Source: Euprymna scolopes (Eukaryota). From it: a stretch of 64,000 nucleotides of DNA. A model generated the notes under the pieces. The model was not told the origin of the DNA. It made no database searches and was given only the letters and a program-made list of their open reading frames with translations. The position numbers and the translations under genes are program-made. This document shows positions 1 through 64,000 of the stretch, piece by piece; within the stretch, counting starts at the first letter, position 1, and each line of letters opens with the position of its first letter. The stretch lies in assembly GCA_053919585.1 (NCBI GenBank), contig CM132801.1; one strand, 5' to 3'.

Positions 1-1293
1 ATGCCAGGCACCTTAAATCAACAGTAGGTTCTTTGATATGACAGGGGTGCGTTAGAAATGAATGTTTCTGTTTAGAGCACAATTGAAGCATGATACTTGA
101 CCTTTTCAGTTTAAACTTAAATGTAAGCCATTATATATAAAATAATATTATAAAATCAACAGTAGGTTCTGTACAATGCAAAGTAGACTAAAATGTATTG
201 TGAACAAAGTCGCTGTAAGAGACATGTGAAGCTTCTTCCAGATGTACCGCAATAGGTCTTCAATTAACACAATCAATTAATTTGATTTAAAAATAGGCGA
301 TTTCACCAATTTTGATGACAATAAAAATATGCAAGTGTGAAACATGCGCCGATCATCATTCAATCCTGGGCAACATTGGGTTTCTCTGCTAGTAAAATAA
401 ATATAAAAAATTATGATTGTGAATTGACTTTTTGTGGTAACTGAAATGTAAGTTTTGAGTGTGAGGGCAATTATTTTCCTGTCTAGGTCAAATTGACCTC
501 AACTGATTTATATTTATCTGTTCTAAAAATAGATTTATAACAATAATTCTCTATCTGCCCCCTTTCTAACTCCTTTTCTCTCAACTGTCTATCTTTCTTT
601 CTCCCCTCTTTTTTCGTCTTCATACTATTCTTTCTTCCTTTTCTCTGTTCTTCTCTCTTTTTCATTTTTCCTCTCTTTTTCTTACTATCCCCTTTTTCAA
701 GTTCAATTTTTTATTGCTATTTTTATAATCTTCACTACAATACGTCCATTTGCCTTATCCGTTACTTAAAAAAAAAACAAAAAAAAACGTTTATATAAAA
801 AAATTGGAACTTCACTTCATGATGTGATGATTTTTTTCTAGAAGATTTAATTTACCCTGGATATCTATAATTCTATTTTCCTGTTCCTTATGGATTACCA
901 ATGAACTCATTTTGGATTTATCCTGTACTGGACTTTACCTTCTTATTCATTGGATTTTTACCATATCCTTTTTCTTGCTTTCTTAATCTCTCTGAATCCC
1001 TGTAAACTGTCCCTAATTGTTTAATAACTTCTTTTATGCAAGTATGATTGATTTCATATTTGTAGTTTCTTTCAATGCATTAACCCGCAAAATATATTTT
1101 ATATTTTGCAAACCTCTTTCCTCTGATAAGAAGAATTGCATTTTTCGAAATTCAGCAGAATATGGTGTTTCTTGTTTATATTTGTACTCCTTGTCGGATA
1201 ATTAAAATTTTGTATACCTTCCTTACAGGTTTGTAATGTTTTTTTTTTGTTTTTTTTTTTTTTCATTTGAATAAATTTTCAATAAAATTTTTC

Positions 1294-1330
<37 letters not shown>

Positions 1331-1681
1331 CCCTCCAAAACGAGTACACCCTTTTTTTCTACTGATTAAAGGAGTGAAGCTCCTTTTTTATCCAATTAGA
1401 GCAATTCCATTTTTATTTGTTTATTTTTTTACACAAAGCAGTTTTTTAATGCAAAGATGAATCAAAAATAAATTTATGACAAGTTTTAATTTAAAATATT
1501 TGTGTTTAACTCGTATAATGTATTTATATATAAATAAGTTGTATTTTGAAATCCAATGATAACATTTCTGATGCTTTGAAAGTGAATAAAAATTAATTGC
1601 ATTTCATATTTAATGCATTTGTGTATTTACAGTAATTACTCAACACTATACTAATTTTTTTTTTCTTCTTTCCCTCTGTAG

Positions 1682-1803
1682 GATCAATGGATCCATACCA
1701 AAGAGCTCCTCGTTCACCCCGAGGTAAGCGCCCACAGCCACTGGATGGTAGTACTACTGGACCTATCTTCACAGATGAATGCAAATCTCCTACCAGTGAT
1801 CAA
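1682..1803 (+). CDS. STXBP5: Tomosyn exon A (phase 1 in, phase 0 out): (G)SMDPYQRAPRSPRGKRPQPLDGSTTGPIFTDECKSPTSDQ
   Basis: A polypyrimidine tract ending tccctctgtag precedes 1682, with a CAA|gtaatt donor at 1803/1804. The peptide resembles vertebrate tomosyn GSNDPYRREPRSPRK...DRCKSPTS (recalled from family knowledge). Confidence 0.88.
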
Positions 1804-2324
1804 GTAATTTTTTTAATTTTTTTTTTTTTCTAAATTCCAACTTCGTCTTTTATTTGGAAATTTTAATTCTGATTCATTCTTGCTGCTTTTTTTTTTTTTT
1901 TTTTGGCTTAACTTAATTAAAAATTCTCAAATTTACGATCAAAGTTTGCTCTTACCTCCTTTTCAAATTTAAAAGTATTGTTGTTTGATTAGGGAATTTA
2001 AGTATAGTTTTTAATTTAATGCTTTCATGTATATATACAATGAAGTCCAGATTAACTTTTGAAATCTTTCTGAACGATTTACCTATTTTGTACTGTTTTT
2101 ATTTTTATTTTCTCCAAATTTTAATCATTTTTGTGTAAAAATAGATTTTAAAAAAAACATAATTGTAATAATTTAGAATATTTGTTTTTTTTTTTTTGTT
2201 ATTTATAAAATATATTTCTATGCTTTGTTTAAAATTATTTTGAAGTAGATATTAAGACAGCAAATTATTTATAGAGTTCTGTATATTTATGTATGCTTAC
2301 CCATTCTGGTTCTCCTTACTTCAG

Positions 2325-2336
2325 AATGGATTCAAA
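2325..2336 (+). CDS. STXBP5: Candidate 12-nt in-frame microexon (NGFK), phase 0-0
   Basis: Context is tgcttacccattctggttctccttacttcag|AATGGATTCAAA|gtgagg. The phase matches the exon A donor. Confidence 0.4.
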
Positions 2337-2519
2337 GTGAGGGGAAAAAGAAATAAAGTTAATCTATAATATATGATGGAAAACTTTTACTGTCCATATT
2401 TTACTAATGGCTTTTTGGCAAGAGTAGAAAGTGGACCTTGTTTACTTTCAGCATCCTCATAACTCTTGCTATCCTTATTTTTTTTTGTTAGTCCTCACAT
2501 TTCATGAGTGGTGTTTCTG

Positions 2520-3490
2520 ACAAAGTGGGAAGAATTGCTGTTGATCGAGTTCACAACAACAGCAACCTTCATATGCTTTGCAAGAACTCTTACCTAAATC
2601 TTTAATGTTTTGTTTACCAGAATTATGAGTTTATAATCATCTATATCTTTCCCACTATGCTGGTTGTTTTCCTTTAGCAGTGTGATCACTCCCTTGGTAA
2701 TCTGTCCAAAGAAGGATCCCTGAGAAAACCAATGGTAGAATAAATCCTTCAAAATAGGTACAAAAATGGGTGACAACTTTAAGTATAATTAATAGGACAA
2801 ACCATCAAGTCATGGAAGCATTATAAACAACCTGCTTCAGCACAGTAATGATCTTGTCCTCTGTAACCATGCCATCACGGCTATCTGCAGAGTGAATCAG
2901 CTAAATAGCTGTCAAACTCTTGGCTGCGAGTCTGAGTAGTTAGGCGAAGCACTTCTTCAAATGCTCACAGAATTTGTCATTAATTTTATTAGTTGATACA
3001 AGAGCATGTCCTTCCAGGTTCTTGATTTTCTGAATGTATCTGTCCGAACTACAACATATAGCAGCCTTATGCTAAACAGCGTCAGTGTTCATGGCTTCTT
3101 TTGAAACTTTGTTCAACCTAACTTTAACTACTTGACCTTCATATGCCTTGCTAGCCAAGCAATTCAGCATCCCCACCTCCAATGAGTGATATATCTTCTG
3201 AATCCCTCTTCTAATCAACACTTGTGTCTGCCTATCTTCTAAACACTTTTCTGCTATAATTTTATTTAGAGCAAGACACTAGCTGTATTTGACAGAAAAG
3301 CATCTTAGCCTTAGCAGCACTAAACTGTTGCTTGCTTCGATTACCACTCGAGACTATGAATTAATATAACTTTTTCTCCGGAAGTTGAATACTTCAACTT
3401 CCCATATCTGGCTAATCTACCCAAAAGGCCAAGGAAGTACTCTGTTTTCATCTTGGCCCATTCAAAGCAAGGAGCACCCCTACTCCTTAT
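2520..3490 (-). mobile_element. Decayed L1/Tx1-like LINE ORF2 fragment
   Basis: Minus-strand ITKGVITLLKE...GKDIDDYKLIILVNKTLKI resembles the RT motif GxITLxxK...YRPITLLNxDYKI. Many stops. Confidence 0.65.
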
Positions 3491-4435
3491 CTTTTTTTAG
3501 TTTATGAATTTCTATTATGACTCCATTCTTTTTCTAAAAAATATATTTCATAGCATATTAAGTGTGTCTTATGCTGATAACATGCACTCATGAATAGCCT
3601 GTGGACAATTAATGACCTCTTTAAGCATTTGACTACGAATTAGTATAATAGAAGGGTAAAAAATGTTTGTTTAAATATTTTCAAACAACAAACCTTAATT
3701 CTAAAGTTTAATATTATTGGGATCCTTTCAATAATCTTTTGCATAAGAAACAGCTAATAATTAAGTTGCAATTTCCATCATCCACAGGATTGAAAATTCC
3801 TTACATTCATTGTTGTGTATTAAAGACTCCAGTCTGATTCATCACAGATCTCATCAGAAGACGACTTTGCATGTTAAGCAACACACTCAACAACATGACT
3901 GCACGTATAGTTCTTAGGCTTGTAACAGTTTGATGAAAAACATGTAGAGTTAGTATATCTGAAACCATAGGATGAACAACTTTCCACTGAGACAGACCTA
4001 CATGCCCATATACCTAAAGTTACTGCTCTTTCAGATTTCTTCAAAAATCATTCTTGGAGCTTTTACTTAGGTTAAATTTTGATAGCAAATTGAACTTCCT
4101 CTCTAAAAACTAAAATAAATTTGTGGCAGGCTTGAAGGTCAAATTAATTTATATCTTAAAAAAAAAAAAAAAAAATTAATGCTATACATTGAGACTGGCA
4201 TGTATGATGTAATTGTAAAACAATAAACCATTAAAAAAATCCATATTTGAATGATTGAACGTTTTCTGAATTGGTCATTTTTAATCACGGTTTCATATGG
4301 CTTCATAAAAATACAATAAATGAAGAAAATGCAATTATTATTCGTGTCTGTATTTCCAGTATTAAAAAACAAATCCTTTTCAAATAAAATGATTTTTACG
4401 ATTTCTGCATACATAAATTATACAAGTTCTCTTTT

Positions 4436-4995
4436 AATTTTTATTTATTGTGGACGATTATCCTCATCTTTTATTAGTTGTTTCATAACGTTTCGGCCAA
4501 CTATTCCTCTGGCCTTCGTCAGGTGGTAACCGCAACGGATAGGAACTCTGAATCTCCTGACTGCATTCACTGCCTTCCATAGTTGTTGTCGTTTCACCAC
4601 GTCTTTGGCCAAGTAAGCTTCTTGCTGGCTTTGGGTAGGATTGACACCGCTATCTTCAGACAATTATCACCTGGAACCGTAGAGATTTAATGTCTCTATC
4701 AACTGCGCCACGGGCTCCGAAGGTGAGAATTGTCTGAAGATAGCGGTTTCAATCCTACCCAAAGTCGGCAAGAGGCTTACTTGGCCAAAAACGTGGTGAG
4801 ACAACAACTACTGAAGACAGTAATTGCAGTGAATGCAGTCAGGAGACTCAGAGTTCCTATCCGTCGCGGTTACCACCTGACAAAGGCCAGAGAAATAGTT
4901 GGCCAAAACATGAAACAACTAAAAGATGAGGATAATTGTCCGTAATAAAAATAAATAAATAATACTCATCTCAATGAATTCCAATTAAATGATAT
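4436..4995. mobile_element. Penelope-like insertion with ~220-bp inverted arms and hammerhead-like motif
   Basis: Arms ~4440-4668 and ~4725-4955 are reverse complements (hence the twin ORFs 4445- and 4730+). The 12-bp direct repeat AAGTTCTCTTTT flanks it at 4424-4435 and 4996-5007. Confidence 0.75.
4484..4526 (-). ncRNA. Minimal hammerhead ribozyme-like motif
   Basis: The minus strand reads cac-CTGACGA-A-GGCCA-gaggaatagt-TGGCC-GAAAC-GTT-atg. Both catalytic boxes and stem II are intact, and stem I has one mismatch. Confidence 0.55.
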
Positions 4996-7129
4996 AAGTT
5001 CTCTTTTGTTACTTCAAAATTTATCAGTTATTTTTTTTTATCCAAATTTCTTATCGTTTTGGTTCAAATCAAATGTCCATTCTTCAATGAGATTTTTCTT
5101 ATTTAGTCTTTTTTTCTAACCTTAAAATATTTTGATTTATGTTCCATTTTATTTCAGATTTTGTAGATCTAAAAGTTTTGAGAAAAAATTTATTGCTCAT
5201 TTTTTTCTTTATTCTCAATGCTTTGCTTTTTTTTTTTTTACAATTTGGGTTGGGATATTTTATTTAATTATATACTTTCTTGTGTGTTGGCTTACAATAA
5301 TGCATTGTGCCTGTTAATGTATCTATTTGTAGACGAGAGATTTTGTTAAATGAGATATAAGTTTTAATTTTTTACTAAAAACAAACTTTTTATTATTTTA
5401 TTCTTTTTAATAGCTATTCTATTAGACGGTGTAGAATTAATTGCATATGAGGAACATTTTGGTGTCATGATCTTATTAACTGATCAATGATACAATTAAA
5501 TTTTTACACAATTCAATTCATAAAAGTTGTTGGGATGAAAAAGAAAAGACAATCCAATCATGAATTGAATCCAGACAAATGGTATAAAAAAAACTAAACC
5601 GTGAAAACTGAAAATTTAATAAAATATGTATTATTAAACAAACTGCCTCCATAGATTAAATATGGGTTCAAGATGAAATTTTCTAGAGTATTGGTATTGC
5701 GCTATTTAGACAGACACTCTCAATTTACAATGGTTAAAAGCTGGCCAGAAAGACAAAAAGAAAAAACAGTAATATGACTGTAAATAAATGAAATTCAGAG
5801 GAGACTTTTTTTTTTTAATTTAGGAGAGTTCAATCTAGTTGAGCCTGGAACATTTTAAAATTAAATTTAAAGATCAGTAGTTCTCTCAAACTAAGTTAAC
5901 TCTATATGTAAACAGTTGAATCTAGATTTCCAGATCGAATCTTGATGCTTGTATGAGTTGATGGCATTTCTAGATCAAATCTAGAGGTCAGTCTAGTTTA
6001 GTCTCGTCACTTTGTTGTGATATTTGTCTTGTGATGATGACTGAATTTATCTCTGATTTATCAGTGTTATTGTCAAAGAAAATGATTGCCAGTGCATCTG
6101 ATATTAATAACTTTCTTTTTAATCTTAATATTTCTGTAATCAAACTAACTCTCTATTAGAGATACATATTTGAGGGTTATATTTAAATGGTAATGACTAC
6201 CAGAATTGTTCACCGAAGATATGCAATAGGACATTTTTGACACTGAGACGTAGGTTTAATCTCCACTCACCAGTTACCCAGTTTTAATCCTCTAATGGTC
6301 AATAAATGGACATCAATTAAACAGGAAAATTTTGTTAAAGCATGGAAAACAAATGCACCTTACCCTGCCATTAAAAAGGGACCTTTCAGGTTAGTCTTAA
6401 TTGTGGTCAACTAAGTGAAGAATTTGAATGCAAAACATGATTAGTCTAGTATTTTCAAATTGAGAAATTACATTATAAAAATACAAATATTTCAAATATA
6501 GAATTCAACTATAAAAGTTTTTAATTAAAAGTAATTAAAAATTAGGCTGAAATCAGGTCATGTGAAAAATGATTTTGATGTTTGGTAGATGAATAAAATT
6601 CAAAACTTTTGCATTAAAACTCTTTAATTTGTTATAAGAATTGTTTTGTTTTTTTTTATATAGTGAAATCATTATAGATAAATCCCTTTTCATTACTTTC
6701 AAGAAAAACTAAAATAACCTGAACTTTTATTTGATTACAAAGATAATGTTATAAAAATCTTTTTTTGTCTACAATTTTTCTTGCAAATTACAATATGGTC
6801 AAATAAAAACTGGATTTGGATCTTGTCCTTTTCCTTTTTGCTATATATATTTTTTTGTAAATAATAGAATATTTCTTTCTCTTACTTTGTCTAGGAATTT
6901 ACTATAGACATTTTCAATTTAGAAAAATTCCTATTTTCAGTATAATCTGTTTGGTTGCTATAAAAATGTTAGTTTTTGCATTCAAATTTGCCACTCAATG
7001 TTAGAAGGTTCATTTTATGTAACATGTGAAAGTCAAAGGAAATGTGCTGTCCATTACTCTTCACTTTGAAGTCTTCATTTGTAAATCATAAAAAGAAAAT
7101 GTAAGCAAATGTTTTTATATAAGTAAAAC

Positions 7130-7900
7130 TTGACACAGAGAATTAAGCCAGAGCTGTCAACAGAGCTGATGTTGGTTAAAAACATATGCTGCTACGGAGA
7201 TAAGTTGTGAGTGTCTGCAATTAGCTGAAGCAGATATATGCATAGAACATATTTGAAAACATTCTGAAGAGGTAGACATACGACATATAACAGTGCTGGA
7301 CCATCTCTGGTAACAGATGGAATTCAAAGAAATTCAACAAATCGGTATCAATAAAAAAATCTTTTTGAATATTCTTTTTCACAATAAAAACATGTTGCTT
7401 GATCATATTCTTACAAGCAACAAAAAGGTCTTTTTTATAATAATTAGCAATAATGAGCTCAGTGTCAATATTAAATTGAAGTGAAAAAACATAAAAAGCG
7501 CCAAAAGAAAGCAACGTTTGTTTGGTCGTATACAGATGGATTAAACCATAACAACTTTGTAAGTTTCACTGAAATTTGCAACACGATGCACCTGAAACGG
7601 CGCTGTTTGTGTCTGGCATTAGTCAACAAAATCATATTGCACAATAGTGCTTGACTTTTCCATATCACTTTACATATAACGTAACAGATTGGCCAATGAA
7701 CTTCTGCCTCGCTCATTATATTCACATGATGTTGTTCCCACTAACTACCACTTCTGGCCAGAGATAATCTTCACAAATATGAACACAGCTGAAAATATCC
7801 TTTTGAAAGTTTGTCTAGTGCTAGACATCAGAAATTTATGGAGTTGTAGAACAGCAGCAACAAAGAAAAATACTGCAGAAAAAGAAAAACAAAACTGGTC
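7130..7900 (+). mobile_element. Decayed mariner transposase remnant
   Basis: ELLPRSLYSHDVVPTNYHFW matches the mariner motif EVLPHPPYSPDLAPSDYHLF. It ends at a TA tract; the 5' boundary is approximate. Confidence 0.6.
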
Positions 7901-8964
7901 CACTTTTAAAGTATATATATATATATATATATATATATAATGTATATATCATTCAAACATTACCATGTTTGAATATAAGTGGCAGTTTTAGTCATTTAGA
8001 ACTGCTTTAAAGCTTCACCGCTCACTCATTTTTTGAACACCTTCTCAACTATATTGTGAAAAAAATATTTTCATTCAGTAAAATAAGTTATGATTAATTT
8101 ACTGGTGTTCAAAATCATAAAAATATGTAAGGAGGTGAGCGACACATTTTATGACTGGTTTCCATAGCAACCACATCGCTTCACCGACTACTGTTGCTAC
8201 TAATTTGAAAAGAGAAATAACAAGTGAGAATGAAAGCATGAAAGGGAGATAATTGGGGTGATTTTATTGAAAGCAGACGAGTGCCGTACATTGTTATTAC
8301 ATATGTGTTTATGGGGGCAAAAAAATAATGAAATTAAAAAAGAACAAGTGAATTTATTGGAATCCTGGAAAAAATCATGGATTACAATAGAAAAATGTGA
8401 GCATGAAAAGTAATATGGTTAAGCTTAAACATGGAAAAGTAAAGGACTAATTGTTAAAATTGAAAAAGAAAGACAAGATATTCTAGAAAAGATATAAATT
8501 TATAATTTAAAATTTTGCAGCATTAGGAAATATTTTAAAAATGCAATTTATAACATTATATAATCAATTCTATATATATATATCAATTCTATATATATAC
8601 ACATCTGTCTACCTGGTTTAGTATAGGTGGAGAATGGTTAATAGGTTTCTCTCGGGTGTTAGCCAAATAAGATGGTGAATGAGTTGATCATGTTGAATGG
8701 TGTACATTGCAGGCATCCAACCTTATGCAACATGAATACATAAACTAGTTTTCTTATTATTTCTCACAGCTTCTACAGACATTTACTAGTGGACTTAGTA
8801 TCCCAATAATCTCTACATTCTTGTATCTTCATTCAAGGGAAGTAACTCATCTGTCATTAGCAATCAATCTCTTTTATCAATTATGTAGCGAATTCTTTGC
8901 AATCTTTTATTATAATAAATAGCTCAAACAAAATTTTAAATGAATAAATATACGTTTCTGAATT

Positions 8965-9440
8965 TTTGAGATGAGGATTGATTATTTGGATTATTAAAAT
9001 TGTTGTTCTCATCTTAAGTGTTATTTTCACAACATTTCAATCAATGTAAGGACCCGTAGTGGATAAAGTACTTGGGAAAATTCAGTTGTAAGTTAAATGC
9101 TTTTGGAGCTCAATGGTTCAATCCTTAGTGCGGGTACACTCAAAAATACAATTGCAGATTACTTACGATTTCTACCCAGTCATGGCTGACAGAACGAGAG
9201 CATGCTACCTCCGTGGATTAAATAAAGAGCTCTGTTCAGAATTCTGTACAGATTCCTGAGTTCAGCAGAAAGATTCCTGAGATCGACAGAAAGATTCTAG
9301 GGTCTGACAAGATACACTTAAAGAAGGTCGGAGGTTACATCAACCAAAATGCTGTGAAAATAACACTCAAGATGAGAACAGTAGTTTGATGAAGAATCCA
9401 AATAATATGGATGAACATAGTTCCTCAATCAGTCCTGAGA
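8965..9440. mobile_element. Older copy of the Penelope-like inverted-arm family
   Basis: ttctcatcttaagtgttattttcac at ~9005-9030 is inverted against gtgaaaataacactcaagatgagaac at ~9354-9380. A degenerate hammerhead-like core lies at ~9315-9355. Confidence 0.5.
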
Positions 9441-10619
9441 AAGTTGTACTTGATGACCCTTAATAAGTGCATCTGCCAATTGTTGGTTACTTTTGTTACT
9501 AAGTCACTTAATTTCTGGGGGGTTTTTTTTATCAATAAAGTTGGTTTTCTGCTGATTTATAAACATTGGAAGTTTGAAGTCAACAAATATTGTTTTATCG
9601 ACGTCAGGTTTTCTTGATAACTTTATCCTACTTTTTAAAAATAAATTTAAATAGCTTCCTTTTTACATTATTTTATTAAGCAGTCTACTAATGCTAGTTT
9701 ATTTTAACTTAGTACAATTTTTGACAGGCACATGCATAAAACTGTAGCCAACCATAATTAATTTTGTCTGGGGTGGGGGCGTTAGGGCTGAGAGGGATGA
9801 ATGCATGATGACTTGCTGTATATATATTTTTTTTTAATTTTTTAAGTTACCTTTGTTTCTTAAATTGCTATCACTTTTGCTATTATTTTATTTTCATTTA
9901 GTAACTTGCTTAGCTCCTTTCAAAACTGACATAAGCAATATTAATGGCAACACGCTTCTGGACAAACTATAAAAAGATGTGCTTACCAAAGGTGAACGGC
10001 TTTCTTTGTACAGACTGAGTTTTGGCTAAAGCACATTTCTGTGAGAGAGAGCAAGAGAGAAAGCCAAAGAAATTAAATGTCATTTTTTATTTATTTTTCT
10101 TCCCATCCTTATTTCTATTAAATTATAAACTATTTGAAAAATATAAACACTAATTGCTGATTACTGTGTGTTAATCTTTTTTTTAAAAAAAAAAAAAAGA
10201 AAGAAAAAGTTTGCCACATACTGAATGTGGTTTAGTGTAATTGTGATTGTTCACACTTGGTTACACTTTAATTCTTTCACATATCACTGTATTGGTTAAT
10301 ATTAATCTTAAGGGACCCCCCCCCCTAAAAAAATGCTGTTCAACATTTGCAAACCATTTTATTGTATAAAACTATTATATTAATGTCTTTTAGGAAAAAT
10401 ATGTAATATTATTTAATATAAAAAACATTATTACTGTTTAACTGACCATGAGAGGCCATTTTTAAATATGACTGCATTTTGTTTATATGATTTATTTTCT
10501 ACAAAAAATATGCAAATGCAGCAGTAACCATGTAAATATGATGTTGCCATTTTGAAAAATGGTCCCTTATTCAAACAATGATAATGTTTTTTGAATTTTT
10601 TGTTTTTTCATTAAATAAT

Positions 10620-13600
10620 TGTAGTTATTTTTTATTTTATTTTATTTTTTTGTGTGTGTTTTTGTTCACCTGTGTTGCACGTCTCTTCACCTATTTCTGG
10701 TCACCTCTAACACATGTCTCTCACTTCAACTTCTCATCTGGATACTTCTCCACTGTTGGTAATTTCAATTTTCATTTTCAACCCACCTCATCTCCCCCTT
10801 CATGAACATTTCCTTTATTATATACGCTCTCAGAATTAACAAAAACTTTGTGTGCATCCTGGAACATGGTCTCATAATCATGCTGAACCCAAGATTAATT
10901 TTTTTTATACATTCTTAATTTGAAAGCAACTATGTTTGTCTTTCAAGAATATTTGCATGTGAGATATGTACACACTTGTTTTAGTTCAAGGTGTGTATAT
11001 ACGTATATATTGGCACTATTGTTTGTTTATGTAAATAAAACTATTCGGAGATACAAGAGATTAATTAACTTACTGACAAAATAATGCATCAACGAAGGAC
11101 AATTTTTCTTTTTTATAGGTATAAAGAAACTTCAAAGATATATAATTTCCATTATATTTCTTCCAGATAACTCTCTGATTTTTTAAAATCATGTACTTAC
11201 CATTGTAATGCGACCAATCAGGCAAGAGTCACTGTCTTTGTCATAGTATTTATTAAGGTTGGGTTTCATTCAACTGTTGCTGCTCGGAACAGATATCATT
11301 CTTTGAAGAGCCCCAAATCAATCTATGTCCAAAAACATATCAAGAGACACTATACACCCATACTTTGTTGGATTATTACAGCCGAGTAATTACTGTTAAT
11401 TTTGCTGTATAATGGGTGCTAGGTGACTTAAACCAAACGTCCTTTCTATCTTATATGTATTGCAATAAGTCAGTTTGCTTGGTGCTTGGCACAACTTTTG
11501 GGTGTTTCTATTTGTAATTGAAAATTAATCTTTGTGATACATTTTTTCCGACTTGTCTAGTTTTTGAAAACACTGTTTTGACGGGCAATATATTTCCTCT
11601 TTCAACAATGGCTTTTATGGTCCAATGATTTTGTTCCATGATCCTATTTTCCACTGAGCCTGTAAGCCATCCTGCAGTATCACCAAATGTTCCATTTGTC
11701 CGTTTCCCAAAGGACATCTAAACAGCTCTTTCACAATGATAACTGCCACTTCCTCTTGAATTTATGTTGGAATAGTAAATCGTCCTGACTAGAGTCAACC
11801 ATGGATGGATACTCCCTACCTTTATTGTGTGCCACATCAATAGCCAGTTTCGTCCAATCAGTGTCCACTTTAACTTCTCCCTTCTGCTTGGTGTGGGCTC
11901 AATTTTCTACTCACATGAATCAGCCAGTGTATTGTATTCCTATCAGAAGGCACAATTTACCATTTTCTTCAGAATTCTCAAACTTTATAAAATAATCAAT
12001 TTCACATCTCTTTTCATATGGACGTTTTTTTTTGCTTGGTGTTATAGAATTTTCTTACTATAAACAGTAGCTCAATTAAAATTTGAATCTCTTTTCGCCC
12101 CTATTTCAGTATAAGTTACCCTTAATTTTAACGTTCAACTCTCATTGGTATGACTATAATTGCTCTTGTACGTGCCACATTTTCAACCAACATTCTCTGT
12201 ATAGAGCATGTTTAACTCAAAGAAGGGCATCATATGGCCTGATGCAAGTAATATGCATATGATGGCCTTCTTTGAGTTTAAATGTCATTTCCCTCAAACA
12301 GGTTTTGTACTTCCCCACGTCACGATGACTTTCTCTTCATCCACCTGGTCTTCTCAACGAGTTCCTTCCACTCTTCTCTTTATGTAACTACATAGGCCAA
12401 CTAGCAATTACCACAGAGAACAGCTCACATCAGATCATTTCATCACACACTTCATATCACCTACATAGTTTTGACAATTGCTTTAGAACAATATTCAATC
12501 CAAACCCCAACTGAGTCGGGCAGTAGGTCTGTGTCTCACCAACTATTACCACTGCAACTATATTGCAACACGTATCTAAAACTATGTAGATTTTAAATCC
12601 ACAATTTGTCACCATATCTTCATTTTCAATTCATACGTCAACTGCGTCCCCATTAGAGCAACACATGATATATATGTTCAGCCGATTTAGCCAGATCTTG
12701 TGCTCTCTAGGCTGATCTACTGCCAATAATAGTAACATTTCCATCCTTATGTCTTCGCTCCATAAAGGAAGGATTCTCTTCTCAATCAAACTTTCAATTT
12801 CTCTACTGAACTCTTCTCTATCTTAAGGGAAGTCCATTAATGGTCAACTTTGTCCTTTAGCTGTGGAAACCTTGTAACCTAGTGTCACTACACAGTCCAT
12901 TTTTCCCCATCCAAACTTACACAGAAATTCTTGTCCTTAACTTTGCACAAATGCACCCGATTATGAGTATGCAATCAACACGGTCATTTTAATGGATGGT
13001 GACTTCAAGCTAACAATAGCCATACTATCACTCATCGATACTATCAACAATTTCATCCACCATAATGGTTTATATGCTCAGCAACCATGCTCTGTATCAA
13101 ACTGCTTTTTTACGTCTCATTTCCATCAATTACTTTTCTACTGATCATGTCCCTGCAATGATCTAAAAAATCTGAATAGATTAACCTCGTAGTACATCCA
13201 GTTTTGACAAGAGCTTTAGTTTTATTTACTTCAACCTATGATGCCCCATTACTGGCTTGAATGGTCATATCTCAGCACAATGGTTTCCTCTTTTCCATTT
13301 CTCTGTAGGTAATATCTCACAAAATGCCCTGGAGTGCTGTATCTATAACAAATTGCTTTGGTAGCTCCTTACAGTTGAAACATTGGATGTCAAAGTCCTT
13401 AACCATTTGGAGTCGCCTCCTCAGCCCACTCTGATTTTGTGCTAGATTTCTGTTTTTGAAACCACTATTTCCTGAGTTCTCTTAAATGCCAGGACTCTGC
13501 TAGTGAAGATATAATTACTGATTTCCAGTGTTTCTAGGCAATTACTGCTTGATCACTTTATTTAGTTGAATAAAAAAAATTACAAAATCATTTTACATGG

Positions 13601-14538
13601 GCATCACACCTTGTTTGAATTTGAGGTGTCGAGTGGTATTTCTTTTTGATAACAAAACTTTTGCTTACTAGCTTGATTCTTTCACCAAAATATCACATTT
13701 GAATTTAAAACTACATAAAAGATCCCCAATTGTTTCGATGAAATTTCATTTACAAATAAATATGCACGAGTAATGGAGTGGAAAGATCTACCTAAAAAGA
13801 ATGAAAAATAAAGAATCAAGCAAAAAGTTAATGGGGCAGGTTAGTAAGGCCCTCTCAACCCTTTGCTAAGTGTCAGACCTTTCACAGCTTTCCAGATCAA
13901 CCAGAAACAAGCATGGCACAGAAACACATTCTAGAACAAAAGTCAGCTTTACTATTTGATCTTGTTCCCTCTCCTAAAATCCTGCCAATTCTCACCAGTT
14001 TACCTTATCCTTCCCAGCATATGCAGAAAAATCTCCATTCATAAATGCCAGCTTCAACTTTGCTTCTATTTTGCCTGTGTCCAGTTGATTATCATTTCTT
14101 AATTGGACATATAGGGACAAAGCTACTCTTTTTGGGAATAGTGGGTAAAAAATGGCAATATTTGACATCTGTGGCAGCTTTATATTCAGCTTTATCTTCG
14201 ACAAGCTTTTTATCAAATCACTTTTACCATTAAAAAATTTTACCTTGCTGCTGTTCAAACTTTTTCTGTCATCTTGCCGGGGTTCTAAAAGAGCGAAAAT
14301 AGCTTATAGCTTTTACTTTTTTATAATACATTAACTTCTGTCGCACGACTTCACTTCTCTCTGTTTGCCTCTCCTACACGTCTCTTACTCAACCTCCTCC
14401 CTCCACAGCTAACAGTAATTTTGTCACTTTCAAAGATTCTGTACTGTCATACTGATCATAATTAGTCAGAGGGTTGATGAGGGAACACTCTCATCTCTTC
14501 CTTTGAACATTTTGCTTATCATATACTCTTTCAGAAGT
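10620..14538 (-). mobile_element. Degenerate Ty3/gypsy LTR retrotransposon (gag with zinc knuckles, RT, RNase H, integrase)
   Basis: Diverged direct repeats at ~10620-10836 and ~14305-14538. The minus strand gives a gag-like ORF (13992-14258), CFNC../CYRY..GHF knuckles (~13320-13385), an RT segment like TYCLTRLGFGLNI (~12490-12530), WTKLAIDVAH..YPSMVD (~11795-11860) and SGNRIMEQNHWTIKAIVERG (~11595-11660). Confidence 0.75.
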
Positions 14539-14837
14539 TTTATTTTGTTGTGTTTTTTTTATTTTTAATTATATTTAATCTACAATTAAATGGATTGTGT
14601 ATAATATATATACAATGAAAATGTGTGTTTGAAATAATGCAGAATGGCATTTTAAATATTCCCCTAAATTTAATGTTAACCAGAATTTTTACGTGTACAA
14701 TCTTTACAAAATCTAAAAAAATATTAAAGGTGTTTTTTTTTCAATAAACAGCGAATGTGAAATACTTGTTTATCCGTACAGATTTGTAACAAATGTTTAC
14801 GTTTTTACTGCTTAAAATGAATAATATAACAAAAGTT

Positions 14838-15590
14838 GGTACATTTTTACATCAGGTCCACCTCCACAATTTTCTTTAAAATGACAACTTTTATAGATTT
14901 TCGACTATGCTGAATAAGAAAATTCCATTTAAATTTTGCAGAGACAAGTAGTTATCGCAATATAAAGACCTGTATTATGCACTGTAATTCACTGGCTGCC
15001 ATGTTTGTGCACGCACAATAAACAAATCTACTTCTCTGCAACCAACACTGCCATTTAGCGGAAAATTTTTTTTTTCTTTGTTTTTGTTTTTCTTTGTTTT
15101 TGTTTTTTTTTACAACTGAAAAATTTGTAATGGGCATGCATGTAAAACAAAACAATTACAACTTTTTTTACTTCCTTGAGTAATTTCATGTTAAGAACAG
15201 CTTTCCGAATAAACACCCACAACAACTCTCACAATAGACACCCCCATTGGGGGAAGGGGGTATTTATCCCAAATTTAACTCTGATATTCGTTGTCAGCAT
15301 ATCCACCTGCTAATACTATAAAAAAAAAAATATTGGTTGTGGGGGGGGGGGCAGTGTCAGTCGCAGAAAATTGGATTTGTTTCTGCTTGGTGGCAGTGTT
15401 GGTGCAAAGTAGATTTGTTTATCGCACACATGTACAAACATAGTCACCGGTGAATTACAGTGCATAATACAGGTTTTTATATCTTTGATATTTGTCACTG
15501 CAAAATTTAAATGAGATTTTCTTATTCAGCAGAGTCGAAAACCTATGTTTAAAGAAAATTATGAAAGTGAGCCTAATGTAAAAATTTACC
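14838..15590. mobile_element. MITE/non-autonomous DNA transposon with ~230-bp TIRs starting GG
   Basis: ggtacatttttacatcagg...caccaacactgcca (14838-15053) is the reverse complement of tggcagtgttggtg...cctaatgtaaaaatttacc (15391-15590). Confidence 0.8.
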
Positions 15591-15639
15591 TAAAATTCTA
15601 TTTTAAAACAATAAACCTTATTCAGAATTTGTAAATATC

Positions 15640-16095
15640 GTCGGACTAAAAAATTCTGGTGCTTGTATAGAATTTCCCTTGTATTAACAATCAAAATAAA
15701 AGGAAAATCTGCATGATGTAAGGATTCGTGCCTGAAAGAAAATATTGTACACCAAAATCTCATAAATGGATCAATGCCATCTTGAAAACAAGGGAAATAA
15801 CTCCAAATAATTCAAATGTGTAAGATTTTAGAAAGCCATTTTTAATATAGGAACATTGGAAAAATTCAAATTTGTTTTAAAATGGTTTTCGGTACTTTTG
15901 CATTACACAGACAGTGCCATTTTTTTTGCGTTTTTCACTAAACTGTCACCACATAGTGCTTTTCAACTCAATTCAAAAGTGATAAGTTAACCCAGTTCAT
16001 TCATTTCATACCATTCAAATTGTTTAATAATTTAAAAATTAAAACTATAATATATAACATATATAACTTTGTTGACCCTTCAACGGGTCCACAAA
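15640..16095 (+). mobile_element. Merlin (IS1016-like) transposase remnant
   Basis: NFVDPSTGPQ at ~16065-16094 matches the Merlin motif NFVDPxTGxHTQ. The rest is heavily decayed. Confidence 0.4.
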
Positions 16096-16425
16096 AAAAA
16101 AATAAAACTATATTTTGTTACATTGACAATTTTACTTTAATTCAAAAAATGTTTTGGAAAAAAAAAAAGTTCATTGTTGCTTTAATTCGAAAAATGTTTT
16201 ATTTAAATTATTAAATTGTTCGGAAAAAAAATCCAGTTTTACTTGAATTCAAAAAGTGTTTCAGAAAAGAATTCAATGTTTCTTTAATTCAAAAATTGTT
16301 TTATTAAAATTATATTTTCTTATGCAGATTTTCAATAAATGTTTTTACAATTATATATTGATACATTTTCATACAATAAATGTTATGGGTTTCAAATATT
16401 TTTGTGTTTGGGGGGGGGGAATCTT

Positions 16426-16797
16426 GATACTTGTACAGTTTAATCAAGACATTAAAATATATAAAAAGGTTATATTGTACATACTCGTTATGGAATGAAG
16501 TTCTCTAAAAAAAAAAAAAAAAAAAAAAGGGTTTTTCGCTGTAAAAAAATATGACCGCGAGCTGAAGTCATGTTTGAATACAGAAGACAGAGAAGCTATT
16601 ATTTAACATGGGGATTGGGGAGGGGGGGTCGGCGCTTTAGACGGAGTTATCTCCCCGTGGCGTCCCTTCCCTTCCTCGTGGTACAAAAATTCAAACATAG
16701 CTATCTTCAACTCGCTGTCATAAAAAATTTTTGCTGAAAAAGAAAAAAAAAAGTACTTGATCAAATTTAAATGTCTTGATTAAACTGTACAAGTACC
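16426..16797. mobile_element. Merlin-like MITE, copy 1
   Basis: TIRs are gatacttgtacagtttaatcaagacatt and aatgtcttgattaaactgtacaagtacc. Flanks ggaatctt/aaagtctt look like a degraded 8-bp TSD. Homologous to 20030-20482. Confidence 0.75.
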
Positions 16798-16933
16798 AAA
16801 GTCTTGTTTGTCATTTATTTGCCGAAAAGAAATTGGTGTTATCGCCCAGTTACAATGGCGCCGTCCGTGTACTGCAAAAGTGCCTGATTTTCTTTGTAAA
16901 AAGAAACTACTTGATCAATTTACAAAAATTGTT

Positions 16934-16969
<36 letters not shown>

Positions 16970-17625
16970 CCCCAGTACGTACATCATACAGATTTTACTT
17001 TATTTTTTGTTTTTAAGCTAGACGTAATTCTGAACAAACACCAAAATCGTTATTGGTCAAATCAAGTAATTATGAATAATTCAAGGGCAAGTAACCGAGT
17101 GGAAGCAATCACACTGAAAAATTACCTAAGAGGAACTCAGGATCAAGGGGAGACAATTCTCAGGATATTTTGTAGTATGTCATGAAAAATTGAATATTTA
17201 TTTTTAATTGTCATAAACCTAAAATGTTAATTCAATTATTTTCTATTTTGCGGGGTAAAAAGTATTCAATTTTTATCTAAAATAAATTAAAAAATATTCT
17301 GATGAATTTAAAAAATCTGTAAATACAGATCTCTAAGTTCTATGAAAAATGTAACTTAATTTATGAATAATGTTTTGAATTAAAATATATTCTGCGTTAT
17401 AAAGGCGATACATCCTTAATATTAATAAATAAATAGTCTAGTTGCCCCCCCCCCAAAGTTCTAGCTTCTTTTTGTTTTTTTTGTTTTTGTTTTACGTGAC
17501 AATTTTGTCGTATCAGGACAGATAACGCAATTTATTTTTAAATCCCCCAACTTTCCTATTGAAAAAAAAAACAACATAAAAATGCAGTTGGAATTTTTTA
17601 AAATTGATAAATAAATAAAGCTACT

Positions 17626-17960
17626 TAAAACATCCACTACGGAATATATTATGTACTGTGATCCAGTTTATTAAACTTTACGCTTTACAGAAAGAGTAAC
17701 TAATGCAAGGGGAATAACTAAGTTTTACAGTTATTGAAAAAATTGAAATGATGAAAACGTATATAAATTTTTAGGCGATGTTGAGTTTAAAACTAGATTT
17801 GTAATTTTCAATTTAAATAACAATGAACGATGTTTTACATTAAAAACAAAAAACGCTACGATCATTTTTAATAATAAAATAACGCAACGATATCTTCAGG
17901 GGAATTAAAATTTTTATTTAAAAACTATGAGGATAGGATCGATCAGTGACTATTTTGTTT
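17626..17960 (+). repeat. Local duplicate of 20483-20804
   Basis: Both share aaaacatccac...gaaagagtaactaatgcaaggggaataactaagttt...tgactattttgttta. Confidence 0.8.
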
Positions 17961-17970
17961 ACGTGTTCAA

Positions 17971-19142
17971 TAGGGATTGCCAAACAATTGTGAAAAATGG
18001 ACCGCATGTTTCCGTGACGTCAGATTTATGTTAACTATACGAACTATGGAAAAGCAGAAGCGACTTAATGATTTTTTTTAAACCTTTGTTTATCTTCTTC
18101 AAACTGCAATTAATAATTAATCTTTGTTATAATTTTGTTAGGTTTTAAAATTTACACAGTTTAATGATTAATAATATTATAAACATTTGTATATTAAATA
18201 TGAAATACGGTTTTACTGAATGTTCTTTTGGTTACCTATTTTGTTCGGTAAAAAGAGATAAACAAAATCTGAGGGGGGAGGGGTCTACAAAATGCTGATA
18301 TTTGTGCAATTAATTTTCAAATTGGTTTTAATCTGGCGATAAAATAGTTGACAAGAGTCGTGTTTATATTAAAACTTAATATTAAAAAAAAAAATTAAAC
18401 ACAATTAAAAAATCTATGTTGTAACGGAACATTTTGAAATAATGGAATTTTAATCGTTTTAATCTTTTAAAAATTAATCAAGGTTTACGAAGTTTCTTTT
18501 TCTTGGCAATTCAACTGATTATAGTATATATTAATTCGAAAAAGCGCTATTAAAAAAAAAACATAATAAGTTTATATCAATTTTTTAATTGCAACTTCAA
18601 GGTAAATTTTTGTTCAATATGTCTATTTAAATTTTTAAAAAATAAATATTTTTTACTTATTTGAACTCTTATGTTTCATAATAAATAGAAATTTCGATAG
18701 ATTTAAATATATTTTGTTCGAATTTCAAAGAATAAATAGGGGGGGGCACGCACTAAAAAAATATTTCCCTTCGTATATTTTACGAAAACTGGATTTTATA
18801 TGTAATTTCAATCTAAAATGGATAAGTATCGAAAATTTCACGAAAATCTGAGCATTAGTTGATTTTTGCTAGATTTATTAAATACGGATATGTTTTCACG
18901 TTCGGAATGTCTACTACATGGGAACGTTATTTTAAAGCGCCAATGATATAAACACGATTTTCGTCTCGCAATTTCATTATTTTCCTTCGGTGAAAAAATA
19001 TTTTAAAAATTATTACTGGTTTATTTTGCCCTTCTTCTTTTAAATGGTACAAAAGTTATACTGATAATATTAATTTATAATAAAGTTACATCGTGTTACA
19101 TATAGGGTGGAGTAATTCTATGGTGAATTTTGGCAGTCCCTA
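17971..19142. mobile_element. Non-autonomous hAT-like element
   Basis: TIRs are TAGGGATTGCCAAA and TTTGGCAGTCCCTA. A perfect 8-bp TSD GTGTTCAA sits at 17963-17970 and 19143-19150. Confidence 0.85.
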
Positions 19143-19165
19143 GTGTTCAAAAGTTGTTAACAGTT

Positions 19166-19504
19166 AATGTGCGCTAGAGTACAAAAAAAAAAAAAAAAAA
19201 AAATGTTGATTTTAGTGTTATTCAGGTTTTTGGACCAGTGTGTTCCCTATTGTTTTCACTGGTCACCATGTTTGTTTTGTGAGCATATTCAACTTTTGCG
19301 CATGCAAAAACAAACAACCCTGACCACCAGTAAAAACAATACAAATAACATTAGATAATAAAGATCTTAATATCATAAAAAAAAAAAAAACTACTTCTCG
19401 GTTAAAATTTTAAATGTAATATTGGTTGAAAAACAGACTTGAATACCTCTAAAGGTCAACTGTTTAAAGGGAAGTCTAGTTGGAATGGTACTCTAGCACA
19501 CATT
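19166..19504. mobile_element. MITE (second copy at ~20805-21172)
   Basis: TIRs are aatgtgcgctagagtac and gtactctagcacacatt. A highly similar copy lies about 1.6 kb downstream. Confidence 0.7.
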
Positions 19505-19539
19505 TCTTTTTTATAATAAAAGAAAATGTTAAGGAATGT

Positions 19540-20000
19540 TAAATATTGAACAAAACTTGGACAATGAAACAATGTTAATTAACACGTTAGAAAATGTACA
19601 GTTTACGGTTTGAATGTGTATATTGCCGTCATCGGGATTGATAAAGTTTTGCTTGTGGCACCAGCTGTGGTTCGTATAAGTGATGTTGATACTGTTCCGC
19701 AGCTCATCCATCCAATATTGTTGGTGTTCCTATTAATATCCATGAGTGAATTATCAGAACAATGTTTCATGATTTCTCCACTCTGTTATGATGTTGCATT
19801 TGTTAGTCTCACTATTTCAAACACACAAATGCCGTCTTGAATTCGCGCTTTGTTTTAGGTTCTCCTGAAGAAAAAAATTCATCTATTTCGACCTTCATAA
19901 CGGTTTTATCTTCAGCTGAACTCTTAAGCAATATCGACTTGTTTAAGATGTCCTATTCATCAATGACTCAGATGAATTGCATTCAATCTACTATGGTGTG
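19540..20000 (-). pseudogene. Merlin (DDE IS1595/IS1016 family) transposase remnant
   Basis: The minus strand gives VMKVEIDEFF (VEIDES motif) and NHSWCHKQNFINPDDGNIHIQTVN (like NHSxNFVxPxxGxHTQTIE), with frameshifts. Confidence 0.65.
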
Positions 20001-20029
20001 TAATGCACTTAAGTCAAAATTAAAACATC

Positions 20030-20482
20030 GGTACTTGTACAGTTTAGTCAAAAAATGAAAATATCGAAAAAAGTTTAAATTGTATGTATCCGTTATGGGA
20101 CGAAGTTCTGTGAAAAAAAAATTCACTTAATTTCATCGAGTAGCTTTTATTTTACAGCGAAAAAACAATTTGTTATGATACCGAGCAAAATGTTCGATTT
20201 TTAGGAAGAAAAGCTAGTATTAAAGATGGGGAGGGAGTGTCGGCGATTTAATTAGAGTTATCTCCCTTTGGCATTTCTAAAATTCAAACAAATTTTTTTT
20301 TCTTAATCCAAGATGGCCGCCTTCAACGCGCTCTCATAAAAACGTGTTTTTCCGCTATAAAAAAAAAGAACTATTTTATGAAATTTTTTTCGGAGAACTT
20401 CGTTCTATAACGGATACATACAATTTAAACTTTTTTTCGATATATTCATTTTTTAATGTCTTGACTAAACTGTACAAGCGCC
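20030..20482. mobile_element. Merlin-like MITE, copy 2
   Basis: Long TIRs run from GGTACTTGTACAGTTTAGTCAA to TTGACTAAACTGTACAAGCGCC. An exact 8-bp TSD AAAACATC sits at 20022-20029 and 20483-20490. Confidence 0.85.
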
Positions 20483-23400
20483 AAAACATCCACAATGGAA
20501 TATATATTGTGTACTGAAGTGATCCAGTTTAAATTTAAAATTTCGACTGTACGCTTTGCAGAAAGAGTAACTAATGCAAGGGGAATAACTAAGTTTGACT
20601 AAGCACTTCCTTTATTGAAAAAATGGAAATGTTGAAAACGTATATAATTTTTATGCGACGTTGGGTAAATTTAAAATTATATTTGTAATTTTAAATTTTA
20701 ATAACAATAAAAATATTTTTTTAATAATAAAATAACACAACGATATCTTCAGAGGAATTTAAATTTTTATTTAAAAACTATGAGAATCATTGACTATTTT
20801 GTTTAATGTGCGCTAGAGTATCAAAAAAAGTTGATTTTAGTGTTATTCAGGTTTGTTTTGAACCAATATCACATTTAAAATTGTTGCCAAGTACTTTTTT
20901 ATGATATTAAGACCTTAATTATCAAATGTGTTCCCTCTTGTTTTCACTGGTCGCCATGTTTGTTTTGTGAGCACATTCAACTTTTGTGCACACAAAAACA
21001 AACAAATCTGACCACCAGTAAAAACAATACAAATAACATTAGATAATAAAGATTTTAATATAAAAAAAAAGACTACTTGTCGGTTAAAATTTTAAATGTG
21101 ATATTGGTTGAAGAACAAAGTTGAATACCTCTAAAAGTTAATTTTTTGAAGTTAAGTCTTTAGTTGGTACTCTTTTCATGTCATTGCTCCAAGAAAACAA
21201 AAGTATAATTTCCCGCCTTATTTGCAAACTACTTCTTTCAACAAGAAAATATTCATGTAATGCTAATTACTAACAGTCACTGCATCTCTGCTGATCCCCA
21301 TCTTTAAGTTTTTTTCTTTTAGTCAAAAACCTTGGGTGTTTCACGTTTCATGTGTGCTAGAATAAATTATCAAACCCAGTAAAGCTACGAAATTGACGTT
21401 GTCTTATATTTTAGTAAAATTTAAATAAAAGTCCAGTCAAAATCTTTAATTTTGAGTGGAGTGAAGACATAGTTCACTATATATCCTTCATTGAGCTTAT
21501 GATCGACTAAATTTAATGTATTATTTATATTTGAATCCCGAAAATGATTAATGAAATAGCCAAAGCACGAAAATATTTAATTCTAATATCCAATGAAAAA
21601 CTTGTTTACTCACTTTAAATTTTAACCAAATAATTTAATATAAAATATTTTCCTAATTTAATTTTTTTAAAGTTTTGTATAAATTTTTTTAAAAAATTCA
21701 GTTTTCTAAATCGAAAATTACAAATGTAATTTTAAAACAAACTGTTTTCATTTTCCCAAAAAATCTTTAAAATCAATTGCAGTAAAAATATGTAGAGAAG
21801 TTGTCATACTAAGATAAAGAAAGTGATAATATAATCTAGATTCAATTATTTTTGCTGCTCACGTAAGACATTCAAGAATTATAAATGGGTGATTATTTGA
21901 TACCTTTCTTGTAAAAGTTAAACACAAAACTATTGCTTATAACCCGAAAATTTTTATTCAATGAAATGTTTATGAAAGTAAATACTTTGTATTTAACAAG
22001 AAGTGTTGTTGTTTGTTTTTTTTTTTAAATATTTACATACACGTAACGCATGATAAAAACGTAACTTCTATTTCTATTCTTAACAGCCAGAAAAATTCAT
22101 ATAGAAATGATACCAAAAACGAACCCTTATCATAACTCCTAATAGCTTAGCCAAATCAACCTAAAATTAAATTAAATAAATCTAGTCATTCCTTATCATA
22201 AAAAAGTTTCTGCTAAAATACTGTTTTTCCAATAAATTAGAAACAAACGTACAGTTTATACTTTGTGTGTTAACAAATAATGATTTTTTTGTGTGCGTGT
22301 GTGTGCAATTATTGCATGATTTGCATATTAGAAATTATATCTGAAATCAATTTTTTAAAAATGTTCATATATTTAAAAGAAAATATTTTGATTGCTCCAG
22401 GAAAAACGGAAAATGTCTCATTATTTTTCTTAAAACATTTTTATTATCTACAATGCATGTTTTCATTTTTCTATTCATTGTTTTTTTTTTTATGCATCTT
22501 TTTTTTTTCTCTTTTCTTCTCAAACTTTTATACAATTTTCTCATGAATTTATACATCAGTATTGCAAGAGCCATCTTGAAATTTTCCTAGCAGACTGATA
22601 TCTTTTGTTATATAATAAATTTGCTGGTAAACGAATGTTGGAGCTAAAACCTTAAAAATTCTTATAAAGATTATCCGTTCAAAATGAAAAATATTTTTAT
22701 ATGAAATAAATTAGTTTATAATTTCTCAATGCTAGAAGTTCTATGATATTCATAAAATAAGTTACTTTGATTAAATCTGTTTACAATTGATAATTGACAG
22801 TAACAGCATATTTTATATGAAACTGTATAAAACAATTCTTTTCTTTTTCTCCTAAAGAAACTGTATTCTATTGACTCTTTAGTAACCTTGTATCTAACAT
22901 GAAAAATAACCGTACTTATAATATAAAAATGAAGTAAAAAATAAAGTTACAAATATTATTTATATATATATATATATAATAGTTGTAACTATTTATTTTT
23001 ACTTCACATATACAATCTCACACACACCTGTATAGATCCTCACACATTTGGTTGAAGATGAACCAACATTGCTTAAAGTGTTTCGTAAGAATCTTTTTAT
23101 GCTATATGTGCAAGAGCTTATCAAAGCACAGGGTCGGCTTTTTTTGTGATGTCTAACTATTGCTGGACATTATATGAGCGAGTCATAGTCGTTAACTATT
23201 ACCCTATGAAATATTGCCTTAGTCGAGAAAGATGGCCTCCTCTTTGAACCGAAGAAAAAAAACCTTGACCATTATGAAAGGATCATTTTTGTTAGATGTA
23301 TATGCCATGTTGTTGGCTAAAAAATTAAAGTTAAAACATCTAAATACAACGATTGTTTTTTTTTTTTTTTCAAGATCATGTATGTCACACTCCATACAGT

Positions 23401-26400
23401 TACTTATATCCTGTTGTGCAAGACTACTCATGAATGTGCAAATTCACATCAAAATGTCAGTCCATTCAATTTCTGTATAAAAGCAAGATCGATAAATAAA
23501 GTACATGAATTATAATTAGTGATTTCTTTCAGAGATTCTTTGATAATGACTACAGGATTAGTCGAAAACCATAGAGAAACACAAACCTAAATCAAGTGTG
23601 AGACTATATACTGCTGCCTGAAAATGTTAGTCTTAGCCATATTTCTCCATATTGTATGGTGAATTCTCAAAGTTATACCATGAAAACGTTGATAGCTAAT
23701 AATTATATCAAATTAGGTTGAAATTTTGCCTGGCAATTTATTATCAAAAAGCATCGGATCTATACATGAAATTTGAAAAATTGTCAAAATTTCAACCATG
23801 GCAAAGTTTTCCTGGTCAAACGTTATTATCATATAAGATGCAGGACGTCATTGGTTACAATATGCATCAAGCAGCGAATCTGTGATGAACAGAACCGAAA
23901 TTATTGCCAAAAGTGTGGCCTAGATATTCCCAAACTAAATCAATCTTAAATTAAACCATGACTGATATTTCGACCAACTTGGTTAACATATGGTTCTTGC
24001 AATGTAGGCACTAGGCTCTACACAAACTAACGTGATGACAAAATTAAAAAAAAAACTTAACGTCCACCTTGGCAGAATAAATGAAAATATAAACCAGTTT
24101 TTGCATGGTGTACAGCTAAGTAAATCTTGCTTATTCAAACATATAAAAGACTCTTACAACACTTGCAGTAAAGCTTGTCCGTAACCTTTCAACAAAATAT
24201 GTATAAAAAAGGTTGCTGCAACAATAGCTTAACGCTAACTGGTTTTATTTGTAATCACATTTTGTGCATAGTTTTTACACAACTTGAAATTTTATGAAAA
24301 TCGATTTAATTGCCATGAGGAATTTGAATCTTTTTTTCTGCTCTTTTTATTTATTTTCTGTAAATCCTTTTTTTAAACTCCTGCATTTCATGCCTTCTTG
24401 TCCCTTCTCCTCTTTATCTATATTGTGCATTTTCTTTATTTTTACTTTAACCTATTTTACATTTTATCTTCTATTTAAAAAGAAATCTTATTGTTCCTAA
24501 TTTGCAAATTTTTGTTTAACAAAAGAAAAAAAATATGCCTGACATTTTCCAATGTTATTTTTATAAATGATGTTAACTAAAGAAAGACATTTTTTCTTTT
24601 TTTGCTTTCAGTAACAAAATTTAAAATGTCTACTGCATGTTTATTTCATTATTTGATGAATTGTACTTTTTTTTCTTTAAAAAAAAATCTTTAATAAGAC
24701 AATTTGTCTTTTAATAACTTTATAAAATTATTTGATTTCTCTTAAAATTTATCCTTTTTCTCTGAGAAAATTTTTTCTTTTATTAAATACACATATTTTT
24801 TCTCCATCAAAAGCTTAAAAAAACTTTCCAGATGTTTCGTTTTATTCTTTTTATGAAATCACTGATCAAAAAATTATAAATAAAATTAAAACTTGCATTT
24901 CATTGTTTTAGTTCTAAACTCACTTTTTATATTTCATGTTTATTTTTCTATAAATATTAACAACAAAAAAATGTTTGAAGTTTGCACTTAGTTCTATGAA
25001 AAATCATTTCCTAAATTAAATTTCTTTATAAAACACTAAAATATTTTCTGGGCATAAGTTTAGGTTCACTTATGTGAACTTTGTTAAATGTGTGATTTGA
25101 TTTTAAAAAGTAGTTTCTCTTACTTTGGCTACTTTAACTAATTTTTCTAATTTGTTTTTTTTGTTGTTGTTTTTTTTTAAGTACATATTTTTACCTATTA
25201 TTATTTTTTATCGAAAACTGCATTTGTCCTTGTCTATCTTCACTTCTCTTAAATAAATGTGTATCAACCACAAAAATGTATTGATTACATTTACCTGGAA
25301 TTTAAACTTAATAAATTAACAAATTTTGAGCTGACCTAACCAGGCTTTTTTTTTTTTTTTTTAAATCATATGTCCAATCATCACTGATTATAATTCAAAC
25401 TATTTTCAATTGATATTGTCTCCTCTTATCTCAGCAATGTATCTGCAATTATTGTTTGAATACTATATGAATAAATTTCTATTGGCTGATTTCTCCTTGA
25501 CAAAAATTGACGCCCCCGACTTACTGACACTTTCCTACCTCACAATCAAAATGCACTCTTACCCTTCCTCTGTTACAAATGTCATGCCTCTTTCTTCCTC
25601 TGCCAAACAATGTTTCGCTTTTTTCTCTTCATATTTCTGCCTACATATATTTTCGAAATTCATCTTCATGGGTCAAATGTTAATAAAGCAAACTTTCTTG
25701 AATTTTTATTATTAAAAGAAAATATTTGTTTTTTATATAACAGGGTAGATGTGAAAATTAATATTTTACTCTGGTTTAGGAGCACAATTGAACCACAATA
25801 CTTTTCACTTTTAGTTTAAAGTGACTTTCTATTCGCTAGTTTAAAGGCTTCAAAATTATTTTCAATCTACAAAGGACCATAATATAATCAGCTGTCAAAT
25901 ATCTTTTAAATTATTGATAATGGATTAAAATTGCTGACTGTGTTTACTATTGTGATCCTTCAAAATTTGAAAGTGATTTTGAAGTGTTTAAACTGACAAA
26001 CAGAAAGTAATTTCTAGCTTAAATTAAAATTGGTGGTTCACTTGTGCTGCTAAAATATGCATTTTTGCACACACCCTTATCATATGAAAAAAGCATAAAT
26101 AACTTAACGATTAAAAAAATGTACATTTTTTTTTTCCTGCTTAACAAAGTTTGTTTTTTGGGGCTTTTCCATCATGATTAATCATACTTCAGTAAGAATC
26201 TTTTAAAATTTCTCAAATCTGCTCTTGTATTTGAAGCCTTGTGCAGTGGAAAGTTTGAAATGAAGTTAAGATTTTCATTTCGTCTGATACATAATTTCTT
26301 TTCTTCCCTAAACTTGACTGTATAATCTGACATGATGATGTATTTGAGTTTAAATATTCATGATGGCTGCCAGATGATGAAAACTAAGTCTGGTTTCTTC

Positions 26401-27299
26401 TCTTGCCATTTATGTATCTTTGGTTGGTCAGAATTGATCAAATCAGCCCACTCCCGACAACTGAACCAACTTTCTCTCTCATCACTGCATTTTAGACCAC
26501 AAGCGATATCTTCCCCAACCCCCAGCACAAATTATCTTAATTTTACATTTAGTTTACTTTTATTCTTTTTTTTTTCTTTTTTTTTTTTTCTTTTTTTAAA
26601 TATTTTCCTAGTTAATTGGATTTTCTGTCCTCATGCCATTTCTCTCACGCCTTTTATATTTGTTTTATTTATTTTATTAAATTATTTTTTAAGAAATGAT
26701 AAAAAAAAATCCTACTGCACATTGATTTGAATGCCTTTGGATAATTTTTGCTCTGCCAATCACCAATTAAGTTCCAGCTCTAAAATTACTGCACATTTTA
26801 TTTTTTATATTATTATTAGTTGTAGAATATTGAACTATTAAGATAAATTGTTGCCATATATTTATCTTGAGCTACACAGTAATTTAAAAAAAAAAAAAAA
26901 AGTAAACCACCTTTCTGCTGATAACCTTGATATTGATTCTTAATGTTTTTTTTTTGTTTTTTTTGTTGAAAAAAATCATTGTCATTGATTTTGCAGCCTT
27001 AATTCGTGGAGGCCAGTGAAATGCTGACATTCTTTAAAAAAAAAAATAAATAAAATAATTGGTCACTGCATATATTAAGATGCATGTGAAGCTAATCAAA
27101 AGTGCCATTCTCCTAGGTGTAATATATTGAAGCAAAAGCTGAAATTAAGAGAATGCGCATAGTGTTCATCTCATACTTTTATTAGCTGCTCGTTCATACA
27201 TACAAATACTATAGTCATGGTTGCAAAGAGGGAGACAGCTCTTTCTTATCTCAAACATAACATTTTTGAAGAGTTCTGTAATATGAAAACGATAACTTA

Positions 27300-27800
27300 T
27301 ATCTGACTAGTACAAGTAGACACTTTATAGTATTACACCATTCTCCTATACACATGTGAAACCTGGCCAGAACAAGTTTGTGACCTGCGCAGACTGGAAG
27401 TTTTTGATCCTTTGGGTTTGCTGGCACCAATTCGTCCCCAACACCACCATCTGTTCATGCTGTTAGATACCATCCCTCTAGCAGACCCTCATTTTGAGAT
27501 GTCTCCGATGGTTGGGTCACACTCTGCGCCGTCAACCATGCCACCATCAACCTAGCCCCCAATCCAGGGTTGGAAGAAATGACACGGTGACCAGCTGAAA
27601 ACCTGGCTCAGCACGGTGGCGATCTGATCCTGTGCTCTCGCCTCTACGGAGTGCGCCACTAGAACCATAAATGGCTGGACTTGATATCGGCTGCGAGTTC
27701 AAGACGACATGCCTTGGTGGTGTCTATATGAGATGCAGAGAATTCAGTTAGAGGAGCCAACTCAACCGACCCATGGTGAATGCTGACACAACAACAAAAA
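27300..27800 (+). mobile_element. RTE-clade LINE 3' fragment
   Basis: Translates to ILLYTCETWPEQVCDLRRLEVFD, RCLRWLGHTLRR and GDQLKTWL, followed by an A-rich tail. Confidence 0.8.
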
Positions 27801-28162
27801 AAAACGACAATTACACCGGGTATGGCACAAAGCTAGATATGAGTCCTTAGTGTGGAGTCACAACCTAGTTTTTATTAATCCCAGATCCACTCAGATTTAA
27901 AGCTGCAGTACTTGTTAGGAGCCTATATATGGGTTAAATAGGATTAGTCTTGGGTATAACACAAAACTATACATACATGAATTTATATCATACATAATAT
28001 TTGACAATATTAACAACAAACACAAATTGTCTAACAAATTAACCTATTATAGCATTAACATAACAAAAAAAGGTTGGATATGTCATACAACAAAATAGTC
28101 ATATCAAAATATTTGACACAGCTATTTTGATATGTATCTCCTTGTTTTGTAAATGATATATA

Positions 28163-29824
28163 CACAGGTGACAAAAAGAAAGTCTGCACTTGTCATTTTT
28201 TCAAAAACTGCAAATTTAAGCTAAATTTAATGTAACTGTTTAAACAAAATATACCTCATTTGATTCACCTTTTATTCTTCGATAATTTGACCTGTTCATA
28301 TTTGACTTTTAATTGAAATATTCTAGAGTTCATGTCAATTTAAAAAAATGATACCAAATTGAGGAGGCAAAAAGAAAGTCCGCACAATGGAAAATTGTTA
28401 TTTAAATGTAACCTTAGGACATTAATGCAACACAAATACAACAAGAACACGATAAACTAATTAATATTTAGTAGCATAGCTCTTCTGCAATTTGACAGCC
28501 TGCAATTTTGGGAGAATTCCTTGAATTATACTGCAGCAATACTCCGGGAAAAGGGCATCCCACTTTTCCTTAATTTTTGTCAAAAGTACTTCCAAATTCG
28601 AAATTTTAACATTGTGTAGCTGTTGTTTTATGTAATGTTATATGTTTTCGAAAGGATTGAGGTTTGGAGATTGTGCAGGCCAATCCAAACACGGAATATC
28701 ATGCTCTTCCAGGAACCTCTTGACATTGCCAGCTGTGTGAATGAGAGCATTATGCTGCATGAAGATGGGATTATCCAAATTCCAATCAAAGTAGAGTAGA
28801 AAATGCACAGTCAACATATTAATATACTTGATCAAATTAATTCGACCTTGCAAGCAAACTATAGGCCATGGACCATTGGTACTAATAATGCCTCACACCA
28901 AAACTGAACCTCCACCTCTTACAGCGTTGAAACTGAACACCTGGGATTAAATTCTTCGTCTTTCCTCCGACGGACGTACTGCCTACCATCATTGCCTAGC
29001 CTATTGAACTTGCTTTCATCACTAAAAAGCACTTTTGACCAATATGAAGAGTCATTATCTCCATTGCATCTGACGATGTCCAGACGGCGCTTTCTGTTCT
29101 TTACAGAAATCATTGGCTTGTGTCTTGCAACATATCATCGCAAATTAAATTCCTTTAATTTGTTCTGGACAGTAGAAAGAGAGCACTTTTGAACATGATT
29201 GCACTGTTGTTGGATTTTGGGAGCTGTTTCAAATCTGTTTCTTAGGCTGCAGATCTTGATAGCATTGTGTTCCCTGTTAGAAGTAACTCTAGTACCCCCA
29301 GATTTAGGGGCATCACGAACACTGCCGGTGTTTTGGTACTTTTGTACAGTCTTTCGTACCATTTTCCTATCACATTTCAATCTGCGGCCGATTTCTCGAT
29401 TGGATAAACCAGAAAGGTGGAGATTAATGAGCTCCTTACGATCACTAAGAGAAAGTTGTGGCATATGGACTAAATGTTACGTTGTATAACCTGGAACAAC
29501 AACAACAATTATGATTAGAGATGCTTAGTTGCCTGTTGGTGGATATTTTAAACTAATTTAGGGACGATAATTAAGCTGGTTTTAAGCGAATTTATTGCTG
29601 CGAACTTTCTTTTTGCCTCCTCAATTTGAAGTTATTTTTTTAAATTGACGTGAACGCTAAAATATTTCAATTAAAAGTCAAATATGAACAGGTAAAATTA
29701 TAGAGGAATAAAAGGCGAATCAAATGAGATATAATAGATTGTTTACACATTTACATAAAATTTAGCTTAAATTTGCAGTTTTTGAAAAAATTACAAGTGC
29801 AGACTTTTTTTTTTGCCGGCACTG
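28163..29824 (-). mobile_element. Near full-length Tc1-family transposon with long IR/DR-type TIRs
   Basis: The ~230-bp TIRs each carry an outer and an inner aaaagaaagtc(t/c)gcac-like repeat, and the element is flanked by TA. Confidence 0.9.
28461..29464 (-). pseudogene. Tc1 transposase pseudogene
   Basis: Contains an N-terminal HTH (MPQLSLSDRKELINLH..SNREIGRRL), WSKVLFSDESKFN, MQHNALIH (second catalytic Asp changed to His), WPAQSPNLNPFENI and a terminal YATKY*. Broken by stops and frameshifts. Confidence 0.9.
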
Positions 29825-30415
29825 TATATATATATATAATATATATATATATATAAATAAATTCTATGAAGTCATTGTTGAAATGTATCTAAAGTTTTGT
29901 AGATTGAAACTGTTCTGCTCCCAGTGTTAAATTAGATTAACATGGACTCACAAGACAACTACATGTCTCCTTTTTAATAGAAATACCATGAACTTTTATT
30001 GAGCTGATGAGTTGAGCCTATTCTAACTAGAAAGCGTTGGTTTGTTTTGCCTGGAGGTTGTAAGTTCAATCCTAATGTTGGGCAAAATGCCAGTATAGTC
30101 TGACAAATTCCAGACTTGTTCACAATTTAGCTATTTGATGGAGAATTTACAATACTTTGAAATATGCCCATCAGTTTCAGTGACAGTTTTGGAGATAAAA
30201 GTTTTCATCTTCAATAAAGAGTGATACAATTACAAATTACTTGAGGCTTATACCTTGTCATGGCTGATGGAACAAGAGCAAGCTGCTCCCATGGTTTGTC
30301 CAAAATTCCAATTTCCGAATGTGATAAGATGTACCTGAAGAAGGTTTACACCGTTCCAAAATATCATGAGAATAATCCAAATAGTACATGACTCCTATCC
30401 ATGTTCAATATAAAT

Positions 30416-30418
<3 letters not shown>

Positions 30419-30469
<51 letters not shown>
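30419..30469. repeat. (AT)n microsatellite
   Basis: Read directly; source of the IYIYIY ORFs. Confidence 0.95.
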
Positions 30470-30472
<3 letters not shown>

Positions 30473-30639
30473 AGCATGAGAGTCAGTCGGGTTACATGGA
30501 AGACTACTGCACATTGTTTAAACCATGCAAAATACAAAACTTGTCTTATGATCCCATTATCACTGAAAAATATAATGTTCAGAAAAATATACCACACCTC
30601 ATGAATTCTGAACCGTAGTGAATGTTATATCTGGATCTG

Positions 30640-31690
30640 TAATGACATTCATTTGGGGTAGGATTGAACCAACTCCAAGTGAATTTACAGCATCACAAAT
30701 CAGAGTGTCTGTCTATAGCTAACATTTCAACATATCACAGTTTCCCTTCTCTTGTGCTATCCGGTAATGAAGCCAATGTGAATCAGGATGGTTAGAAAAT
30801 GATGAAGGGCATGGCCAAATCATGTCAGAAGGGATTCCTCTATTTTAATGATCTGGCATCTTGAACGGATTGTGATATTGGGGATGTGGTTGCTGAAATA
30901 CAGCTTGTGGATGCATTAGAGTTATTAAACATTTCAAGTTTCTGAACATTAGCAGCATGGGAGTGGCCAACTTTTGAACCTGGTAAGTAGAATTGTGAAA
31001 ACAATCCTCCAATATATTTGGCATTTAGTTTCAAGCTTGATTGCCTGCCTTGATCGGAAGAAGTGTTTCAGGCGGCAAAATGCAACGCGTGGCTTGTTGA
31101 TTTTTATGGATATTTCATTCTTTCTTTGTCCGATGACTGTAAAGATGCTGCCAACATATTTAAATTCTTCAACTCTCACTAGGATGTTGTATACTGTATG
31201 TTGATGGTGTTGATCAGTACACGTATGCAATTGAGAGATGTTCTGCTTTTCATCTTCACCCATTGGTGAGGTTTTTAGTTTTGCAATACCTGTCTGCATC
31301 TGTCGAGAATCTGTATATTCCTAGTAAACTTTTTCTACTGTTGCTTAAAAAGACCTAAACCCATATGATTTATCTACCCCCAAACAGTGGACTCTCCCGT
31401 TGATTTCAACGTATGAGGTTCATGAATGTATGGCCAAGGCATTAAATCTTCTTCACATTTGAGATTCTCAAAACCCTAACTCCCACTTTGTGTCACACGT
31501 GATTTCAAACGGAATCCATTTCTACTAATCAAACAAAATCGCTGAATACTTCTGCTTCTTCTTTTCAGACATTTCAGGATATATTTGCTGGGTTGATCTC
31601 CATCTATTACTCAAATTCTGAATTGTTTGTGCCATGTGATTCATTTAAGGAATGCAATCACAGACTGAAATCAGTGATGCCAAGTTTAAA
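30640..31690 (-). mobile_element. RTE-clade LINE RT fragment
   Basis: Translates to VEEFKYVGSIFT...EISIKINKPRVAFCRLK...IKLETKCQIYWRIVFTILL. Confidence 0.75.
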
Positions 31691-31779
31691 TCATATCTAC
31701 CTTTTTTTTAAACTCAAAACAAGGTACATTGCCACTTGGGTATAAGAGCTTACTATTTAATCTCATGTCTACAGGAATA

Positions 31780-32500
31780 CAATTTAGGGATTTGAGCAGC
31801 GAGATGTCTGTTTGCATAACATTAAAATTTCTGTGTACAGGCGGGGAAGCAGGAAACACTGAAGGAATTCCAAAGTCTAGCAGTTTGAGAGAAGAAACTA
31901 TTAGAGTAGAAAACTTTCCAGCTTCTAGGGACCTCAACAGTGAAGGGGTGGGATTTTGCTCTTTATTGGGTTAGCCAAGAGGGCACAAGTACTAGGAGTT
32001 TGTCAGTGCACATTCCATTAAAGTACCTACAAAACAGGTGCAGCATTGTAATGATGGGATAAAGGTTGGAGTTTGTTTGACAATACGTAACCTATTTTAG
32101 ATGGGAAACCCTTTTTTGAGTTGTGTCTAAGAGGGAGAGACTAGTGGTAGACAGATCAACTCAGATGTGGCAACAATACTCCATACAGGCAAATGGTGAC
32201 TTTGTATAAATACAGGATGTAGTCGGTGTGAGCAGTTTTTTAGCATGCTAGAGAGAGCCTACCTTATTTGCAGCAGCTTTGGCAATGTCTTTAATATATT
32301 TGTTTCAAGTTATGTTGCCTGTGAATTTTAAACCAAGGAGTTAGAACAATGAACTCTCCTGTAGTGTTATTAGCCAAGGTAATTGGTTGAGAAGGTTTCT
32401 TGTAATTGTTAAAGGAAAGAAGCTTTGTCTTAGTAGCATTAAATGTGAATATTCTTTTATGTCCTCATTCCACTAAAAACTGGAGATCATTACCTTTGAT
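31780..32500 (-). mobile_element. CR1/Jockey-like LINE 3' fragment
   Basis: The minus strand gives FNATKT, CMEYCCHI and IPSVFPAS segments typical of the post-RT region. Confidence 0.55.
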
Positions 32501-34822
32501 ATATATGCATTAGTTTTTCCCTTGTCAAACAGAAGGTGCATTACTCCAGTGAGTGAAGCTATTCAATTACATAGTACTATACTTGGGAAGTTTATGAACC
32601 CAAATTTCCCCTCCTCCAGCTATGAATAAAATAGTAAGTTGTGTTCAATAAATCATCAGGTCAAGAATTCTTGTTGGATTCTCCTTATTCTTTTCAGGAA
32701 CTGTCATTTGAATCTTTCAATGACTGACAATCATACTGCCTCGATCACATGATCAAATGCAACCAATGAGAAGCTTTTACCTTTGTAATCTGGAGGACAA
32801 ATGATCTATATTAATATCCTATCAAATATACCAAGAAACTGTTGTGCATTTACCATATCTACACTTCACTCCAAAAACATATTACTGCTAAGTAATATGC
32901 ATTATCTAGTTATCTTTAAGATACTCGCATTTCCCAAACTGGTCTCCACAACTGCACTAAAAACATGTTTTTTTATTGTAATCAGATTGGTGTTTAGTTG
33001 TTTGTTTTTCTGTTTATTTTAAAATTTAAGTAAATGTTATGCGGTATGAATTATTCAAAGGCATTTATATTAAATTGGTGCCATTTTAATGAAATCATTG
33101 ATTTATCTCTCTCCATCCTTTTCTTTTGTAACTTTTGTTTGTTTTTTTGTTTTTTGTTTTTTCTTTGCATACTTTGGGAAAATGAGATTTTTCATCAGTT
33201 GTATTATTGTGTTTATAAAATATAAATCTTGTTTTTAGTTGAAGTTTTATGTCAGTTTGCATCATTAATTTATATAACAACTATTTCGCTTGGTGAAAGT
33301 ACATAAGTAGAATGTTAAAATTGATTTTTTTTTTCTTAAAATTTTTGTTTATTTAGATTTTATCAAAAAATTGATATGATGAGTTTTATATGTATTGTGT
33401 GTGTGTGTTTAAAAAAATGTGCAAACAAAAAATGAAAAAACTAATTACTTTATTACATGTGGGGTAGACAAACAACAATGTAATTAAAGGAGTAAATTGT
33501 AAGATGGTCAATATAATGAAATTTGGAACATAGATTTTTGTCATTTGTTTGTAATATATATATATATATATATATATATAATGATTAAGTTGAAAATGTG
33601 TCAGCTTGTAGAAGTATCTTGAAAAATATAGAATAAACAAACTGTTTTAAAAACATGCTTCTAGATGCAAATAATTTTTTTTTTTCACTGACTAATTTGG
33701 GATTCAAAATCCTTTGTCAGAGGATGAGTTTAGTTTTGTTGTTTTTTTTTCTTAGAAATGAAAGTCCATTCCTTGTGATATTAAGATCATGCTGGCTAAT
33801 AATGCGCAAAAGCATGTTTTTTAAAACACTTTATTCTATATTTTTTTATATAATGATTGCATTTCTATAATTTCCTTGGTTTTAATCCAGTGAAACTCCA
33901 TTATTTATAAAACAGTGTTCAATAACAAGTACATCTCTATTATTATATAATTTTCTTTATTTATGCAAACATATTTACTGCATATGTGCAGACATGTTTC
34001 AGCTATGATTTTATGGTTTGATGATGCTGGATTTTGAAAAGCTTCTCAGCTGAAAGATGTATGCATATATGTAGCCAATAATGTTTGCATAAATAAGGAT
34101 TATATTATGTGTATGGCTTACAGGCCAAGGTTTTGACCCAATAATCTCTTTACAGCCCAAAAGTAAGACTGGTGGAAACCTCGGCGTATTGATGTAAACC
34201 ATAAAAAATATTATTACAGCTGTACTTATCATATTGAGCAATTTCTTGATTCAGTAGATATTAGTAAATTTATCACAACCAAATTTGATAATATCGTTTA
34301 TTTTATATATTCATACATGCACACACACTGTATACAATGACTAGAAAACTATACAAAACTGCTCATACATAAAATAAATTTGAGTAATATAGTATGTCAT
34401 GATAATGAGTTCCAGCAGTAATGTTTGCTACTATGAAAAACGGATATATCAATGACAATTCTGCGGTTCATTATGTAGATTAGCATTGGTCTTTGCTGAA
34501 TTTAATGAGTATTTATCTGCTTGAAATAATCTTTGGTTTAACTTTTTCTTGAATTTGTCAAAAGGATTTCAGCCATTCAGTGGTTACCTGCACTCAGATT
34601 TGAACTTGATGAGAGGCAGTTTCTTGCATTTTGAAAAACTTTTAAATAAAATCTATTCATTATCTCAAATATTCCAAAACTCTTCAATTACTTTTAACTA
34701 TCTTGCTATGGATTTTTTTCTTCTGACTCTGGAGTTAGAATTATCTGCATTAAATAAATGTCAATGAGTACATGATATTAAAAATTGCTCATAAAGGAGG
34801 ATTCATTCTTTTTTTCTTTTAA

Positions 34823-35437
34823 CCCGAGTTACCAATATACCGAGTTACCAATATACCAGTAATTTCCAAAAATGCTATATACCAAGTTTACCTCTAAACT
34901 AGTATTTTTCCGACCATGCGTTTTTGTCAGGGAGCTAAAAATAGCTACCCAGTTGCTGCTTAGCCTCGATTTAGCGCAAGCCTAATGTTTTGCAAATGGT
35001 TTCCTTTGTTTCTGCAGAGTTTTGAGTTGTTTTGTAGACTAAAGTAGCCATGAAGCAAGCTAGTGATGAACGAAGCACTTCGACAAGTAAAAGAGCAAGA
35101 TCTAGAAGTTTCACGGTGCAACAAATGTTGGATAAAATGACAAATTCTGATTCAGACAAAGGCGAATTTAATCAGGAGTATATTTCTGAATCAAGTAATG
35201 CTAGTGATGATGTATATATCGATGAAGGAGAAAGTGATGATAATTCTGATGATGCAAGTGGGCCTAGATCAAAATCGAGTGTTAAAAGTAGGAGGCGTGT
35301 AACTCAACCAGGAGATTCTGGTGTGGTTGATGAGGGATGGGGGTCGCAATTTTGTAGCTCTAGATCTGGATTTCACAATTTTGCCCAAGAAGCATGCACA
35401 GGGGCAAATTAGGTTCAGTAGCTCAGGTCTGGTAGGG
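34823..35437 (+). mobile_element. Internally deleted piggyBac-like element
   Basis: Boundaries are TTAA|CCC (34819-34825) and GGG|TTAA (35435-35441). A subterminal 17-bp tandem duplication is present, and ORF 35050-35412 encodes an acidic Ser/Asp-rich N-terminus. Confidence 0.65.
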
Positions 35438-35742
35438 TTAAATTATTTTCTAAAATTTTATTTCAATAAACATTCATCAATGAGTAATATTAGAATTTAA
35501 AGAAGCAAAAGAGTAACATTATAAAAATTCAATGAAATCTTTGCAATGTTTGTAAGATTTTCAGAAAATAAATTTCTTCTGTTTATCGATGAAAAATGTA
35601 AATCTTAAATAGTTTTAGAAAACTTTTAAATTGAAAACTGATCGTGCGTAAATCAAGATTTTAAAAGGTGTTTGATGGTCTTTGCATTTTGGAGGTGATT
35701 TACATTTTCTGTCGAAAATGTTTTGTTGTGTAAACAGAAGGT

Positions 35743-35960
35743 TTATTTATTTATTTGCGGACTGTTATCCTCATCTTTATATTTGTTGTTGTTTCACTAC
35801 ATTTCGACCAACTATTCTTCTGGCCTTCTTCAAGTGTTAAAGTCAGAGGAATACTTAGCCGAAACTTATGAAGCAACAGCTATGAAGATGAGGATAATAG
35901 TTTGCATATGAATATACAAATTACTCATCTCAAAGGATTCCAATAAAAAATGATATATAA
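35743..35960. mobile_element. Penelope-like inverted-arm insertion, same family as 4436-4995
   Basis: It has the same terminus ctcatctcaa..gattccaat..tgatata and the flanking repeat taa(a/g)cagaaggt at 35731-35742 and 35961-35972. Minus-strand 35795-35836 reads cac-TTGAAGA-A-GGCCA..TGGTC-GAAAT-GTA-gtg. Confidence 0.7.
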
Positions 35961-36557
35961 TAAGCAGAAGGTATTTGATTATTTTCTGAATCATTTTCAA
36001 AACATTTTAAAGATTTCATTGAATTTCTACAATGTTGCTGTTAGATTCTACTTCAGTTCTAACACTATGAATTTTAGCTGAAAAAATTCGTTTATCAAAA
36101 ATGAATAGCGAGCTATTATTAGCTATTTTAACATTTTATGGTCATTGAAAGAGTTGACTTTAATATCACTTAAAGTATGGATTGATTTGCCACAAAAACA
36201 ATGCAATTAAATCTGTATGCCATTTTAACGACAAACAAAACAAAAAAAAATCAATTATTTGGAAAAATATTTTATTCTAAGAAAAAACGAACTTACTTTA
36301 TTAAAAAAATCTTTGAATTTTATTCTGAATTCCAATTAAAAAAAATCTCTTGGCTGAAATCTTTATAACGAACAAGAAAAGCAAATCCATTCTTTTCCTA
36401 AAGTATGCATTTTTTTTTTTTTTTAAATCAATTCTTTCCCTCCAATATTGTACAAGCTGCTGTTTTTTGTTTTTTTTTTTGTTTTTTTTTTTTGTTTTTT
36501 TTTTTTTTGTTCCTTAATTTGCATTTTAGTTTGTACCACTGCTCCCTTATTTTCCAG

Positions 36558-37344
36558 CCCCTCCTCCCCCCGGCAAGTCGTCGTCGTCGTCAGCCAATGG
36601 CTAGTGGCTCTTCTCCGTGTGGCGAGGAGGAGGGGGAGCAGGTGCACCACCTCCCCAGCACACACACGCCTGACGTGACCACTGAACCAACTTGCATTAC
36701 CACCAGTTTCTCCTTGTCAAGTGACTCCATTTCAAAACAAACTGACGATGTAAAAACCGCCGACGAATCCTGGACAATTGTCGAGGTTGAACACGAGCAA
36801 ACATCTAGTTTACAGCCTGTTGAGACGCTCAACACACAAACAATTTTCCCGCCAGTAAAGACAATGCCTCATCGAACAAAATCAAACAAGTTACCAAAGC
36901 CGAGTGCAGCAGTTTCTCCAATAAAACGCTCTCCATCTGAATCTAACATTAGAAAACGAAATTCACCCAGAGAAGACGACTCTGTATTTTGCAATAGCTC
37001 ATCTAGTCGAAACCTACACGAAACCCACAGTCCCATGTCACGGGAGGCATATTCTGATGTAAACTTAACTGAACCATATCCTAACTTGGACGCCAGTAGT
37101 CCTTGTGCAGATTCCAAAGACTCAGAACCGTCAATATTCAGAAAAATGAGCTCCAGTCTCAAAGCTATAACCCACAAGGTGAAAGGCAATTGGCTAGAAG
37201 TAGCACATGACCCTCATAAATATAGGCCCCCTCGACGGTTTGGCGATGTCGGGAAGGTTGATGTAATTGATCTAACGAAGGAAAATGAATCATCCTACAA
37301 AAGGCATATGAGCAGAAGTGAAATATTCAAGGGACTTTTTGTAG
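36558..37344 (+). CDS. STXBP5: Tomosyn large alternative exon B (787 nt, phase 0 in, phase 1 out), Ser/Pro-rich disordered loop
   Basis: Splice sites are cccttattttccag|CCC CTC and GTA G|gtatgt. It has 262 open codons in a GC/CpG-rich island with no TE motifs, and its phases bridge exon A and exon D. Confidence 0.75.
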
Positions 37345-37716
37345 GTATGTTGTAAAATATAGTTAAACTTAAAGGTTACAAAATTTTTGTGCTTGCTAAA
37401 ATGTACTCACCGCTTTAACTTTCCTCCTTTTTTCAGGGTGAGAGCGCCACCTATTGCTTGCCATAGCAAGAATTGCGATAAGTCTAACCACTCTTCTAAT
37501 CCTAGTCTATTTGTACTCATAGCACTAACGGCCTTAGACTGCATGCAGGCATCTATTCCCCACCCCCGTCCACCCCCACCCCCACTGGCAGGTGAACGTT
37601 TGCTTCCATAGCAGCTGTTGGTAGTCGATGCATGTACCTGCTTTTCCACTGACCATCTTTATCAATATCTTTTTGTAGTGATTCAGTTTTGAGCTGACTG
37701 TGATTTTTGCCCTCAG

Positions 37717-37797
37717 ATAAGCCACACATAGACAGCTATATTACTATGAAACAGCAGATTCAACACCAACAACAGCACACTTCATATTTTCTCAGAG
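37717..37797 (+). CDS. STXBP5: Candidate 81-nt cassette exon, phase 1-1: (D)KPHIDSYITMKQQIQHQQQHTSYFLR
   Basis: A ctgac branch point precedes the tttttgccctcag acceptor. Only phase 1 is open. The donor GAG|gttgtt is weak. Confidence 0.3.
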
Positions 37798-38574
37798 GTT
37801 GTTCTTCTAGAGCTTTAATAGTGTTACTAAAAAATGAATTCATTTTGATTTTTATAATTACAAAAGTAACAAAACAAAAACTTCTTTGAGTTAATGAATT
37901 AAAAAAAAAAATCTTTAGTAAAAGGAGGGTTCCATTTTAATTAAATCTTTGTGAAAATCTTCATTCAAATAATCTTTATTTGGTCAGTAAACTCAAGAGG
38001 TCATTGAAATTGAACATAGCATAAACATTGTAAGAATTTCCTGAATAGAATGGGCTGTTTCTTCTGTTTGCACAAAGGTTGAGAATAGAAAATTTAATAA
38101 ATTTCTCTTATTTAATATTGGGAGTATATACTTTCTTTCACGCGGGTATTTTCTTTCAAGTAAATTATTTTCTTTTTCTTTTTTGTTTTTTAGTCCATCA
38201 AAAGATGTTCAATTCGCTAAAATAATTCTGGCTGCATTAGTAAATGACAAAATGTGCAAGGGAAATAACTCTTGACGACTTTTTGTCACAAAGACAAAGT
38301 TAGTTTTAATTAGTATTTTGAATTTTAAAATGGGAGAACTAATTCGAAATCTGTTTCCAGGTTAGAAGAATGCAAGTTGAAACAACAAACAGATATTTCA
38401 TTTAATTAAGATTTAATATTTGTAAAATGATTTGCCATAAGATTTTAATTTCAAACTGACAAATACTAAAAAAAAAATTTTTCTTTTTTAAATCTCTCTT
38501 GCATAATTTTTATCTTGCATTTTCTAATTAGAGTTTAATCAAAATTATTTTATTTTGTCTCTGCATAATTAGAC

Positions 38575-38880
38575 ATTAACACGGCTATTCTTGTTTCACC
38601 AAAGTTAAGTGAGGTTGAGTCTGATTAGGACTAGATGGGTAACCATTTGGGAATAAAACTATAATTGTTAACATTAGATTGCAGGATGACAACTGCAAAG
38701 TAGAGATCATCCTCTAATAATATCATTCTCAATGTAAGAAATACGAGGCTGTCGTGTTCAATTTGAAATAATGACAGAATAGAAACTAAATTATGATAAA
38801 CACAAATTAACCTAGTAAGGTGTGGCCTATGTAAATAGAAGGCTATTCCACTAAAGACACGTAACTTGCTGACATTGCAG
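38575..38880 (+). mobile_element. Decayed 5S rRNA-derived SINE-like copy
   Basis: caccaaagttaagtgaggttgagtctgattaggactagatgggtaaccatttgggaata aligns by eye to the 3' half of 5S rRNA. Confidence 0.55.
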
Positions 38881-40135
38881 AATAAAGTACAATGGCTATG
38901 GTAGGCAGTTGAAAGTCAATAGTAGATAATTATGTTAATTTTTTTTTTTCTTTGTAAATCAATTCACTATCATATCATAATGGTATTATAAACTCTTAAT
39001 CCCACAGATTTCAATGAATTGATTTGTATAGATTTAACAAGAAATTGACTGCTCAACAAATAAACTTAAGTCTTTGAAATTTGCAGTTTAAATAATACTT
39101 GATTTGAAATATCACAAAGTGATATTTCCAGCTTTCATATTATTTAAGCTGCAAATTAATATTAAAAAGCAACGAACCATTAGTGGTGTACACTGATGGT
39201 TAATGCATACTTTGGTTAATTTTGATGTTAATATTTTAATTCATGATATGACATAATCATGTAGAACATGACAAGAACTTTCTTATAAACCATTGCATTT
39301 AAATTTCTTGGAAAGAATAATTAGTTAATTTGGGGGGAGGTACTTGTCTGGTTTGATATTTTTATCTTCATCTAAATTGGTCTCTTATGTATGAATAAAA
39401 GTTTGGAAGTATGAAACCATTCATGTGCAATAATTCCTGCTTATTCATTGACATTGCAATTAACATTAGAGATAATTAACCGTTTTTAGATCAATATTCT
39501 GGTCACTATACTTATACACTTGTGTAGTGCTTATTTTATATCATAATTAATGCAATTTACTGCCATTAATTAAATATTAAATACACCAAAGCTTTAAAGT
39601 ATTCATCCATTTTAAATTAGTGTTAATGTAATCCTCTTTTGTAAAGTCTTATTTGCTTCACACAACTTGAAAGATAATTTGTGTAAAAGACAAAAAATAT
39701 ATGTATTATTTAGCAAATGACCATTTTCAGCTTGGTTGTGCATTTTTTCAAGCTTGGCCATTTTTATGTTGAATTTTGAAAAAATTCAATTTTGACAGAA
39801 TTCCCCAAATTTGAAACTAAACACCTGAAAAAAGTCGAAAGTTACCTTTGCTGAAATACTAAGAATCTAACAACCTAGACGAGAAATAGTCGGAATAATC
39901 CAAATAATCCAAATTCTTGTCTCAAACATCCTGAAATGCAAAATAAATAAACTATCAAGTGGTGATAGTTGTTCTATGTTTGGCTTATCAAAAAATGGTG
40001 ATGGTACTGCTGATGCTGCTGCTGGTGGTGATGATGATGATGATGGGTTTCAATGTTTAGAATTGACTAATCCAGGGTTTTGAACATGACGGCTTTCATT
40101 AATGCCTTGCTTGATTTTTTTTTACTTGATTCTAG

Positions 40136-40280
40136 ATAGATGCCGCTTCTCCCAGTCCCAGCCCAAAACAAAAGAAACAGCACCCGCACCCAGAGCTGAA
40201 GCGGACAAAGTCGCAGGCGGCTACCCGCAAAATTCAGAAGGCTCAAAGCAACGCATCATTGGAGGATAATAATGGAGGAG
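40136..40280 (+). CDS. STXBP5: Tomosyn alternative exon C (145 nt phase 0->1, or 141 nt from 40140 phase 1->1): IDAASPSPSPKQKKQHPHPELKRTKSQAATRKIQKAQSNASLEDNNGG
   Basis: Tandem acceptors tttacttgattctag|atag|AT and donor GAG|gtgcta bound a GC-rich open frame. LKRTKSQ..RKIQKAQS recalls invertebrate tomosyn loop sequence. Confidence 0.72.
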
Positions 40281-40928
40281 GTGCTACTGCTACTACTACT
40301 CCTAACACCTTAATAATATTATGACTATTACTATTGTTATTACTTTTATTCTAGTACCACTGCTAATGGCTGCTGTTTTAATATTTCTTTATGAACCTAC
40401 CATTTCTTTTTCAGTAGGGAAACCTTTTCTTCTTTTTTTTTTGGGGGGGGGAGGTGGGGGATAATCTCATAGTTTGTTTTGTTTTGTTTTGTTTTTTTAA
40501 TTTGAGCCAGAGTTATTCATAAAGAATGTACGAAAGTTGTTTTCTGGAACTGATTGGTAAAATTGAGAATTGCTAACATGTAGGAATTATTATCTTCTAG
40601 ATATCAGTATTTAGTTTGACATTTTTTTTTGTTCAATGATAGAATAGTGACACATTCAAAAAATACTGTTTGTCTTTTGTTTAGGAACACAATATAATTG
40701 ACTTAATGTTTTTTAATTCTAGTCAGAAATGCTTTTCTAGTAGACAGTTAAATGAGAGAAGAATCACTTTATAATTTAACACAACCTAAAATGAATAACT
40801 GTGATAAACATTTATACCTCTAATTTACATTTAAAAAAAATGGTAATTAATTTAAGATCATGTAAAATTCAAAAGTGATTCTGATGCCTTTAAAATGTTG
40901 ACTAATTTTTTGTTGGTTTGAAAGTTTT

Positions 40929-40961
<33 letters not shown>

Positions 40962-43622
40962 AAAAAAAAGTAATTTTTAATCAAGTAACTATTGTATCAT
41001 TGAACATATTTTATTTATTTGTTAAATTTAAATTTCTAGTTGGTCCTTAAATGTACATACCCTACAACATGCATGTTTCAGTTGACCCCCCTCATTATTT
41101 TACAATTTAATACCAAGTTATTATAAAGACGTTTTGTTTGTTGTTTTTCCCAAATTTGAGCAGTTTTAAATGTCTTGGCATTTTATCTGAAAGTAAGCAT
41201 GATATGTTTGTCTTTTAAAAGATGTCATTTTTTTTTGTATTGAACCCAGTTAATAAACGCAATACAGATTATCAATTCATTATCTCCAAGAAAAAAAAAT
41301 GCTTTTTTTATCAATTTAAATACTAGCAGCTACATGAGCAAGAACTGAAATTTCAGATAAAGTGGACTCGTTAATATGTGGAATTAGTAACTAAACATGA
41401 AAGCTGGCTATTAATTTCATGGACTAAGGGGACAACCGATATTTCAGTCATGTAGTCAACCTTAATCTGTAGTAGCTCCATTACATGATTGAAATATTGG
41501 TTGGTTTTAGAGATGTCTATGTAGCTTTTTAACTAGTCAGTTCTCGTGTTTATCAACTAATTCCATATATATATATATATATTTCGTTGAAAACGATGAA
41601 TATTATATTTTAGTATTTTACTTACTAACATTGAGGTATGAATCCACAATTTTACTGTTATGGGCAAAATAGCAACTTGTGTTCATTGAAACATACCATA
41701 ACTTGTATGCAATAGGTGGATTATCTTTCATCATTAAATAACACAAAAGGAATTAATATGCTGTAAGTGAACTTGTATGATCTTTGGAACTTTTACATGC
41801 TCACCGCAATGATAAAATCATAAAAGGATGCTGCTGATTTTTTTTTAATTTTCACTTTATCGTACCTAAGTGTTTTGATATCCTATGACCAAAAGCTTCA
41901 CAATTGCTAATTTTCTTGCTCTCAATCAAATGACCATGATGCTAGAGATGTTCAGTCTTTTTTCAAACAAGCGAATCGTCTGCTTTATATATGGCTAAAA
42001 CTTATAATCCTTCAGTTCACAGTTTGAATCAGCTGCATTGCATCTTGATTTTTTTTCGGCTTTTATGTACAGCACATTCTTTGTCATTTACTTTGGAGAT
42101 GGGGAGGAGGGGGGAGATTGGCTTTGTCCATTACATTATATTTATATGCATAGACAATATTAATGTTTGCAATAATTTTGTCCTTGTTAGGAAGTAAAAC
42201 ATAAAATAGATATAGTTATAAGATTTCCTGTTGAGAACATATTAACTTTATTGATGATGGCTATAATGTTAACATGAATGTGTTTGAAAAGAGTTTTTAT
42301 TTTTTGCCAAAAATCTTGGATTTTGTCAGCATTCAAAATGCTGGCAAAATGACACTCAAAATAAACTTTGTCGTTTTCAACAAAATGTATATAAAAGAAA
42401 ACTTCATGTCCAAACATGCCTTGAAATATGAATATAGATTTAGAACTAGATTTTTTGAATTCTTATTTTGCCAATCAGGATCCAAAGAACAAATCATATC
42501 AATTCTATACAAGTTGTTTTTTTTTTTTGTTTTTTTTTTTTCTTACCAGTGGTTCGTGTCAGGTTATAGCAACACTCTTTATGACATATCAACAACAGCA
42601 AATTCATCAATTATTCAAGGAAGTGATTTTTAAAAGAAGTGGAATTTTTTACTCAAATATAATTTTTTTTTTTTTTTTTTCAATTTTCAGTTTTTGTTTT
42701 GTTGATGTCTTTAAATCTTGTTCAGATTTCCATTTTCGTTCAGCATCAGTTTGTAAAACAAGATAAATAGCTTCACCATCCACTGAATCATGCATCAAAA
42801 TTGTTTCAGCTACAAATGTGTTAGACACCTTACATTTAATCTTGTCCTTTACTGTCGATCAATAAGAAACATGATAGAAGACTGTATCCTCAGTACAATC
42901 CATCATGATAACTTCTATTCCATCCTTTATGTTGGCATAATTACATTTTCATGACAAGTTAGAATGTCCACTTCAATGTTTCTGGAATGTTGCAGTTGAG
43001 ACTTATGATAAAATCACAGTGTCCTGAAGCTCATCAAAAGTGCAGATGCAGACATTTGTGTGCCAATCTTGGGAAGTATGAGAGTTTTAACAGATGCACT
43101 ATCTCGTCAGCCAACAACTGATTGAAGCCATTTTTTATGCTTCAGTTATTCAGTGGTGTTATTCTTCAAGGCATTTCAAACAGATTGCCTCCCTTTATGT
43201 ATTTTGGCACACGATTTATGAAATAGACGCAGTAAAAACAATAAAAGTCATGCATAATGTAACATCCGAGCCAAGATTAAAATCTATCTGTTCTGATGCT
43301 ATACTTCAATTTTTTGTTCTCAGTTAGTGGAGGAGAAATCCTTCACGACTGAGACCATTTTTAATTTTTGCTCCTTTCTCCATATTAGAAAAAAACGACC
43401 TTGGTGTCTAACTCTGCCCTCGTGGGGAGGCAAAGGAAATAGGAACTAGTGATATGAAAACGCTTTTCAACTACAACCAATCTTATCAAGAGAAATAACT
43501 CATTTTTAATTTAAGAGTATAAAAGGACTAATCTCCCTTTTAATTAATTTTTTTTTCTGTATGTTTAAAAACAGTATACAAACAAGTAGAAATTAAAGAA
43601 GTAACCAAACAATGTCTTGTAA

Positions 43623-43849
43623 TAGCGGGGCAGATTGTTTCAGCAATCTTGAACTTGGTGATACAAAATTTAAATTTGTCAGGTTTGCATCTGCAGCCAT
43701 CTTGAAAACTGGCAGCCATCTTGAATTTTCTGATGGCTAACGTTCTTTTTTTTTTAAATGTATGTTCTGAACGTCATTTGTGCCAATTTTGGTGCTTGTA
43801 TCACTGAGTGAAAGATTCTTATGGAATATTGAGATAACCTGCCTCACTA
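43623..43849. mobile_element. Short MITE
   Basis: TIRs are tagcggggcag and ctgcctcacta, with an internal tandem gcagccatcttgaa. Confidence 0.5.
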
Positions 43850-44519
43850 TAGATACATTTAGTATATTGCAAACTAAAAACCTTTTGAGGGTATTTTGGT
43901 AAAATCTTTAATTGGGTTAAAAACAACCTCTTTACTAATCACTTCCTTGAATCACTTTGATATTCTATATAATATTTGGTACTACATATTATAAATGCTA
44001 TAATATTTAGTATAAGATATTTACATTAGTCATTGATGAGTGTTAGCATCACCACCAGTCTGTATGAATCAGTGTAAAGGAGTGAAGCTTATTCATGATT
44101 ATCTTCTGGTAAAATTCAACTTGGCACACTTTATTTCTTTATATATGAAACTTCTCTCCAAATATATTTGCAATGTCTCCAACTTGGCAGATTAAAAAAT
44201 ATAGAAAACAATTAATTTAAGTCATTATCCATAATCAGTGAAATATGAATTTAATTTTACTGTAAAAATGAAAGTGACTCTGTTTAGCGATTTGTCTCCT
44301 TGTATTTTTTAACTTTCATTGGTGAAGTAATGTTTAAATTTAAGTGAAATTAAATGGTATATACATATATAGGCTTTGACAATACTGTTTGGTACTAAAA
44401 CACTGCTGGATATGAAACAAGGTAAAGAAATTAAATGACATTATTGGAAGATTTTAATAATTTTAAATTATTAATTGGCTCCTGACAAAAAACACACCTG
44501 AACTGACTCATTTTTTTTT

Positions 44520-44785
44520 TCTTTCTGAAGATGAAGTCTACCTAGAAAATTCCAAGAACATAACCCACCAATACTATCCTGGTTCAACACATTACGTTGG
44601 TAAATAAATAATTAATGTAATGGCCTTCAAATCTAATGTAAACAAGTTCTTGTTGAGCCGTTCCCATAAATAATCAAATTCTACCCAATTTACACCATTA
44701 ACGTTTATTATACTACCACTTTACATTTATTAACCCTTATCCTCGAGTGGCCCTCGGCCTTGATAAGTGGTTATTCCCTAGTAAA
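44520..44785 (+). mobile_element. LINE 3' end/UTR remnant (also ~49800-50250 minus and ~61170-61500 plus)
   Basis: All three loci share the terminal motif taaccctta(t/c)c(c)tcgagtggc...ccttg. Confidence 0.5.
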
Positions 44786-44939
44786 AAATTGTTTTGAAAA
44801 TTATTGAAAATTTTCAATATTGCTATTTATTCAGTTGACCTTATCTTATATCCAATAATGTTTTTCTACCAAGCTGCATTGTTATAGCCTTCAAACATGA
44901 TTGCTTACACACTATGTGCACAATGCTTCAAACAAATCA

Positions 44940-45270
44940 CAACATCGTCCTTGTATATATGTCCATTGATGTCATTAATAGAAACAAAAGGCTACATTGG
45001 TATGGACACATGGAATGCTTAAGTGGTGCCATCAAGATAGCTCAAGATTTGGAAATCTCCAGTTGGCTGAGAAGCTGTCCTAAATTGTCTTTGAAAGAAC
45101 TGCTGAGAGAAATCACATGGTGTGCAAACTCTCTGAAGTTGATCCTCATGATCGTTTTTTTTTTTTTTATTAACATGTGGAGATGTGGAGTGAAATTTGC
45201 CATGTAAGCAGACACCCAGCTACCTGGACGGGGACCCATCAGTGTGGATGATTCCCCTCAAACAGCACGT
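44940..45270 (+). mobile_element. RTE-like LINE 3' fragment
   Basis: RNKRLHWYGHME...RSCPKLSLKE resembles RLRWYGHVxR...RGRPKxTW. Confidence 0.6.
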
Positions 45271-45769
45271 TAATAATAAAATAAAAAAAGAACTGATGAT
45301 TATAATGTAAAAAATCAAATTTTCAGAATCTGAACATATCTGATCCAAGATTGCAGACCTTGCACGAGCAAACATCTTTTTCATTTAAATTGTAACATTA
45401 CTCATCTGTTAAATGCTACTTACAAGAACATTGGGAGGCAAATTAATTAAAAAAGAAAGGAAAAAAAATGAATCCACTTTCATTAACTATTTTTAAATTT
45501 AGATTAATAGCAAAAGTCTGTATCCATCTCAGACTGTTTAAAAAGGCACACTATTGGAAAACTTCTATTTTACTTCATAAAAAAATTACATAAAAATAAT
45601 AAAAAAGTTGTAAATATGAATGTTGAACATTTTGATCCGTCAGATTTTTTTTTTTTTTTTTCCAGTTGGGCTTTAATGTTTCTTTTTCGGCTCTGTTAAA
45701 ATTAGCTATATTTAGAGTTTGTTGTTTAAAAACATTCTTACAGAGCCGTTCAATCATTCCCTAAAGGAG

Positions 45770-46092
45770 AAATGCTTCCCATCACCTTGTAAAACCTCTA
45801 CAATCTGATCAGTTTAAAAATGCTGGCAATTGGTTTTCTGTTTCTCAGTACAGACCAATCAGTCTCATGTGCATCATGAGTAAGTTGTTGGATCTGTAAT
45901 ACATCAAGAAGTTCTCAACCACATTAGCAAGAACAATCTATTCTATAACAAGCAATATGGATTTTGTTCTGCACTTTATATGCTAATTGTAATATTACAC
46001 AGGATCAGATGATCTATTGATAGGGACTTCATTTCTAGAGTAATAGCTTTTGACATATCAAAGACCTTTGATAGTGTTTGGCACAAAGCTTG

Positions 46093-46125
<33 letters not shown>

Positions 46126-46830
46126 CTGAAAATGTTTTCTCAACCATCAAATCCTTTCTTTCTGATACTTTTGTAAATGTGGTCATAATTGAGCTAAAGT
46201 CTAAAGCACATAGTATTTTATGCTGGTGTGTCATAAGGATTCATTCTAGCTTCAACCCTCTTCTTGGTCATCATAAGTGATCTCTAAAATCAGATTTAAC
46301 ATTTATGCAGGTGACACAACCATCTATGGCAACACTGAAGAGCATTAACGATCAAGATTTTTCTGATTTTCTCTCTTCTGACCTAGAACATGTAGTGCAA
46401 TGAGGAAAAGATGCTGGTTGCTTTTAATGTATCTAAAATGAAGCTTCTCTCTTTTCACCAATAATGCTTGAATCCCCAATTAAAATAAATGGCCCGCTCC
46501 TTGAGGAAGCTATCTGCTTTTATAAGCTTCAGGAACTGTTCTTTGCTCAAGACCTAAAATGAAAGACTTGCATCAAATGTGTTGCTAAGGTTACTGGAAA
46601 AACAGTTGGATCTTTCTAGTGCTCCAAAAAGTATCTCACTCCTGACGTAATCCTTGACCTGTATAAGAGTTGGATACATTCTAAGATGGAGCACCATTTC
46701 CATATCTGGGGTGGTGCCTCTCCAAGAACCATTTTCTGCTTTGACACAGTACAAAGCTGATTTTGAAATCTAATGGGGATGTCCTCTCCTCTTCTCTTCT
46801 CTGCTGCGTTTTTCTCACAGAAGAGAGGTT
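45770..46830 (+). mobile_element. CR1/Jockey-like LINE RT remnant interrupted by (TA)n
   Basis: RT motifs appear in order: RPISLMCIMSK, QYGF, DISKTFDSVWH, GVS*GFILASTLFL, IYAGDTT. Confidence 0.8.
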
Positions 46831-47267
46831 GTTAGTCTTTCTCTTAAACAGTGCTTCTCCTATTGTACTAAGTAGTACCAGATCATCAGGATCAATCCCT
46901 AATGTTTTGGATGTCTCATCAAACTCTCATAAAATAATGAAGAAGAGGAATGTTAAAGCATTTTCATTTAAGTTTAATTAATTTCACATTTAAACAGAGA
47001 AATAAAAAAATTACCAAAATTGACTTAAGCACAAAAGTGTTGATTGTTCAATCCCATTTATAAATATCAAGATTTTTGCAACACCTCAATTATTTTTATA
47101 TTTCAACAAAAGATTACAAATTATTTTTCACAATTACTTTGGTAGGTTTATTGAATAATCTGACTTGTAAGAGGAGACATGCAGCATTTATTTGGAAAAA
47201 GTGTGCCATCACATTATCTGAAATCTTAGAACACCTCATTGGGGTATAAAAATAAGTATAAAGTTTT

Positions 47268-47270
<3 letters not shown>

Positions 47271-47310
<40 letters not shown>
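47271..47310. repeat. (TA)20 microsatellite
   Basis: Read directly. Confidence 0.95.
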
Positions 47311-47312
<2 letters not shown>

Positions 47313-49272
47313 GCCGGGTAAGATTTGTCTTTTTTATTTGTTTTTCAAATGTAATGCTTATGCACACTGAAGTTTATTGCATAAAATGTTTAATACTTTG
47401 CTTTTTTTTCAGATTGTGTACATTTTGTTCCTGTTACTAAATAATATTCTCCCAGTGTAATCTTAACAAATATCTTCAAATAATCGGTTGTCAGTGCTTG
47501 TTGCAAGATCAAACATTACTTACTTTTCTTTGAATAGCTGATTTTTCCTGATTTTTTTTTTTTCTTTTCTGGTTAGATATTCTCTAGTTCTTCTGTTTGG
47601 CAGTGGGTGTGGCCATCTTTAGCCACTACCTGCTAGCTTTGGTACTTCTATATTCTCCATTCTCTCTCTAGTATTTCTTTTATCCCAACCCCAGTGCGTA
47701 TGCATGTGTGTATATTTGCAGGGGTCACTTTATTAGTTCAGATTTAATGTTGGAGGAGGAAGGATTAACCCTCGACCCTCCTATCATTCAGAAGCTTCCA
47801 TCATCCTGCTGATCTGTTTCTTGATTCCATTTTACCTTTTAGCCATTTCTTTCAAAAGAAAATCTGCCTTGTTTTGTTTGCCTTGTTGACTTGTTGTAGT
47901 TCCTGTTGCCCTCTTATGAAGCATGGCTTATCTCCTTTTGTTTGAGATTATATTTAAGAAAAAGAAAACTCAAAAAAAAGTTGAACAGAATGTTTATCAG
48001 AATTTTAATGAACAGCTTTTTTTGTGATGGAATTGAATGTCAAGTCCTAAAAGTTTAGAATGCATATTTTGATAGAGTTACTAATATTGTTGATGTCTTG
48101 GAAATAATGTAGCTGAATCAATTGTATTTTACAATAACTCTTTATATGCCATCAAAAGTTCTTCAACATTTATATTTAGGAAAATATGTCCGTTTAATCT
48201 TCCACCTGTGGCCTGACAAGGCTGAGTTCTATCCAAATGTTTGTTTTTGTTTGGCTTTGTTCAGTTAGGTTGAGATTTGACCATAAAGAATGTTTTACCC
48301 CCAAACTGGTAACACATATTAAATACAACATCTGCAATATATGTATCCTTTCTGTTAGCTTTTTATGACTTTGAATGTAGCAGTTAGATCTCATTCTTTA
48401 TTGGTAAACTTGAGGTTCATAATTAAGCAGAAACATCTCAAAATAGAAAACCGTACACATGTAGCACAAACTTAATCTGTGTGAACTGTGCATGATGAAA
48501 AGTAGAATCCAGAAACCGTTGCTCTAGAGATGCTTGTTGGAAACTGTGTCTGGAGGAAGAGGGGGGCGAATAGGAGTTGGCCACCAAAGAATTAGGTCTT
48601 ATATATTTCACGTTGGATTTTGAATATAGAAATTTTAGTCTTTCATTGTTTTAACTTGTATTTTGTCATTTTGCAATGGTTGCTTGATCATTGATGTGCA
48701 GATATTTAGCAAACACTTTATTCAGTCACCCATGATTATGGATTTTTTTGTTTTTAAGAACTGCTTAAATTGTATTAAGGATTATAAGTATTGAGTTTAG
48801 TCGTATCAGAATAAAATTTGTTGCCTATATAAAAATAAAGGCCGTCCATGTGTTATGTATAAATATATATATATAGTTAAATATGGAATGAATGTTTAAT
48901 ATATGGAATAATGGCTAAGCATGGCAACAGACTAGTAAAAATATGGACACAAGTACATCATTAAAACAGGACCAAGATATTTTAATTGATTTATGCCATC
49001 TTAATCATTTCATATAAATGAGCTGTATTGAAAATAGACAAAACTATTTTATACAGGGAAGTGAGGAAGATAAGCCAAAGATAAAACGGGGGTTGTGTGA
49101 AATGGGGAGGTAATAAGAGAAGATATAAAGTGGGGAATGAGTGGGAGCAAAGTTGATGGGGTTAAGTCTTGTGTGAGGGTGGAGTGATATGTAAGATATG
49201 TTAGGAGGAAATGAGAGAGGGAGAGTACAATTGAATTCATTATTTATAAAGATTTTAAATCATGTTCCATAT

Positions 49273-49346
49273 AAGAATATGTGGATGACTACAAATCTAC
49301 TACAAATATATATTTGTAGTAGGTTTGTAGTCATCCACATATTCTT
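49273..49346. repeat. 74-bp near-perfect palindrome
   Basis: The arms aagaatatgtggatgactacaaatctactacaaat and atttgtagtaggtttgtagtcatccacatattctt pair with a single T/G mismatch. Confidence 0.95.
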
Positions 49347-49534
49347 CAGATATGCAAGGAATTTGGGCTGAAGGTTTAAGACATCTAAAGAAGCCATGTT
49401 ACTTCTTTTTGCATATCAGACAAGTTCAACCAGTAACCAGGTTTTGGTCAGAAAAGAACTCACCCTCTAAAAGCGACAAATTATGCAACTTTTTTTATAC
49501 AGTAATAAGTCACCATCTACCAAGGTCAAAGGTC

Positions 49535-49690
49535 CTGGATATGACCTAAAACTATATCCGATGGTGAGGCCCCACCTTGTGGGCCTTGGGGAGTGCGGAG
49601 CCACCCTTTAATTGCCATTGCTCCTAGGTCCACTCTGACCCGGAGTGGTAGTACCTGTTAGGGTCCCAACTATGGGTTGAATAAAATCCG
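49535..49690 (+). mobile_element. SINE-like interspersed repeat (related copies ~27820-27950, ~59640-59740)
   Basis: Shares (g/a)tccactc(t/a)ga...gtac(c/t)tgttagg...tatgggtt(g/a)aata with the 27.9-kb copy. Confidence 0.5.
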
Positions 49691-52119
49691 ACTTAAAAAA
49701 AAAATACACTCCATTAAAAATCGTTCCTCAAAATAACTAGATTCGGCATTAAATATTCATATAACCTGAAAAAGGTTGATATGCCTAAAACAACCAACCA
49801 ACCAACCAAGGTCAAAAGCCACTCGAGGATAAAGGTTAATGATTATCAGTTGGATGATGAACAATTTTATAAAAGAATTGAAAATGATGAAAGGAATGAA
49901 CAAAATTCGATTACTTTGATAGTTTGACAAGTATTTGTTTACATTGGATTTGATGATGACCATAGTTTAGTCTGCAAGGAAACAATTCTGTGACAACATC
50001 TTCTAAAGAAAATGTGCACGGAAATTCTACTTTGTTTTGAATACAGAGGAAGAAAGGAAAGTTCTTTGCAATGATGGTAGAAAGATAAGTTCTTGCTATG
50101 AATGTTTTGCTGAAAGAAACCAGGAATTGGCGCTCTGTTGAGCACTTACTGTGAAAATAACGAGAGTAGGAAAAAAGAAAAAATTAGCAAGATTGATTTT
50201 CTGTGTGAAATCGCCTGTAGAGAAGAGATCATCTGCAAGTAGATTGTAACTAAATTATTTCTTGGTCACACGTTTTAGTCAGTCAAAACAGCAGGCTTAT
50301 AATAATTGTGTGTTACATCAGTCAATGACTATGTCACCTCTTAAAGCTGAGTGCAATATTTTATAGATGTAATTATCAAAGTTCTGTCATTGTTCATTGA
50401 TGAAAACTCAGTTTAGATTTTGTCGTGAAAGGGTTTTAAAATAAATGTTTTAAGGAACTTTTTCTAGTCATTTTGTTTGTTATCAATATTTCAAAAGATT
50501 TCATGCTTATAAATTACAAAGGAAAATTTTTGATTTATGAATTATTACAAAATTTTATTTACAATGTTCATATTAAGTTGACAGAATTTGATCCTTCAGA
50601 AGTTATGGCTCAAAAGATGACAGATCCTACATAATTCGTATTTGGTTTAGAAAAATTCAAGTTTTGAAATATTCAGAAAAACGGAAGTATGTAGCAAATT
50701 TTATAGTCAACAGTTAAGGGAAAACAAATAAGATTATCATTTTTTTTTTTTTTTTTTTGTGTGTCAGTTGTGAACAAAGTGATTCTCGTCTTTGATTTGA
50801 GAATGGGAGGATTTATCTGTGTTCTTTCTCTTTTGGCTCTTTGTTATGGCAAGGACATGTTTGGAAATAAAGGTTTTCCTTTGATTTTAGAAGTACAAAT
50901 GGATCAAAATATTTTACTTTGTTTACCTTTCAAATGTTAGAGTCAGAAATAATGTTCTATTGGACATTTAGAATCATTTAGAAAAATTTTTTTTTTTTTG
51001 TATTTAAGAAGCAAACATCATTGTACAGTTTAATCCATTATCAATTCAGTAAATTAATATACAAAATTATTACCATCTTACCACCATCATCACCAACAAC
51101 AACCACCCATGGCGCCTTTTTGATGTCCATGTGTCTAACATATGCTGATATGTTTACAAAGTCAGAAAGTAGTACATCTTGTATAAAGTTTGGAAACATT
51201 TTGTCAGGCCTATAATTGCTGAAATATGGAGCAACTCGCCTACATCGGTTGTTGGCTGCTGAGGCACTGCATCCTTTAAAACCCTTATGATATTCAGAAA
51301 TTTGAAAAAACTACACCTGATGCACACACACGCTCTTCGTGCACATGCAGACATGTGCATGTGTTTTTGATGAATTGTAGTGCTGTGCACTGTGCACAAT
51401 GATTTCATTATGTAAAAAAAAAAAAAAAATGGCTGGTGAGGTATTTATATACTGACTGCAAAATTCAAAAATAATTTTGAAGCCTTCAAACTGATGATTA
51501 GAAATTTACAAGTAATTCCTGACTTTAATTGAATTTAACATATTATGCTGCTTCATTTGTGTTCAAAAACCAAAGGGGAATGTTGATTTCCCAACATTTC
51601 CCTGCCATATCAAATATATTTTTCTTGTTGTTCTTGTTAATTTTTCTTCGTTTTAATCTTTTCTTTTTTTTTTTTCTTTTCATCTTTGCATCAGAAATAT
51701 CTCTGAAATATTTGATGCATGTGTGCTAAGTTTTGTTTGGTCTTGGCCATCTTCATTTTTCTTATTTATTTTATTTTTTTTTTCTCATTCATCAGCATGA
51801 GACCAAAGATTGCTGCTGCTTAGCAGCTCAAAACTGTCAACGGTTATCTCCCCTTTTTAGACTTTTCAGGTGTTATTCTACCCATCTTGGCATCTTCTCA
51901 AGAATGCATTTTGCCCATTTAGTGCTGTCTTGTGTATTGCATCTTTTATTGTAAGATTTGGATTCAAAGAGATGATGGTGTTGTTTTCCAAAATTCAAAC
52001 CATTTCTGCTCTTTTTGCAATTTTCTAAAATCCAAACTTAACCCATTGCATTTCCTATTCGTAAACTTTTCATTTTTTTTTTTTTTTTTTTTTTCAACTT
52101 GTTCATCTGCTTTCTGTAG

Positions 52120-52128
52120 GACACTCAA
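52120..52128 (+). CDS. STXBP5: Candidate 9-nt neural-type microexon (GACACTCAA)
   Basis: A long poly-T tract leads to ctgctttctgtag|GACACTCAA|gtaagt. The donor is perfect, UGC lies near the 3' splice site, and the exon preserves frame. Confidence 0.55.
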
Positions 52129-52666
52129 GTAAGTGAATTCTACTCCCCATTTATTAAACTTTTCCTCTTCCTTTTTCTCCTTATTGTAATTGTCGTATTT
52201 TGGTGACATTCCCTACCTTAGTTAGAATCTACATAGGATTAGAAGCTTTTGGAATTGAGAGGCTTGCACAACACTGAGCCCCATTTTTTTTTTTTTTTTT
52301 TTTTTTTCATCTCTTTATGGGATGTATTTCTAAAAAACAATCCAGATGTTAAAAATTGATCTAGTCACATGATTCTCAATGAATCTTACTTTGAGACATG
52401 ACAAATACATTTAGTGTTGTTATAAATAAAAAAAAAAATAAAAAAACTGCTGGAATGCAGACCTAGGTCACTATATTTTCGAAATAAGCTAAATCCAGGT
52501 GATTTTACATTGACTGAAATTAAATTGAGGTAACAGCATCTTAGCTGAATTTGTGTTGAGGCAATTATAACTCAACTGAAGCCAGATTAGAGTGAAAATA
52601 CTTTGATGGGAATCGGGTTGAAACGATGGTACTTGATTTAAGCCAGGACAAACTAGGATGGTGGGT

Positions 52667-52914
52667 GTGGCTCTATCTTGACTGAATCCGAACTGGTTGT
52701 GGCTCTACCTTGACTGAATCCGAACTGGTTGTGGCTCTACCTTGACTGAATCCGGACTGGTTGTGGCTCTACCTTGACTGAATCCGGACTGGTTGTGGCT
52801 CTACCTTGACTGAATCCGGACTGGTTGTGGCTCTACCTTGACTGAATCCGGACTGGTTGTGGCTCTACCTTGACTGAATCCGGACTGGTTGTGGCTCTAC
52901 CTTGACTGAATCCA
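52667..52914. repeat. 32-bp minisatellite, ~7.7 copies (gtggctctaccttgactgaatccg(a/g)actggtt)
   Basis: Read directly; degenerate units continue to ~52470 and ~53070. Confidence 0.95.
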
Positions 52915-53679
52915 GATTGAGTTCAACTCTACCTCAATTGAAACCGGACCTTGGGTGACTTTACCTTGACTCAAGCCAAACTGCTGCAATTCTACCTTGA
53001 CTAAAACTGTTCCAGGACAACTGTGCCTTGACAGAAGTTGGTCCAGGACAAGTGTGCCTCGACTGAAGTTAAGTGTTGTGAACAGGTACATTGTCATGCT
53101 GAAGAAGACATATAAAACAAAGGCATGTGGAGAAAAATGCGATGGTTACAATAAGATGACACTTATATACAGCCAAGATATCAGGTTGGATGATAACACC
53201 GTATGCTGATCCTTATTTTGCCTACATCTTATACAGCGCACACAGTCCTGTTAATTTTCAGACGCATTTCATATATTCTTCAAATAAAATTAATGTATAT
53301 TCCAGCTGTGTTGAGTAATATACTGAGATTTTTTTTTTTTTTACTTGATTTTTTTCCCAGTAATTATCAGCAATGAGATTTGAGTGTGGATCAAAACCAG
53401 TGTAGCAGAGGTTTCAGTGTTGTGTAACTTTAAGTCCTGCGTTTACCATGATTGTAGATTTTGAAATTATTACTGAGAAAATGAGAATAATGAACAAAGG
53501 AGCCCTTTGTAGTGCCATGTGTAATTTCGTAGATAAAATGTTTGTCTTTAGTTTTATATTTTTTTAAAAAGATTTTGTTCCTGTATGTCTGTGTCTGTAT
53601 GTGTGCTAATCATTGAAACAAATCAAGGAAGCCAAAAGTTGTCTGCATGAAGTAAAGGTGCTGCCTTTTCCACATCCCA

Positions 53680-53684
<5 letters not shown>

Positions 53685-53734
<50 letters not shown>

Positions 53735-54024
53735 GTAATGAGGAAGTAAATATTAAATAAAAATTTCAGACAAAATAGACAATTAGTTTATAGAATAGTG
53801 GATGAGTAAGACAACATTGTAGTAGAAATAAGGACACAAACTCATTAAAGCTGAACCAAGATATTTCGGTCGATTCATTTGACCACATTCATTTGGTAAA
53901 ATGATACTTTATTGAATGCATATGTTCGAATGAATCAACCAAAATATCTTGATTTAATGTTTGTATCTTTATTTCTATTATCACGTTTTTTTTGCTTATC
54001 GACTATACCATCAAGTGATTTCCC

Positions 54025-54069
<45 letters not shown>
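53685..54069. mobile_element. Inverted-arm Penelope-like remnant between two (TA)n tracts
   Basis: tagaaataaggacacaaa..ccaagatatttcggtcgattcatt is inverted against aatgaatcaaccaaaatatcttg..tttgtatctttatttcta. TA tracts lie at 53685-53732 and 54029-54069. Confidence 0.55.
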
Positions 54070-54074
<5 letters not shown>

Positions 54075-56130
54075 GGGAAAAATCTTGCGTGTAATAGGTC
54101 TTATTCCATTCATGCTTTTTCAATACAATATTTACCTTCATTCAGGTAAGTAAAAAAAGTGTTGTTATTAATTTGGTTACCATATTACACAAAAATAACC
54201 TAAAATTAGTAAGAGCTACAGGAAAGACCCCTCGCCCCCCCCCCCACCAAAAAAAAAAGTCAAATTTATGAGAGAAAGAAAAAGTTTTATTCAAGTTGTT
54301 AAATCAGTTTCTCTTCCTTCAATTTTTCCGTTTTCCTTTTTGCTCTAATTTTCCCTTATTCATGTGTTATGCTGTCACTGAATTAATAATCTTTTAATCT
54401 TGACTTTTGCATACCTGATGGTGTAAATTGTATTGGAATGTAATTTGGATTGAATAAAACCTATTTCACATAAGCGAATGTTTTCCAGTCACTATTTAGA
54501 TAATACTGTCGAATATGTTTTCCCTATTAATGCTTGTGTATGTTGAATACCTTTATGAATGAGTTTGTGGATCCGCTTTGTCCTGTAGCACATGCTTTGT
54601 ATTTGAATTCGACATTTTTCACTTTACCTTTTCTTTGATGTGAAGTTTCTTAGAGAGTTAGAACTGTGAATTCTATTCGTCTTAATTGCACAAGAAGAGT
54701 AGTAATAATAAAAAAAAAACTCTACGATTACATCACCATTTTTATTTAATAGTGTACCCATACTGTCAAAAATGACATTTTTTTTTCATTGTTTCCCAAT
54801 TTACGTAAAGCTTTCAGAATTAAAATCACTTGGTAAAAGAAGTTGTCAATGCATTGACGACTCCTACAATACTATTTCAGTTAGCTACTGTTGATCCCTG
54901 AATATATAGATCTGAAGTGAGAATTTTGCGTTTCTATTATACCATCAATATATAACAACACTTTATAGTCGTGTATATCTGACGTGTTAGAATGACGTAG
55001 AAAAGATATTTTCCATTTTGAAATTATATTACATCTAGAAAACTTCTGTTGGAAATTTAGCAAACATGTTTGAGAAAATTACGACACTGAGAGTCGAGAA
55101 TGACACCTGGTAAAGCGCCAATAAAATATTTCTATTTGGATTGCGTTTGTAAGAAGGGACGAATGTGTTTCAGAGTTCTCATCATTCTATCACAAGGCAG
55201 AAAGGAAGATGCAATATTTCCCTGTTACATGAAAAGGAATCAATATTTATAGATATTGAAACATACACAATGCATGTAATATTAGAGATTATGGTTTGTT
55301 TGAGCAGCTCTTATTTTAATCAGTCTCATTTACACTTATGTTTGTGTGTGTTCATGCTTTGAAGAGATTCGTCACAAGCTTGAGAACAAAACTCTGACCC
55401 AGGGGTTGGTTGTTTTGTTGTCATCACATGGGTTGTTTAGCAAGTTATATGAAAGTACTTTCTAAAGTCGTCTTCAGAGCTGGGTAAAGTCTTCCCTGTT
55501 GTAGTCTTCATGCTGTTGAAAGATTCATATGAAACAAGACTCCGTTGTAGTCAGGATTTGTATCAATGTAAGTAATCTCAGCCCTGATAATCGTATCTAA
55601 GGCTTGACTTTATCTTCCATACTATCCACAAATGTGGGAATGGGGTAGATCACGTCTCTGTCTGACTCGCAGGCTTTGTAGTTTTGTTTTGCTATGTGCA
55701 CAGGAGGTCATCCTTCAAGGCATTATCTTCTCGTTTCTAGAGTGACAAAATGATTACATACTTCAGGAAAAAAAGCTTGCATATCAGTTTAGGTAGAAAG
55801 GAAAGCAAATACATATTATCTAAATATTAACAGACATGTTTCATTTTTTTTTTTTTTATGACTCTTCAGTGTGGTTTTATGTAGTAACCTAAAAACCTAA
55901 AAGTTCGAACCCAGACTCTGCTCTGACTGCAAAAGTTTAAATAGAATAGAATTGGATTGGTTTAAGGCAATATCTTTCCCCACTTAAAATAGTGCCATGC
56001 TTAGTCATTGCTTGAAAGTGTCTAAAAATTATTCATTTTCACAATGCAAATTTACAGCCATTGTGTGTTTGAGATTATACAGCGTCTTTTTTTTCAATAT
56101 TTTCGTGAATAAGATATTTCTTCATTGATT

Positions 56131-56420
56131 AGTATCATAATCACGTTGACACACCGGTTCCCGTCAGATCACCGAAGTTAAGCAACGTTGAGCCTGGTTA
56201 GTACCAGATAGGTGACCATTTGGGAATTCTAGGTGCTGTATGCGCTTTCCACTTATCTCTGCATTGTTTCCAGTCATCTTGAACCTCCACATGCCACTGG
56301 TATTCAACAGTGTCGACTTAAGGGAGGTGTGGTTGGGGATTGCGCAACTCTTGCCACAAAAATTTCATGCATAGACACCCTTACCATGGGTATCCATAGT
56401 CTGTCAAGACTGAAGGAAGC
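56131..56420 (+). mobile_element. 5S rRNA-derived SINE (SINE3-like) or 5S pseudogene with body
   Basis: 56131-56248 (tcacgttgacacaccggttcccgtcagatcaccgaagttaagcaacgttgagcctggttagtac..gggaattctaggtgctgta) is an invertebrate 5S sequence with substitutions and a small deletion. A GC-richer body follows. Confidence 0.75.
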
Positions 56421-58719
56421 CTTTTATTTCTTTATTATACTTTATAATTTTTTCTAAAATTCTAACAAACTTCCATAAGTTAAAGTATATGGTAATAAAA
56501 TATTTCCAAGTCATGAGGTTTGGGACTTTATTTATTAACTTTTGACTAGGTTTATGTAATCTTTCTTGAATGAATAAAAAAAAAAAAAAGAAGAAAGAAA
56601 ACGTATACATATAGTTAGATCAAATGTGGAAGGCATTCAGGAAAATAAATATTTTTGATTTACACTCTTACTTGAGAAACTTTGTTAGAATTTTTAATTT
56701 TTGATCTGGGTAGCAAGTGAAGTAAGTCTTTTAGATCTGCATCTACTTAGTATCCTTGCTTTTTTTTTTTTTTTTTTTTTTAAAGAATCTGTGATTATTG
56801 ATTTGATTAGAGTACACTGATGATTGTGTGTGCTACATATACTAATATAGTCCCAGTTCTAATACAAATATGATTTTATCTTTATTTTATTGGAATGGCT
56901 GCTATCGACCCCCTTCCCTCCTACAGAAGTTTTCTCTGGATCCACTTTGGTTAAGCCTTTAATCGTCTGTTATTAATTTAAAGCCTCATTGTATTTTGCT
57001 TTTCATATTTTCTAAAAGATTTGAATTGTTTAATAAAATCATTATCTCAAATTGAATTTTAAAATTACTCATAAAATTAGTTATATCTTTACATCTCTTG
57101 TTTCAAAATCTGTTTATTGGTATTAATCACTCAATAATAGTGGACATTATTTTTCGTAGTAATTTTTTTATGGTTCATTTTAAAGTAAAAATAGTTGTGT
57201 AGTTTTGTGTTCACAATCAGCTCATTCCAGCTGTTTTTAGTGTGCATATCACATTACCAATAACTTTAATTAATTTTTTCATTTTATTATACAAGTTCAG
57301 TTTTTGCTTTTACAATAATTATTTCTCTTATTTTATGATCTTGCAAAAATTGTTCAAGTTAATTGTATTCCTAATTATTGAAGATTTTATTTTGATCTCT
57401 TCGGAAAAGTTGAAGCTAACTTAATTTCTTCATATCAAAAGTTTTAAATAATGTTCCTGTTTTGAATAAAATCCTGACTCTATGGCCTCCTGCTGGTAAT
57501 GGTTCCATATTCATCTCTTTTTTTTTGCACTTGAAAGCGTTTTGTTGCTTCCTATTTGGTTCGACAAGACCTCCAATCTACGTGCCCCTTCAACAAATCT
57601 GTTTTAAAACAGGAAAACTCTATCAGCTGTATTTCTCCATTTCTTTTTAAGTTTATTATTTTAAAGTGTTTTTTTGTTCAACTTCTAATGCAGCATAACC
57701 AGCACTTGGCACCTTCTTCTTGACTATTCCCATCTTTCTCTTTGATTCTTATTTACTATACATTTTTTTCTCATCTGAATTAGTAAGAAACGTTTTATGA
57801 TTTCTAAAAACTATTCCACTAACGTCTAACCAACAAGAATGAATATTGTTTGGCAATCTTAAAATCATTTTGTTAATGTTGTGGATATTGCCTTAGTTAC
57901 AATTTTGACTACTAGGGACAGATTTATATATGCTGTTTGCAGCCATATTTAGAAAAGGTTAGTTATTTTATAGATATGGAACAATTTACTTGATAAAAAA
58001 TGGCTGAAGGAGGATTAAGTATTGTTAATAGCAGCCCAAATGGTCAACTAATGGCAATAACCACAACATTAACACCGCCTTTATTTCTTTTATTAAAATG
58101 AATGTTTGTTTTTATTGTGTTATCTGTTTTTGCCTACACTTGACAGTCAGAAAAGAAAAATGTAACAATTTAAAATGATTTTTTTTGTGTATGTAATTTG
58201 TCTATGTAATTTGATTTGTGTAATGTTTATATTATTTTGTGAATTATCATCATTTGATATCTGCTTGTTACCAATTTCTATATTGACCCATCATTGTGAT
58301 GATATTTGGTTGAACAATGCCAGTACCTGCATAAAAACAGATGCTCAATTCTTCATTTATGTCCCCTCCCACTGAAAGGCAGGTGAGTGCCAATTCACTC
58401 ATAAAAGTACATACTGAAAGAATATGGTAAGCTTGGCATCAAACGAACAGAATTTTCTATTGTCATTTTTTTCTGTCTTTTTTTTTTTGTTTGTTTTGTT
58501 CTGTTATGTATTGTCAGAAGAGTGTAACAGTTAGAATATAAAACTGATTTCTACCATGTTCATCAAAATTTTTTTAAATTGTTACTTTGTATATGTAATA
58601 AATAGATTTAAGTGTCAGGAAAAAAAGATATTTCTATTATTTAGGATAGAATTAGAGTTCAGAATAAACAGCAAAACAATTTATATATTTTTAGTTTTAG
58701 TTATGTATGGTATAGTACT

Positions 58720-59340
58720 GTGTGTATGCATGTAAGTGTGATGTATGTATGTGTAACTACATCTATGGTGATGTATGTATGTGTAACTACATCTATGGTG
58801 ATGTATGTATGTGTAACTACATCTATGGTGATGTATGTATGTGTAACTACATCTATGGTGATGTATGTATGTATGTGTAACTACATCTATGGTGATGTAT
58901 GTATGTATGTGTAACTACATCTATGGTGATGTATGTATGTATGTATAACTACATCTATGGTGATGTATGTATGTATAACTACATCTATGGTGATGTATGT
59001 ATGTATGTATANNNNNNNNNNNNNNNNNNNNNNNNNNNNNNNNNNNNNNNNNNNNNNNNNNNNNNNNNNNNNNNNNNNNNNNNNNNNNNNNNNNNNNNNN
59101 NNNNNNNNNNNNNNNNNNNNNNNNNNNNNNNNNNNNNNNNNNNNNNNNATGTATGTATGTATGTATAACTACATCTATGGTGATGTATGTATGTATAACT
59201 ACATCTATGGTGATGTATGTATGTATGTATAACTACATCTATGGTGATGTATGTATGTATAACTACATCTATGGTGATGTATGTATGTATAACTACATCT
59301 ATGTTGATGTATGTATGTATGTGTAACTGCATCTATGATG
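58720..59340. repeat. Compound minisatellite aactacatctatggtg(atgt)n, spanning an assembly gap
   Basis: Read directly; units vary by ATGT copy number. Confidence 0.95.
59012..59148. other. Assembly gap (N run)
   Basis: Run of N. Confidence 1.
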
Positions 59341-62016
59341 ACTCAAATAAACTTTTTCTTTATTGGCACTTTAAAAAAAAGTACCAAAAGATTAACAGAT
59401 TAAACATGAAGAGTTGTACGCCACTTGCAGCTGACCAATTCCTACCCTTTGCTTTGAGATACGATCCTGTGGAACAATGATTTGTGGATACTTGTTATCT
59501 TAGCCCATCATTCTATCTCAAGATATACACTTTTCGTTGTTTAAATACTTAAATCAAGAAAAATGTGCTACACAACAACAACGAGCTGAAGCAAGTTTGG
59601 GTCTTGCATTGAGTAATTGAGAATTAAAAGAATGTAATAAACGCCCAACAGTTATTATCTGGTGGTGAGGTGTAATTTTTTTTCTGCTCAGTTATCATAT
59701 CTATCAGGGTCCAAACGTTCGGTTAAATAAATCTGTGCTTAGTATGACACGCATCTGCATCCAATAGTGTACATATGTATTTGAATCTATTAACAGATAT
59801 TATTATATACTGTGTATAGTCATAAGAGAGCAAAGAAAAGTGATCTTGATTAAAAGGATTGAATGTATTAAAAATGTATACAATAACAGAGAATGTGTTC
59901 TTTGAATTAGAAGGTTTTGGGGGAGGCGGTGTGCAAATAAGCTTGCCTGCCTATAGGAGAACAAGGCCAAGTTACTTGTTGGTTGAGTAAAGTAGGTCTA
60001 TGGGCTGACATTGTTGATGACATTTTATGTCTTGCAGCTGAGTTTCTGTTTGAGGCTGGAAGGAAAGTGGATTTGGTTTGAAACCCTTTTTTATTAGAGA
60101 AAATCAGATCATCTCAACAATTTTTTGTGACATTCCGTTTTTCATGACAGGATGTCTTATCATTGGTTCTTAAATCAAATTATCTCTATTTATTTCAGAA
60201 CTGTAAGAGATGCACGGATCCCCTTCACAAAGAAACATTTTCTTATTTTTATTTGTCCTCTCTATCTATATTCAGTAAATTTATGTGTAGCCTTAATTTG
60301 AACGAAATCTAATTTGAGCAGACTATAACATTAATGACTTGAAGTCATCAAGGATTTCTACCAGAACAATTGAACTCGATTTAAATATCCATCCAGTGCA
60401 GCCGTAGCCAAGATTAAACTCACTACACGAGTTTGTAGTGTAATTCAAATCTTGTCGGTGGCTGAATACTTGCTGCTTTGCCAGGGCTATCAAGGGTATT
60501 TTTTATCGTGATGCCATCACTAGACGGTGTGTCTACCATGGCTTAAGAGAGTCCCATCTACCCCTGAGAAAAAAATACTGCACCAGTTTCTCAACCTGAT
60601 ATTGTACCTCGCGGTACATACAGCGCCTTGCCTAAATAACACTAGAGTGTTGAAATACTATAAAAAAAAAAAAACAACCTTTACACTTCTGCAGTTTAGT
60701 ACCTTAAACAGTCTCAGAAAGACAAGAGCCATTATTAGTTTGTGACTAATGCAGTTGTTTTCTTAAAAAAATTGTTCAATTTTTGTGATAATTATAGCTT
60801 TGACATTTTTTCCTTCAGACATTATGCTCCATGGTACATGGTCATCACTTTTTATTCATTTGGTATTCTGTTTGTAAACACGTATCATCCACGTCCTCAC
60901 AAAATTGCATACACATTGATATTATAGTCAGATTCACTTAGAGTTTTAATGAATGTTACAAAATCATGTTGTTTCTTTGTTATTCGTCTTCTTTTTATTT
61001 GTTTACATGTAATTCTAGTATTGCCGTTATATGTCGGTACACCATAAGATTTAAACGAACATATTCTTTTTGTTATATGAAAAATTAAAATAGTTATTTC
61101 CATAGTAGGTGCTCAACTGATCTCCAATTTCTGATAACTACTTTCCCAACCCCCATTCCCAAACTTTTGCAGCAAGAATTTGTTTTCTTACCATCAATTT
61201 AAAAACTTTTTCTTCCTGTATGTACCTAAAACCAAACGGAAATTCTATTAACATAGTTTCTTTCCAAAGAGTTCCCATATGTGTAACACATTACCTTAGA
61301 ACAACTTCTTTACAGACTTCAACATGATCATTTTCAAGTCTTATGTTAAAGACTTATCAAGGTATTCTCTTAAGTAGTTAGTTTGTTAGTTCTAACCAAT
61401 TTTTTTTCTGTTTTTTTATGGTGTTGTTCATTGTACATCTCAATAACCCTTACCCTTAAGTGGCTTTTAACCTTGATAAGTGATGGATAATTAGTATAAA
61501 AATAATTGTTACAAATGTAAAAAAAAATTTTTTTCTGAATAGTTATTTTATTTGACGACTTTTCAAAGTTCGTTCAACTCATATGGTGTATCTACAAATA
61601 AAAACAATTAAAAAAAATATTATTTTCATTAAAAATTTTATTTTATGTCAATTCAAAAGTTCATTGTTTTGTACATTTCATTTCTCTGTGCAGTCAGTGT
61701 CTTAAACTGTTTGTGGGTTCGGTTTCACCTAAAATGCTTTTTTTATGATGCAGAATTTTTTTGAAAATGTCCACCTCTTATGTTTATAATATTTTGAATT
61801 TATAAAAAAATTGTCAACTTTTTCTTTTTCTTTTTTCTTTTTTATTTGATAAAAGAAAATCTTGTTTTACTCAATTTCTTTGTTTTTTTATTTTGTTTCC
61901 TTTTTGTTTTATTTAATCAGCTTGTTCTCATCATGTGAAACAAAAATTTAGAAACAATTTACAAAATGTGATATTGGTAAGAGTTCGTCTGATTCTGAGA
62001 TTTGTTATTCTTACAG

Positions 62017-62136
62017 ATAAAAATGATGGCACGTCATTTTCACGATCAAGAAGTTCAAGCATGTCCAGTCTTGAGAATGTCTCCAAGGAAGCGATCCAGT
62101 GCTTGAAATTTGCAGATTCTTACACAAGAAAAACAG
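62017..62136 (+). CDS. STXBP5: Tomosyn exon D (120 nt, phase 1-1): (D)KNDGTSFSRSRSSSMSSLENVSKEAIQCLKFADSYTRKT
   Basis: Splice sites are tttgttattcttacag|AT and ACA G|gtttct. The peptide matches the tomosyn signature SFSRSRSSSVTSIDKESREAISALHFCETFTRKT. Confidence 0.93.
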
Positions 62137-62378
62137 GTTTCTGTTTTGAAATTATCGTAATTTCATATCCAATCATAAAACTATTAATCAGTCTATGTGG
62201 TTGAATCAATAATACTTGTTAGCAGTTTCTCATTGCACATTCATCAGGTCTGATGCATAGAAAGAACACTAAGTTACAATGTGCCATTGAATCCATGTCT
62301 ACACTTTTATCACTTAAGTTGATATCCTCTCTCTGATATTAAGCCTTTATAAATATAACAACTAATACAACTACATAC

Positions 62379-62425
<47 letters not shown>

Positions 62426-63680
62426 ATGTATCAATAAAATAAGAAAATAATATAAAAATATATACTGATGTTTATAGATTTATTCATGTATTCAATAAGG
62501 ATGATACATCAATTAGGGGTGTAGGATAAGTAAGAACTGTTTATACCATGGTATTCCGAAGCCTAATGCTTCTCGTCAGAAGAGAAGATGCTAGATAAAA
62601 TAAAAGAGATGCAACGTCTATTGATAGTTACATTAGGAGCAAAGTAATTGTGCAGTGAGGAAAAAAATATTGAAACTATTTGGGGGTGGGAGAACTAAAG
62701 TGATCTCTGTGATATAGGAAAAGAAAACCAGTTTTTTGCTGGTATATATTTGCATTTTGTATAATTCTGGTCTTCTCTTCTTCTGATGAGAAACCTTTCA
62801 CTTCGAAATGCTATGAAGTTTTTTTTGTTTTGTTTTTTTCTTAAATTTCCCTTTAACTTTTTTTTCCCTTTATTTTTCTGATATAATAAAGTTATATATA
62901 ACTTTTATCCGTCATCTTTCATTGTAATATGTGCATGTATGCATTAAAACAGTTTGCACAAATTAACTCAAGCATTTTTGGAGTTACAACAGCAATAAAT
63001 AAAATTGCCAGAAAAAATTTCAAAGACATGGATATCAGAGTCAGCAAATCTATGACGGTGTTCTTCCCAACTATAAATGCAGGGGTGGTGAAGAGGTGAA
63101 AGCTTTTTAAACATGTCAAATTTAATCCATCACCAATTAGGGTAATTTTACATCCACACAACTATTTACTATGTTTTTTTTTGTTGTTTTTTTGTTTTTT
63201 TAGATATTTAGAGTCACATATTAACTTGTTAGCTTAATATAATTACAATAAGCAAAGGATTAAAAATGATAATAGTTGTATACTAAGTTGGAAAGCTTTT
63301 TATTATGTGATACCAGGTCGTTAAGGTTTCTTTATGGAATGGCATGGTAAATTCCCCTTTCGTTAACATATTTATCTAGGATAAACAGTTTGAAGTGTCT
63401 ACAGCTAATACCTATTTCATTTCTTTGATATAGTAGTTTATTTGCATTGAGAAATGTAATAATTATAGTTATTCTTTCATTAAGATAAAACAAGTGAGGT
63501 TGTGTAGTGTGGGAGTTAAAGCTTTCTTCAGGATGCTCCATTTTAGTACAGGTATCTTATTTTTCTTTAGAGATCATATGTTTAGGATAATGAGATGATC
63601 ACCTTTCTAATACATGTTATTGAAATGATCTCTGTATCTAGCTTTAAAGTCAATACTTTTTTTCTACCTATATATATAAG

Positions 63681-63710
63681 TACTAGCAAAAGTACTCATC
63701 GTTGACTGGG
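63681..63710 (-). mobile_element. Helitron/Helentron-like terminal motif (opposite-orientation copy at ~365-393)
   Basis: cctgggcaacattgggtttctctgctagta at 365-393 has a reverse-complement-like counterpart tactagcaaaagtactcatcgttgactggg. Both show a hairpin plus CTAGT end. Confidence 0.35.
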
Positions 63711-64000
63711 TTCAAAAACAGCCTAATGGACTCTGATTTATTAAAGTATGATAGGTTATCAAAAGGAAGGGTTGTAAATTTGGGTTGAATTTGGGGGTAT
63801 CAAAACCAAAGCAAAATATGATGAAAGTAAAAATAAAATAGATAAACCCCATAATTTATTATACCGTACCTGTTCACACTGAAACATTTATCACAGTATT
63901 CTGTGGATCTATATTAAAAAACCTTGTTAAACTTTGTGACATATTTTCATTCTATGGAGGTCAGGTGTGAACGAACACCCCATAATTTTATTATACCATA

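What the first reader, a model, noticed from the sequence alone, without database searches (positions are those of the whole stretch)
1682..62136. A 60-kb phase-switch splicing module for the tomosyn hypervariable loop
Seen in sequence: exon A ends in phase 0 and exon D starts in phase 1, so direct joining frameshifts and a 3n+1 adapter is needed. Four solutions are visible: exon B (787 nt), exon C (145 nt), an internal donor in exon A, and a possible 4-nt microexon. Established: tomosyn isoforms differ in this loop (vertebrate s/m/b forms, Drosophila exon 13A/13B). Inference: loop length here could range from near zero to more than 300 aa, with frame logic and NMD policing the combinations.
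Basis: partly seen in the sequence, partly recalled or inferred. Interest (0 to 1): 0.82.

Follow-up and report, generated by a model that had tools for sequence, protein, structure and literature searches.

The report
Alternative loop exons in cephalopod-type tomosyn
This 60-kb stretch of a mollusc tomosyn gene holds two real alternative exons (787 and 145 bases), each of which restores the reading frame between its neighbours; this is an ordinary frame-enforced "one or the other" splicing arrangement, already known for the same loop of tomosyn in flies and mammals.

Summary
Exon A (1682-1803) ends in phase 0 and exon D (62017-62136) starts in phase 1. A direct A-D join runs into a stop inside D.

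**What RNA contigs show**
- A-B-D is proven. A 1978-nt contig lies exactly on exon B (36558-37344), and its overhangs are the last 30 bases of A and the first 30 bases of D.
- Exon C (40136-40280, 145 nt) is spliced at exactly these borders in two runs.
- No B-to-C joint and no use of the 141-nt acceptor was seen.
- Contig lengths suggest that a 9-nt microexon (52120-52128) is sometimes placed before D.
- The internal donor in A could not be tested.
- The "4-nt microexon" is at chance level.

**Gene identity.** The gene is tomosyn. LLGL-domain exons lie upstream and a tomosyn-type R-SNARE last exon lies downstream, all on the same strand.

**The two exons.** Exon B is single-copy, seen only in close relatives, predicted disordered, and under purifying selection. 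Exon C is near-identical in runs of about nine organism labels.

**The gap.** It sits in an intronic minisatellite and touches no exon.

**Verdict.** This is a real module, but an ordinary frame-enforced mutually exclusive exon pair, with a likely optional microexon. It parallels Drosophila tomosyn exon 13A/13B. It is a new member of a known kind and of modest interest.

The parts
1682..1803 (+). Exon A (122 nt). It starts with 2 bases that complete a codon and ends in phase 0. It encodes ..SMDPYQRAPRSPRGKRPQPLDGSTTGPIFTDECKSPTSDQ.
   Evidence: Sequence and translation. Its last 30 bases are the overhang of the X10 RNA contig in front of exon B (table 7).
1724..1729 (+). Internal donor-like site GTAAGC inside exon A. 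The 42-nt short form 1682-1723 would end in phase 1 and fit exon D or C141 directly.
   Evidence: It matches 7 of 9 donor consensus positions, and As+D is open. Its use was not tested; no reads were laid here.
36558..37344 (+). Exon B (787 nt, 262 codons + 1 base): a lineage-restricted alternative exon that is predicted disordered.
   Evidence: RNA contigs of X10, X13, X1 and X2 lie on exactly these borders, with the A and D overhangs read in X10. Only one frame is open. Relatives' copies are 69-90% identical with in-frame indels. It is single-copy. Mean pLDDT is 44.
40136..40280 (+). Exon C (145 nt, 48 codons + 1 base): an alternative exon that is near-identical in many organisms.
   Evidence: X1 and X2 contigs of 214 and 205 nt lie at 40136-40281/40280 with 30 foreign bases on each side. 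All sampled 31-mers are held in runs of about nine organism labels. Only one frame is open.
40133..40139 (+). Tandem acceptor TAG-A-TAG. The second AG would give a 141-nt exon C that keeps phase 1 after exon B or after short A.
   Evidence: Sequence and frame table. In X1 and X2 the contigs start at 40136 and run on without a break, so only the 145-nt form is seen.
52120..52128 (+). 9-nt microexon candidate GACACTCAA. It adds three codons and changes the junction codon (..G-H-S-N.. instead of ..D..).
   Evidence: Long T-run, TGC, CTGTAG acceptor and GTAAGT donor, 8 of 9 consensus positions. It is in frame in every open combination. Use is inferred: the X2 contig on B and the X1 contig on C each go on with one G plus 38 bases, which equals 9 + 30.
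58738..59341 (.). Intronic minisatellite (30/64-nt unit) that holds the assembly gap 59012-59148.
   Evidence: Tandem Repeats Finder rows lie on both sides of the N run and have the same unit.
62017..62136 (+). Exon D (120 nt). It starts in phase 1 and encodes (D/N)KNDGTSFSRSRSSSMSSLENVSKEAIQCLKFADSYTRKT.
   Evidence: Sequence and translation. Only this frame is open. Its first 30 bases are the overhang behind exon B in the X10 contig.

Best explanation
The window holds the middle of a tomosyn (syntaxin-binding protein 5) gene of a large-genome mollusc. Between constitutive exons A and D, the spliceosome includes one of two unrelated alternative exons. These are the 787-nt exon B (a 262-residue disordered insert with conserved short motifs, found only in close relatives) and the 145-nt exon C (48 residues, near-identical across many organisms). 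Both have length 3n+1, A ends in phase 0 and D begins in phase 1, so exactly one of them must be present for an open frame. Skipping both, or including both with the main splice sites, gives an early stop; such RNAs are presumably removed by nonsense-mediated decay (inferred). A 9-nt microexon is probably inserted optionally before D after either B or C. The result is a set of tomosyn isoforms that differ in the length and content of a surface loop, chosen per sample or tissue.
For: **Frames**
- Frames are forced: B, C and D are each open in one frame only.
- The A-D join gives a stop inside D.

**RNA, exon B**
- The X10 oligo-dT RNA contig (1978 nt) lies exactly on 36558-37344. Its overhangs are identical to the end of A and the start of D.
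- The X13 polyA contig (1898 nt) has the same borders, and X13 has no contig on exon C.

**RNA, exon C**
- X1 and X2 hold B contigs as well as separate C contigs.
- The C contigs have exact borders at 40136 and 40280 with 30 foreign bases on each side.
- No 37344-to-40140 joint appears in any of the four runs.

**Conservation**
- Exon B ORFs from relatives' unspliced DNA contigs are 90, 87 and 69% identical, with indels in whole codons and long invariant islands.
- Exon C 31-mers are all held in runs of about nine organism labels.

**Gene identity**
- LLGL Pfam hits lie 94 and 68 kb upstream on the same strand.
- The last exon lies 71 kb downstream, ends in KYKDKKWYQF, and its best solved relative is m-tomosyn 1URQ at E 3.9e-7.

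**Known parallels**
- Drosophila tomosyn has mutually exclusive exons 13A (conserved) and 13B (poorly conserved) that encode a loop (PMC8612732).
- The mammalian hypervariable region is built from spliced exons (PMC3188574).
- 60% of human mutually exclusive exon clusters have non-triplet lengths (PMC5740500).
Against: - All RNA evidence comes from assembled contigs. These drop rare variants and give no tissue, strand or level.
- The partner letters of exon C's two junctions were not among the overhangs printed. A-C and C-D are therefore inferred from the frame and from contig lengths.
- One X1 contig on B stops at 37340, 4 nt before the donor. This is unexplained.
- NMD was not tested.
- No single contig was shown to link the window's exons to the LLGL and R-SNARE exons.
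Confidence: 0.75

Rival explanations
1. Besides A-B-D and A-C-D, the internal donor of A, the 4-nt-shifted acceptor of C (and perhaps a 4-nt-shifted donor of B) and a 4-nt microexon are all used. The loop would then range from almost nothing (short A joined to D) to about 340 residues (A+B+C141+m9+D), with frame logic coupling distant choices.
For: - All these joins are open in frame.
- The internal donor GAG|GTAAGC matches the consensus as well as the terminal one, 7 of 9.
- The TAG-A-TAG acceptor is present.
- The X1 contig on B ends at 37340, just before a GT at 37341-37342, and B783+C145 would be in frame (own arithmetic).
Against: - No B-C joint appears in four runs.
- The C contigs start at 40136 and run through 40140-40170 without the break that a second acceptor form would cause.
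- AG-NNNN-GT occurs 180 times by chance in the interval, and none has a good pyrimidine tract plus donor.
- The alternative donor TTT|GTAGGT matches only 5 of 9 positions.
- Use of the internal donor is untested.
Confidence: 0.17
2. Exon B is not part of tomosyn mRNA. It would be an independent intronic gene or retained intron sequence that merely has a long open frame.
For: - The open frame extends 51 codons upstream of 36558 to an ATG.
- Gene callers on relatives' DNA contigs call it as a free-standing ORF.
Against: - RNA contigs stop exactly at the AG and GT borders and continue into exons A and D.
- Depth is zero in the flanking intron in X1, X2 and X13 (table 2).
- The called ORFs end in the conserved intron start (GML stop) and begin in the pyrimidine tract.
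Confidence: 0.02
3. B and C are independent cassette exons whose apparent mutual exclusion is only a sampling effect of contig assemblies. Out-of-frame products are common and have no regulated role.
For: Contigs drop rare variants, and only four runs were laid.
Against: - B and C are both under strong purifying selection in frame.
- X13 holds B at good depth with no C at all, while X1 and X2 hold both. This speaks for a regulated choice.
Confidence: 0.06

Closest known systems
Drosophila tomosyn exons 13A/13B (Sauvola et al. 2021, PMC8612732)
   Same: The gene family is the same. Mutually exclusive exons encode a loop that protrudes from the WD40 scaffold. One exon is highly conserved across species and the other is poorly conserved, as with exon C versus exon B here.
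   Different: Here the two exons differ about five-fold in length (145 vs 787 nt) and are unrelated in sequence. A probable 9-nt microexon follows. Homology of the exons to 13A/13B, and identity of the loop, were not tested.
Mammalian tomosyn-1 s/m/b and tomosyn-2 s/m/b/xb isoforms (Groffen et al. 2005, as cited in PMC3188574)
   Same: Alternatively spliced exons build the hypervariable region between the WD40 scaffold and the R-SNARE. That region carries regulatory modification sites (PKA, SUMO).
   Different: The mammalian isoforms differ by short cassette exons. A 262-residue insert such as exon B has no relative outside close kin. Exon phases of the mammalian genes were not examined here.
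Frame-enforced mutually exclusive exons (Hatje et al. 2017, PMC5740500)
   Same: Exon lengths are not divisible by three, so inclusion of both or of neither shifts the frame and gives a premature stop.
   Different: Typical mutually exclusive exons are homologous duplicates of similar length that encode the same structural element. B and C are non-homologous and encode disordered loop sequence.
Neural microexons (3-27 nt) with a UGC-containing pyrimidine tract
   Same: m9 is 9 nt long. It has a long T-run, a TGC 10-12 nt before the AG and a GTAAGT donor, and it lies in a synaptic gene.
   Different: Neural specificity and dependence on an SRRM4-type factor were not tested.

Membership tests
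Tomosyn / STXBP5 gene | C-terminal R-SNARE motif of the tomosyn type | tested here: met
   The exon at G000:C19:114524942-114525076 is on the + strand, 71 kb downstream of the window. It reads ..HERGEKLEGLDDRTQQMTAQAESYSQLAHQLMLKYKDKKWYQF followed by a stop. Its best PDB relative is m-tomosyn 1URQ_A at E 3.9e-7; VAMPs reach only E >= 0.2.
Tomosyn / STXBP5 gene | N-terminal Lgl-type WD40 scaffold | tested here: met
   Pfam LLGL (PF08366) hits lie at C19:114295930-114296115 (E 1.8e-12) and 114322119-114322346, both on the + strand upstream of the window. The only other LLGL locus is on C29. Lgl_C gave no hit anywhere; its exons are too short.
Tomosyn / STXBP5 gene | The window's exons A, B, C and D belong to the same transcript as those domains and lie in the hypervariable loop | tested here: inconclusive
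   Same strand and order, and the 1978-nt contig extends 806 nt upstream and 385 nt downstream of B, but its letters were not available. The likeness of exon D (SRSRSSS.., FADSYTRKT) to the region after the mammalian hypervariable region rests on my memory. Pfam, PDB and Atlas searches with the 39-residue piece found nothing.
Frame-enforced mutually exclusive exons | Each alternative exon is joined to the same upstream and downstream exons | tested here: inconclusive
   Met for B: A and D letters were read at both junctions in X10. For C the borders are exact and 30 foreign bases flank each side, but those letters were not printed.
Frame-enforced mutually exclusive exons | No transcripts join the two alternative exons | tested here: met
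   No 37344-to-40136/40140 joint appears in X1, X2, X13 or X10 (table 5). The caveat is that contigs drop rare variants.
Frame-enforced mutually exclusive exons | Lengths are not divisible by three, so both or neither gives a premature stop | tested here: met
   787 and 145 nt are both 3n+1. A+D gives 1 stop and A+B+C145+D gives 5 stops.
Frame-enforced mutually exclusive exons | Out-of-frame products are degraded by nonsense-mediated decay | not testable with these tools
   Needs NMD inhibition and junction counts.
Tandem (4-nt shifted) splice-site frame compensation | Both acceptors 40136 and 40140 are used in RNA | tested here: not met
   Only 40136 is seen in X1 and X2, and the contigs run on without a break at 40140 plus 30. 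Rare use is not excluded.
Microexon (9 nt) | Included in mature RNA between flanking exons | tested here: inconclusive
   The X2 contig on B extends to 37345 (G) plus 38 bases. The X1 contig on C extends to 40281 (G) plus 38 bases. This fits 9 nt starting with G plus the 30-base k-mer overlap into D. The letters themselves were not seen.

The most novel reading that the evidence does not exclude
The three 4-nt or 80-nt shifted splice sites would be used in rarer tissues or cell types. They are the internal donor of exon A, a GT 4 nt inside the end of exon B, and the TAG-A-TAG acceptor of exon C. Frame would then couple splice choices made up to 60 kb apart, allowing a loop-less isoform and a B+C double-insert isoform. 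That would be a combinatorial, frame-gated code for the tomosyn loop in a cephalopod-type nervous system. Separately, the near-identity of exon C at the nucleotide level across many organisms would reflect a second, non-coding constraint.
Probability: 0.15. Interest if true: 0.5.

Novelty: new member of a known kind. Interest (0 to 1): 0.3.

Why it matters
Tomosyn is a brake on synaptic vesicle priming, and its variable loop is where mammals and flies place regulatory sites and isoform differences.

This mollusc lineage uses the same position for a frame-enforced choice between two exons. One is a deeply conserved 48-residue exon. The other is a 262-residue disordered exon carrying strictly conserved short motifs. 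This gives:
- correct exon borders for gene annotation;
- a natural pair of isoforms to test for different release properties;
- a set of candidate linear motifs in exon B.

It does not reveal a new mechanism.

Tried and rejected
**Searches that found nothing useful**
- Protein searches for spliced transcripts containing B. phmmer against 1.84 billion representatives and two word-indexed searches found only three ORFs called on unspliced DNA contigs of relatives, and no junction peptides.
- Exon C peptide search: no candidate in the allowed length range.
- DNA of the relatives' contigs could not be fetched because the sample files are too large. No synonymous/non-synonymous rate comparison was possible.
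- Pfam on the four exon peptides gave only sub-threshold noise (KIAA1549, TonB_N).
- PDB and Atlas searches with exon D found nothing.
- Pfam Lgl_C in the genome gave no significant hit, and none on this chromosome.

**Readings rejected**
- Local RNA structure as the reason for exon C's conservation. The fold of 40100-40320 is weaker than shuffles, z = +1.64.
- The 4-nt microexon, which is at chance level.
- Other 3n+1 candidate exons in the interval. Only short, low-GC chance candidates appear besides B.
- Exon B as a repeat or transposon exonisation. It is single-copy in 5.9 Gb.

**Limits reached**
- The joint 38956-40284 in X1/X2 has non-splice ends and short sides, and lies in CTA-rich repeat sequence. 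I take it as another locus's repeat.
Full report
**1. What is in the sequence**

The window is G000:C19:114390001-114454000, + strand, of a 5.9-Gb genome. RNA runs that hold its exons are labelled mollusc or invertebrate. From the genome size I infer a decapodiform cephalopod; this was not tested.

| Exon | Coordinates | Length | Splice sites and frame |
|---|---|---|---|
| A | 1682-1803 | 122 nt | CTCTGTAG before, GTAATT after; internal GAG|GTAAGC after 1723 |
| B | 36558-37344 | 787 nt | TTTTCCAG before, GTATGT after |
| C | 40136-40280 | 145 nt | Second AG 4 nt in gives a 141-nt form; donor GTGCTA is weak, 5 of 9 |
| D | 62017-62136 | 120 nt | Open only if one base is carried in from the exon before |

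- B, C and D are each open in only one frame, and the RNA-proven A-B joint fixes A's frame (of its two open frames). "A ends in phase 0, D starts in phase 1" is therefore a fact of the sequence.
- A joined directly to D gives a stop inside D.
- A+B+D and A+C145+D are open. A+B+C145+D is closed. A+B+C141+D, short-A+D and short-A+C141+D are open.
- At the window's stop-codon frequency (0.064), 262 open codons have P about 3e-8.

**2. The gap**

The N run at 59012-59148 lies inside a minisatellite (30/64-nt unit) that runs from 58738 to 59341, with the same unit on both sides. It is in the intron, 2.9 kb before exon D, and no exon or frame crosses it. An RNA contig joins B directly to D. Exon order across the gap is therefore sound, and only the intron length is uncertain.

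**3. RNA evidence**

Exon B's 31-mers are all held in 20 runs from 8 studies. Six of these runs are on record as oligo-dT or polyA RNA-seq. Four runs were laid on 35800-41700.

- **X10 (oligo-dT).** A 1978-nt contig lies on exactly 36558-37344. Its overhangs read ..GATGAATGCAAATCTCCTACCAGTGATCAA (the end of exon A) and ATAAAAATGATGGCACGTCATTTTCACGAT.. (the start of exon D). A-B-D is therefore a real mRNA.
- **X13 (polyA).** An 1898-nt contig has the same borders, and there is no contig on exon C.
- **X1 and X2, exon B.** Both have B contigs with 30 foreign bases upstream.
- **X1 and X2, exon C.** Separate 214- and 205-nt contigs lie on 40136-40281 and 40136-40280. Each has 30 foreign bases on both sides, which is the k-1 overlap expected where assembly paths branch. 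Exon C is thus spliced at the 145-nt acceptor and at the GTGCTA donor.
- **No B-to-C joint.** None was listed in any run.
- **No 141-nt form.** The C contigs run through 40140-40170 without the break that a second acceptor form would cause.
- **Intron depth.** It is zero around B in X1, X2 and X13.

**4. The 9-nt microexon**

The X2 contig on B extends one base further (G at 37345) and then 38 more bases. The X1 contig on C does the same (G at 40281, then 38 more). In both cases 1 + 38 = 9 + 30.

This is what a 9-nt exon starting with G, followed by the 30-base overlap into D, would give. GACACTCAA at 52120-52128 has a long T-run, a CTGTAG acceptor and a GTAAGT donor, and it keeps the frame in every open combination.

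This is an inference from lengths, since the letters were not printed. I put it at about 0.75. It implies that at least four isoforms exist: A-B-D, A-B-m9-D, A-C-D and A-C-m9-D.

**5. What could not be shown**

- The "4-nt microexon" has no support. AG-NNNN-GT occurs 180 times in the interval, and none has a pyrimidine-rich tract plus a good donor.
- One X1 contig on B ends at 37340, just before a GT at 37341-37342. A 783-nt B joined to C145 would be in frame, but that donor matches only 5 of 9 positions and no such joint was listed. I leave this unexplained.

**6. Gene identity**

- Pfam LLGL hits lie at C19:114295930-114296115 (E 1.8e-12) and 114322119-114322346, on the + strand upstream of the window.
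- A weak synaptobrevin hit lies at C19:114524942-114525052 on the + strand.
- That hit proves to be a last exon ending ..LMLKYKDKKWYQF followed by a stop. Its best solved relative is m-tomosyn (1URQ_A, E 3.9e-7; VAMPs only E >= 0.2).
- An Lgl-type scaffold followed by a tomosyn R-SNARE on one strand identifies tomosyn.
- No printed contig links these exons directly to A-D. That link rests on strand, order and the long contigs around B.

**7. Nature of the two exons**

*Exon B*
- It is single-copy in the genome.
- It has one relative cluster among 1.84 billion representatives.
- Three ORFs called on unspliced DNA contigs of relatives are 90, 87 and 69% identical. Their indels are whole codons, and they share long invariant islands such as PVKT.PHRTKSNKLPKP, PIKRSPSESNIRKRNS, SREAYSDVNLT and PPRRFGD.GKVDVIDLTKENESS.KRHMSRSEIFKGLFV. 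The intron start is conserved too.
- It is rich in S, P, E, T and K.
- AlphaFold gives mean pLDDT 44 with no residue above 70; the alignment is shallow.
- I read it as a disordered insert carrying short linear motifs under purifying selection.

*Exon C*
- It encodes 48 residues, and 77% of them are disorder-promoting.
- All sampled 31-mers are held in runs of about nine differently coded organisms.
- Runs of organisms B and C in the same studies hold next to none of exon B's words.
- C is therefore the deeply conserved exon, and B is the faster-evolving, lineage-restricted one.

**8. Comparison with what is known**

- Drosophila tomosyn has mutually exclusive exons 13A (conserved) and 13B (poorly conserved) that encode a loop protruding from the WD40 core (PMC8612732).
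- In mice, seven isoforms of the two tomosyn genes differ by spliced exons that encode the hypervariable region, which is a target of PKA and SUMO (PMC3188574).
- Enforcement of mutual exclusion by non-triplet exon lengths and a premature stop is common; it applies to 60% of human clusters (PMC5740500).
- The arrangement here is thus a further example at a known hot spot.
- It differs in two ways. The two exons are very unequal in length and non-homologous, and a probable microexon follows them.

**9. Verdict**

This is best described as a frame-enforced mutually exclusive exon pair plus an optional microexon in a mollusc tomosyn gene. It is a new member of a known kind and of modest interest.

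Noticed in passing
window 40136-40280: All sampled 31-mers of exon C are held in runs of about nine differently coded organisms. Exon B's words are found only in organism A and in metagenome-labelled runs. The local RNA fold of exon C is weaker than shuffles (z +1.64), so structure does not explain the nucleotide-level conservation.
   Followed up: partly
window 41386-41402 (with 41374-41410 / 41534-41570): One intronic X10 contig shows four clustered A>G differences (41386, 41397, 41401, 41402) on the sense strand. They lie inside one arm of a 37-nt, 78% complementary inverted repeat. This fits A-to-I editing of an intronic hairpin, but one contig at depth 6 cannot be told from an allele.
   Followed up: partly
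window 37540 and 37629 (196 and 285 nt after exon B): Two TGCATG (Rbfox-type) motifs lie within 300 nt downstream of exon B, against a window density of 0.34 per kb. None lies near A, C, m9 or D. This is a lead for regulated inclusion of exon B.
   Followed up: no
window 37254-37298: The KVDVIDLT stretch, which another first-reader note flags as a SUMO-interacting motif, is invariant in all four exon B sequences. It sits in the longest conserved island of the exon.
   Followed up: partly
window 37340: The X1 contig on exon B ends 4 nt before the donor, just before a GT at 37341-37342. An alternative donor here would give a 783-nt exon that is in frame with the 145-nt form of exon C. No such joint was listed.
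   Followed up: no
window 29135-29464 (-) and 35050-35412 (+): These are intronic ORFs that look like transposon remnants. One is a helix-turn-helix N-terminus of Tc1/mariner type. The other is an acidic, serine-rich ORF. Neither was searched.
   Followed up: no
window 35840-35960: A short repeat here attracts very many high-depth RNA contigs in all four runs (depth up to 12911), with many different overhangs. It is a dispersed repeat that is expressed from many loci.
   Followed up: no

What the first reader, a model, noticed from the sequence alone, without database searches (positions are those of the whole stretch)
37254..37298. PIAS-type SUMO-interacting motif KVDVIDLT in the large alternative exon
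Seen in sequence: exon B encodes GKVDVIDLTKENESS. Established: V(D/E)VIDLT followed by acidic/Ser residues is the prototypical PIAS SIM, and mammalian tomosyn-1 is SUMOylated in this loop and binds a PIAS ligase. Inference: exon B adds a splice-switchable SUMO reader to a SNARE inhibitor, which I do not recall being described.
Basis: partly seen in the sequence, partly recalled or inferred. Interest (0 to 1): 0.75.

Follow-up and report, generated by a model that had tools for sequence, protein, structure and literature searches.

The report
SUMO-binding-like motif in tomosyn exon
A real, spliced and alternatively used 787-base exon in the variable loop of a mollusc gene that looks like tomosyn encodes a disordered segment whose conserved end carries KVDVIDLTKE, nine of ten residues identical to the classic SUMO-binding peptide of PIAS ligases, so this splice form probably binds SUMO, but nobody has tested that.

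Summary
Window 37254-37298 encodes KVDVIDLTKENESSY; the preceding G is 37251-37253.

It lies in exon B (36558-37344, + strand, 787 nt). RNA contigs from three studies end exactly at both exon borders and continue into sequence from elsewhere, so the exon is spliced. Exon B and exon C (40136-40280) are both 3n+1 and are never joined. Only A-long+B+D, A-long+C+D and A-short+D read open, so B is an in-frame alternative cassette.

The peptide is predicted to be disordered (mean pLDDT 44). Against a distant relative (dS about 1.0) the last 39 residues are almost invariant. KVDVIDLT shows three synonymous and no replacement changes.

The motif is 9/10 identical to the PIASx SUMO-binding peptide KVDVIDLTIE and fits the ψψDLT class. 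That pattern appears in 0.26% of shuffles of the exon.

Three things remain open:
- SUMO binding was not tested.
- The flanks are as conserved as the motif, and relatives were found only in three close taxa.
- No tool confirmed that the gene is tomosyn; that rests on recollection of the flanking exons.

I rate it a plausible new instance of a known motif class, of moderate interest. First-reader notes on this same window described the splicing module; none on other DNA.

The parts
37254..37277 (+). Codons for KVDVIDLT, the SIM-like core (residues 233-240 of the exon B peptide). With K241 and E242 it is 9/10 identical to the PIASx peptide KVDVIDLTIE.
   Evidence: In the distant relative L003 it has three synonymous and no replacement changes.
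37278..37343 (+). Conserved tail KENESSYKRHMSRSEIFKGLFV after the core. E242, E244, S245 and S246 could supply the acidic or phosphorylatable flank. K241, K248, R249 and H250 are basic.
   Evidence: a single Y to H change across the taxa.
36558..37344 (+). Exon B, 787 nt (3n+1). Acceptor ttttccag|CCC, donor TAG|gtatgt. It encodes 262 residues of Ser/Pro-rich disordered sequence and ends with a G that completes a GAT codon in the next exon.
   Evidence: RNA contig ends, splice sites and phases, pLDDT 44, omega 0.2.
36765..36791 (+). Second conserved island, ESWTIVEVE (residues 70-78), inside the poorly conserved half of the exon. It fits the xLIR (Atg8/LC3-interacting) pattern and also a ψψxψ-plus-acidic SIM-like core.
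   Evidence: Alignment, regex matches.
1682..1803 (+). Upstream loop exon A with two donors. The short form ends at 1723 in phase 1. The long form ends at 1803 in phase 0, and only the long form keeps exon B or C in frame.
   Evidence: Sequence, frame test. The junction itself was not seen in reads.
40136..40280 (+). Exon C, 145 nt (3n+1), the apparent mutually exclusive alternative to exon B.
   Evidence: X2 rec16 covers 40136-40280 with 30 nt of foreign flank on each side, and no B-to-C joint appears in four runs. B+C together gives stops.
62017..62136 (+). Downstream exon D, encoding (D)KNDGTSFSRSRSSSMSSLENVSKEAIQCLKFADSYTRKT. I take it for the conserved tomosyn segment that follows the variable loop.
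   Evidence: Sequence, frame test. The identity rests on recollection; Pfam, PDB and Atlas gave nothing.
37345..37650 (+). About 300 nt of intron directly downstream of exon B, far more conserved than the exon. It holds two invariant TGCATG (Rbfox-type) elements at 37540 and 37629 and is a candidate splicing control region for exon B.

Best explanation
Exon B is a genuine, in-frame, alternatively used cassette in the variable loop of a gene that is most likely tomosyn (STXBP5). It appears to be mutually exclusive with exon C. It inserts 262 residues of intrinsically disordered sequence carrying several conserved short motifs. The last of these, KVDVIDLTKE, is a ψψDLT-type SUMO-interacting motif.

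Proposed mechanism (inferred): in the B isoform this strand pairs with the β2 strand of SUMO, as the identical PIASx core does. The loop then binds SUMO non-covalently. That could recruit SUMO-charged Ubc9 so that nearby lysines are modified in cis, as in USP25. Alternatively it could dock the loop onto SUMO carried by tomosyn itself or by presynaptic partners.

Shown here: the exon, its splicing, its frame, its alternative use, disorder, purifying selection and the motif identity. Inferred: SUMO binding, its consequence for SNARE inhibition, and the gene name.
For: - Exon borders are hit exactly by RNA contigs of three studies, with spliced-on flanks.
- Only A-long+B+D, A-long+C+D and A-short+D are open reading frames.
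- The motif is 9/10 identical to KVDVIDLTIE, a peptide used on its own to compete for SUMO binding, with a single I-to-A change as the dead control. VDVIDLTIESS binds SUMO2 by NMR.
- VIDLT is also the SIM core of MCAF1 and USP25.
- The ψψDLT pattern appears in 0.26% of shuffles.
- Mean pLDDT is 44 with no secondary structure.
- Window versus L003: dS about 1.0 and omega 0.2 for the exon. Residues 231-250 have 9 of 13 synonymous against 2 of 47 replacement sites changed. KVDVIDLT has 3 synonymous and 0 replacement changes.
- Vertebrate tomosyn-1 already belongs to the SUMO pathway through a splice-variable loop site and PIASγ binding.
Against: - No binding data exist.
- The whole 39-residue tail is as conserved as the motif, so the constraint may serve another partner.
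- The downstream flank holds K241, K248, R249 and H250 and only two acidic residues, unlike PIAS, MCAF1 or USP25.
- Relatives were found in only three close taxa.
- There is no ψKxE acceptor site in the loop exons.
- Gene identity was not confirmed by any tool.
- The A-to-B and B-to-D junctions were deduced from phases, not read directly.
Confidence: 0.45

Rival explanations
1. The conserved tail (PPRRFGDVGKVDVIDLTKENESSYKRHMSRSEIFKGLFV) is one larger binding or autoregulatory module. It might be a strand plus short helix that packs on the protein's own β-propellers or on a SNARE or other partner. On this reading the likeness to a SIM is coincidental.
For: Conservation is uniform over 39 residues and does not peak on VIDLT. 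The flank is basic rather than acidic. AlphaFold places a short helix at 256-259 just after the motif, at low confidence. The loose SIM core occurs in about 20% of shuffles.
Against: Nine of ten residues match a peptide that binds SUMO on its own. The extended ψψDLT pattern is rare by chance (0.26%). The segment is predicted disordered, and a disordered copy of that core should still be able to bind SUMO.
Confidence: 0.3
2. The motif binds SUMO in vitro but has no physiological role. Exon B acts mainly as a disordered spacer or phospho-regulated linker (PKA-type sites RKRNS and RKMS) that tunes tomosyn activity, as the vertebrate variable loop does.
For: Several other conserved islands and two [RK][RK]x[ST] sites lie in exon B. 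The vertebrate loop is regulated by PKA near the SUMO site. The paper read treats SUMO mainly as a nuclear regulator and counts only a few known neuronal substrates.
Against: Strong purifying selection acts on the exact core. Synaptic SUMO substrates including tomosyn are documented.
Confidence: 0.2
3. Exon B is not a productive coding exon. It would be transcribed noise, a retained fragment, or part of another transcript.
For: The protein searches found exon B only as open reading frames called on genomic contigs, never within a longer or named protein. Some unspliced reads cross both borders (X3 rec22, X1 rec6).
Against: Exact splice borders appear in three studies, with 178 nt and 933-1593 nt of spliced flanks. 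A 262-codon open frame is kept in all relatives at omega 0.2 with dS about 1. The exon phases are compatible with the neighbouring exons.
Confidence: 0.05

Closest known systems
PIASx/PIAS2 SUMO-interacting motif (KVDVIDLTIESSSDEEEDPPAKR)
   Same: KVDVIDLT is identical, and 9 of the first 10 residues match. Both lie in a disordered region, and the core is followed by Glu and Ser residues.
   Different: Position 9 is K instead of I. The long acidic/phospho-Ser run SSSDEEED is replaced by NESSYKRH. The host protein is a cytosolic SNARE regulator rather than a SUMO ligase. Nothing suggests common descent beyond the 10 residues.
USP25 SIM (NVIDLTGDDK), which directs SUMO2/3 conjugation to a nearby lysine
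   Same: The VIDLT core sits in a cytosolic protein with lysines a few residues away. In exon B these are K233, K241 and K248. This is the model for SIM-directed modification in cis.
   Different: USP25 has an acidic GDD flank and a mapped acceptor, K99. No acceptor is known here.
Vertebrate tomosyn-1 variable loop with SUMO acceptor K730 and PIASγ binding
   Same: In both, a splice-variable exon of the same loop, just upstream of the conserved segment, brings in an element of the SUMO pathway.
   Different: Vertebrates carry an acceptor lysine (LKPD), not a SIM. That site is absent from fly and worm tomosyn, and no ψKxE exists in the loop exons of this window. The elements are analogous rather than homologous.
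MCAF1/ATF7IP SIM (GVIDLTMDDEE)
   Same: It has the same ψψDLT core in a disordered stretch.
   Different: It is a nuclear protein with a strongly acidic flank.

Membership tests
SUMO-interacting motif, ψψDLT (SIMb) class | Hydrophobic core [PILVM][ILVM]-D-L-T, or more broadly [VI]x[VI][VI] | tested here: met
   VIDLT at residues 236-240 and VDVI at 234-237. The core is identical to those of PIASx, MCAF1 and USP25.
SUMO-interacting motif, ψψDLT (SIMb) class | Acidic or phosphorylatable residues flanking the core | tested here: inconclusive
   D235, D238, E242, E244, S245 and S246 are present, but K241, K248, R249 and H250 intervene. The flank is much weaker than the SSSDEEED of PIASx.
SUMO-interacting motif, ψψDLT (SIMb) class | Lies in an accessible, disordered region | tested here: met
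   AlphaFold2 mean pLDDT is 44 with no strand or helix around the motif. The alignment has only 4 rows, so this is a soft result.
SUMO-interacting motif, ψψDLT (SIMb) class | Evolutionary conservation of the core | tested here: met
   The core is invariant in the relatives at dS 0.19 and at dS about 1.0, with 3 synonymous and 0 replacement changes. It is not more conserved than its flanks, and the depth is limited to close taxa.
SUMO-interacting motif, ψψDLT (SIMb) class | Binds SUMO non-covalently, and binding is lost on mutating the core | not testable with these tools
   This needs ITC, NMR or pull-down.
Tomosyn / STXBP5 | N-terminal WD40 double propeller (Lgl family) and C-terminal R-SNARE motif | not testable with these tools
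   These exons lie outside the window. Pfam, PDB and Atlas give nothing on loop exons A, C and D.
Tomosyn / STXBP5 | Variable, alternatively spliced loop followed by the conserved SFSRSRSSS...EAI..L.F...TRK segment | tested here: inconclusive
   The window has alternative exons A, B and C and an exon D that reads DKNDGTSFSRSRSSSMSSLENVSKEAIQCLKFADSYTRKT. The match to vertebrate tomosyn is from my recollection only, and a literature string search found nothing.

The most novel reading that the evidence does not exclude
Exon B is a lineage-specific cassette whose splicing is switched by neuronal factors and which carries several short motifs: an xLIR-like ESWTIVEVE, PKA-type sites and a PIAS-identical SIM. 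It turns tomosyn from a SUMO substrate into a SUMO reader. The decoy SNARE is then tethered to SUMOylated release-site proteins, or modified in cis, only in cells that include the exon. Inclusion would be set by the ultraconserved downstream intronic element with its two UGCAUG sites. This would be a convergent solution in molluscs to the vertebrate arrangement of a splice-variable SUMO acceptor in the same loop.
Probability: 0.15. Interest if true: 0.75.

Novelty: new member of a known kind. Interest (0 to 1): 0.45.

Why it matters
Tomosyn is a brake on vesicle fusion, and its variable loop is where vertebrates place PKA and SUMO regulation. If one mollusc splice form carries a working SUMO-binding motif, cells could choose by splicing whether this brake responds to SUMO signals. 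The link between SUMO and transmitter release would then be testable with a single four-residue mutant. It would also be a clear case of two lineages placing different SUMO-pathway elements, an acceptor and a reader, in the same splice-variable loop. As it stands this is a well-supported motif prediction in one lineage, not a shown function.

Tried and rejected
- **Exhaustive phmmer** of exon B against 1.84 billion representatives gave only one cluster of near relatives.
- **Three word-index protein searches** (whole exon; the longer ORF P0002, to reach up to 635 aa; the C-terminal block alone at E up to 10) gave only P0001 and P0003. The length filter kept full-length isoforms out of reach. 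Even the source species' own exon is not in that collection, so the blank says little about squids or other molluscs.
- **JGI metagenome scan** with the alignment gave nothing.
- **Gene identity.** Pfam on exon B gave only a sub-threshold KIAA1549 hit. Pfam, PDB and Atlas on exons A, C and D gave nothing. PDB on the motif peptide gave nothing. Literature string searches for the flanking peptide gave nothing relevant.
- **Editing-complement idea.** I asked whether the conserved intron pairs with exon B. Only short, non-nested 12-15 nt matches were found, and there is no covariation in the intron fold. Rejected for lack of support.
- **Rfam** on 35500-39000 gave only sub-threshold hits.
- **SIM-SUMO complex prediction** could not be run with the structure tool.
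- **The ORF at 35050-35412** (acidic and Ser-rich) was considered as another exon. RNA depth there comes from short repeat-like contigs, so I left it out.

Full report
**Observation.** The + strand at 37251-37298 reads G-KVDVIDLTKENESS-Y in the only long open frame of the region.

**The exon.** The frame is bounded by a polypyrimidine tract with ttttccag|CCC at 36558 and by TAG|gtatgt after 37344. I laid Logan contigs of four RNA or probable-RNA runs from four studies on 35000-40900.
- X2 rec15 matches 36558-37345 with 30 and 38 foreign bases at its ends.
- X7 rec32 (1898 nt) matches 36558-37344 with 178 nt on the upstream side and 933 nt on the downstream side that lie nowhere in the laid stretch.
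- X3 rec23 starts at 36558, and X3 rec24 ends at 37344 with 1593 further bases.

Both borders are therefore used as splice sites in three studies. In the run search, RNA runs held 0.66-0.72 of the sampled words of 36400-37500. That equals the exon's share of the stretch (787 of 1101). Unclassified runs held about 0.8. A few low-depth contigs cross the borders unspliced (X3 rec22, X1 rec6).

**Alternative use and frame.** Exon C is defined by X2 rec16 as 40136-40280, with foreign flanks. No B-to-C joint is listed in any run, although joints with sides of 20-22 nt are listed elsewhere. Exon C has depth only in X2, while exon B has depth in all four runs.

Exon B (787 nt) and exon C (145 nt) are both 3n+1. 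Both end in a G that completes GAT with the first two bases of exon D (62017-62136). Upstream exon A has two donors: 1723 (phase 1) and 1803 (phase 0). Of seven combinations, only A-long+B+D, A-long+C+D and A-short+D are free of stops.

This shows that B is in frame in the reading claimed and that B and C are alternatives. The A-B and B-D junctions themselves are deduced, not read, because the reads tool allowed one 6-kb call.

**Gene identity.** No other exons of the gene lie in the window. Pfam, PDB and the Atlas are blank on exons A, C and D. I take the gene for tomosyn because exon D (…SFSRSRSSSMSSLENVSKEAIQCLKFADSYTRKT) and exon A (…DPYQRAPRSPR…) resemble what I remember of the segments that flank the variable loop of vertebrate STXBP5. 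That is recollection, not a test. I put it at about 0.9.

**Relatives and selection.** The exhaustive protein search found one cluster. The word searches found P0001 and P0002 (about 90% and 87% identical) and P0003 (69%). All are open reading frames called on genomic contigs (L001-L005).

In the alignment conservation is patchy. The first 100 residues drift. Conserved islands include:
- ESWTIVEVE
- PVKTxPHRTKSNKLPKP
- PIKRSPSESNIRKRNS
- SREAYSDVNLT
- KDSEPSIxRKMSSSLKA
- the last 39 residues, which are near-invariant

Nei-Gojobori counts for the window against L003 give dS about 1.0, dN 0.205 and omega 0.2. In residues 231-250, 9 of 13 synonymous sites differ against 2 of 47 replacement sites. 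KVDVIDLT has AAG to AAA, CTA to CTC and ACG to ACA, and no replacement. The constraint therefore acts on the protein.

It is not specific to the motif, because its flanks are equally fixed.

**Is it a SIM?**
- The PIASx peptide is KVDVIDLTIESSSDEEEDPPAKR.
- KVDVIDLTIE alone is used as a SUMO-binding competitor, with KVDVADLTIE as the inactive control.
- VDVIDLTIESS binds SUMO2 by NMR.
- The exon B sequence KVDVIDLTKE matches 9 of 10 of these residues.
- VIDLT is also the core in MCAF1 and USP25.
- The ψψDLT pattern occurs in 0.26% of shuffles of the exon. The bare [VI]x[VI][VI] core occurs in about 20%.
- AlphaFold2 on the four-row alignment gives mean pLDDT 44 and no secondary structure near the motif. 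This fits an exposed linear motif.

Against this, the flank after the core is K-E-N-E-S-S-Y-K-R-H, with two acidic residues and two serines among four basic ones. That is much less acidic than in PIAS, MCAF1 or USP25. I put in-vitro SUMO binding at about 0.65 and a physiological role at about 0.3-0.45.

**Context in the SUMO pathway.** Mouse tomosyn-1 is SUMOylated at K730, a site present only in splice variants m1 and b1 and absent from fly and worm tomosyn. It also binds PIASγ. Rat tomosyn-1 is also modified at K298, and syntaxin-1 has putative SIMs.

No ψKxE site exists in loop exons A, B, C or D of this window. The papers found on tomosyn and SUMO, and on tomosyn and octopus, describe no SIM in tomosyn. 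The most economical mechanism is non-covalent SUMO binding by the B loop. It would act either in cis, through SIM-directed conjugation as in USP25 or docking on a SUMO carried by the propeller, or in trans on SUMOylated partners. This is inference.

**Side observations.**
- The first 300 nt or so of the downstream intron are almost identical between the window and L003, although synonymous sites in the exon are near saturation. Over 400 nt the identity is 81%, against 74% for the exon and 53% for the upstream intron.
- That intron segment holds two invariant TGCATG elements 89 nt apart. The background is about one + strand site per 3 kb. This fits a regulated, probably neuronal, cassette exon.
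- The element shows no covariation and no convincing pairing with the exon.
- ESWTIVEVE fits the xLIR pattern.

**Verdict.** The SIM reading is plausible and specific enough to test with one peptide and one mutant. It remains a motif prediction with shallow phylogenetic support and a gene name that no tool confirmed. It is a new instance of a known motif class, in a protein already tied to SUMO. Interest is moderate.

Noticed in passing
window 37345-37650: About 300 nt of intron directly downstream of exon B are nearly identical in a relative whose synonymous sites are saturated (dS about 1). The intron is thus more conserved than the exon. It holds two invariant TGCATG (Rbfox-type) elements at 37540 and 37629 and a repeated TTGCTTNCCATAGCA motif. 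It is probably a splicing control region.
   Followed up: partly
window 36765-36791: A conserved island, ESWTIVEVE (ETWTIIEVD in the distant relative), sits in the otherwise drifting half of exon B. It fits the xLIR (Atg8/LC3-interacting) pattern and also a ψψxψ-plus-acidic SIM-like core.
   Followed up: partly
window 1682-1803, 36558-37344, 40136-40280, 62017-62136: There is a phase logic among the loop exons. Exon A has two donors (phase 1 at 1723, phase 0 at 1803), and exons B and C are both 3n+1. Only A-short+D, A-long+B+D and A-long+C+D are open.
   Followed up: yes
window 40130-40140: In run X2 the exon C contig starts at 40136, after the first AG of the TAG-A-TAG pair. Use of the second acceptor was not seen in the contigs laid.
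   Followed up: partly
window 36960-36975 and 37146-37160: Exon B contains two conserved PKA-type sites, RKRNS and RKMSS. This recalls the PKA site in the vertebrate tomosyn loop.
   Followed up: no
window 35050-35412 and 35590-35985: An acidic, Ser-rich ORF resembles the N-terminus of a domesticated or decayed transposase. Next to it is a stretch with very high RNA contig depth and many loose ends. This is repeat or transposon sequence, not part of the gene.
   Followed up: no
window 28638-29464 (- strand): ORFs here have helix-turn-helix and DDE-like Tc1/mariner transposase features (…NPFENI…, …LSDRKELINLHLSGLSNREIGRRL…), suggesting a decayed transposon in the intron.
   Followed up: no

What the first reader, a model, noticed from the sequence alone, without database searches (positions are those of the whole stretch)
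52030..52134. Textbook 9-nt neural microexon candidate
It has an extended AG-free region with a cttaac branch-like site, long poly-U, UGC about 10 nt before the AG and a perfect GTAAGT donor. This matches the Srrm3/4 (eMIC) target architecture. In phase 1 it changes NNGG-D-KND to NNGG-GHSN-KND next to the SRSRSSS phospho-cluster; in phase 0 it reads DTQ.
Basis: partly seen in the sequence, partly recalled or inferred. Interest (0 to 1): 0.7.

Follow-up and report, generated by a model that had tools for sequence, protein, structure and literature searches.

The report
Unconfirmed 9-base exon candidate in tomosyn
In a long intron of a cephalopod tomosyn gene, which makes a brake on synaptic vesicle release, there is a 9-base stretch with near-perfect splice signals; I found no RNA, protein or cross-species evidence that it is ever spliced in, so it is more likely an unused look-alike than a real nerve-specific mini-exon.

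Summary
GACACTCAA (52120-52128) follows a 146-nt AG-free zone that holds CTTAAC, a T22 run and a TGC 7 nt before the AG. A GTAAGT donor follows it. It keeps the reading frame, changing NNGG-D-KND to NNGG-GHSN-KND. It is the only such site on either strand of the window; chance expectation is roughly 0.003-0.06.

The gene is tomosyn/STXBP5. The candidate lies 11.8 kb into the 21.7-kb intron before the very conserved exon D (FSRSRSSS motif).

I found nothing showing that it is used:
- The only spliced transcript recovered across this junction joins the 787-nt exon directly to exon D.
- The two raw RNA runs barely cover the gene.
- None of 263 fetched homologues carries the insert.
- Two other invertebrate genomes have no counterpart. 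One instead has a 33-nt VIYLKPDSCSS exon, which matches annotated bivalve isoforms.
- Poly-T runs are common on this strand.

In favour, this junction carries small alternative inserts in beetles, bivalves and vertebrates.

Verdict: observation confirmed, interpretation undecided. I put a real microexon at about 0.3 and an unused or noise-level pseudo-exon at about 0.6.

The parts
51972..52117 (+). AG-free (AG exclusion) zone of 146 nt upstream of the candidate acceptor
   Evidence: 16 gaps of 140 nt or more exist on this strand of the window
52037..52042 (+). CTTAAC branch-point-like motif (TTAAC fits yUnAy), about 78 nt before the AG
   Evidence: a motif match only
52073..52094 (+). T22 homopolymer serving as a possible polypyrimidine tract
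   Evidence: one of 26 T runs of 12 or more on the + strand
52108..52110 (+). TGC (UGC) motif, 7 nt before the acceptor AG
52118..52119 (+). candidate acceptor AG (tgtAG|G)
52120..52128 (+). candidate 9-nt exon GACACTCAA; in phase 1 it turns D into GHSN
   Evidence: no RNA or protein support found
52129..52134 (+). consensus donor GTAAGT
   Evidence: 13 GTAAGT on the + strand of the window
40136..40280 (+). upstream coding exon C (tandem acceptors give a start at 40136 or 40140); ends ...SLEDNNGG in phase 1; weak donor GTGCTA
   Evidence: homologous exon in Pomacea, Gigantopelta and Mytilus isoforms and in L003
62017..62136 (+). downstream coding exon D, (D)KNDGTSFSRSRSSSMSSLENVSKEAIQCLKFADSYTRKT, phase 1 to 1
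   Evidence: conserved in 95 representative proteins; covered by a spliced RNA contig
36558..37344 (+). 787-nt alternative exon whose end is joined directly to exon D in run X2, skipping exon C and the candidate

Best explanation
The 9-nt segment is most likely a pseudo-exon: a splice-site look-alike that is not used, or used only at noise level. The sense strand of this tomosyn intron is T-rich and full of poly-T runs. One T22 run happens to be followed by the first AG after 146 nt and, 9 nt later, by a consensus GTAAGT. The run may be the tail of an antisense retroposon, or a microsatellite. A 9-nt exon is too short for ordinary exon definition. Without a dedicated activator, the spliceosome removes the whole 21.7-kb intron and joins exon C, or the 787-nt exon, straight to exon D. 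The motifs, and the direct join in one transcript, are shown. That the site is not used in every tissue is inferred.
For: The only spliced record across the junction, an X2 contig of 3037 nt at depth 24.5, joins the end of the 787-nt exon directly to 62017. No loose end carrying the 9 nt was listed. None of 263 fetched tomosyn homologues or fragments has GHSN or any similar insert at the junction. The complete homologous intron in L003 (2.35 kb) has no microexon-like site. The L002/L006 genome has a different small exon there, 33 nt long and reading VIYLKPDSCSS. Poly-T runs followed closely by an AG are common: 21 on this strand, and a second one is also followed by a GTRAG donor. So genome-wide, chance sites of this type should outnumber real microexons of this type. 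The tract is a perfect homopolymer and lacks the UCUC half of the bipartite enhancer (10.1101/2024.09.17.613571).
Against: The full combination is unique in 128 kb of strand sequence, with a chance expectation of about 0.003-0.06 for this intron. It is in frame and on the sense strand. It sits in a synaptic gene, exactly at a junction that carries small alternative inserts in other animals. Its donor is far stronger than those of the real neighbouring exons (GTATGT, GTGCTA, GTTTCT). The RNA test was weak: tissues are unknown, depth on exon D in the raw runs was 0-2, and contigs drop rare variants.
Confidence: 0.6

Rival explanations
1. It is a real, lineage-specific neural microexon of the eMIC (Srrm234) type. 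In neurons, Srrm234 would bind near the UGC just upstream of the AG and help early spliceosome assembly on a distal branch point. The 9 nt would then be included, giving a tomosyn isoform with GHSN instead of D directly before the conserved FSRSRSSS serine cluster of the linker.
For: The architecture matches published eMIC features: AG exclusion zone, UGC near the 3' splice site, CUAAY-like branch site and strong 5' splice site (PMC8797185; 10.1101/2024.09.17.613571). The pattern is statistically unusual and preserves the frame. The same junction carries +GRV in Nicrophorus isoforms, +AIVYLKPDC in Mytilus, VVYLKPDSSAS in Mercenaria and a 17-residue exon in vertebrates. The tomosyn variable region is a known site of alternative splicing, SUMOylation and PKA phosphorylation (PMC3188574; PMC2171531). 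Recurrent evolution of distinct neural exons in orthologous genes has been reported (10.64898/2026.09.05.749416).
Against: No read, contig or protein shows inclusion. No conservation was found. The tract is a pure T22 without UCUC. The 3' splice region is strong rather than weak. The three-residue peptide has no recognisable function.
Confidence: 0.3
2. It is a young exonisation-prone site made by an antisense retroposon. The roughly 190 nt between the two poly-T runs (52095-52284) would be a SINE-like insert on the minus strand, whose poly-A tail supplies the T22 tract, as in Alu exonisation. Inclusion would be rare and probably not regulated.
For: The T22 and T24 runs bracket a unit of about 190 nt. 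T runs are three times more frequent on the sense strand than on the antisense strand. That bias is expected if antisense retroposon tails accumulate in introns; this last step is inference.
Against: No second copy of the unit is in the window. No tRNA-like or Rfam match was found at 51600-52700. No repeat library was available.
Confidence: 0.07
3. It is a splicing intermediate site that helps remove the long intron in two steps (recursive or nested splicing) and never appears in mature mRNA.
For: It lies near the middle of a 21.7-kb intron (11.8 kb in), and exon C has a weak donor.
Against: Recursive sites need AG directly followed by GTRAGT, so that a donor is rebuilt after the first step. 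Here AG is followed by GACACT, so joining exon C to 52120 rebuilds no donor.
Confidence: 0.03

Closest known systems
SRRM3/SRRM4 (eMIC, Srrm234)-dependent neural microexons
   Same: Length of 9 nt and frame-preserving. Long AG exclusion zone, UGC a few nt before the AG, branch-like CUUAAC far upstream and a consensus donor. The host gene is a synaptic vesicle-fusion regulator.
   Different: Inclusion, neural specificity, regulator dependence and conservation are all unshown. The tract is a U22 homopolymer without UCUC motifs, and the region next to the AG is pyrimidine-rich, so the 3' splice site is strong rather than weak.
Alternative small exons of the tomosyn variable region at the same junction (mollusc YLKPD-type 27-33-nt exon; vertebrate 17-residue exon of m-/b-tomosyn; insect +GRV)
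   Same: The same position in the protein, directly before the (D)K-x-D-x-SFSRSRSSS exon, with the same phase 1 on both sides and a small in-frame insert.
   Different: There is no sequence similarity to any of them. The YLKPD-type exon found in L002 and annotated in bivalves is not recognisable in this window. The insect insert is encoded directly next to exon D in genomic open reading frames, so it is probably an alternative acceptor rather than a separate exon.
Pseudo-exons and Alu-type exonisation sites (an antisense retroposon tail acting as polypyrimidine tract)
   Same: A homopolymer T tract about 23 nt before an AG, deep in a long intron, with a nearby donor-like site and no evidence of use.
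   Different: No repeat family could be assigned to the flanking sequence. The donor is a perfect consensus and the frame is preserved, which is not typical of random pseudo-exons.
Recursive splice sites (ratchet points, RS exons)
   Same: A strong acceptor and a strong donor close together in the middle of a very long intron.
   Different: The acceptor is not directly followed by GT, so no donor is regenerated.

Membership tests
eMIC (Srrm3/4/234)-dependent neural microexon | Exon of 3-27 nt that keeps the reading frame | tested here: met
   9 nt; phase 1 to 1; D becomes GHSN with no stop
eMIC (Srrm3/4/234)-dependent neural microexon | UGC motif between the polypyrimidine tract or branch point and the AG, close to the 3' splice site | tested here: met
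   TGC at 52108-52110, 7 nt before the AG. About 36% of acceptor-like sites in the window also have one.
eMIC (Srrm3/4/234)-dependent neural microexon | Long AG exclusion zone with a distal branch point | tested here: met
   146 nt AG-free; TTAAC about 78 nt upstream. 16 such gaps occur on this strand.
eMIC (Srrm3/4/234)-dependent neural microexon | UCUC-rich half of the bipartite intronic enhancer (UCUCUC-N1-50-UGC) | tested here: not met
   The tract is a pure T22 followed by CAACTTGTTCATC, with no alternating UCUC (feature from 10.1101/2024.09.17.613571 and PMC8797185)
eMIC (Srrm3/4/234)-dependent neural microexon | Inclusion in mature mRNA | tested here: inconclusive
   One spliced contig skips it. 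The raw runs have depth 0-2 on exon D, and no loose end with the 9 nt was listed. The joined-form search was left out by rule.
eMIC (Srrm3/4/234)-dependent neural microexon | Neural-specific inclusion | not testable with these tools
   The tissues of the runs are coded or unknown, and the single read-laying run was used
eMIC (Srrm3/4/234)-dependent neural microexon | Dependence on the eMIC domain of Srrm234 | not testable with these tools
   Needs knock-down or minigene experiments
eMIC (Srrm3/4/234)-dependent neural microexon | Conservation of the exon and its flanking intron in related species | tested here: inconclusive
   There is no counterpart in L003 (whole intron) or in 18 kb of L006, but both are distant. 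The closest relative, L001, does not reach the site.
Tomosyn YLKPD-type microexon (bivalve isoforms, L002 genome) | Encodes x-V/I-Y-L-K-P-D... in phase 1 directly before exon D | tested here: not met
   The candidate encodes GHS(N). No YLKPD-type exon with splice sites is in the window.
Recursive splice site | Acceptor AG immediately followed by GTRAGT | tested here: not met
   AG|GACACT
Retroposon-derived exonisation site | Flanking sequence belongs to a repeat family, on the antisense strand, with its A-tail as the tract | tested here: inconclusive
   No second copy in the window; no Rfam or tRNA match; no genome-wide repeat library available

The most novel reading that the evidence does not exclude
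A cephalopod-specific 9-nt neural microexon of the eMIC type has arisen in tomosyn at exactly the junction where other molluscs use a YLKPD-type microexon, insects a 9-nt acceptor shift and vertebrates a 17-residue exon. That would be recurrent, independent evolution of a tiny neuron-specific insert next to the invariant FSRSRSSS serine cluster of the linker. In rat, the linker lowers syntaxin-1 binding when phosphorylated by PKA.
Probability: 0.28. Interest if true: 0.5.

Novelty: not a real feature. Interest (0 to 1): 0.25.

Why it matters
Tomosyn is a decoy SNARE that limits vesicle priming, and its variable linker is where splicing, SUMOylation and PKA phosphorylation act (PMC3188574, PMC2171531). 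A neuron-specific 3-residue insert directly beside the most conserved serine cluster of that linker would be a neat example of recurrent microexon evolution at one protein position across phyla. It would also give a handle on linker function in cephalopod synapses. If the site is an unused look-alike, as I think more likely, the lesson is about method. In T-rich cephalopod introns, a poly-T run followed by AG and GTAAGT is not enough to call a microexon. The useful by-product is the cross-phylum map of small inserts at this tomosyn junction.

Tried and rejected
1. Reads. A 9-nt exon cannot be placed by itself, and the flanking exons lie more than 6 kb away. I therefore laid reads on exon D and read the loose ends. 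The only informative record was the X2 contig joining the 787-nt exon to exon D. Runs X23 and X24 were too shallow on this gene, and X5 was unspliced.

3. A protein word search with the 787-nt exon found only two genomic open reading frames of relatives.

4. The big protein search with exon D and two further word searches fetched 263 proteins. None is a spliced product of this species, and none has the insert. Proteins of 438-769 residues were not covered by the word searches.

5. An exact look-up of ten window open reading frames in the 15-billion-protein collection found none.

6. A metagenome scan for the acceptor-exon-donor pattern gave 0 hits.

7. Walking a relative's contig (L002 to L006) reached 18 kb upstream of exon D without meeting exon C. 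I stopped there.

8. L004 and L005 are too short to reach the site.

9. I looked for a YLKPD-type exon in the window. The match at 61223 (MYLKPN) has neither AG nor GT, and the match at 3953 (VYLKP then a stop) has no donor and is out of order. Both were rejected.

10. The recursive-splicing reading was rejected on the motif.

11. The SINE idea found no tRNA, Rfam or in-window repeat support.

12. A literature search found no paper on tomosyn microexons.

Full report
**What is there**

- CTTAAC at 52037-52042.
- A T22 run at 52073-52094.
- TGC at 52108-52110.
- The first AG after a 146-nt AG-free stretch, at 52118-52119.
- Nine bases, GACACTCAA, at 52120-52128.
- GTAAGT at 52129-52134.

- Exon C ends ...AATAATGGAGGAG at 40280. 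It has tandem acceptors, giving a start at 40136 or 40140.
- Exon D is 62017-62136 and encodes (D)KNDGTSFSRSRSSSMSSLENVSKEAIQCLKFADSYTRKT.

Both junctions are in phase 1. Including the 9 nt changes NNGG-D-KND to NNGG-GHSN-KND, and in phase 0 the 9 nt read DTQ. The candidate lies 11.8 kb into a 21.7-kb intron.

**The gene**

Exon D matches 95 representative proteins. The full-length ones are named syntaxin-binding protein 5 or tomosyn by NCBI, in gastropods, bivalves, crustaceans and insects. Mapping two gastropod proteins back onto the window shows that it spans the whole variable loop. The span runs from the conserved exon at 1681-1806 (GSMDPYQRAPRSPR...) to exon D. Another note (s1-295508) says the genome is a cephalopod; I did not test that.

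In mammals this variable region is where alternative exons, SUMOylation and PKA phosphorylation act. PKA phosphorylation of the linker lowers syntaxin-1 binding (PMC3188574; PMC2171531).

**Is the pattern more than chance?**

I scanned both strands for AG, then 3-27 nt, then GTAAGT. There are 28 such pairs. Only this one has a pyrimidine-rich upstream 40 nt (0.85), a long AG-free zone and a nearby TGC.

The + strand has 11 strong acceptor-like AGs and 13 GTAAGT. This gives an expectation of about 0.06 for any length, 0.02 for lengths divisible by three, and 0.007 with a TGC. Markov simulations of the intron gave 0 of 400 for the strict pattern and 0.105 for a loose one.

The individual ingredients are nonetheless common here:
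- 26 T runs of 12 or more lie on the + strand, against 9 on the other.
- 21 of those 26 are followed by an AG within 40 nt.
- A second one, at 45155, is also followed by a donor-like GTAAGC after 21 nt, with an in-frame stop.
- 16 AG-free gaps of 140 nt or more lie on this strand.

Scaled to a cephalopod-sized genome, chance sites of this exact type should run to hundreds in sense-strand introns. That is more than the number of real microexons likely to have a homopolymer tract and a perfect donor. This scaling is my inference. The pattern is therefore a good lead but not proof.

**RNA evidence**

The run search listed 24 runs of the same organism with coded names and no tissue given.

I therefore laid four runs on 60000-64000 and read the loose ends at the exon D acceptor:
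- Run X2 has a 3037-nt contig at depth 24.5 that covers exon D. Its preceding 30 letters are the end of the 787-nt exon (36558-37344). That transcript joins the 787-nt exon directly to exon D and skips both exon C and the candidate.
- The raw poly-A runs X23 and X24 had depth 2 and 0 on exon D, too little to judge.
- The X5 contig there is unspliced.

No loose end containing the 9 nt was listed. This is weak negative evidence: the tissues are unknown, and contigs drop rare variants.

**Protein evidence**

No spliced protein of this species was in the collections. The 787-nt exon found only two genomic open reading frames of relatives. Ten open reading frames of the window are not in the collection. 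Among the 263 proteins fetched with exon D or its neighbourhood, none has GHSN or a similar insert at the junction.

The comparison did show that this junction is a hot spot for small inserts:
- Nicrophorus isoform X5 has +GRV relative to X6. In many insect genomic open reading frames GRV is contiguous with exon D, which suggests an acceptor 9 nt upstream.
- Mytilus isoforms carry +AIVYLKPDC.
- Mercenaria carries VVYLKPDSSAS.
- Vertebrates have a 17-residue exon ending ...LKPDL.

**Conservation**

Three lines of comparison were possible.

1. The closest relative I could reach is L001. It is 89% identical over the 787-nt exon and a few hundred flanking bases, and otherwise unalignable. Intronic conservation would therefore be informative, but its 6.6-kb contig does not reach the candidate.

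2. Two more distant genomes were fetched through exon D open reading frames:
   - L003 holds exon C and exon D only 2.35 kb apart. The intron between them has no microexon-like site, even under relaxed criteria.
   - L002, extended as L006, has no exon C within 18 kb upstream of exon D. It has no 9-nt look-alike either. It does have a 33-nt exon with a CAG acceptor and a GTAAGT donor, 2.65 kb before exon D. That exon encodes VIYLKPDSCSS in phase 1, clearly the same exon as in the bivalve isoforms.

3. The present window has no such YLKPD-type exon with splice sites.

So the candidate is not an ancient conserved exon. If it is real, it is lineage-specific.

**Comparison with the known class**

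Published eMIC targets have long AG exclusion zones, UGC close to the 3' splice site and CUAAY-type branch sites. They also have polypyrimidine tracts enriched in UCUC and, in mammals, strong donors (PMC8797185; 10.1101/2024.09.17.613571).

The candidate meets the first three and the strong donor. Its tract, however, is a perfect T22 homopolymer without UCUC, and the last 20 nt before the AG are already pyrimidine-rich. A perfect homopolymer looks young, like a retroposon tail or a microsatellite, rather than long selected.

The stretch between the T22 and a T24 run 190 nt downstream could be an antisense SINE. I found no second copy in the window, no tRNA-like head and no Rfam match. A recursive splice site is excluded, because the AG is not followed by GT.

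**Verdict**

- The interpretation cannot be decided with the data available here.

The evidence for a real microexon is the unusual motif combination, the preserved frame, the synaptic gene and the hot-spot junction. The evidence against is the genome-wide base rate of such sites, the skipping transcript, the absence from all fetched proteins, the lack of conservation and the homopolymer tract.

My estimates:

| Reading | Probability |
|---|---|
| Unused or noise-level pseudo-exon | about 0.6 |
| Real, probably lineage-specific, neural microexon | about 0.3 |
| Retroposon exonisation or other readings | about 0.1 |

A few hundred junction reads from neural RNA-seq, or an RT-PCR, would settle it.

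Noticed in passing
window 56128-56244 (+): A full-length match to 5S ribosomal RNA (Rfam RF00001, 66 bits, E 2e-12) inside the same tomosyn intron. It could be a dispersed 5S copy, a pseudogene or a 5S-derived SINE head.
   Followed up: no
L002 7421-7453 (= L006 about 15612-15644): In another invertebrate genome (ENA ERZ25069870) a 33-nt exon with a CAG acceptor and a GTAAGT donor lies 2.65 kb before the exon D homologue. It encodes VIYLKPDSCSS in phase 1, matching annotated bivalve isoforms (Mercenaria VVYLKPDSSAS, Mytilus AIVYLKPDC) and recalling the ...LKPDL end of the vertebrate 17-residue exon.
   Followed up: partly
window 3953-3967 (+): An open frame reads ...LVYLKP followed by a stop. 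It resembles the YLKPD-type microexon but has no donor, a poor acceptor context and the wrong order in the gene. It is either chance or a decayed relic.
   Followed up: partly
window 45183-45203 (+): A second poly-T + AG + donor-like site: T14, AG 12 nt later, 21 nt, then GTAAGC. It has an in-frame TGA in phase 1. It shows how easily such look-alikes arise here.
   Followed up: no
window 40130-40142 (+): Exon C has two acceptors 4 nt apart (TAG-A-TAG), giving 145-nt or 141-nt forms that both end in phase 1. In run X2 the 787-nt exon skips exon C altogether.
   Followed up: partly
window 63750-64000, 60402-60535, 62546-62679: Very high read and contig depth with many mismatches in all four runs, on both strands. 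These are most likely copies of abundant repeats or abundant RNAs rather than tomosyn exons.
   Followed up: no
window 52662-52913 and 58738-59341: A 32-nt tandem repeat (7.9 copies, 98% alike) lies 530 nt downstream of the candidate. A 30-nt minisatellite is interrupted by the run of N.
   Followed up: no
window 28641-29464 (-): A remnant of a Tc1/mariner-type transposase, with helix-turn-helix and DDE_3 Pfam matches, in pieces.
   Followed up: partly
window 36351-36557 and 37345-37741: The intron flanks of the 787-nt alternative exon are conserved at about 89% with the closest relative (L001), while the rest of the intron is unalignable. This is typical of a regulated alternative exon.
   Followed up: no
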